Positions 1-64,000 of a stretch of DNA of 64,000 bases are shown here, piece after piece (positions within the stretch are counted from its first letter, which is position 1; the number at the start of each line of letters is the position of its first letter). The DNA comes from Owenia fusiformis. Its lineage: Eukaryota. Under the pieces are notes generated by a model. The model did no database searches, had not been told where the DNA came from, and saw only the letters and a list, made by a program, of their open reading frames with translations. The DNA lies in assembly GCA_903813345.2 (NCBI GenBank), contig CAIIXF020000001.1, forward strand, positions 1,674,001 through 1,738,000, written 5' to 3'. The translations under genes and the position numbers were made by a program.

Positions 1-1774
1 ATCAATTATTCTTGCACTCGCATATTATATCTTTGACATTTGTTGTTTTGAGTGATTTTCTGCAAGTGGAGAATCAATATCTACGATTGATCAAACGTTG
101 CTTTCTGTCTAGCCTTACAATCAAATATAAAATTGGAATCTATAAAATATGGAATCAGTTACTAAAATGAATTTGTTAATGGGTCATTTTCTCAAAATAT
201 CACAACAAGATTCTTTCCCGTCATTGGTATTATCGCAACAACTGACCTGACTATAGATGATACTGATTTACAGATGTTTAAACCCGTTGTATAGGAATAG
301 AAGACTAGTCTTCAAAAAATCCCTCCTGTCATCCCTTTACCGTAGGGAATCATAGGGAGGTTAATCCCAAGGACCTTCTGCCAGCGTCTATTGACTTAAC
401 AGACAGCCCAGGATATCCAGGGATTTGTCCCGAAATTTTACAAACGCGGGTACCTTTCACTTGAAATCCTACAATTTATTTAAACAAACAAAAAGGTATC
501 TGACGTTTTTTTAAACTAAAGATTGATATAACACTACTTTTAAATAAAGCAAAATGGATTTTCGGACTTACATCATATCTCCTCATTATTCACATGCTTG
601 AGTATAAATCCACTTCTGGAGTGGTCTGTGGTTCCCTTGTCTTGTCAGCTTTCTGTCCATCCTCCTTTATACCTTACAAGTTCACTCCTGTGAGAGTCAT
701 TGAGCACAATTTGCCTCAAACAACTTGGAACGAGATCGATTGAGAAACACTACCCCAGTATTCTTTTAATGCAAACAATAAAATGGTATTTATATCCCTG
801 GTTCATAAATCCATTCGTGACATAACATAATCTTTCTAGAAAACGCCTTCTTTGTTAATCCAAGTGACATTTGTCTCTTCCGCGTCACATGAAACATTAT
901 TAATATCCCATGGTTTGGCTGGAATTGCTTCAATATTCGTGTTGTAATCCATGGCTTATTACATGACGTAGAATTGAAGCTTAACGTTGTAGGCGGCTCT
1001 CTCACAAAACTCCTTCACTTCATAGATATAACAACGATCAAATTATGGCAAGATTAACTGTAAAAGTCAAAAATATAATATGTTTTATACTGTCAGTGGT
1101 TTGAATAGCGAACTATATTGGACGCGTGCCTTCTATAGTCTCTGGCTAAACGCTTGACGGGAACATGTGAAAACATATTGTACTTCTATACGAACATGAT
1201 TGTAAGATGGATTGACATTAGCAACCGCCGAATGCACACAAAACACTAAAATAGATAGATGAATTAAAACGGTACCTTAGACATTTCCGTGGAGCGAGTG
1301 ACCGTGAAATGTTGAAGCTTGGCCAATGCGGAAGTGTTCTACGTGTAGGTGCGTTCATTGTTTCTCAACTGCATTAAGTAGTCATCTCCGGAGCATCTCT
1401 CGTTGCCTTTCTAAATCCACGTACGACAGACAACCTAGTCTTCAATATATGAATGTAAGCAGTAGTATTTGTTGAGAATAAGCTCTCTTTTATCCTAGGT
1501 AAACAAAGTAAATTTAGATAGACCTAGTAACTTTATTAAAGCAAATGCGCTGGTGATAGCCAAGACTCGATCCTTTTATTCTTATTCGATCTTCTTCACT
1601 AAATATTTTCCAATTATCTATGTTGACTCTAGGTGCACTTTGAAGGCAGATTCTTTCATGTTTTGTTGGCAGCCCAAACTTAAATTCTAACAAAATGACT
1701 AAAGTTGCGACCATCAATGTAAACATGACACCGAACAGCCCAGTCACTATCTTATTGGAATTTTTTATTAGCAT
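1..1774 (-). pseudogene. Possible decayed type II membrane protein gene (glycosyltransferase-like topology)
   Basis: ORF 1774-1514 has a short basic N-terminus, one hydrophobic helix and a stem-like region. Downstream minus-strand fragments read protein-like but are broken by stops and frameshifts. Confidence 0.25.
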
Positions 1775-4147
1775 GTAAAAATGTAAAAATCACACGCTTG
1801 TATTCAATGCTTTAATAATTGTGTATATTATCTGGCGTCAAATACGAAGTAGCATATTTACCAAGGTCTCCAGCTTCAAAGGATTGCATATTCGCCGCTT
1901 CCGCAGTATCTATCCCATGTTTTGTTGATTTACTTGTATATATTGGTCCCAGTTACTTCTTATCTCGTCCTATCTTATATTAGAGTGCAGAATATTGACA
2001 AAAAATATAACGAAGCAACATGTGTGATATCGGCCTTCGTTTCATTTTGGTATGAAGAAATGTTGAATTGGACATTAAACTATGTCACAACGAAGAAGAT
2101 GTGACATCTAGTTATAATGGCCTCAATGTTAAAGCTGACCGGCGGTTGGTGGTTGTAACATATTGTTTTATAAACATTTACGGGTGTTGAGATTCAATCC
2201 TTGTATATTCATGCCTTATATATTTTCCCTCATTGCACAATTCAGTTTCGGTTTTTGGAAATGCTGGGAACGAACAACACGTTCTCGATCTATGACCGAT
2301 ATTGACAGAATTAATTTGCATTACGCAGACGGAACATGAACTTGTTTTGATGATGTGTTTTTATAACAGTGGTGCTTATATCTTTCTTCATAAACTCGGT
2401 CGGCTACTCTGTTCGCTCGTTTGTCATGTCCAGTTATGTCATTGTATACTGTACAACAAATGCAATTTAGAATTATATTCTCGTGTTCATTTTTCATGAC
2501 AAGGTTCATACAACCTTTTTAAAGTAATATTTCCTGACAACAATCGTTGATGTGTTCCCGATCAATCATCAAAAGGTATGTACCATAGGCTACATGTTCA
2601 ATAAGCTTGAATTGATCCCAAGAATATTCTATAAGTAGGTCAAAATAGGCATAGATCTGTGGATTTGCGGAAAATGGTCATTTTATTTCAAAAAGTAATG
2701 GCTCCCTTCGACCTATAATATTGTATAGCCTACATCAAAAAAGATTTTTTTCTAAGATGTCCATCTTCGGAAGAATTGAAAAGAGTATGTCCATTTTTCC
2801 AAACTTTAGCCAAATGTCCAAAAACATAGTCGTGGAATAAATTCATAATTTTTACATCTTTATCGAAAATTATCATGATCTTATTTTGTGTAATAAGATA
2901 TTGTCAGGTTGTTACAACCTTAGAAAAGAAAATTACTAACTCTCGTTACTAAATTTCTGTTAAACCGCAACATACACCCACTAGGATGTCCAGCGGCTTG
3001 TTTTTATAGTGTATATTATATAAGAATTATGAAATAAATAAATTGAATTGAATTGAAAATTGAATTCTCTCTGGTCTTTGTTGCGCATGAGTGAGCCATT
3101 TTACAGAGTATTTTTAACTTTAGACTCTTAGTTTTTCTGTGTGATTAACAATTAACATTTTTTTAGTTTTCAGAACAGTGACCTTTTCAAAAGGAATTAT
3201 CAATCGATTATTGGAGTATTTTGTGTTCGTGTACCTCTTTGAATATTGAACATTTGAACAATGTGAACCAGATGACCAAGATTGGTATGGGATAAACATA
3301 TTATCCTATAGTCGGTTCAGGATATATTATCCCTTGGCCAATATAATATATCTTCCCTCGGGACCTACGGTCCTACCTAAAAAATCCGCCCAATCCCGCT
3401 CATGAAAATCGTATTCACTTCCCGGGAATTTTTGATAAACAAAGCTGAAACTGTTTACCATATTGTTGAATTTTGTCATAATGTCATAAAGTTAAGTCAT
3501 ATTTTGTACACATAATATAGTCTGGTTTTGGTTCATACACAAATTAGTAATATGGATTACTAATGATCTTTATTCTACTACTGTACTGCCATCTTTCAAT
3601 TGATCCACGTACATGTATGATGTGTTACTCTTAGTTTATTTGACATCACCTACTTATCTTTAATTATCCCAGGGTTACAAAGATATAGATCGAATATCAG
3701 TTGAAGATACATTTGATATGTGGATCAAGATATCATATTTTAGCAAAAAATCAACAAACCATCGATTATCACTATTCAAACCATCGGATATCACTTTCCA
3801 AAAGTGATATTCATGGTTTTAAAAGTGATATTCGATGAAATTTTTGTTTCCAAATTTTTCTCATATATGTTGTTTTTCAATAATTTTTTTCTCAAAAGCA
3901 TTTTAGTAATATTTTTTTCAAAACGTTTTTTAAAATATATTTCTTCAGCATTTTTTACTATCTTTTTCAAATTTTTTTCTCAAAAAAACTTTTTTTGATT
4001 TTTTCGGTGGGTTAAGATCTCCCATGGGATAAACTGACAATCCTATTGTTTTTCAAAAATATCAATTAAATCAACTCATGGATATAAATGATATTTCTTA
4101 AAACCATAGGTAATTTCTATAATTACTTGTTCTTTCTCTATTGATCG

Positions 4148-4298
4148 TAATTCTATAGTCTTGCTTCAAGACCCTCGACCACCCCCCCCCCCCCCACCCT
4201 ATCATCTTTTCATCATGTGTAATGTGTTGGAGAAGTAGATAGGGGGTATCCACAGTCTTGAAGGAAGACTAGTTATTCTAGGTATGGCAAGAAATCCC
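4148..4298 (+). repeat. Small TAGTCTTG-terminated MITE plus flanks, duplicated at 6814-6965
   Basis: TIRs TAGTCTTGCTTCAAGAC / GTCTTGAAGGAAGACTA with internal poly-C; near-identical second copy including flanks. Confidence 0.85.
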
Positions 4299-4301
4299 TT
4301 T

Positions 4302-4731
4302 ATGCGAGTAGAAATAATCTTGATTTACGTCATTAAATATTCAAAATTCAGTCAAAGTGATGTCATATTTGAAATCTGCATGTAAAAGTACATCTAGAAA
4401 TATGGTTTCGAAAATTGTTTATCAACTTTGAAAATTTAATTTTTTTTGAAAATGTGACTTCTTGTTCGGGTTGATTCCCCATAGACCCCATGATACAAAA
4501 TCATAAAAAGTGAAATATCTTTTCTTGTATTGGAAAGATAACATTTTCTTTTACTGGACATATTTCAGTTAGCATAACTATTAGATACATAAGGGTTATA
4601 TGAAAATTGAATCATTAAAACAGATGTGATTTAAGTTTCAGGGAACTTTCTCCTATACCCGCCATGCTATCTGACCCGAACGAGCCACCTGGTGGTGAAT
4701 CTGGTAACTACCTACTCGCATCTGCGTTATT
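4302..4731 (+). mobile_element. About 430-bp dispersed element with short TIRs (ATGCGAGTAG...CTACTCGCAT), copy 1
   Basis: Colinear and highly similar to 48884-49328. Confidence 0.85.
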
Positions 4732-5683
4732 GTACTTTCAGACATATGGTCACATAATGCAAATGTGATACAATTTGACAATGTTCCAGTTGTATATTTA
4801 TGTTTCAAAATGCCCTAAATGCTATCAACATTTTATGCCCTTTTTGGACAAATCTCAAATTCCCCTGACATTTCCAGCTGCTGCAAAAATAATTAAATTT
4901 TCTTTGTCATATTCATGTTTGTACAAACCCGCGTGGCGTTTTTTAACTATGAAAAGATAACTTCATCAACAAAAATAAAGATCTAAATGCTCTTTGTCCA
5001 TGATTACTACTTATCAATTCATTTGTTTGATTGAAATTATATTTTAAACAAAGATATTATGTTTTGTCAAACAGAAATAGTAATAGGTAATATGTCGAGC
5101 GACATCTTTTTAAGCACAAGCAGTAATTGTAATTTGAGATGTAATTTTAGATCTTGTTTTGCATATGGCGTGGATTGGAAGACGTGAAATCGGTTGTAAA
5201 TAATATCAAATAAAAGCAATCAAAATTTGAAAAAAAATGAATCCACTTGAGACAGATGATGGTGCAGATTCCTTAAATCAAAATTTGAAAAATAAATATT
5301 TCCGTATGTAGTGTGACGAGTCTGAAGGAATGTAATAGCCAACAGATCATCCATTTGCGTAATTTGTGGTACGGAACGTGGATATAGTGATCCAGATGGG
5401 CTACATAAGTTTGTGACATTAGTAGAAATAAATTCGAAATCCTTATCGTATAAGTATTGCGGAAAGTAATAGATGACGGTCATACAGTAATTAATTCTTT
5501 AAACATGCCACAAAAAGTGAAACAAACGTTCCTAGAAATGGAATTCTTAGTGATACGGAAACTGCCAGTGGGAATGCTGGGTAAATTGCATGGCGGTCAT
5601 TTTGAATTTATAAGTGTGACAATTTAGCACTGTACATTTTGTCATACGCCTTTTAATGATCATAAAGTGTAATTTTCCATTAG

Positions 5684-5971
5684 ATGTAGCAGTACAAGAA
5701 CCTAAATTATTGGATCAATACCCAGAAGTGGCATTGCAGAATTACTGCAATATCGCGATCCTCTGTAGAATTCTCTGTCTATATAGAATACAGCAAGATA
5801 TAAGCCAATATGCGCGATCACTGCTTCGCTCGTTATTGAACAAAATTAGACATAGAGGGTGTACAAATCTAGGATAGAGGCTAAACTTACGTCGATATAT
5901 TCCAATGTAGGTAATACGATTCTGAGGAGGCGTGAGTAGCTGCCTGGGAAGATTACACGGCGTCGAGAAAG
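5684..5971 (+). other. Candidate 5' non-coding exon of the SLC7A4-like gene
   Basis: Acceptor ttttccattag ending 5683 and strong donor AAG|gtaagt at 5972. The large coding exon begins with an acceptor (7183), so an upstream exon is required. Confidence 0.4.
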
Positions 5972-6254
5972 GTAAGTTCACCATATGGTGATCTCTTTTT
6001 CCTTAATCCTTCCGTATAGAAGATTTTTATGGACGCTAACAACATCAAATGAACTAGAGGCAAGTGGTTTTTGAGAGTGATATGTCACATATCGTTGACT
6101 TTTTATATTTTAACCATCTAAGAGCTATTTGGGCAAAACATCTACTTGTTTAACATATGTTCACCTTGTAAGCATTGGAACACGCTTTTTAAGAAAACAC
6201 ATGACTAATCTATAACAACAAGACCTACAATGCGAATAAAATGACAAATTAAGA

Positions 6255-6402
6255 CAAGGCATTAACATGCAAAATGTCACCACCTGTCATTTGTTACAGG
6301 CGCCGGTCGCCAAACTCTGTTACAGACGCCGAACACCGTCCACAAAAATTTGGAGACTATAACAATATGTCACCACTTGTGGTGGTGACAGACAAACAAA
6401 AA
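6255..6402 (-). mobile_element. Short dispersed repeat, possibly HINE-like; relatives at 36955-37055 (opposite strand) and 49950-50000
   Basis: Shared GGCATTAACATGCAAAATGTCACCACCTG...TTACAGACGCC; internal ATGTCACCAC repeats and a terminal palindrome TGTCACCAC..GTGGTGACA. Confidence 0.65.
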
Positions 6403-6813
6403 ATATTGACATAAATTGTACAGAACTAAAATGTAACACATAACATATGGGGCATCTGAGTTCAAAAATTAAAAGTTAATGAAATGTAGGTCACGTAGTC
6501 TTTTGTCCAAAAATAGCAGTATTAAGGGTTAGCTGGAATATAAAAAAGTATTTATTTGCTCACGTGTTATTTGCTTCGTGTCGGTTGAGTTTATTTGGTA
6601 ATAATTCTATTTAAGGGGACGCCTCTTTTCGCTATACTAATGAATACTTACATTTCTCCATAGTTATTACTTTTAATCCTAAATTCATTTCCATATTAGA
6701 TGGGATTTATCTGTTATTGAATACTGGATTTGACATGGCGTAAAAAATGTCGATATTTATTCAAAACATTGCCAGCTTTCAAAAGTTTGAATTCTTCATC
6801 CATTTCCGCCACT

Positions 6814-6965
6814 TAATTCTATAGTCTTGCTTCAAGACCCTCGACCCATACCCCCCCCCCCCTCCCTATCATATTTTCATCATGTGTAATGTGTTGGAAA
6901 AGTAGATAGGGGGGATCCACAGTCTTGTAGCAAGACTAGTAATTCTAGGTATGGCAAGACATCCC
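6814..6965 (+). repeat. Second copy of the 4148-4298 MITE plus flanks
   Basis: Near-identical sequence to 4148-4298. Confidence 0.85.
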
Positions 6966-7230
6966 AATATGCCAAATTGTACTTTCAGAAATTTAAAAAA
7001 TCATTATTGTGTCTTTATTCTAAAATTATATAATTGTATTAAAAAATCCTTAAATGTTCATCTCCATCGGTCAACATCGGCATATAATTTGCTGTATTAA
7101 TAGTTTGGATACTGTTGACATTCCGCGCTTATAACGAGTGTATTCCTTTTATACTATGATCAGAGAGTAATTGTGTTTTGCAGATTCCCCTACAGTTACA
7201 TTCAGCTTGATCGAGCACCCCTTAGCTGGG

Positions 7231-10200
7231 ATGGCAGCTATTGTATCTGAACATGCAGCCAAGCTGGCTGCGAAGCTCATCCGGACGAAAAAACTTGACG
7301 ATGACCGAATGGAGACTCCATTGAAACGGTGCCTCGGGACCGTTGATCTGACGTTATTGGGCATTGGGTCGATGGTGGGTGCTGGTCTGTATGTCTTGAC
7401 TGGTACCGTCGTGAAGGATCTAGCAGGGCCTGGTGCAATTCTCTCATATCTGATAGCTGGGCTTGCTGCTATGTTATCTTCTCTCTGTTACGCAGAATTT
7501 GGTGCTAGAGTTCCAAAAGCTGGGAGTGCTTACACTTACACCTACGTCACAATGGGAGAGTTTTGGGCGTTCATTATAGGATGGAATGTGGTGTTAGAAT
7601 ATATGCTGGGACTTTCATCTGTTGCTCGCGCATTTAGTGGAACATTCGATTCATTCTTCAATGGTGCCATCAGGAACGGGACTATTAACGCTGTCGGTGA
7701 AATGCATGGGGACTGGCTGAGTCCCTACCCAGATTTCATCGCTGCCATCAGCATCATCATCGCACTAGTATGTGTTGCAGCAGGGGCGAAGATTTCTGTC
7801 AACTTCAACAGCATATTTACTGTGATCAATGTTGTTGCCATACTTACTATTTTGGGGGTAGGATTTTCATTTGCTGATATCAAAAACTGGCAGAACGAAG
7901 ACACCGGTGGATTTCTACCATTTGGCTTCCAGGGAGTGTTTGCCGGTGCGGCCACGTTATTCTATTCGTATGTTGGATTTGATGCTATTGCAGTTGCTGG
8001 TGAAGAAGCGAAGGATCCTGCACGTTCTATACCGATAGCCACGGTTATTGCGATGCTGGTTGTCACGGTGCTCTACTTCTTAGGAACCTCTGCCCTCACG
8101 CTTATGGTTCCATATTACGCTGTGACTCCATCAGCGGCTTTTCCAGAAGCGTTCGCATCAAAAGGTGTGATGTGGTTCAAATACTTCATAGCTGCTGGAT
8201 CACTGTTCGGTATCACTACTTCTCTCCTGACAACTGCATTTGCCATGCCACGAATCGTCTACGCAATGGCATCAGATGGACTGCTGTTTAGATCCCTAGC
8301 GAAAATTCACCCGAAAACACAAACTCCAATCATCGCCATATTTGTTTTTGGATTTTTAGCAGCAATACTAGCCTTTCTATTTGAAATCGACACACTGGTA
8401 GAGTTCCTGTCCATAGGGACCCTCTTAGCATTCACCATTGTTGCAATAAGCATCATTATACTTCGCTACCAGCCTATTACTAAATGTCAATTTGATTTAA
8501 AACCCGAGGAAGAAAAGGCTGAACAGCAAGGAGAAGACGGCGCTGCTTCCGATGGAAAAACACCAACAGATGAAAAGCCAATTGTACATTCTAAAAGCCA
8601 CGATGATTTCGGACGTTTAAAACAAAGGTTAAAAACGTTCCCTGTGCTAAAAGATATCAATCCGGGAAATGCTGTTGCTTACTCTTGCGTTGTGATGTTG
8701 GTGGGGATGATGGGGTTCAATGGTTTGGTGCTTCACGGAACGGAGTACTTACAAAGCGCACAGTGGTGGGCAATCATCCTACTTCTGATCCTTACAACGC
8801 TAATCATAGCATGCTACCTAGTCATCATAGCACATGAGCAAAACACAAGCTTCCTAACATTCCAGGTAAGCCGTTAATAGATGCAGTTTATGATAAGGCA
8901 CAAAGAGTACCTTCAGTATCAATGAAACGTGTCTTGTGGTCTTGTAAGTTTTTGCAGTTTGATTGTGACAGTGGTTCCTGAAAGGTAGATAGAGAGAGGC
9001 GGGGGTACCCCGGGGGGTACATATTGTATCGTATTTGGGATATTAGGGGTTTGTTGTTCTTGTATGACTGGCAACGCTTTGATATGTTTACATGCTGTAT
9101 TTTGTTATACTCTTTTATCTTTTAGTATTTCTACTTACATGTTTACGGACAAACTGAAATCAGGTTTTGTATTAAGTAACTTATTTATGTCCTATTAATA
9201 TTGCAACTTGGGTTTCTAATCACGATCGACTACAATGATAAAATGCCAGATAAAAGTAAATTTACAATATACATGTATTAAGGTGTATAATCACCATTGT
9301 ATATTACATGCTCGGTGATAAAAGTGACAAATAAATTAGAGAAACATGATGACAGGGCAATAGGGATTAGCAACCTGTCAATTTATGCACTTAGCCGGAA
9401 ACTGTATTAAAATAGATTAGTGTTCGTATTGTGGCTGAAGAAATGAGATCGTAAATCGATTCATTCGCGAGACGGGAGAATTCAATTATTTCTTATTTGT
9501 CTGATAGAAGAAAATGTCATAATCACACCATTGTTATCAAATGACTTCTAGATAATTGTCAAATATTACAGATTAAGTAATATCCAAACATAACTTTATC
9601 AGGTCTATTAGGAAATTGATTGGATGATTTGTTATTCATGGAGACACTTCATAAAATATTATTGAAATATTTAAAGGGAGTATCAGATCTAGCATACAAC
9701 CCTACCAAATAATCCTTTAGGCTCATATCATTCCCTGTCGAGTCTTTTTCTATAATAGTTCCACTCTTTATTTGAGTAAAACTCAAGATATTTACAATAA
9801 TGTGTTAATTTCTCCATAAATGTGGTTTCCACATTTATTAACTAAGGAGCATTCCAAACATTTGTGGCCAATTTGCACTTTGTACTTTCACCAAACATTT
9901 GCGTATTTTTAGAAATTATATTTCAGACGGTAAGGACTATATTGATAAGTCAATTGTACAATGTACACTTTGCTTGTCATCCCCCATAGCTCTGATTCTG
10001 CCTTTAATATAAACCACAATGTATTCCGTTTGACAGCAATCACCGGTTGCTCATGATGATTGATGCATTCAAATGCCCTTGTGATAAATCATGCCAAACT
10101 CCTTCCTTCTCAAGTCAGGAGATCATCTTTAGTATGAATAAAGTCAGAAAGTCCAAGGTAACCCTTGATCACTTTGACTTATAGGATACAATCTATTCTG

Positions 10201-11995
10201 AAACTGATAATCATTGCCAGTGAGAGATCTCTCTTCTTACATCGTGCAGGTTATCACGTTAAACCATGATGAGTACGATCCTTTTCCTAATCTCAAGTTC
10301 CTTGAGCCCTGATTACCGTTTGTAAGATTAAAAGATTTGTATAAGCACAACAATTGCAAGCCTTTCGGGGGACTGCGGTGGACAATCTAAAGTTCGATGG
10401 TTCGAACCCAGCGTGCTCCGTGTGTTTATTCATAATATATGATTAAATTAATATATTTTATGTAACTTGTCCAATGCCTTACGATTGTTTTGAATTACGT
10501 CCAAAAATTAAGCTATTTATATTTCTTCAACATTTGTGTTTATGGTTTGCTAAATGATGTATTTCTGTCGGTTGAAAAGTGTAATGTAAATACAAGAGCA
10601 ATTATCTTTAGGAATGTTTTGCTGGTTGCTGATTCTTTCGGTTTAAATCAGCGTGTAAAAGTGGTACTTAAAGATATTTATAAATGCCAAATAATTGTAA
10701 TAATACTTATTAGTAATAATAGTACTAGGTTATGTTGGTGAAACACGCACTTTTTATTTCCAGATCCCTGGTATTCCACTGATTCCTGCGTGCAGCATGT
10801 TCATTAACACAGCCATGATGTTAAAGTTGTCCTATCTTACATGGATACGACTAGCAGTGTGGTTGGCAATAGGTAAAACACATACATATGTTCATAACAG
10901 TGCTATAATATTAAAGTTGTCCTATCTTACATGGATACGACTAGCAGTGTGGTTGGCAATAGGTAAAACACATACATATGTTCATAACAGTGCTATAATA
11001 TTAAAGTTGTCCTATCTTACATGGATACGACTAGCAGTGTGGTTCGCAATAGGTAAAACACATACATATGTTCATAACGGTGCTATAATATTAAAGTTGT
11101 CCTATCTTACATGGATACGACTGGCGGTATGGTTAGCAATAGGTAAAACACTATGTTCATAACAGTGCTATAATATTAAAGTTGTCCTATCTTATATGGA
11201 TACGACTGGCGATATGGTTAGCAATAGGGAAAGTTAATATATTCATAATACTGTTATGATGTTTAAGTTGTCATATCTTACATAAATACAACAGGTAACT
11301 TACAATTGTATGGTAAAGCGTACTAAAGTCATTTCCATGTAAGACTTTATGGACATTCTGATACTCATAGCATCTTTCTGTTTCACCTGAAACATCTCAG
11401 GGCTGAGAAGAAAATGAGATGTCATGGTTTATCATGGTGCTTTATGGATATGATTGACGATGTGGTTAGCATAATAATAGTTACGTTCAAAGAGATAGCG
11501 GTTGAAGTTGTTTTATCCTACATGGAAACATCTCATTTTAAAGCAATCGATTATATATGTCCATGAATTCTGCCAATTGGAATTGTGGCAAATCACCCAA
11601 TAAGAGGTTATCATACACAACCGTCCCGATAACTTGATTCGCAAGCTGCAAATTGAGATCTTTAGAATGATTTCCCATTAGACCATACTTTATCCATCCC
11701 GTCTAATCAATTATGTATGGTTTGCCTACCCAGCCATCATTATCGCTAATTTGTATTGTTATAATAATCATTATTTTCAGGTCTGGTAATATATTTTGCC
11801 TATGGTATCCACCACAGTAGTGAGAATAAGGCACTTTCCGAATACAGTCAGATCATCTCATATGCTGGCCCAAGCATGGACAGCGTATACAAGATGGAGG
11901 AAGACGCGAAGAAACAACAACCCGACGCCAAGGCTCCTCCACCAAAGGCTGCACCAGTTGAACTTCCACAAAGTTCTTCCAGCGACGAGGAGTAA
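7231..11995 (+). CDS. SLC7A4: Cationic amino acid transporter, SLC7A4 (CAT-4)-like, about 652 aa; coding exons 7231-8865, 10764-10872, 11781-11995
   Basis: APC-family motifs LKRCLGTVDLTLLGIGSMVGAGLYVLTG, LCYAEFGARVPKAGSAY, GFDAIAVAGEEAKDP and PRIVYAMASDGLLF. Exons 2-3 give the C-terminal IPGIPLIPACSMFIN...TWIRLAVWLAIG/LVIYFAYGIHHS. GT-AG junctions with matching phases (0, 1). Acceptor at 7183 lies upstream of the ATG. Symbol is the closest recalled paralog; SLC7A14 is not excluded. Confidence 0.92.
10797..11230 (+). repeat. 90-bp tandem array built from the 3' part of transporter exon 2 plus its splice donor (4 intact copies, 1 degenerate)
   Basis: AATAG|GTAAAACA recurs with exon-side ends at 10872, 10962, 11052 and 11142. 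Translation repeats LKLSYLTWIRLAVWLAIG. Confidence 0.95.
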
Positions 11996-13796
11996 TCTCA
12001 TATGGGTGGTGTTACACCCCCCCCCCCCTCATTAAGTTTAACAATCGGAGGTTCCCATTGGAATTTGGATGACATATCAAAGCTTGCTTATGTTTAAATA
12101 TTTTTATTTTTGGCTTTGATGTGTGATCTTAACTAAGGGTACTCATGGTTGTCCGACTGGTAGAGAGGAGTGTACTTGTGATGCTATATACGTCCACCGT
12201 TGTCCACGAGGTCACTTCTAGAAAATATATATAGTGGAATTATGATGAAATGGGATCAGTAGCAGACCTCTGATGACAACATTGTTAAAATAAAACACGA
12301 TTTAGAATTATGTTTACATGAAAAATCAAATAAACCTCTAATATGATGTAATTGATATAATGATATAAGTGTGTATATAAAATGATCTGCATATGATCAT
12401 GCAATGTTCATCTTCTGATAAGCCCAAAAGTGTTTCATATAAGTTTTTGAATGATGGAATGATTCAGACAAAAACATTGGTAGCCTGTGGTAGCCTTTTT
12501 GTTTTATAGAATGGTTTCTTTTTACGAGAAGATCATAATAATATCTAATATCAGTGATCAGTACCTTTATCATTGTTTCAACATGTGACGAATAGCTTTT
12601 ATTTATGAAGTGTACGTACTATATAAAAGTTATTGTTTGAAATGAAGATATTAATACTGGTGTACCATCTGTTCTTATAATCCAAATATTATATGCACAC
12701 TCCCTTCCATAAATGTGGAAATCAAATATAACTTGTTCCCCGGGCTTGTTCCCCGTTGTGTGACTGGACAGTGGACATTTTTTGTGAAACCCTGCTGTTG
12801 ATAAACCCATGAATATATTCAGAGGGAGAATTAGTCAAAATAAGGACAACTACTCTTGCCACACGGGCCTTTCCCATTTCTAATAAATCTAGTAACTGTA
12901 AAAACTGATTTGGTTAGTGAAACGGTTTATTTACCTTCGTTTAGCAGCAGGGTGACCCCATTGGATAATGTGTTAAAACCGTTTGTGTTTGACGTTCCTC
13001 AATTACAATTGGTCGACTCTGATGGACTATAAGCAAGTGGTCCAAAGAAGATTGCAAACGTTTTAGCGGATGTGTACAAAGATCCCTTTATTTTATTCAG
13101 GTCATATGAATTCATGAATAAGATGGATAAGATACGGGTTTAGATTCTTGAACATGTTCTATTTATGATTCCATTATTTTTATCTTTTAACAATGTTTTC
13201 TAATTTAATGTTTGGTAGAAAATGCAAGGTATATATAATATTGAGAATACCTTATTGGTGTACAGTCCAATGTAATTCAATGGGGCGGGAGATTTTCATG
13301 AATTATGGAAGGGATGTACATAAGCCAAATGTGCGTTTGATATACGATAATATATCTTTAATATAAGAATGTAATATAATGGTTGTTATGAATATATCAT
13401 AATGAATTCGAAGGTACAATCCAAAATTGAAAGTGCTGATTCCTTTTGTTTAATTATAATCATAATCTGGAATTAACCTGAGACTACATAAAATGTATAT
13501 GTTAGTCTCAGGATTAACATACTGTGTTTAATAACTTAATTACAAACAGCAGTCTTAATTCAAATTGAATCATGGAATTAAGATAGGCATCATGCAGGGT
13601 GACCTATTTTGAAGTACTTTATTTTGTTTTACTTTTAAAAGACACCATGTGTGCGTATCGATCCTTGATTGTGAAACCAATCGATGATTATTTTTTTAAA
13701 TAGAACAACCAAACGACGGTCAACAAGGGTCTTCGAATGGCATTATGCATATACTGTACATGTAAATGTGATGTTGATTTAGAGAAAATGGAATCG

Positions 13797-13802
13797 AATA
13801 AA
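13797..13802 (+). terminator. Candidate polyadenylation signal of the transporter gene
   Basis: AATAAA about 1.8 kb after the stop, followed by T/GT-rich sequence. An earlier AATAAA exists near 12289. Confidence 0.35.
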
Positions 13803-14611
13803 CATCAAATATACTATTTTGTGAATCATATAATTGTGATGAATTACTATAAAAGTGTATGAATATGATTGGTATGCGTGTAAATGTGATGAAATACAAT
13901 AATTGTACTTAAATCTACCTTTTTTGTTCTTTCAATATCTTGTTGGTATGAATACTACTTCATTGTAATTGTACGAGAAAGTATACAAAACTGGTTTTTA
14001 AATATCGAATTATGTTTATTCCAAGAACCGTTGACTCGTTTTAAAAGAACACACCACAACAGATATATTTGATCCACTAAGTTGTCAGTCAGTGCAGCTC
14101 AGCTCGATCAGTTCAACTTTATTTCCTCCAAATAAGTAAAGGCCCAGTAAAGCCATGTTGAGAACTTTGGAAAAACATTTCACTGCAGGGACCCCCACGA
14201 AACAAAAAAAAGTTACTGCACGGGGACCCCCACATTCCCGAATTCTGTGACCCCTTGCAACCTATTGATATTTATCTACGTTTGTCTGCAAATCATCACC
14301 GTTTTCTTAAAGATGTATCTGAGGAAACAAATTACGATCAAAAGAGCATTCTATTAAAATGTTAAAAACTTTTGCAATGAGTACATTACAACCTAGAGAG
14401 ACTATGTAAATAAAACAAAATCCTCCCATACGATAGACGCTCCCCTATGGGAGCATATTCCAAGCTAGTCTCTCAGGTTGTAATGTCCGGTGGCAGATTG
14501 CAGTACAAGTCCCTTAGCGCAGTTATTCTTCGGTAATGGCGTTGAGCAGACTGTCAATAGAGGAATAGATGGCGAAGAATCCGAGTGGGTTTACAATTAT
14601 ATGAATATACA

Positions 14612-14830
14612 CAGGGAGTGCCAAAATATTTTGCAACTTTTTTAGTAGGCTAGAAAAGTGTTTTTTTACAGAAACATTCCTTAAGCTAATACTGACTTCA
14701 ATTTTTTTGTCAGATGTTTGAATATTAATGGTAAATTGCTCATGTGTCCGAGATTTACCATTTTTCCTAGAAAATGTGACTTCATATGTCAATAGTCAAT
14801 ACTTGTTGCAAATTTTTTTGGCACACCCTG
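14612..14830. mobile_element. Tc1/mariner-like MITE
   Basis: TIRs CAGGGAGTGCCAAAATATTTTGCAAC / GTTGCAAATTTTTTTGGCACACCCTG, TA on the right flank. Confidence 0.75.
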
Positions 14831-14836
14831 TACATA

Positions 14837-15700
14837 GGGGAACATGGGGCAAAACGGCCCTCTGGCCGGGCAAAGTGGCCCATCGAAATATCTTTTGAAC
14901 TATAAAAAGATGGTTCTTCAAAAGTCACATAATCGAATTTTGAAATTTCTGCCACCTTCTCGACGTGGCCCATTTTTAACCAAGCAGCGTCTCGCTTTAA
15001 GTAAGAGGTAATTCTACTTTTCACCCTCTTTTTGTAAATTACCCTTCCAACGAGAATCTCTAAAAAATCCGGAAACAGTAGAATATCTTTTTGATTTAAC
15101 ATCTTACATAGAGTATGCACATTTTTTATTCTTTATTTGTAAAAATTTCGAGCTTCAAATATTAGGCAAATTAAAATGACGTCTATTTGAAAATTCACAT
15201 GTCTTTGGGGCAAAACGGCCCACACATGTTATAACATACAAAAATCTTATTGTGCAAGAACAATTGGTTTTCAAATATAACGATTTTAACATTTGGCTTC
15301 CTTATTTCCTTCCGACACATATCGAATGACTAGAATTATGGTAGGGGTTAAGAATACTTTATCTGTCAAAGGTTTGAACGTCTGGGATAATATGTGTGTG
15401 GACGAGTCTTGTAATTGATTAATTCTGGTTTTAAAATCCATGTAACAGAGGGTGGGCCCTTTTGCCCCACCCATGGGCCGTTTTGCCCCACTCTCGACAC
15501 TATTTTTGACCCGGGGATTTTTGACCATTGAAAAATCAAAGAAGATAGTCCTAGGAAAGTATAAAACACTCGAAAAATGTAAACCACAAACCATTGATAA
15601 AGGGGAACATCAAAGTGCGCGATGATTGACAGATAAGAAAATACCCCGTACAGAACAACTTTAAATTAAATTTTTAGGGCCGTTTTGCCCCGTGTTCCCT
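14837..15700. mobile_element. 864-bp non-autonomous DNA transposon with 25-bp TIRs and TA target duplication
   Basis: TA|GGGGAACATGGGGCAAAACGGCCCT ... AGGGCCGTTTTGCCCCGTGTTCCCT|TA, with internal copies of GGGGCAAAACGGCCC near 15206 and 15475. Confidence 0.85.
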
Positions 15701-16469
15701 TACGCAGATCTCCCATTTCGAACCTACATTATCTTTCAGAGAATTGGGCCCAAAATGTTCTTTAATAAGGATCTCGCCTGGTGTGTTGGGGTTTGTTCAA
15801 ACTTGGTACCCGCTGCCCGGTCGAAAAAACCGCCTGGACCCAAAAAAACGAAATCTGCGGGTATCGATATACAAAAACCGGATCCGCCAGGGGTTCACTC
15901 TGGCCAATTTTTGCTTTGGGCATCAACCATGGAAACCGGCCAATTAAATCTGAGAGGAAAAACACATGGAAAAAGTTGTTTCCTATCAATATAACAACTT
16001 CGTTTATTAATCCGTGTTGTCCATACAGCTGATTGCCGCTCTTCAGATTTGAAGATCGTGACGTCACTAGTTAAGAATAAAAAAGCGAAAGATCAGAGGT
16101 TTGTATTGCATTTACACCTTATTTAATTGCAATATTACTTCAAAAGATGGTGTATATTAAGGACATAACAATGAATTGATGTTCAGTTGTATTACCCTTC
16201 AATTTTGATCAAAATTTGAAGATATATCGCTCGAATAATCATATTTGTTTTTTAGTCTAATTTATTTTAGACAGGTGAGTGAGGACCCGTTTTATTTTTT
16301 ATTCATATGATTCAATTCAAATTCGTGTTCAAACTGCAACCAGGCTCCGGGTGACCCTGGCTCTTATTGGTTACAATGTTCCTAATTATTCGTTGCAACA
16401 ATAGGAGTTGGGACGTGCATCGACCTCAGGAGTCTGGTTCACAGTGAACAGAAGCATTTATTGGAGACC

Positions 16470-17342
16470 CTATCTGTTGCAAGACTAACGCCTGGCGTAA
16501 CCGTCACCATGTTATTCAGAGTTTTTTAAGTAGCGCAAGGATCCTGCCATGACCGTGGTAATGTTATCGTGAAAGCCTGGTATAACCGCGACAATGCTGT
16601 ATTATATTGCAATGCCTGCCATGACCGTGACAATGTAATATAGTTCTGCAAGGCTTGGTATGACCGTAACAATGTAATATAGTACTGCAAGGCCTGGCAT
16701 GATCGTGACAATGTAATATAGTATTGCAAGTTCAGGTATGAGAGTTAAGTGGTAATGTAGAAATTTATGATTGCTATAATTGACCGTGACAATGTGTATT
16801 TGAAAACCTGGCATGACCATGACAATGTATTATGGGATCGCAAAGCCTGGTATGACCGTGACAATGTAATATAGTATTGCAAGGCCAGGTATGAGGGTGG
16901 TAATGTAGAGATTTAGGCTTAGTTCTACTATGACCGTTATAATGTATTGCAATGACTAGTAAATATGTATGACATTAATGCCAGGAATATCCTTAACAAT
17001 TTTAAGTGATCCTCATTACAATTAAACAGTTAATACTATGATCATGGTGTTTAACTACCTTAATCATGTCAAAATCAAAATTACTACTATACATTAATAT
17101 TCACATTCGCTTATAAACCACAATAAAGGCTACGGTCGCGCCCGGCTTCCACGATAACACTTCCAGGGTCATGACCGGCCTTGTAATAGAATACAGCATT
17201 GTCACGGTTATACCAGCCTGTCACAGTTATACCAGGCTTACACGATAACACTACCACGGTCATGGCAGGATCCTTGCGCTACTTAAAAAACACTGATTAA
17301 CATGGTGACGGTTGTGGCAGGCGTAAGTCTTGCAATAGATAG
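16470..17342. mobile_element. Foldback-like element with inverted arms of about 150 bp and an internal 39-bp tandem array
   Basis: 16470-16612 is the reverse complement of about 17181-17342 (e.g. TTTTTTAAGTAGCGCAAGGATCCTGCCATGACCGTGGTA). The unit ATGACCGTGACAATGTAATATAG.. repeats across 16620-16950. Confidence 0.85.
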
Positions 17343-17361
17343 CATGTGATTTATTGACATA

Positions 17362-17965
17362 CATGGCGTAGAATTAACTGAACACAGCTGGCTCAATGAC
17401 TTCTCTCAGCTCGGTAGAGTAACGTAGAATAATGGAAATAGAGTCTAGTTGAAAGCCCATGGACTGATGAATCTCGGATCCAACTATGTCATAAAATGGC
17501 GGAAATCAAAATATTCACAAATTTGGCGGATAGATTATTCAGCAAAAATTAAATACGATTTTCATATAGTACGTACATCACTATAGTAGAATATGATGAA
17601 TCCTTAGTATTTAGAGATTATTAGATCATTAACGAATGGTTTGAAATGAAGGCGATATGCCGTTTTTTTAAAGTTCATAATCGCGGCGGCCAATGGGAGA
17701 TTTAATCAATTAATCCCAAAAATGAGCATATTCAATGGCGGACATGGATAGATTATGGGTACATCCAGCTATTTTATATATCAAAACATCTGTATCGATC
17801 TATATTTAACAAAAACCCGATGGATCCTAAGAAGTGAGTCATTTGCTTAAAAGTTGTTTCAATTTTAAATTCTGATGAAGGCTTTCTATTGAAATCTGTG
17901 GGTGGACCATGAAATGCTGATTTTCATGCATGCGTTGTGTTGTTATTTCCATTATTCTACGCCAT
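17362..17965. mobile_element. TIR-bounded segment upstream of PHTF
   Basis: Perfect 18-bp inverted repeat 17423-17440 / 17944-17961 and 13-bp inverted repeat 17362-17374 / 17953-17965. Confidence 0.55.
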
Positions 17966-18395
17966 GGGCAAGCACCCCTTTTGTTATTATTTATTTACCA
18001 GAAGTGTGGAAAGCCCAGAGGTCTTAGACTGAACACTCAGATAACAATATGTTCCCATATCAATCTGTCAAATTTCAATACGTTCCCATACCATCACATC
18101 CCCTCCTAACTATAACTGCCACCATCTGGCCACCAGATCTGGCAGATTTGGTCTTATTCCAGACCAAAAAATTTCAAAACACACAAGAGGTGATCAGGAT
18201 ATTAGTATAAATTGTTAAGCCATAATTTATTGTAAATCTTGAACATTTTGCATGCTAAAATCTTACAATATTTCAATTTTTCAGTTTATATGAGGATCCA
18301 CCAATGATGTGCTATATGTGTAGGTGACTAAAGCAATGAGATTGTGATATACCAGGAGAAAGGAAGTGGAAGTTATGAGATAGGTGCTACTTTTA

Positions 18396-34230
<15,835 letters not shown>

Positions 34231-35377
34231 ATTTCACCAATGTTTGGTGGTAAAATGTATAGGGTTATATAAAACATAAGTGCTCTTACAGTACGTGCTT
34301 CTGATATGCTTCATCAGCAGTCTCACTTCTGCTTTCGGGAATTCAACTGAAGCAGATATGATGAGGAGTTACCCCAAGCAGTGTGGATCAGGCTCCACCA
34401 GCACGATACAGTGTAGCCCCACAAGATGATAAGTTGAAGACCATTCAGCAGATTCAGGCCTTATCTTTATAAGATTTCAAACTTTATAGTAAAAATGTTA
34501 AAACAGGGAAATACATTCATACAGAACCACTTGACTTTAAAGCTATAGATGCTATGGCTAGTTTGCAATGTAGATATAATGACGGGCATTTAATAGGGGT
34601 TGGATGAATTATCAATGCGTAAATTAATTTATTGACGAAAATGCTTGATTGACATTCTGATCCACCCCCTTTAGGTGTGACATATTGTCAATCATTCTGG
34701 AAGAAATATGAAGGAACCTTAAGGTAACAATAAAGACCCTTCACATAAATATCTGTACTTGCCTCAAAGAAATCATTCCTATATATTAACATGATATCAG
34801 TATTATGAGTGTATTAATTGTATTGTTTAAGCTTTGATCACCTTTGATTCGATCTTTAATCACTTGAATGTTTAATTTATTATAAGCCTCCTTCATGTAA
34901 ATGTATGTTTAAATGTTAAGTATTGAACATGTCTTGTATATATTGTAAAACTATAATCACTATTTATTTGAATGTTATTTATTAAGTTGAGTTGCCACAT
35001 TTTGCAATTCAGTTATTGACTTCTGATGCCAAACTTCTTCAGCAAATCATGTATATATCCAAACATGTTTCTAATCTGAACACCTCTCAGTGTCAACACT
35101 TCTTGGTCCCATTTTGGCATTCAGATTATACATATCTGATTCGTTGAATTTCACTATTTTTAATTTATAGTAGAATATGCAATTTATTTTCTGTCTGGCA
35201 TAATAGTTTCTAACCATTACAATTTTACAGTGGTGCAAACATGACATAATTTCATCATTATATTGAGCATATTAAGACATGTAAGAACAAAGGCTGCCAA
35301 TTTTAATACAAAAAGTTGTGTATTTTAGCTTTTTAGCTATGGGCGTGATTTTGTTGTTCAGTGACAAGAAAAAGCAT

Positions 35378-35383
35378 AATAAA
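35378..35383 (+). terminator. Candidate PHTF polyadenylation signal
   Basis: AATAAA about 1.15 kb after the stop, followed by T-rich sequence and just before the convergent gene's 3' end. Confidence 0.5.
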
Positions 35384-35854
35384 ATGAGAATCATAAATGC
35401 ATCTGATTTATGTTTTATGTAAGCTCATTGTGAATGAAGACTCATATAGATGGCACATCAGTAGTGCGATGCTCTTAACTTCCTGTTGAGCCAACGGTAT
35501 CTACGCCATCGTTTGACAATCCTCAAAGATAGGCTTGTCCACTAAAAGACAATTATGTTGTATTTGTGTGTGTGTGTCAATTTATTATGTCTTTTATTAT
35601 CCCATCATAAGCAGTAAATCAGATCTTAGTTGTTATATACAATATTATAAAGCTGTCCTCTTCATAAGGGTGTAGGTGTGATCGTAAAAGATAATTGGCT
35701 GCCATTTAGCTGTCTGCATCCTTAAAAATGTCACTCGTAAATCTTACTCTTTATGTACAGGATTTTAATCAGATAATGTACTTGGTAATTGTTAGCAGAA
35801 GAATAATATCCTTGGATTTCGAGAATGTTTTTCGAGAATCATGTCCGATGTGTC

Positions 35855-37755
35855 TCAGTAGCATGGCAGGTCACCGCCGGTACATGGGTCACCAGTTGCG
35901 TAGTCCGCGGGGACAGTTGTTCCTGGTTCGCACTCCATCGATTGTGGCATAAGCTTTGTCTTGGCACTATCAGCCCATACGCATTGGTAATATTTGCATC
36001 GATTGTATGGATCCACCATGAATTGACCCGCGTGGTCACACGTTCCAATCCTTGGTTGGTCTGAAAATAATTGCATTTGGAAGTTGTAAATGAATTGAAA
36101 TTATATATATTGCTGTTATAATCAATACAAAGGATTTTTTATGACTTCCCCAATCCCCATCCCCAGTTCAACAACCTTTGCAGTACATGTTTCATTTTCG
36201 ATATCATTGCTTAGTTTGTGCATGGACGTATATCAACATAATTTCGCGTATCGGGTGTTTTAAAATCAAAGACAATGCAGAGACCTGTTTGAAATAGTTC
36301 TTCCAATGGACTACCATGTTAAATCCATTTTCATTTATGATCACAATTACCCTTTGCATTCGTTTGACTTCACTTCTTAAAAGAGAGCTTCGTCTTCGTA
36401 GTTTAACTAGACTCTGCACGCAGGGTAGATCACAATTCAACTACTTTTTCATCAGCGTTTACACAAGACATCATGTTTCGAGATATATTACAAAATTCCT
36501 CTTACTTTCAATGATGCCGAACAGCTGGACCTCTTCGGGAGTTGATTGTGCACAACCGGCCCACTCAAGCATCTGAAGGCAATCGGCTTCATTGCTCGAG
36601 TACTGGCAATCGTTGGTGAAGTCCCATGTGATAGGCCTGCTGTACGTACTCAGACACCAGGCGTCTGTTCCTTTGGTCCAATCCGTTCTAGAGCCGCCCA
36701 CATTTATGTACCACATGTGCGTGGAGCCGAGCTGACAGGAGGCCTTGCCGTTTTCGGGAGGGTTGGAGGTGGAGAGAGGACATGTCTCGGGGTTGAGGGA
36801 GGTCTCCTTCAGGATACAATGGGAGTTGGTGAAGTAGTAACCATCTGGGCATTCCAACGCCGCTCCTAAAATGTTGAATATAAAATATTTGTACTTCTTC
36901 TTTTGTGATTATCCTGTTAGTTTGTGTCAGTCTTAACCATTTAGAATGGATCGGTTTTTATGTCCCCACCAGAAGTGATGACATATTATTTTTTGTGGAC
37001 GGCGGTTGGTGTTCGACGTCTGTAGCAAATGGCAGGTAGTGACATGTTAATGCCCTGTTTTGATGTTTTCATGCGATTTGATTTTCTACTTTATCTTGTT
37101 TTTTGTGTGAGCGTTTGACAATATTTATGTCTTACTCACCCTGTGCGGCGTATATCAACTGGGACACGGTCATCAGGGCTCCTACTAGGCTAGTCATCTT
37201 GAACATCTACAACATTAACATTGTCATCAATAGGTTTATCATATTATCTCATGAGAGATATTAATTCAAAGACATGATTTATCCTGTGGACCTTTAATTG
37301 CGTCGATGCAAAATTTAGTGTCATCCTCCTAAATATGCATTTTCATCACATTTATTATGAAATTGAATTAATTAAATGAAATCGTATGCATGATCTGTCA
37401 CGTAGGGTCATTGGAATTATATGCGTAAATAAAACACTTTACTCGCTAGCGTTTTTTGAATTGAGGTGATAAAAGATCTCCGACTATTTTGCATATATGG
37501 AACTTTATGTCCGCATCAGATTAGGGATATGTTCACGTCAACAATGAAGTACTAATGATAAGATGACTAGTTTCATTATTGCAGTCTGGGTTAATACATT
37601 TGAAATAAATGTAACATATTGAAATAAAAAAAACTACACACATAATGATGTCTATTGAACTAACAACGAATTAATATTGTGTAATTATAAAGATTCATTC
37701 CAGTAATTTGAAATCCTTTCGTTTTCTGAATGTTGAAAAAACTTCCACTTACCAT
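35855..37755 (-). CDS. Secreted Cys-rich protein, about 211 aa, with a C-terminal chitin-binding type-2 (CBM14/peritrophin-A)-like domain; exons 37755-37753, 37206-37140, 36865-36506, 36060-35855
   Basis: ATG|gtaagt first exon; signal-peptide-like MFKMTSLVGALMTVSQLIYAAQGAAL; 8-Cys middle exon; last exon C-x13-C-x4-C-x16-C-x15-C-x6-C with DPYNRCKYYQC. Phases 0, 1, 1 are consistent. Exons are GC-richer than the flanks; TATA box upstream and minus-strand AATAAA at 35581-35586. Confidence 0.85.
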
Positions 37756-37836
37756 ATAATTCTGTTGGCTTGATTTGATTGTTGAAAACTTTTTAGGCTC
37801 TTCAATATAGTTGTGCCCTCCAGTTGTAGCAAGTGG

Positions 37837-37844
37837 TTTATATA
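37837..37844 (-). promoter_or_regulatory. TATA box of the secreted Cys-rich gene
   Basis: Minus-strand TATATAAA about 80 nt upstream of the ATG-ending first exon. Confidence 0.6.
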
Positions 37845-39640
37845 GATTTCAGCAAGTTTATAATGGTGTTTATTTGTCTCTTGAGAAGACACTGACGTAT
37901 CTAATTATCAAAGTAGTAAGTGTTTGTCTTCAATTATAAATTCTAATTTGACATTTTCTGTCCAATCACATTGATTTGGATTTATTTCATTTGTTTTTGG
38001 GATGGCCATGATCTTGTTTAATTAAAGAAAAGCCAAACTGTATACCGTTTGAAAGAAATTTTAGAATCCATCACAGCAAAACATGTAGAATAAAACGCTA
38101 CATTCTTTCTGCGGATAATGCGTCTGGGGGAGTTATTCTTGTCATAAAAAATAGAAACTGGAATCGCAACCTTTTGTTCATAGCATACTCATGTACAACC
38201 AAATTCATCCTAATTAATCTCAATAAATTGTGCAGATAATAGTATTGGCAATTTTATATTTGTTTTCGTATTCTTTACAACGATCATTGACGTTTGAGGA
38301 AGTTTAGAGATAACACCTTCTTAGAGGTCACTCATTATCATCAAACATGTGTTAAGCTACGCAATTCGAATCGTGATCAACCACATGTAATGCATAATAT
38401 TGATGATGACGAGAAAAGATATTGCAATGGAATACCAGAATTAAAACAATTTAAATTGTGAGCACGTTGAATCAAATAAGTTCTTAAACATTGGCTAGAT
38501 ATTCAAGGAGCGACAAAACTAAAGATGATTTTAGACTTGCTTTGTAAAAAGGGGATAAAGGGATTCACCACCGGAATTTTTTTTTGAAAAATGTATTGTA
38601 CAGTATATTGTGCTCTCTTCAAACTCTAATTTGTTAATCTTTTTTCAACATTGCTTTTTTCCTTTTGTGTGGGGTGGGGGGCTGCGATCACATCCGTCAC
38701 ACCCATCTAATCAAAAACTATGAAGTTTTCTTTTAAGGAGCAAGGTCGAACGAATACAAAGGGTATAAAAAGCCTACATTTTGCCATTCATATTCTCGTT
38801 AAAGTTCTGATTTTGTTTTATGATTTTGAAAAAATGAATGTCCCCTGGACATTTCTGCTTTTTAAATCTGACTATTTGATCAGATGTCTCAAAATACGCA
38901 CTGGTTATAAGGAAACATTGACGCGATGCTTTCAGGCCCTATTCTTTGCTGGAACCTTATAATGGGAGGGAGCTATTTCAATGATTTTATCATATTCCAT
39001 AGATTACTACACGGGAGTGCTGAGAACCTGTGTTTATTACATTCAAAAGATCACGTTTGGCTTTTGAAGTTAGGTTGTTCTCTGTAATGGCATACGATAC
39101 TCGATACTTTAAACGTTGTCTATTACAGTAAGTACCCCCCCCCCCCCCTTTATAACCGAGACTAAATGGCTGACTGTGTGGTCCAGGGCGGCTACTGCTG
39201 AAAGAGTATTTACTTTGTCCCCATTACATGATAGATTGGAAGATGAAGTTTTCTTTTAAATAATAGCAAAATCGAATTATTGGAAAGAGCAGTTGGAATC
39301 CCAGGGTTGGAATTGAGGATTATACTTTCACAAATATAAGATAAAGAGGGACTCTGTATATGCTAAATCAGAATGGAAACCCGTGAAAAGTCAAGATGAA
39401 ATGTTTAACATTAACCCGCACTTTGTATTATATGATACATAACAACCGTTTTCATTATTCATTCATAAAGCCTCAAATATGTGAACTGTTTTATATCGGG
39501 GACCATCCAAGTGAAACGTGTTGAACAAAAATAGAAGTAAACGCCTAACAGGATATTGATATGAGATGCCTTATATTTCGCCATCGATTGTGTTTGGTTG
39601 AGCTAATTAGGAGTCCTTAGGAGGCGTCCAAAGGACCAAG

Positions 39641-42572
39641 ATGGTATGGGTTCGAAAGCCAAGGACGTACGTGTCCCCGGGTCAGCCAAGACTGCAGAAA
39701 AGGTAAGAGTATGTGAATTGGATATTGAAATGTATCATGGTTTGTCAACATTGTTGATTATTGTGTTAAATTGAGGATGGGTGAAAAAGTTCAACAAACA
39801 CAATACCTCAAACCTAGCATGAAGAAATAATAATCTCATTTCTTCATCCTAGCTCAAACCACCACTGTTGAGTAAAACCGATACCATAAACGCGGTCATA
39901 CTTGGGGGTACACATTGTGGGATCCACAGCCTTTACTATCCTTTTGGAATAGTTCAGACTAGATCTATCTACCCTTCCCCCACGAGTGTATGAGATCGTT
40001 GATCCACGTTGATGTGTGTTCGGTTTGGGAGGTGGTTTTACCCGGGCGTACCATGATATTTTTATATGTCTCTGGATAAACAATGAGTTCTTCAATAGTC
40101 ATATTTTAAACGATTTTTAAGTTTTTGAGTTTTTAATGAAATGATATTTGGATGATAAAATTGTTTTCAAAGTTTGCAAAGGGGTTTTCTACATTCGGCA
40201 TGTTGAGGTCGCATTGGTCTTCATAATCGAGATAAAAGTTTGTTTTCTTACCCCCATGACCTTTTTCAAACCTGATTTCGCTTTTTTAAAGAACGCTTTT
40301 TTAAAGAACGCACCATTCACCTTTTTAAAACTACAAAAGTCAAATTCCTTTCTGTATAAGAAATCAACCGACCAACCAGAATCAGTATCAAAGGATGTAT
40401 AGAAACGAAAGAAATTTACAACAAAGTTGCAAAGCTTTGTATAATAAACCTCGTAAAGCACTTGGGGCATGGTTCAGTCTTTGGAGGATTCAATTTTTGT
40501 AATATTAAGATTATTCAATCTCCCGTGCTGAATTGTAGATGTATTAATACACTCGTAGGCCTACATGTATGTCTTATAGATCTAACATTTGTCTAGTCAA
40601 AATGCCAGAATTGCAAAATTGTTTATCTTTGTTATTTCAACCTTCATCTTTGCGCAATTGAAATGCTCGTTCACTATAGAAGTAATCTACACTAAAAAAA
40701 TCAGTATTTTTCCACATTTAGATTATTACAGCCCTGTCTATATCATCATTCAATTTGGAACCAGATAGCGAATTATCATCCACAGTTTCACATATTTGAA
40801 ACTAATGTAATCTTTGACTAGACGAGTTTCACAGTACAAATACTATGAGAGCACTTAACTTAATACATCTAGGTAAGCATTAGCTAAGATTGAATAATCT
40901 TTTAAAACTTTAAAAATTGAACCCTTCAAAGACTGTATCACGCCCCACGTACGTAAGTCGTTGGTACGTTGGTGCGAGGTACGAGTTTTTTATACAAAGC
41001 CAAGTTGCAAACCATCCTTCCCAATAATGTCAACGGTTCGTGTTTTAAAACGGAAAACATCCGTTGTAAAACAGAATATATATGGATATACATGTAGTTA
41101 TCTAAATGGCATATACATGTATTTATTCAGCTTTGGGGTTTATTTTCAGATTGCCACAATCTCAGCAAGCAGCACGTCTACCTACTCAGCCACATAATCC
41201 AGTTCCTCATGCTCGGCGACAAATACCCAAAACTCACGATTATGTCAACATACGTCCACAGTCATATGATGCAACCAGGCAAAGACCTAATCCTGAAAAG
41301 TTACCAACTGCACCTAAGGTTCGTCCGAATCCTGAGACGAAGGACCATTATTTTGAAAAATGGACACGATTCAGAACGAAAATGAACAAAGGACTTATCG
41401 AAATGATACGCAATCCTAAACTAAAGAAACGCCTGGACAATGGTGCCGTTCCTTTCTTCCGCGTAGATAGTAGAACATGTCACTACGCTTTGGATCACGC
41501 TACACAAGAATATATAGAAGGCCGCAAAGTGTCGGCCAACCTCCCCGCTGAGACGTTCGTAGAATTTGGGATACCAAGAGCAAAGTTTGTTCGAAATTGG
41601 GACGGTTGGTCCGAACCCAAACCCAGGTCTCCAAGGTATATGACCAAGAGGGCTGAATCTTGGTCGGATAGACATATTAACAATCTAGAATCAGTAACCA
41701 AGAGTGAGTCGTGGTCGGATTTGAACAGCAACACTAGATATGGAAGACGATCAAGAGCCGAATCGACTCAACCAAGAATCTTAGAAAGGACCGATTGGGA
41801 TGAATATGGTAGTAGTGAAGATGACTTTGTATCTGTTCCGAAAGAGGATGATCATATTCGAGTAACGCAGTCACAAAGCTTTAGGTCGCCATATCCAAAG
41901 TACGGCTCGCTAATTAGGGAGCCCTCATTTGATCAAGTTGATCTTAATAGTCCTCCAATGAGTAACAGTGATTCTAAAGATGATGACATATCTAATGTTA
42001 ACGGAGCGCCAACAGACTTTGAAGCATTGTCTTTCTACCGTGCTACTGGCAAAAACGAGTTCCTTAAACCAAAGAAACGCCAGGCTCCTCTTCCTCCGAT
42101 AGCGCCACCTCCCCCACCTTTGCCACCTCTTCCCGAGTCATTGCCGCCCCTTCTATCGCCTATTTCTGGGGTAAAGGATTTATCCGATGTCTCCACAACA
42201 CTGAGAGATCGCAGTCGCTACACTGGAGATAGTTTAATCCCGGCATTCACGCGAAATAATCACGATGGGTCATTGGGAGGGAAGAGACCTTCTATAGATC
42301 TTGACTCAACAACCAGATTCAAGTTACGGAGTTGGAGCGGAGGGGTAAGCAACTCGTACACACGAGATCCAACGTCTTCATACAATAGAACAGAAGTCAC
42401 GGGTAATAAACGGGATACGACCCCTATGGAAAAACACCACGGTGATAATACGCCCAGGGTGTCTCAGAAATCCCTAGGGCCCGGTGACTTTAGGATACGT
42501 AATACGAATCCCACGTTGTATATGGTGGACGGGGATGAAAGCTCCGAGTCGGACACTGATATCCTTTATTAA
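39641..42572 (+). CDS. Uncharacterised, largely disordered Ser/Pro/Arg-rich protein, about 494 aa; exons 39641-39702 and 41150-42572
   Basis: 1.4-kb open, GC-elevated exon with acceptor tattttcag at 41149. The upstream exon MVWVRKPRTYVSPGQPRLQK ends in phase 2 (AG|gtaaga) and joins in frame. In-frame TAG at 39608 precedes the ATG. No domain recognised. Confidence 0.8.
40434..41000. mobile_element. TIR-bounded element in the orphan gene intron; right arm related to 19910-19996
   Basis: Degenerate inverted arms of about 90-110 bp (GCTTTGTATAATAAACCTCGTA / TACGAGTTTTTTATACAAAGC; AAGATTATTCAATCT / AGATTGAATAATCTT). AATTGAACCCTTCAAAGACTGTATCA is shared with 19916. Confidence 0.7.
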
Positions 42573-43358
42573 CAGTGATTGGATTCAACGGGAGTGCAAT
42601 TGTCGAAGTGCTACAAAATGAGATTCGGGACTCTAAGAAATCACATGATGCTCAACGTATAGGTTGTTCTTCACCCCTGTAATCTCATTGTTTGTGTAAA
42701 TATTCTTGTATTGAAATAACTTACGGCACTCAGAATACATATTCGGATATTATTAATGAAAAGTTTTAAATTTTCTTCATCCTAATTTAACCCCTTGAAT
42801 TCTTTGCCATACTCAACAGTCGAATTTGAGATGAGACAAAAGCCTTATATGAAAATTAAAGGGCCACAGAAAGAATTTCAGAATAATTTGTAGTGTAACC
42901 ATCTGCAAGACCAAGTTTTCGAAGCTTTAGTGTTTTAAAGGAATCAAAATCACTTTTAAATACGCTTTAACTTGTAACAAATCGGTTAGACGTTAGTATG
43001 TGAATGATCATTGTCATCGCATTAGATTGATCATTGATGGGGCATGGCTGGAGGACCTCCATAAAGTAGTTAGCTTATGAGCTCCTTCATAATATGGATG
43101 TTAAATTGGCAGTTTCACAAAGACATGTAACGGAAACGGATTGTACATGTTATATATTAAATGATAAAACTTGAGTGTTTTCTTTAACGACGGTATTGGC
43201 CGAATTCCATGAAAGCGTATACTACATCATAAATCTGTATTGTAAAGAAAAATATGAAAAACTACGAAAAAATAATCTGAGATGAAATACTGTCTTCGAG
43301 GTTAAGGCACTACGCGATCGACCAAAGTGAAATATGGTCTTTTGGAGGTTAAGGCCCA

Positions 43359-43530
43359 AGTTCAGTTCAGTTCAGTTCAGTGTCTTTATTTCCTCCACAT
43401 AGGTGAAGATTTAAACATTACATATAATTACAGACAATTCACATTAACAAATTATTTACATTTGTACATATTATTACATATAGATTTACATTTAGAGTTT
43501 TTACATTTCCGTTTGTTTGATAACTGTTTT
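43359..43530 (-). mobile_element. Short retroelement 3'-end remnant with (CTGAA)n tail; relative at about 14083-14145
   Basis: (GTTCA)4 followed by CTTTATTTCCTCCACATAGGTGAAG. 14116-14142 reads CTTTATTTCCTCCAAATAAGTAAAG after a degenerate pentamer tract. Confidence 0.55.
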
Positions 43531-44121
43531 AATGGATGGATGCAGAGTACGCTTACGCGATCGACCAAATTGAATTATGGCCTTTTGGAGGTTAAGCCCC
43601 AGGACATGAATACAGAGCGCAGTTGGTCGTGTAGGAAAATGAAATCGAACAGAGATAATTCGATGCATGTTAAGTTGATATATAAATTGTATTTACACTG
43701 GGTTCAATATATCCTTGTAATATAGCCCATATTTTTTACTTCTATATCGAAGGTTCGAAAATAGCATAAGTACAATGACTGATCAAAAACAGACTTTAAA
43801 TTTCTAATTGACGACAATTGCAAAGTTGCAAAAATCGTCCCACTTGTCCTACCTGTAGGTTAGTCAGTGCATATTCTAGAGACAATAAATGGTGTCAAAA
43901 TACCAGTCCAAAAATTGATGACGCCACGCACTCATTTTCAAAAGTTACCAATAGCCCAAGTCGGACATTTTGTATGAGATAGTCACCAATGCTGGTGTTC
44001 TTGTTCCTTTGCCGGTTAACATTAGAAAGATCGTAATAACTGTGTTTCCACGGTGTTGATGTTTCCATGGAAGTGCTGTTTCTATGGTTGTGTTGTTTCC
44101 ATGGTAGTGCTGCACAATGTT

Positions 44122-45676
44122 TTAACTGCAAGTTGTACTGATCCCTTGGTATAATCTTGATCTCATAGGCCACTTCTGAAAAAAATAATTACCCAAATCG
44201 TTTTTACAAATTACGCTTTCAGCATCTTTCTGGTCAATCTTTCACTCTTGACACTCTTGATCTACTTGTACGCGATTCAGTTTTGAAATTTTTCATATAT
44301 TGGTCGTTTCAACCTTGTACTAGGGATGTCAAAAATAAGCGAACTCACTAATTACCTCGGTTTGTACCCGTTTATGTTAAACAGATGCCTTTATGATGGT
44401 AAAAAACAAAATTTGATTATCAGAAATTGGGTAAATTGGTATATATATTGTATATGTATCATTCATAACATGAATGAAAACAATCCAGAAATAAAGTGAT
44501 CTAAGTCGACGATGCAATTTAAGTAGAAAGTACCCCAAAGCTTACTCCATTGAACGCTTTACAAAAACATCATCATTGAGAAACGTACACCAAAATGGGA
44601 AGGTTGCAAAAAATGGACGAAAGTCTAAGATTTCTAAACATTGTTTCATTTTTTACATGTTTTGGGCTCATAGCTGAATTCTAAAGATTTTTTACATTTA
44701 TCTATGGATTCTAAAGATTTCTACATTTATGTGTGTGAATTTATAATTTGGGGAATTTATACATTTTGTGCATCAATTCTTAAACATATCAAATCAATCA
44801 ATGGGCCCTTTATCATTCCAAATGCGATATTTGAAATGATTCATGATATCGTATCAAATGGTGAGGATTAAAACCATTGCATTAAAAGTAACTTTATTTT
44901 GTAACTTTATAGCACAAAACGGCAGTAGTAGATGCCCAACTGGGCGTAATAAAGGAATCATCCTTATCCAAATTGCATATTTTTTATGATCGAAATTGAA
45001 ATGCCAAAGGAATTCTTATTTTATGCAGATCTCCGTATTATAATTACATTGAATATTAAATATTAAAAATCAAACGTTAGCTTGATTTTTGAAAAACATT
45101 AACAAGAGATGTCATGAAAGTAAAAAAATACTAAATAAGACGCATTTGAAAAGCTGCCAGAGATTGACAAATCCTGTATATTGGGGTATTCAGTCTGTAT
45201 AGAGGTCTTACCTTTACTGGGTGGAGGTATTCCTTGGCGTGGTGACCTCCTGTTGTAGGTTGGCTGACACAACTGAGGTCCTCACTTTGTGATTCTTCCA
45301 ATGTCCGCATCAATTGAGAAATATAAGTCGTAGCAAGCACTAAAACGTCCAATTTTGATAGTTTAGTATCAGGAGGTACACACGGTAATGCACGTTGTAG
45401 TTCAAGAAATGCACTTCGTAAAGTTTGTACACGTGAGCGTTCTCTCGCAGCGTTGTTATCACCAAGTGATTGCCCCTCACTTTGGGTTTTATTGATTGAT
45501 TCAATATTCTGTCCAGTTGTCTTATCATCTTTTCGATTCTCTCGATTTCTTTTATTCGGGGCAGAATTAATAATATTACCTCTCTTGCGTTTGGGGTGCT
45601 TCACTGATGTATCAGTATAGAGGCTGGTGAATTCCAGTCCATTTGTCTTTGAGGATGTGTTCATTATATCAACCAT
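44122..45676 (-). CDS. TCF24: bHLH transcription factor of the TCF23/TCF24 family, about 172 aa; exons 45676-45212 and 44175-44122
   Basis: b[51 protein letters not shown]. The family C-terminal motif [15 protein letters not shown] is reconstituted across a phase-0 GT-AG intron. Confidence 0.92.
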
Positions 45677-45779
45677 TCTTGTCTCCCGGTACTCCGCTTA
45701 AAAGCGCAGGTCTGAGTCTGATGTGAGTTGGAATTTGCTGATTCCGATTGGTATTCTACTCAAATCAATGTAAACGCCC

Positions 45780-45785
45780 TTTATA
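45780..45785 (-). promoter_or_regulatory. TATA box of the TCF23/24-like gene
   Basis: Minus-strand TATAAA(GGG) about 105 nt upstream of the ATG in a CpG-richer stretch. Confidence 0.55.
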
Positions 45786-47411
45786 TCACCACGATCCGTT
45801 GCGCAGTCTTAAGTATGGTTGCATCAGTGTAAGTCCGCATTGCCCGGGGGTCGAAGCGATTTGGTTGCAGGAGATTACGTTGTCGAGTAGAATTGGCGTC
45901 GCTTGGCTGCGGGATGAAATCTTATTTAGACAACTCGGTTGATCCTGTAATAGTTGTTACATTAACAGTTCATTTGCTGATAACCCGCCACCAATAGTTC
46001 TTGGTATGATGTTTTGGGATTGAGATAGACAGAGATTGTGTTACTTGGCTGTAACCAGAGCTATACATAACACGTCAAACAAAACTATGCACCTTGATCA
46101 GTTGATTTGGCTCCCCGGACGCAGGGAATCTTAATCGTGGAGGGGCCGTCATATTGATTTTATGATTATTAACTTAATTAAGGAACACCGTCAGTAGGTG
46201 GGTCGGAGCTTGCTCTCTGCTCACGTGACCCACGTAATATCCTTTAACAAGATGCGATGTAATTTTAATTTCAAAGTTAACTTCGACAAATCTTAGATGT
46301 ATAAATTGTTCTAAAACAATTCCCTAAATGGTTTGAGGGGTGTTATGTATAAGAGCAAACAACATGAATAATTTTTTTAAAACTGCGTTTTTTCATAAAG
46401 TAAATGTTTATTTTCAAATTTTTGCAATAAATTCAATTCTGGGATTTAATAACTTGTTTTACACCAAAAGTGATTGAATACATTAATTCAGATACAGAAT
46501 AATACTACTTAAAACTATCGGTGGCAAATTTGGAATGATGCGATTATACAAGGATGGGTTGGACAAATAGTCCTGTCTTCGGAGAATTATAAAGAATGCA
46601 TTCATTGTTTTCGATGACAATAAAAATCAATTCAAAGAACAATAGAATACATTCACAAGTATGAACTATTTGTAAGTAATTGTAATAAAAAAGCTCATTT
46701 CTGAGTCTTATAACCAAGTTTTCTTAAAGTACACCTTGACACGGACGATAAGATATCATGTCTCGTTTTTCAGATATTATATTTGGGATAGTTTTAAAGA
46801 TGAGCAATGGTTGGTTTGTTGAATTCGGTCCTTGCAAATATTCTTATCTAGCCATCGAAGGCACATTCTACGACTAAAGTGGGCTGGAAATGTTCATCTG
46901 GTCTCAATATGATTTTGATATCAATACCTGGAAAACAGACTTCAGTTCCTGCTCCCCGGGTAATATTGCTAATAACGCAGTTGATCCTAAATAAATTGAA
47001 CAATTCGACAATCTCTTTCCATTATATTGTTTACATCTAAGTCAATTGCAGTGTTTTCCTAGCAAGGATAAAACGATTTGGATTCAGATCCAAACAAAGT
47101 CTGGAACCCCCAGAGTCGATATGTTGGTGTTGTGTTACCCTCATGTGGTTTAACAGATACCTTCCTACATTTTTTATCTATAAATAGTGTAAATTAAAAC
47201 ATGTTTGACGTTTTTAAATAATATTTGACGAATCTAAATCTGATAAACTCGTTCTTAAATTGAGATTGCATCCAGGCTAGAGATGATTGAGATGATTTAT
47301 CAAAAATTGTTATCAAATATTTTTTCTGGAATTTAAATTGGTATTAACTTGTATTGCTCTACGACTAAAACATTACTATCAAAAATTATGGTATATACGC
47401 CACTTGGGGTG

Positions 47412-47695
47412 CACTCTTAAAAATGAATTACTTGAGTATTTCCCAAGTATTTCCCAAGTATAAAAATTACTTAAAGTTAAATACTTAGTTTTACTTCATT
47501 TTACTTAGGTTTAACTTATATTGTCATTTTGAGTTTTTTAATTGCTTAATTATGTAAATGAGTATTACAATTACTACAGTAAGTATTTCAATTTCTCTCC
47601 TTGCATTAGTAAATTCACCATAAATGAATTACTTAAAAATTACTTAAAGATATAATTACAATATAAGGAAATCCAAGTAATAATTTTTAAGAGTG
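47412..47695. mobile_element. CACT-terminated AT-rich MITE
   Basis: CACTCTTAAAAAT ... ATTTTTAAGAGTG termini with internal AATTACTT repeats. Confidence 0.7.
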
Positions 47696-48883
47696 TCTTT
47701 TTCATGTTATATACGAAATATTGTATGATGGAATTTTGAATTGAATTGAAAACGTGTGAATCCCTGAAACAAATTATCATCAGTTTTGTTAAACCCTATA
47801 ATGTATAGAGTAATAAGTATGTGGGTCGAATAACATTTCACACGTTGGTGAATGTTTTCTGAAATGCGTTTATCAAATCAACAAGAAACCCTTAAAGTAG
47901 TTCAAAGGAGAGAACGTAAACATGAACAAAAAATGTAATTTGCTCAATTATCTATATCTGTTTCCAACAAATAGAAAAATAAACATGTGTTTCTTTATAT
48001 AGATATTGATAGCAGATTACTATAATCGAATGTTTTGATCAAGATTGATCGATCCCCACTATTTTACATTTGAATGTCTTAAGGATTCAGCTGCTCCTTT
48101 GCTTCGGGCTTTGCTTCAACAAAAAATTAAAATTACATTTTTAAAAAGCATTGTTCATATGAAGTAGCATTTTGAATCCTTCAAAAATTATTTAAAGTTA
48201 AAAAGTATACATATTCTATTTGGACAGCTTTCGTGTTTCCTTACAAACGTGTATAGTTAATATTATCCCTTTTAGGGGAAATGAGAAATTGGTATGAAGG
48301 GATACTGGAGAAGTAGGGCAGCAAAAGTTCCAGGACCACAGTTGGCCCAATTACGGCGTGTCACGTTGCTTTACTCCAATTACCATCTCCTTTAAAGATC
48401 TAAATAAAACAATGAATACGAGAAATAAACATATTTCACATCCGCCCGTGTTTTTTTATTAACCTGACATTTCCTGATCAAAATATTATATTAATTATGA
48501 CACGTATATTTCATTTGAAATGATGATCTATTAGAAAGATCAGAAGATTTCATTCCAGTCACATCGGAATATGTAGACATTATTTCACAAATACTTTGAC
48601 GAACACATAATATGTAAAAAATTTAAAAAGTCAAAAAGGAAAACGTACAAAATCGTTGATTCGGACCCTTTGATAATTAATTTTTTTACATATTGTTTTC
48701 ATCATAACTCTGGAATTAGTGAAACCTCGAGTATGGGCTTCTTTTATTTCATTTTTACCAAAGTTATGTTAAACCTTTTTCGTCGGCTACATGGGGGTTT
48801 CTCCGCTACAGTGGAGGGGGGGGGGTAATCATGAACTACATTTAGATATATTTTACCATGTGCCATGCCAATCCTTAATATAC

Positions 48884-49328
48884 TAGATGCGAGTAGAAAT
48901 AATCTTGATTTACGTCATTAAATATTCAAAATTCAGTCAAAGTGATGTCATATTTGAAATCTATTTGTAAAAGTACTTCTAGAAATACGGTTTCGAAAAT
49001 TGTTTATCAACTTTGCAAATTTAATTTCTTTTGAAAATGGGACTTCTAGTTCGGGGAGACTCCCCGTAGATCCCATGTTATAAAATCACAACAAAAAGTG
49101 AGATATCTTTTCATGTATTGGGCAGATATTTTCTTTTACTGGACATATTGTAACTTGCATAACTAATAGATACATAAGGGTGATATGGAAATTGAACCAC
49201 TAAACTGATAACTATTTAAGTTAAAGGGAAATCGTGCGAAGATGGAACTTTCTACTATAGCCAGGTGCTGACCTGAACGAACCACCTGGTAGTGAAACTG
49301 GTAACTACCTAGTCGCATCTGAGTTATT
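48884..49328 (+). mobile_element. About 440-bp dispersed element with short TIRs, copy 2
   Basis: Matches 4302-4731 along its length; termini AGATGCGAGTAG and CTAGTCGCATCT. Confidence 0.85.
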
Positions 49329-50302
49329 GACCGACGTGATTCATGATGATGTGAATACGTTCATGTATTCGGCTTTTTTCGTCATATTGTCCTCCGATTC
49401 AATATGTACAGGGTGAGCCAAAAAAAGATAACCCAAACAATTTTAATAGCTCCGTCATTCAGCATCCATGGCTTTAACGTCCCCTTTGGTACAATTAACA
49501 TTGTTCAATGTTCTTTCTTTCTACCAAGTTTCAAGATGGTGGTGTTTTATTCCTGATTAGCGATGTATGATAAGCGTTATCAAAGAATATTATTGATAAA
49601 ATTATAAGGTATGATCTATGCAGTCAATATTACCTAAAGTCAATATCTTATTATCTGATGATAAAGCCTTACTGACCAAAAATAACCTGTTCATTCCATC
49701 AATATTACACCATCAAGAGAATATGATGGACGGACAATTTGTTAAAATCATCTTCACCAGGTCATCCTTTGTTGAAACTCAGGATTGGTTTACCTCTACA
49801 GTTGCTTCTTTTTGATAACAACACATGAAGATGTTTTGAAATTTCATGTTTATAGCCTATATATTTCATAATTTATTAAAGATCATATCCAGGATCATAT
49901 CTGACCATATAAGCATACAGTATTTCTATAATTATTTTATCACAAGCAAAGGCATTGACATGCAAAATGTCACCACCTGCCATTTATTACAGACGCCAAC
50001 TGCTTCTTAACAACAGAATCATTTGCAATATATGAGGACTAGGCTGTTTTTATTCAAAATGAAAAAGTCCCCAAATTAAGAAAGTCACAAATTTTGGACT
50101 GGAAAAGTTAGGAATGCCACCTAAACATATATCTAATTATATGGGCCTTGCCTTGTCAATTTATGCTAATGTTATTTACATTATACATCAACTATACATT
50201 TTCAATATTACCAAATAGTTATTGAAAAATACACAATTTCATTCACAACTAAATAAGAGTAAAAGATGTTCATAACATAACAAGTAAATCAGAATAATAA
50301 TT

Positions 50303-50499
50303 CAGTGATCTCCCCGGCATTAAAGCAAGTGGGCGCAGCACCCACCTGAGATTTTGAAAAAAGGCTTGCACCCACCTGAAAATTGATTTGCACCCACTTG
50401 AAAATCATAAAAAATTGGCATATTTTTGTCCAATTTCGGTCTGAATTGTGAAAATGAGAATTTTGCACCACCTGAGAAAAAATCCTGGGGAGATCACTG
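50303..50499. mobile_element. MITE with 5-bp target-site duplication TAATT
   Basis: TAATT|CAGTGATCTCCCC ... GGGGAGATCACTG|TAATT, with internal GCACCCACCTGA repeats. Confidence 0.8.
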
Positions 50500-51142
50500 T
50501 AATTGAACTTAAAACCCCAAAATCAGGGTTCATACTCCATGTTGATTTTAACATGAAACAGTGTTACCTGAACACATCATTGCAGATTCATAAAATACAA
50601 TGTTGTCTTAATTGAGACTAAACAATGACAAAGTCTATTGTTATCTTTGATCTATCCTTTGTAATAATAATGTCTCATAATATAATACCAGAGATTCTTG
50701 TAATGGCATTGAATAATAATGATCCACTACACACATAAATGAATGGAGGGCATAAAAGCAATTCTTTCCATCTAACATTTCTAAATGAATGCCAATGAGT
50801 ATTCTTTTCCTTTCATTTTATGAAGCGTTGCCATTCTGAATTATTACACAATGCAAAATGTTTACTCTTGAATCTTGACTAGAATTTTTATTGCAAACAG
50901 CAAGCTCAACAAAGAATTTCTAATGTCTAAAATGAAAGCTTGAAAATCCCAATCAAAACAATTTTTTCTTAAATGGGTAAGGCTTGTTGAGCTTAATATT
51001 TAATGACCCATCCCTCAAACCCAATGACATTCACTCAATGTGACTAAAATCTCAGAGCAATAAATAAGCATACTCTCAAAGAGAATGGAGATCATATGAT
51101 CATGTATGTCACCAGGACAAAATAATATGAACATCATAACTA

Positions 51143-51320
51143 CAGTAAAACCTGTCAAACCGGAACACATTTGGTAACTCTAAAAAGTGTCCCGCCTGGG
51201 AGGTGTTCCACTTATGGAGGTTCATTTAACTTAGAGTTGGTTGGCCTTGGGACTCTGAAAAGTGTTCCTCAATCAGAGGTGTTCTACTTGTAGATGTGTT
51301 CAACTTTACAGGCTTCACTG
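51143..51320. mobile_element. pogo/Tigger-like MITE, copy 1
   Basis: TA|CAGTAAAACCTGTCAA ... TTACAGGCTTCACTG|TA; similar to 59272-59432. Confidence 0.8.
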
Positions 51321-51544
51321 TACTAACACTTCCTTCAATTTCCCCTTTTTCAGAGTGAATAACATGTGCCCTCTACATATATAAATGTGGAGTATTATTG
51401 ATACACTTTCTGTTATAAGTCTCATATTATTTTCCTCTGTAGTGGCATTGCTCCGCATCGCAGGCACCATATTCTTGTAAAAGATTATTTTCATAATATC
51501 TCAATAAATAAAACAATATCATCCTATCATTGTTGTATAGTACA

Positions 51545-52039
51545 TTAAATGTTAAGATTATTGCAGAATGTTATAATTGGCTCTTTTGTCATATAGCACA
51601 ATGTCTTGAATAATGGTGATCCACTACAGACACAGTCTGTGTAGCGCCCACTATAAGTGTATCCTTGTTTTATAAAAAATTCAACTGAGCCGATAGCACT
51701 TTCAACATGAATTGGACGCCTCACAGTCTTCATCATGTCAGATTCTATGAAATTGAGCAACCACTTGCCATACCCAAGTCCTTGCCAATGGCCTTTGATA
51801 AATAGAAAACTAAGAAAATGATTATAATTTTCTTCGTTAGGGTCAGTTTGTGTTGGAAGAGCAATCGTATAACTGGCAGCTCCTATTAGTACTTTCTTTC
51901 CTGTTTCAAGTATATATTCATATGCGAAGACAACTTCACTCTCCTCAGGTGGGTTGTAAGTCTCCCCTGTAGTGTCTCTTGCCACTTGTCGGAATAAATG
52001 ATTGCTCTTGTTTCCCTTTGCCTTCACAAGGCTCAACAT
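51545..52039 (-). CDS. GNAT-family N-acetyltransferase-like protein, about 164 aa, single coding exon
   Basis: Acetyl-CoA-binding motif A (FLSFLFIKGHWQGLGYGKWLL) and motif B-like SVEFFIKQGY. Acceptor tctctttccag at 52047 sits just upstream of the ATG at 52039. Confidence 0.8.
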   Translation of the reverse strand: MLSLVKAKGNKSNHLFRQVARDTTGETYNPPEESEVVFAYEYILETGKKVLIGAASYTIALPTQTDPNEENYNHFLSFLFIKGHWQGLGYGKWLLNFIESDMMKTVRRPIHVESAIGSVEFFIKQGYTYSGRYTDCVCSGSPLFKTLCYMTKEPIITFCNNLNI

Positions 52040-52646
52040 CTTCAATCTGGAAAGAGACAAAATCGAAAGTTAAGCTCAAACTATTGTTTATGAATGATGT
52101 CTCTCACTAATCTAGTTGATGTGCCACTGTCTGCAGTGTCTGGTGTACATAATTAATTTCAACGAAAGCAACGAGATAAATAAGAAAAGGTCTTGGTAGA
52201 AAAACTTTTGAGAGAAATGTGTGACATTAACACATACTTCGAACCAAATGTGTGACATATATGGAATTCACGTGAAAAGTCAGAACGTAATGCTTTCGCT
52301 TTTTTTTTGTGTTCATTTTTTACTGTTTTGTTGATTAATAAAAATCAGATTTTTTAAACATCAACATAATGCGTGATTTGCATAACATTTTATCGGACAC
52401 GCAAAATTGATGCATGGTTTCAATTTTTCCAGCAAATGTGTGACAATCACGCCTAATGTGTGAGGGCAGCTACATCATGGGCTCTATATCAGGTGGTAGA
52501 GCCGATGGCTACATCGACATTGCATCCCTGTCTATATATATGCACCCATGGGTTTATACAATATTAGTAAACCTTCACCTACCTAATTTCAGGATATTAT
52601 TTTTGTTGCAACTTTGTAGGCATCATCATGTACTTGTAGATCTATA

Positions 52647-52883
52647 CAGTTGGGGACATAAATAAATGACAGGTGGATTTGCTGAAGTGAGGATTTCCCA
52701 TGTTAAAAATAAGAGAATTTACAAGAGGCCATAAATCAGTGGATGAGATTATACAAATTGTAAAATATACAAATTTTAAGGGATATGTATCTAGACAATA
52801 TTGGAAATTATGGGCTTTCAGACCACCATAATTAGGAAATGGTGATCGAAAATCGACCTGTCATTTATTTTTGTCCCCAACTG
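52647..52883. mobile_element. Tc1-like MITE
   Basis: TIRs of about 33 bp, CAGTTGGGGACATAAATAAATGACAGGTGGATTT / AAATCGACCTGTCATTTATTTTTGTCCCCAACTG. Confidence 0.8.
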
Positions 52884-52888
52884 GTAGA

Positions 52889-53412
52889 CTAAGTTCTTCG
52901 CCAGCTAAAATGTCACTCGACTTTTTGGCAATTAAAAGTCCCTGCCTGCATTTAGTAGTCATATATTGTCATGTGCATAATTTTGAAACCATATCCTAAT
53001 TATTTCACAAACCCTTTGTTGATTCTGCCATGGTTTCCAATTTGTAAACAGCATTTAGCCTTTTTAATTGGGAACTTTTTTGAAATTTCCAAAATGGCTG
53101 CCATGTGATTCCAGAATTAACATGAGTGTGACGTGACATCACAGTTGCTCGTTCCTAGGTAACAACAAGATCACAATTGCTCGTTTCTATATAGCAACAA
53201 GATTTTTGATAAAATGGCACAGAATTACCCTGATTAACACCCTTAAAATCCGATTTTCAAAGAATATATTTGGAGAAACAATAAAAGGTAAGTGGAATAA
53301 ATTAGAAGATGGTTTCAAGTTACCACAGAAGTCAATTTGAAACTCAAAAATGCTTTCTTTGACTCATAATCACAAAAAAGTCGAGTGACATTTTAGCTGG
53401 CGAAGAACTTAG
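52889..53412. mobile_element. 524-bp MITE with perfect 38-bp TIRs in the GNAT-MAPK15 intergenic region
   Basis: CTAAGTTCTTCGCCAGCTAAAATGTCACTCGACTTTTT and its exact reverse complement ending at 53412. Confidence 0.85.
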
Positions 53413-53666
53413 GACTTCTAGATTTCTATGGCTAGATACTAAGTCGGTACGGCGGGTGCTAGAACTGCAGATATTTATATCCAAAGTTCTCGATACATTT
53501 GTTTTTAACTCAAACATCGATCCTTTTCGAGTTGATTGGATTGGTTGCCCATTTAGAATGAAAAACAGTAAAATTGTGAAAATTAAATTTTTTTGTGAAT
53601 TTTCTTTTCCGGCGGAAGTCTTTGTCTCGGCTATTTCCGTGATAGTCCGGATGATTCCGGAGGTTT

Positions 53667-53712
53667 GTTGTCATGGATACCCGCTGTAAATGCACAAGAT
53701 TTGATGACGTCA
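53667..53712. promoter_or_regulatory. RFX X-box (GTTGTCATGGATAC, 53667-53680) and CRE palindrome (TGACGTCA, 53705-53712) upstream of MAPK15
   Basis: Motifs seen directly within 100 nt of the ATG at 53764. MAPK15 is a known cilium-associated kinase and RFX factors control ciliary genes. Confidence 0.7.
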
Positions 53713-53763
53713 GAGATTTATGTGTAAAATAAAATAACTCCAGTTGCAGAAAATTATTTCAAA

Positions 53764-56700
53764 ATGAGCTCAGATATAGAGGCTCATGTGACAAAGAAGT
53801 ATGAGATAAAGAAACGGCTAGGTAAAGGGGTAAGTAGAGAATACTTTTGGCCCAAATGTTTTACGATGAGCGTCAAAGTGCTGCGAAATGCACCGTTTTT
53901 CGAATGAGTAATTTCAAATCATCGGCATCGCAATATTTTTCAATTCTCAATTCGTGCCTGGAACCGACACTGTGGCTAATCAGGGGCGGGTCAGGGAATG
54001 AACAAGGGGGGGGGCCCAATAATTCCGGTCAGATAAAAAAAGTTACGAGCTTGCGCCCAAAAAAAAACCCAAAAGTGGGCCCAAATTTTGAAATTTTGAG
54101 GCCCATTTTCATCAAAATTTGGCCTAAAATAAAAAAATAAGGCCTTATAAGGCCCATTTATGACCATAAAGGCCCTTAAGCCCTTTTTTGGCCCCATTTT
54201 TTTATCTGGCCCCACCCAAGAGGGGGGGGGCAGGGCCCCAGAGGGACTCCATCAAACTTCGATATGTGGAGTTACTTTGTCGCAGGGCTACTTCAACCAT
54301 CGGGTTATTTCGACCATGCCCGATTCTTCAAATTTCATGGTTAGGCCAGCTTGGATTAGATCTCGCGCATTGGAGATTTTGATTTATTTTTTAAATTTTC
54401 TAAAACCAAACATGGTAGATTGCGTAGATTTAAATAATAATCCATAGTCGAAGATGAATTAACGTAGAAGTTTGACGCAGGGCCCTTAAAGCTTGGCTAA
54501 ATCTGTTTATGAACTCTGTGATAATAACTCAAACTCATTGTGGTCAGGGAACATGTATGTAACAACCCATGGGTGCCTCTGGGGAGCCAGATGCTGGCTC
54601 GAGCTATGTACATATTTCTTACCTCAATCGATTCTAGACACTAGCCTAAATGTTCTCTCAAAGCAAAAACAGTTTCAGCTGTCTCAAATTGCAGAGGTAT
54701 TTAATAAATCTTTGAATCAATCAATTTTGGGAATTATTTCTGAGTACATAACGAGCGTATAGAGTGAGGTTACCTCCAGTTTATTTGTATCTGGAAACTG
54801 GATGTAATCTCATTCTGTAATGCTCGTACTGCACATGGATATATTCTCTGAAGTTGATGGTGAACATTTTGAAATACTGGGCGATTTAAAAATTGAAATA
54901 TTGTCATCAAAATTTCAGGAAACCGCTAATCTGTTCAACTAGAAATTTTGTCATCAAAATTCCAGGAAAATCACTTATCAGTTCAATTTGAAATTTTTAC
55001 AGAGCAACAACAGACTGGTGCCAAGATCTGATCAGGTTTTGGGTATGCAGGCTAAATTATACGGTGGTCATTTTGAATTCTTTGATGAATTGGCCATTTT
55101 GAATTTTTCAACTTGCTTCAAATTGACCAATTTTTTTTGGAAAAAATCCTTTTGAAGTTCTCAGGTTCTGACTATTAAGATTTGACCTTTGTTTGGTCTT
55201 CAGTGCCCTCCGAAAGGTAAAAACATTCTTTGGGTCAGCTTAATTACAAAAGGCCAACCGAGGTCTGAAAAAGTGACATTTTCAAGGCCAAGGTCGAACT
55301 AGGTCACCGAAGATGTTGTTATCTAAGCTTCTCATAGTAAGACACTACAAATCGATTCTCCCAGAGATTTTGAATCTACATTCACTTCCGTTACATTTGT
55401 AATTCCATTCTGAAAGTGTTTCCGAAATTGATGATGGACATTTTGAACTTGATATTACATTGACTCACTGAACTGAAGGGAATATCTCAGCAAGTTGAGA
55501 TTACCAATGCTTCCATTACCAAGGGAGAAGTTAAAGACTTGCAAAACGTTGATGTCAGGTAATCGACTAAATTCTTAGAACTTCGAAGAGTGTTTTATGG
55601 TACATATCCTATAATATTCTTTCATATTTCAGGCATATGGTATAGTATGGAAGGCATTAGACAAAAGGACGGGGGAGGTGGTAGCATTGAAAAAAATATT
55701 TGATGCCTTCAGAAATCAAACAGATGCCCAGGTAAGCCCTTCTACATCAGATTATGTTCAGCATGTTATATTACTTTCATTGATTTTCTATGTACTTTAC
55801 AGTTTTGTTAATAGCTGTCACATTAGTTATATATTTAACAATATATTTATTATATAACAACGTAAATTACGTACATATGTTACTTTTAAAACAGACTTTA
55901 AACCAGATCAATTCATTTTATGTGACTTGCCAAGAGGCACTAGATCACTGATTTCACAGTTTCGGTATGGAATTCTACCTTTGCATATTGAAACTGGCAG
56001 ATTTGTAAATACCGATGTAAATGAGCGTTTTTGTAACATTTGTAAGTCGGGTGAAATTGAAGATGAAAAGCATTTTATTTTTGATTGTAGTGCATATAGG
56101 AAAAAAAGAAATGAGTTCTTTGAAAAATTGGAAATAGAGAGTTTGACTTTAAGTGACATTTTTAAAAGTAAAAGATACACTAAGATGTTTGGTCAGTATT
56201 TAATTGACATAATGCAGATCAGGAAAGACTTTATTTTTAAACAATAATTAGCTATTTTAAAATGTTCAAATGTGTCTCATAAGCCCAGATAGGGCTGGTT
56301 GTATGATATGATACAAGTGACACTTTAATAAAATAAATAAATAAATATTTAATTCTGTGAACATATTCTGACCTGTATATGTCATACATATACAATTGTG
56401 TAAAATAGGAAACTTCTTACGTGCAATTAGTGTGTTCACTGCCAAACATTTGTCTTTCACACTTAATTTGACTTAATGACTTAATGTCACTGTATTTTTA
56501 TTTTACAAGTTGCCAAAATAGTCTTAAGTAATGATAATGATAAAAAGTACGGTATTATATACTTTCTTCAAAATTGCCAACAATTTTATTGAAAGCACCT
56601 CATCGTGTAAGACATTCAAAAGTCCCCATGGTACAATTTCTTACTATTCTTATTTTTAGAGAACATTCCGAGAGATTATGTTTCTACAAGAATTTGGCGA

Positions 56701-59700
56701 TCACAATAACATTGTTAAACTTCACAATGTTATGAGAGCTGAAAATGACAAAGATATATACCTCGTATTTGAATTCATGGGTAAGCAATTCAAACAAAAT
56801 ATCATAATTATCTGCAAAATAAGACAGACTGCGCTGTCTTACTCCTGAACCTAGTCTAGCTACAAGCCCCTGTGACACCCTCCCCCTATTACACACACCT
56901 CTGTTGTTGAAGTAGATGGGGGGGGGTTTAGAGGCTTGAAGCAAGACTATTCTCAACCAGTTACCTCTTATAAGTGAGTCTGATAACAGATCTCAGAATA
57001 CACTAGTTTTCCAAATCAGTTTTGTCTCAAAAACAATATACGAGGGTTGATCCAAAAGTTCTGAACCGTTTGCTCTAAAAATCTTAAAACTTTATGAATA
57101 TTGTTCATATTTGGCCATTTTTATATGAACAATATTCATATTAAGATTTTTAGAGCAAACGGTTCGGAACTTTTGGATCAACCCTCATACAGTAGAATGT
57201 GTTAAATGATCGGTAACATTTTATTCTCTAGAAAAATTACACTATTGTGACATTAATATTATGTTTTTAACATTGATTTTCATATTTTTATAGACACAGA
57301 TCTGCACAATGTAATAAAGCGTGGAAATATTCTAAAGGATGTACACAAACGATATATTCTGTATCAGTTGTGCAAAGCAACTAAATATCTACACTCAGGA
57401 AATGTAATACACAGGGACCAAAAAGTAAGAAAAAATCTTAACTCCCAACATTTCCATTATAATAGAATATGAAAGGATTTTTATGAAAAAAACTTTGTTT
57501 CATCAATTAATGTGATTCACAATACAAAATTATTTAATAAGTGATCTTTGCATGTTATTAAAACTATTGACCTTTAAAAAGCTAACTATTTCCAGTTAGA
57601 ACCTACAACTTAGCTACTACATGTTACAATTAAAACATCCTTGGCCCAAGAGTAATTCATGAGCTGCTATGAAAGCAGTGAAGGATCGATCTTGAAGGAT
57701 GCAATTAAAATCATATTCAAATATCTTATTCTAGCCATCAAATATTCTACTGGATGGTGAGTGCTTTGTGAAACTATGTGACTTTGGTCTGGCTAGATCT
57801 CTCTCCCAGCTGGACATGGAGGAAGGAGGTGATCCTAACCTCACAGAATATGTAGCCACACGCTGGTACAGGGCTCCTGAAATACTGCTGGCTTCACACA
57901 AGTATGTAGAATTTTCTTGTACAATCATTCATTACTTTCTTGCTTAGTTTTAAATAACGAAGCTCTCTTTTAAGAAGCAAAGTCAAATGAATGGAGAGTA
58001 CTTTCTCACTTTACCATTGTATCTTTGTTCAATTGGCAATGGTAGTTTCTCACTTTACCATTGTATCTTTGTTCAATTGGCAATGGTAGTTTCTCACTTT
58101 ACCATTGTATCTTTGTTCAATTGGCAATGGTAGTTTCTCACTTTACTATTTTATCTTTGTTCAAATGGTAGTTTCTCACTTTACCATTGTATTTTTGTAC
58201 CAGGTATACCAAGGGTGTTGACATGTGGTCTGTGGGTTGTATTCTTGGTGAATTACTACTTGGAAAGCCACTATTTCCTGGTACATCAACTCTCAATCAA
58301 ATAGAAAGAATCATGTCAACAGTTCCTCGACCAACAAAAGAAGGTACAGTCTTGAATTGCTGAATCAAAATGTTTTGTCTGATTCAAAAATAATGTTTGA
58401 CTTGTTTGTACATCTCTTGTAGCTCATTACACATCATTTATCAATTTTGTTGATGTATCCTAGTTAATGTAATCTATGCTCAAAAGTCAATGCAATCCTA
58501 GTTTTAATAATGCAATCCTAGTTTTAATAATGCAATTCTAGTTTTATGTTACCAGGTCTATGTACACTTTATATTCCAAAATATTTAGAAATAATTCAAA
58601 TTCTCAAAAAGAGTAGATTTGTTTTTAATGTGCATGTATTATGGTTATTTTTTGTTCTTCAGATATAGAGAGTATTAATTCAACTTATGGTGCTTCAGTT
58701 CTGGATAAAGCAACGCGATGGTAAGTCGATAACATATTCATTTAAAAAGTAAACCATTCTTGTGAAAGTTGTGCATTGTCCACCAAATGGATAATTCAAT
58801 GATGCGTCCCTGGTGAAAAGAGATTGGTCTCAAAAGATGATCACTCCTCATACGATAAAAGTTGATGGATCAAATTATTGATGTATCCATAGCATGTAAT
58901 CACATGTATCAATTTCAATATATTAATAATGAATTTACTCCAGACTTGTTAATGAAATATCTAATGATTCTTTTATAAGAAGCAATGTTTGATTCAAAAT
59001 TGCAAAAAATCTTGTAGTTGTAAGTATCGATATATCATAATGAGTGGAGGTATAAACTTCATTTTAATAATGTTAAATTAAGTTGCTATGTGTAATAATG
59101 TTAAGAATACAACAATTTATTTCAGTCCACGTAAGAACTTAGAAGAGATGATTCCCGATGCACCAGATGATGCTATAGATATGTTAAAGAAACTGCTGCA
59201 TTTTAATCCTGGGAAACGCATGACAGCAGATGAGGCCCTTAGACACCCTTACCTATCTAGGTACACAGCTACAGTAAAACCTTTCCAAGTGGAACACATT
59301 TAGTACCTCTAAAAAGTGTTCCACTTGGGAGCTGTTCCACTTATAGAGGTTCATTTAACATTAAGTCATTTGGCATTGGGTCTCTAAAAAGTGATCCACT
59401 TCTATAGGTGTTCCACTTGACAGGTTTCGCTGTAATTGATACTAACTTATGCACTGTTATTATACAAATAGTGACTGCCATTGAGGGCAATAGTATACAA
59501 ATAGTGACTGCCATTTAGGGAAATAGTGCAAAATATTTTCCTCAAGGGTATATCCTGTCCAATGTCAGTGGACAGGATATTCCCGAGAGGAAAATTTTTA
59601 CACTATTTCCCGAAAATGTGGCAGTCACTATTTGTTTTATTATATACCTGATAAGTACTCTGTAAACAAAAACAAAATGAGAAGTCTTTTCATTTCAATA

Positions 59701-62700
59701 TCAAATGTTCACAGGTTCTTATTGGCATTTAAAGGCATTTTACCTTTCAACTCCTATAATCTCAGATTTGGGGGAAGATAAAACGTACTATTGACTGGTC
59801 ACATGACCTAACTGGTGATAAGTACAATTCATCTTCCCTGAAAGCAGGGATTTAGGACTTTCCAGGGAATTAGTTCATCTATTCCATGTCATGTGACCAT
59901 GAATAAGCCAATGAGCATCTAGAATACATTTGAGGTATATAATAATGTAAATTATTTCCCCGAGGGAATATCCTCTACAATGTACTATTCCCGAAGCCGC
60001 AGGCTGAGGGAATAGTACATTGTAGAGGATATTCCCAAGGGGAAATCATTTACACTATTGCTCGAAATTAGACAGTCACTATTTGTTTTATTATATACCC
60101 TATACTGACTCTTTTCCCGTTTCCTCTGCGAAGGCCAAAAAGGCTTAGAAAGCCCCCTCCCCGGGTCCATTGTTAGCACTATAAGCTGTGACGTCATCAG
60201 GTGCTCAACAGAAATTTTTGCCTCTGAGACTCTCACTTGACAAATTCAATTGCGTTTAACACGCGGAATAGTTTATCATAACACTTGAAATTACACAGAC
60301 GTATTGAGCTTAGGGAACTTTATACACGTTGCTTATATTGTATCGTTCACGCACGTCTGTCATGGTGAACGGAGTTGATTTGTGTTTGTGCTCATCCTCC
60401 ATTTTTCTGTTTTTCGTCTGCGCAGTGATGATGAGCAGACGTTTCCAAGGGTAATAGAACTTGCAATTGTGACGTCAGCGGGCAATAGTTCAAATGTATA
60501 TTCCCGCTGACGTCACATTTGAGGGAATATAACTTTCCAAGGGAAATAGTAAATCTATTTCGGAACACGTGACTAGGTATTGACCAATCAGGATTAGTGT
60601 TACATATTGGGTATATAATAATATTATTTATTTGATGATATTTGAGATACATAGTGTTTCAAATAGAATAGGAATTCACATGACAGATTGATTACTGCTC
60701 TGTTGACAGGTTTCACAATCCAGCTGAGGAACTTGGTATAGGACGTGATGTGAAACCTCCTCTCAGCGATGACATACAACTCTCTGTTAATGAATATAGA
60801 GAAAAACTTTATGAAGTGAGTCCATTTTAACATACTTAAGAGTTGACACTATCAATTTTCATCCTTCTGAGGTTTTAGCTCAAATAAACTATATAAGAAA
60901 GTAGATACCATTTTCTGGTCCATAATCATCAATCTCTCAAAATGCATTCATTTTTTAAATATGATATCTTGCATTTTATATTTTGCATTGTTAGAAAGGA
61001 TAGGTATCGATATGGTGAATTGAATTCAACAATGTTTTTCTCTTAAACCAATTATTGAAAACATTCTGTAAAAAACACAGTATTTTATGTAATGTTGACT
61101 GATTGACAACAATTTAATGTGAAAATTATTTAGAGATATTTTATATAACTGTTTTTGTTAATGTTTTTTATTTTATATAACTGTTAACCTTTTTTGTTTT
61201 TTAGTGCAATTGTTTTTGCTCCTTTCTACCAATTCTTGAAAATGAAATAAAATGTCTTTCCGGAACTTGTTGGAACAAAATAGCATATATGTTTTTAGAC
61301 CTCTCAATATTATAGTTATACAAAGGAATTTTTGGTTGATTTTAAAAAAGTATTCAAAAAATTAAATCAAAATCCCCCAAAATAGATAAAAATCAAGATA
61401 AACCTTTTATTTCATTAACAAGATACTTTTTTAAAATCAACCAAAATTTCCTTTGTACAATTACAATATTGAGAGACCTAAACATGTTGTGTTTATGTCG
61501 TTTTGTTCCAATGAAAACATGATACCAAGAACAATGACAGGTGTCTGCTGTCTAAAACAATATAGATGAAAGTATATATATATTTTTCAAATTATATTGT
61601 TGCCATTCAAAAGATGACCATTAAATTGACGATGTGTTAAATTTTTAGATTTTTTTATGACTGGTTTAAGCTACAGTGTTCAAAAAGTTCACTATATCGG
61701 TACCACTCCTTTTTTAAAAATATTTATCCCCCATCTTGTTCATTACTAATGCTGCCACCTGTTATTAGCCAACGGGAGAGACAGAAATATTCAAATCTCC
61801 ATCTGTAGACTAGTCCATTGTTATACATTTTAGATGATTATTATGCATCCATAGACTAGTCGATTGTTATACATTTTAGATGATTATGCATCCATAGACT
61901 AGTCGATTGTTATACATTTTAGATGATTATGCATCCGTAGACTAGTCTATTGTTATACATTTTAGATGATTATGGAAAAGAAGTTAGAGCGTCGTAGAAA
62001 AAGAAAAGAGGACCGGTTACAAAAAGTAGCAACAAATGATTCCGATAAAGAACAATCAATGCCTGCCCAAGCAGTCACTCATAATGGGCACAATGGCCAG
62101 GCATCACCAGCGTCAAAGAAAGAGCGAAGTATGAATGGTGAACAACAACAAAATGATAAACTGTTCTATGGTAAGAAAGGCTAAGGCACCGATGTCATAA
62201 TCCTATATAATTAGACTATTAGATACCATGATTAATGCACATGAACAAATAGAAATGTGGGTGCCTCATAAGGTCTTAGAACTTACTGGTTAATACATGT
62301 TATTTTAAAACCAGATTAGACAACTAGAGCAGTTATACTATTTCATATACATCTTGAATAAGTTGGCCTCCATTATAACTGAATGACTGAGCCTCTAAGA
62401 CTGCATCACTTACAGTATGTCACTCAACCTTGTTCATATTTATTGCCTTATTTATTTATTTATTATTGTATTTAATATTGTATACTAAATCTCTTAAATG
62501 TTGTACTTGTAGGTGTTGCATTTGGCCGTACGACCAATCAGCCACCACCTCATCATCATCAACGTCGTCCTAGCTCTGGGTTGCCACGACAACGAAGTCT
62601 TGAGAACATCAACGCAACTAATAATTTACAAAATGTAAGTTTTCCAAATCACTGCTTCAAACTCATGCTGAAACTGTAATTAAGAAACCAAGCAAGACTA

Positions 62701-63718
62701 AATTCAAGAGAGCTTTAATAATTATGATAATCTTCATTTTAGACCAAAGATGAACAGGTGAGTATTTAATAAGCTTTTAGTTCTTCAGAAGGAATTATTT
62801 ATAATCACTAGACATATTGTTCTTTTCAACATTCCCTTGTAAATTGCATGGTGTATTTGTTTTGTCTATACTGATTCATCCATATTTTACAATGTTAATA
62901 CTAGATTTCATGTAGTTTTGAGTGAATGTCTACATTAATTTAGATTTTATTTAGATCTCAATGCACTATGCCATTGTACAATCCTATTGCCCTTTGTCAT
63001 TATACTGTTTTACTGTACTTCACCACTTGTCAATTCACTGTTTATTGTACTTCATTACTGTACATTGCCACCATATTTGTCTATGTGCTTTGTCAATTTA
63101 CTGTGTCACTGTACTTTGCCGCTGTATGACTTTGTCAATTTACTGTGTCACTGTACTTTGCCGCTGTATGACTTTGTCAATTTACTGTGTCACTGTACTT
63201 TGCCACTGTATGATCTCACTGTACTTTGCTACTGTATGATGTCACTGTACTTTGCCACTGTACTATGTCACTGAACTTTGTCAATGTACTTTGCTACTGT
63301 ACTATGTCACTGTACTTTGCTACTGTACTATGTCTCTCTACTTTGTCAATGTACTTTGCTGCTGTACTATGTCACTGTACTTTGTCAATGTACTTTGCTA
63401 CTGTAATATGTCACTGTACTTTGTCAATATATTTTGCCACTGTACTATGTCACTGTACTTTGTCAATGCACTGTCTACTATTATAGTGTGTAACTAAAAC
63501 TTAGACTTAGGTTTAGAATGCACTGAATAGTTTTGTATCAAATCCTTGTATATCCCCTCTTCTTAAAAACAAACTTGATAAGAAGAGACGGGATCAGCAA
63601 TTTGGTATGCAAGACTATAACTAGCATGTGCACTGTGTGTTTGTTTCTTAGTTACCACCAGTGAGAAGACGTCCTCCATTTGCTACCAATGGTTACTACC
63701 CAGGAGTACCAGAGGCTA
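53764..63718 (+). CDS. MAPK15: Mitogen-activated protein kinase 15 (ERK7/ERK8), 3'-incomplete; exons 53764-53829, 55633-55731, 56660-56780, 57294-57424, 57735-57901, 58204-58343, 58663-58720, 59126-59260, 60710-60815, 61966-62170, 62513-62634, 62743-62757 (microexon), 63652-about 63718 (end uncertain)
   Basis: [46 protein letters not shown], the MAPK15-diagnostic [28 protein letters not shown] and [12 protein letters not shown]. Junctions are GT-AG and phase-consistent through 62757. Confidence 0.96.
55870..56346 (+). mobile_element. 5'-truncated non-LTR retrotransposon (LINE) 3' end in MAPK15 intron 2
   Basis: ORF remnant [41 protein letters not shown] is the C-terminal CCHC knuckle typical of LINE ORF2 (RTE-X-like from memory), followed by a short UTR and an (AATA)n tail at 56327-56346. 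Confidence 0.85.
56852..56949. mobile_element. Small TAGTCT-terminated MITE related to 4156-4271; another relative at 63528-63617
   Basis: TAGTCTAGCTACAAGCC ... GGCTTGAAGCAAGACTA. Confidence 0.65.
57041..57187. mobile_element. Mariner-like palindromic MITE (near-perfect 147-bp hairpin)
   Basis: TA|CGAGGGTTGATCCAAAAGTTCTGAACCGTTTGCTCTAAAAATCTTAA with its reverse complement ending in TA, plus the inner pair TATGAATATTGTTCATAT / ATATGAACAATATTCATA. Confidence 0.85.
58002..58203 (+). repeat. 44-bp tandem array forming the 3' end of MAPK15 intron 5
   Basis: Units start at 58002, 58046, 58090, 58134 and 58172; the last ends in the real acceptor CAG at 58203. Confidence 0.95.
59272..59432. mobile_element. 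pogo/Tigger-like MITE, copy 2, 11 nt after the MAPK15 exon 8 donor
   Basis: TA|CAGTAAAACCTTTCCAAGTGGAACAC ... GTGTTCCACTTGACAGGTTTCGCTG|TA. Confidence 0.8.
59455..60625. mobile_element. Two tandem related hairpin-plus-TIR modules in MAPK15 intron 8
   Basis: Hairpins at about 59497-59634 and 59955-60046, each followed by CAGTCACTATTTGTTTTATTATATACC and closed later by GGTATATAATAAT (59934, 60610). Confidence 0.7.
61003..61704. mobile_element. Degenerate foldback/MITE in MAPK15 intron 9
   Basis: Outer GGTATCGATATGGTGAA / TTCACTATATCGGTACC and inner inverted arms of about 85 bp (61270-61355 / 61423-61511). Confidence 0.65.
61806..61974 (+). repeat. 43-46 bp tandem array spanning the MAPK15 exon 10 splice acceptor (4 copies)
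   Basis: ATTGTTATACATTTTAG|ATGATTAT recurs with exon-side starts at 61834, 61880, 61923 and 61966. Confidence 0.95.
63040..63478. repeat. Low-complexity minisatellite of GTCACTGTACTTT / GCTACTGTACTAT units
   Basis: 12-13 bp subunits in higher-order 25-39 bp repeats within a MAPK15 intron. Confidence 0.9.
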
Positions 63719-64000
63719 GTATCTTCTATCTAACTTATACTTTATTTCATGTAGTACACTGTAGTATCTTTTTGATATATATATAGTTCACTTATCACTT
63801 TTTTATTTACTAAACCAGTGTGCATAACTACTAATAATCAACTAATAGGAAGTCTTTTTTCATTGATTGTTTCAAATGCTTGTTGCCCAGATACAGTGTT
63901 TCTTTGCATGCTCCATTCCTCTCAGTGTGCATATAATGATGCCAGAAATGATAACTGAGAAAATACTCCTTTTTTCATGAAACATGATCAGCTGTTTGAT

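Follow-up and report, generated by a model that had tools for sequence, protein, structure and literature searches.

Minisatellites named "mirages" have been described in amphioxus, in the genes for Adh3, troponin C, the globins BflGb6 and BflGb9, and PGBD5, and in the available text of these reports normal splicing is apparently kept, with the boundary copies excluded from homogenisation (PMC3087553, PMC3902484). In human F7, the first unit of a 37-bp VNTR in intron 7 spans the exon-intron boundary, and the identical pseudo-donors downstream of it are silent (PMC1557585). Tandem repeats biased toward intron ends have been found in plants and green algae (PMC3887541), and the Rogers model of intron gain by tandem genomic duplication likewise involves an internal duplication that includes splice signals (PMC4974935), as far as the accessible portions of these papers go. 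A literature search covering few subscription journals returned neither a mirage report from Owenia or another annelid nor a genome-wide enrichment test of boundary-spanning units.

The window studied here is a stretch of 64,000 nucleotides from the annelid Owenia fusiformis (Spiralia), 1.7 Mb from the start of C1. An initial annotation had reported three tandem arrays on splice boundaries, among some 35 introns, and proposed them as an undescribed system. Tandem Repeats Finder (TRF) recovers all three as head-to-tail arrays with periods of 90, 44 and 43 (3.9-5.5 copies; Table 1), the donor array running past the end first given for it (11230), and by the exon models the window holds about 33-36 introns. 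When the 499.5-Mb genome was searched, the unit of each array matched its own locus only, with counts that are lower bounds, and a dispersed satellite or transposon-borne repeat was excluded on this ground. Two arrays cross a splice site and duplicate its GT or AG: the 90-bp array at the CAT4 donor and the 43-bp array at the MAPK15 acceptor. Both are mirages of the class known from amphioxus, which they resemble, in the text available for that class, in having tandem units across the exon-intron boundary, at either end, with the AG/GT signals (PMC3087553, PMC3902484). Unlike these, the 44-bp array stops 5 nt upstream of its exon (58204-58343), which it abuts with the boundary unspanned and the true AG uncopied, and it is not classed as a mirage. 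The placement on splice boundaries thus stands for two arrays, and the picture of three cases of one kind, in a system new to science, gives way to a known kind of repeat in a new lineage. As a difference from the Rogers model in its accessible outline (PMC4974935), the three window arrays make no new intron and existing introns grow; the gene models require no intron within any of them, and intron gain by tandem duplication was ruled out, as no new intron lies between duplicated exonic segments.

Table 1. Features of the window (positions in the 64,000-nucleotide stretch).
Feature	Position	Strand	Basis
SLC7A4/CAT4-like cationic amino acid transporter CDS	7231..11995; exons 7231-8865, 10764-10872, 11781-11995	+	joined translation = P0001
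90-bp donor-type mirage, 5.5 copies, 91% matches	10797..11283	+	TRF, single locus
Probable older, decayed relic of CAT4 exon-edge unit	11400..11540	+	partial alignment; weak evidence
MAPK15 (ERK7/8)-like gene, 12 coding exons in window, runs past window	53764..62757	+	open 455-codon model
44-bp intronic array, 4.7 copies, 92% matches	57998..58198	+	TRF, single locus
43-bp acceptor-type mirage, 3.9 copies, 95% matches	61806..61974	+	TRF, single locus

The canonical exons are intact, as had been claimed. For CAT4, the joined translation is identical to the annotated protein P0001 (652 aa, Owenia fusiformis at NCBI), and the protein has a Pfam AA_permease_C match. The first unit of the 90-bp array consists of the last 76 nt of exon 2 and 15 nt of intron, and the exon's GT is copied in the array. 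The true donor GT at 10873 is weak, with a score of 1.9 (sample median 4.5), and the decoy donors at 10963, 11053 and 11143 score equal to it. Use of decoy donors 2-4 would keep the frame, meet no stop and add 30, 60 and 90 aa to give products of 682, 712 and 742 aa; copy 5 has lost its donor, and a stronger donor, out of frame, is found at 11295 in an old copy. In the annotated protein the first donor is the one used, as in human F7, where the most upstream donor is chosen; that VNTR, in the available account, concerns the donor side only and was tested in minigenes (PMC1557585), whereas the Owenia sample described below holds 14 acceptor and 11 donor types, read from sequence alone. An insertion at the CAT4 junction was seen in 0 of 66 relatives covering it.

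Within the array, copies 2-5 share changes missing from the exon copy (copy 1), with 5 nt deleted in copy 4, and copy 6 has decayed; the pattern of homogenised inner copies with boundary copies excluded is present. Read depth across exon 2 and its array is zero in three RNA runs and one DNA run (4 of the 24 listed), so these runs are uninformative on decoy use and copy number. The DNA run, at zero across 10056-11201, gives the arrays no read support, as might be expected of assembly artefacts; such an origin is highly improbable, given the ordered, shared differences among the CAT4 copies and the spread of match levels across loci (below). The probable relic further downstream overlaps a dispersed repeat at about 11354-11436, where partly fitting reads pile up.

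The second gene is one that we take to be MAPK15 from its TEY and HRDQKPSN motifs, both carried by the open model. The best PDB match of this model is 6v6a, a MAP kinase, and a PDB search with exon 9 gave no match. The last 9 nt of the 43-bp array lie in the exon at 61966-62170, whose AG is copied; each unit joins about 34 nt from the end of the intron to 9 nt of exon. The AGs of the decoys, ending at 61833, 61879 and 61922, score 4.5, equal to the true AG ending at 61965; a stop follows after 5-6 codons from each of them, and the reading frame is open with the last AG only. The 44-bp array repeats a pyrimidine tract and the word CTCAC (at 58005, 58049, 58093, 58137 and 58175), presumably branch-point-like by the consensus, and the sole acceptor scoring above 0 within 57950-58215 is the true AG.

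A background rate was obtained from 16 dynein loci with 730 introns, a sample drawn from a single gene family and amounting to 0.2% of the genome. The sampled introns are short, with a median of 336 nt, and spanning arrays, with match levels of 77-99% across loci, were found in 25 of them (3.4%), which bears out the suggestion of a lineage-wide pattern. The amphioxus mirages, in the text available, are single-gene cases with no background rate (PMC3087553, PMC3902484), whereas the Owenia sample gives both prevalence and excess. Because 3.4% of sampled introns carry such an array, two in about 35 are ordinary: 1.2 spanning arrays are expected (P for at least two = 0.34), or 1.5 when abutting arrays are added (P for at least three = 0.20). 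The earlier impression of more than chance is therefore not borne out by the window itself, but holds in the larger sample for one range of unit length. When TRF arrays were compared with random placement, all periods pooled gave no excess (25 spanning against 21-26 expected, 0.98-1.18x), whereas 25 of the 74 arrays with 30-150 bp units span a splice site, against 12.6-15.2 expected (1.65-2.0x, P 0.004-0.0001), the figure of 12.6 coming from a re-insertion simulation passed through TRF (P=0.0002). Arrays of 12-29 bp span in 0 of 125 cases against 4.9 expected (P=0.006), a deficit that fades as a larger exon overlap is required (P 0.03 at 8 nt, 0.13 at 12 nt). Abutting arrays number 21 against 11.8 expected, comparable to the non-random repeats near junctions in plants and algae; in the available text of that study the top motifs are mostly short, positions are binned relative to the intron, and the study does not deal with boundary-spanning units (PMC3887541).

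The 30-150 bp excess persists under a within-gene null and in short introns, and also under a same-intron null (run with one array double-counted). Random placement, given array density and short introns, predicts at least half of the 25 spanning arrays; the candidate explanation that tiny introns account for everything was rejected, since collapsed-length and same-intron nulls account for 50-60% of cases, not all. What is left is a modest excess. Each script tested about a dozen subsets, of which the 30-150 bp range alone had been set in advance, by the initial annotation; the splits into young, non-dispersed and end-proximal groups were made post hoc.

The excess stems in large part from two loci close to chromosome ends, where 12 of 86 introns carry a spanning array, against 13 of 644 elsewhere, with 2.4-2.9x enrichment within the group. 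The other 14 of the 16 loci, pooled, give 13/54 against 8.7-10.5 (1.2-1.5x, not significant), and omission of locus C4 leaves 16/57 against 9.2-11.2 (P 0.014-0.07). The farther a locus lies from the chromosome end, the lower its density of 30-150 bp arrays (rho -0.71, P=0.002). By age, 20 of 41 young arrays (at least 90% matches) span against 7.1-8.9 expected, and 5 of 33 older ones against 5.1-6.3. Relative to the true unit, exon-derived parts are half as diverged as intron-derived parts (181/5506 vs 231/3810), which fits the true copy being anchored. An anchoring weight reduces the overall excess to 1.3-1.5x (P 0.07-0.01), and young arrays stay 1.8-2.1x enriched after it.

These data may be read in two ways in which the arrays themselves have a neutral fate. 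With a probability of roughly 0.57, we favour the reading that the locus-born mirages are tolerated by-products rather than a system, the decoy sites being passengers. The short introns of Owenia are rich in locally born tandem arrays. Tandem duplication by slippage, break repair or unequal exchange would often catch an exon edge, and the caught unit would then be amplified and homogenised. Selection would remove those duplications that fall within exons, and also short ones (<30 nt) placing a rival site near the real one; longer ones would survive, with splicing taking the copy that adjoins the intact exon (first donor, last acceptor), and it is proposed that for this reason arrays grow into the intron only. 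The copy held by the exon would be shielded from substitution and deletion, and boundary arrays would stay recognisable longer, as the lower divergence of exon-derived parts partly shows. This protection, together with the higher array load near chromosome ends, may account for much of the two-fold excess. The stronger enrichment in young arrays counts against the passenger reading, because persistence alone predicts no age trend, and so do the enrichment within the two end-proximal loci and the fading of the short-unit deficit at larger exon overlaps.

Tentatively, the remainder could instead reflect a real mutational bias, by which 30-150 bp duplications are born or amplified 2-3x more at exon edges, with the strongest effect near chromosome ends. 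Meiotic break repair or gene conversion with a preference for GC-richer DNA that contains exons would be one candidate cause, flap-type replication errors at exon-positioned nucleosomes another. Such a bias is favoured by the re-insertion result and its survival under the other nulls, by the peak in young arrays that outlasts the anchoring weight, and by the end-proximal concentration, the window itself lying 1.7 Mb into C1. It is weakened by the post hoc split over two loci, by the fall in significance without C4, and by a gene-level bootstrap whose lower bound under the conservative null is 0.98. A first sample of 475 introns was not significant (14/51 against 10.1, P=0.11), and the final P values follow one data extension. 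Arrays lying 16-60 nt from junctions show no excess (23 against 25.6 expected), and protection from deletion could supply the remaining excess. That the bias holds as a rule for Owenia, and perhaps for other marine invertebrates with compact introns, with duplications below 30 bp purged, is rather unlikely.

The initial annotation had further raised selection for decoy or alternative sites, such as 30-residue membrane segments added to CAT4, or MAPK15 tuned through nonsense-mediated decay. The in-frame, stop-free CAT4 decoys beside a weak true donor agree with this, as do the 115 decoys scored in 24 of the 25 spanning arrays, of which 113 keep GT/AG and 80 score no more than 0.5 below the true site. 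Intact sites are, however, to be expected because the arrays are young: decoy dinucleotides mismatch in 4 of 230 positions against 3.3% in exon-derived parts, so that neither clear protection nor destruction is seen. Frame selection was rejected, as unit lengths show no bias over the 25 arrays (8/10/7 for mod 3 = 0/1/2). The annotated CAT4 and its relatives lack the insert, every MAPK15 decoy leads to a stop, and the available text on amphioxus mirages reports no aberrant mRNA (PMC3087553, PMC3902484). Selected use of the decoys is thus improbable. Breakpoints tied to the splice site were likewise rejected, because the exon share of the unit (0.17-0.93) is uniform (KS P=0.14).

The three window arrays are ordinary examples of their classes, and what they add is a rate, about 3% of sampled introns carrying a spanning array. 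If the genome is assumed to hold 150-200 thousand introns, this would amount to several thousand natural experiments with decoy sites, in a species for which RNA data and a chromosome-scale genome exist. Two testable questions are raised: whether duplications arise more often at exon edges, and at what distance a perfect rival splice site is ignored (apparently about 30 nt here). Were the edge bias true, thousands of introns would carry perfect but silent decoy sites at both ends; a previously unmeasured mutational bias tied to gene structure would be at work, and the genome would offer a natural test of position alone choosing the real splice site, the acceptor side included. Spanning arrays can also mislead gene prediction: in one of them, the aligner mistook 100 nt of the duplication for an intron.

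All three arrays that the initial annotation had placed on exon-intron boundaries are real and appear among the 44 rows returned by TRF for the window, which lies at 1.67-1.74 Mb on contig C1. The 90-bp and 43-bp arrays span their boundaries, but the 44-bp array abuts without spanning. In searches of the 499.5-Mb genome, matches to each repeat unit were confined to its own locus. The arrays are of local origin and grew on one side, leaving the exon intact, which upholds the earlier observation that they extend solely into the intron. None of 14 other window arrays checked lies within 20 nt of any modelled junction.

Coordinates of arrays, genes and side observations (window positions unless a contig is named)
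Feature	Position	Strand	Source
90-period array	10797-11283		TRF
44-period array	57998-58198		TRF
43-period array	61806-61974		TRF
CAT4 coding exons	7231-8865, 10764-10872, 11781-11995		
Dispersed repeats, CAT4 introns	11354-11436, 9774-10007		
X24 differences	7400-8310, 11820-11890		
PHTF-like gene	18823-34224	+	Pfam; ab initio model
135-bp satellite blocks	23394-23938, 27939-28845		TRF
Cysteine-rich gene	34326-37206	-	
488-aa ORF	41106-42569	+	
bHLH gene	45134-45697	-	Pfam
GNAT acetyltransferase	51548-52069	-	Pfam
Probable microexon, MAPK15-like gene	62743-62757	+	
Dynein gene (L011-L015, L071-L072)	G000:C4:3075001-3145000		
AAA_6 matches (L052-L053)	G000:C9:7081392-7088707		
100-bp duplication	L021 ~7400-7600 (G000:C11 ~25.292 Mb)	-	

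The 90-bp array is hosted by an SLC7A4/CAT4-like transporter gene (CAT4). The gene's large ORF (7.2-8.9 kb) matches, at 100% identity, a cationic amino acid transporter of 652 aa that NCBI assigns to Owenia fusiformis, and the joined translation of the three coding exons equals the annotated protein exactly. The first unit of the array joins the final 76 nt of exon 2 to 15 nt of intron. Decoy donors at 10963, 11053 and 11143 are copies of the true donor at 10873 with equal score and, if used, would yield open products of 682, 712 and 742 aa. Copy 5 has lost its donor, and an old sixth copy carries one at 11295 that is stronger than the true one and out of frame. Changes common to copies 2-5 are absent from the exon copy. 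Among 119 relatives examined, none of the 66 covering the junction has an insertion in that segment. Read depth over the exon and array was nil in three RNA runs and in one DNA run. DNA and RNA reads that fit only in part pile up in their hundreds on short dispersed repeats in the CAT4 introns. At many coding positions, almost every read of DNA run X24 carries a different letter; the source may be a divergent population, or else a cryptic relative labelled as the same species.

The other two arrays lie in a gene which, from its motifs, we take to be MAPK15 (ERK7/8)-like; its 12-exon model is open across 455 codons, and the best PDB match of the product is a MAP kinase. The 43-bp unit joins about 34 nt of intron end to 9 nt of exon 10, and the scores of its three decoy AGs are like that of the true AG. 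Each decoy leads to a stop after 5-6 codons, so the full protein comes from the last AG only. The 44-bp array stops 5 nt short of exon 6 and repeats a branch-like word with a pyrimidine tract; no AG inside its units has an acceptor score above 0. A probable in-frame microexon of 15 nt was also seen in this gene.

Such boundary-spanning tandem repeats, called mirages, occur in amphioxus Adh3, globins, troponin C and PGBD5, where splicing is reportedly undisturbed and an intron-gain model was put forward (PMC3087553, PMC3902484). The 90-bp and 43-bp arrays have the defining structure and the 44-bp array does not. The window arrays represent a known kind, found here in a new lineage; the proposed undescribed system gives way to this description, and nothing points to a dedicated system. 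Further work describes repeats biased toward intron ends in plants and algae (PMC3887541) and duplication as a route of intron gain (PMC4974935). A literature search of limited coverage found neither an annelid mirage report nor a junction-enrichment test for boundary-spanning units.

Background frequency was measured in dynein heavy-chain genes (990 kb from 16 loci). Exons were modelled with a spliced protein-to-genome aligner written for the purpose, using reference proteins as queries, which yielded 731 introns whose flanks aligned well (median intron length 336 nt), or 730 after removal of one false intron; these are homology models without an RNA check. Arrays of period at least 12 and score at least 50 were counted as spanning with at least 5 exon bases and as abutting within 15 nt. 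The 208 arrays found comprise 25 spanning (14 acceptor, 11 donor), 21 abutting and 162 interior. Spanning arrays occur in 3.4% of introns (95% CI 2.2-5.0), or 1.2 expected for 35 introns; the two in the window are ordinary at this rate (P=0.34), contrary to the suggestion that three cases exceed chance. One dynein gene on contig C4 has 9 junction-spanning arrays in 61 introns, including one of 18 copies of 118 bp. Three open-exon matches to the same dynein AAA_6 stretch (profile ~56-164) on contig C9 are tandemly duplicated exons, possibly in mutually exclusive use. Between the copies of a 100-bp donor-type duplication at locus L021, the aligner put a frame-preserving 100-nt intron; the duplication has the geometry of intron gain, with no sign of use.

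For enrichment at junctions, each array was collapsed to its founder and re-placed uniformly with wholly exonic positions barred, two founder lengths bracketing the result. Across all periods there is no excess (25 spanning against 21.2-25.5 expected). At periods of 30-150 bp, the range proposed for this comparison in the initial annotation, 25/74 arrays span against 12.6-15.2 expected (1.65-2.0x, P 0.0035-0.0001). A within-gene null gives a similar result, and re-insertion of simulated arrays followed by TRF gives 12.6 (P=0.0002), insensitive to the overlap threshold. Periods of 12-29 show 0/125 against 4.9 (P=0.006, weakening under stricter thresholds), and those above 150 show 0/9 against 3.8. 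Abutting arrays number 21 against 11.8 (P=0.008), and arrays 16-60 nt from a junction 23 against 25.6. What should last from this analysis is an initial estimate, drawn from a single gene family and 0.2% of the genome: prevalence is about 3%, units of 30-150 bp are in roughly two-fold excess and shorter ones are in deficit. A preprint on the Owenia genome counts 26,966 genes and puts its repeat content at 43% (bioRxiv, 10.1101/2022.02.05.479245).

Several results temper a strong reading of this excess. A first, smaller sample was not significant (14/51 against 10.1), and a single locus contributes 9 of the 25 arrays, the remainder giving 16/57 against 9.2-11.2 (P 0.014-0.07). Bootstrapping by gene gives intervals of 0.98-2.3 and 1.19-2.7. 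When the loci were split post hoc by position, 12 arrays fell in the 86 introns of the two loci no more than 4 Mb from a chromosome end; the other 14 loci, with 13 arrays in 644 introns, give a ratio of 1.2-1.5 that is not significant. The excess may mean that anchored arrays survive longer, or that arrays are born more often at exon edges. Weighting for the slower divergence of exon-anchored copies lowers the ratio to 1.3-1.5. More frequent birth at exon edges is favoured by the age pattern, in which young arrays are enriched (2.3-2.8x, an excess that persists after this weighting) and old arrays are not, and by the thinning out of 30-150 bp arrays away from the chromosome end (rho -0.71, P=0.002).

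GT or AG is kept in 113/115 decoys, and 80/115 score at least as high as the true site or fall short of it by no more than 0.5. Compared with the true unit, sequence derived from the exon has 3.3% mismatches and sequence derived from the intron 6.1%; the dinucleotide has 4/230. Spanning-array periods divide 8/10/7 modulo 3, and the junction falls anywhere inside the unit. Since frequent decoy use would favour in-frame units or broken decoys, the pattern fits young, seldom-used passengers; it gives no evidence of function and does not support the suggested selection for decoy or alternative splice sites.

As a general rule, acceptor choice follows exon definition. The prevalence and size dependence of spanning arrays could arise if ordinary tandem duplication and amplification made the arrays, selection acted against exonic and very short junction duplications, and splicing picked the exon-proximal site. 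Experiments on human F7 show choice of the exon-proximal donor (PMC1557585). For acceptors, splicing of a minigene carrying duplicated 3' sites favoured the distal exon, which has a donor and enhancers (PMC1450099).

Elsewhere in the window, bHLH and GNAT acetyltransferase genes were recognized. Two further features have no Pfam match: an ORF of 488 aa and a multi-exon gene whose cysteine-rich product is probably secreted. A PHTF-like gene has about 16 coding exons (PHTF1-2_N), and an AATAC array starts 21 nt past its donor at 30686. Its introns hold a pair of related 135-bp satellite blocks, with a TCCG microsatellite ahead of each; the blocks are probably a dispersed element.
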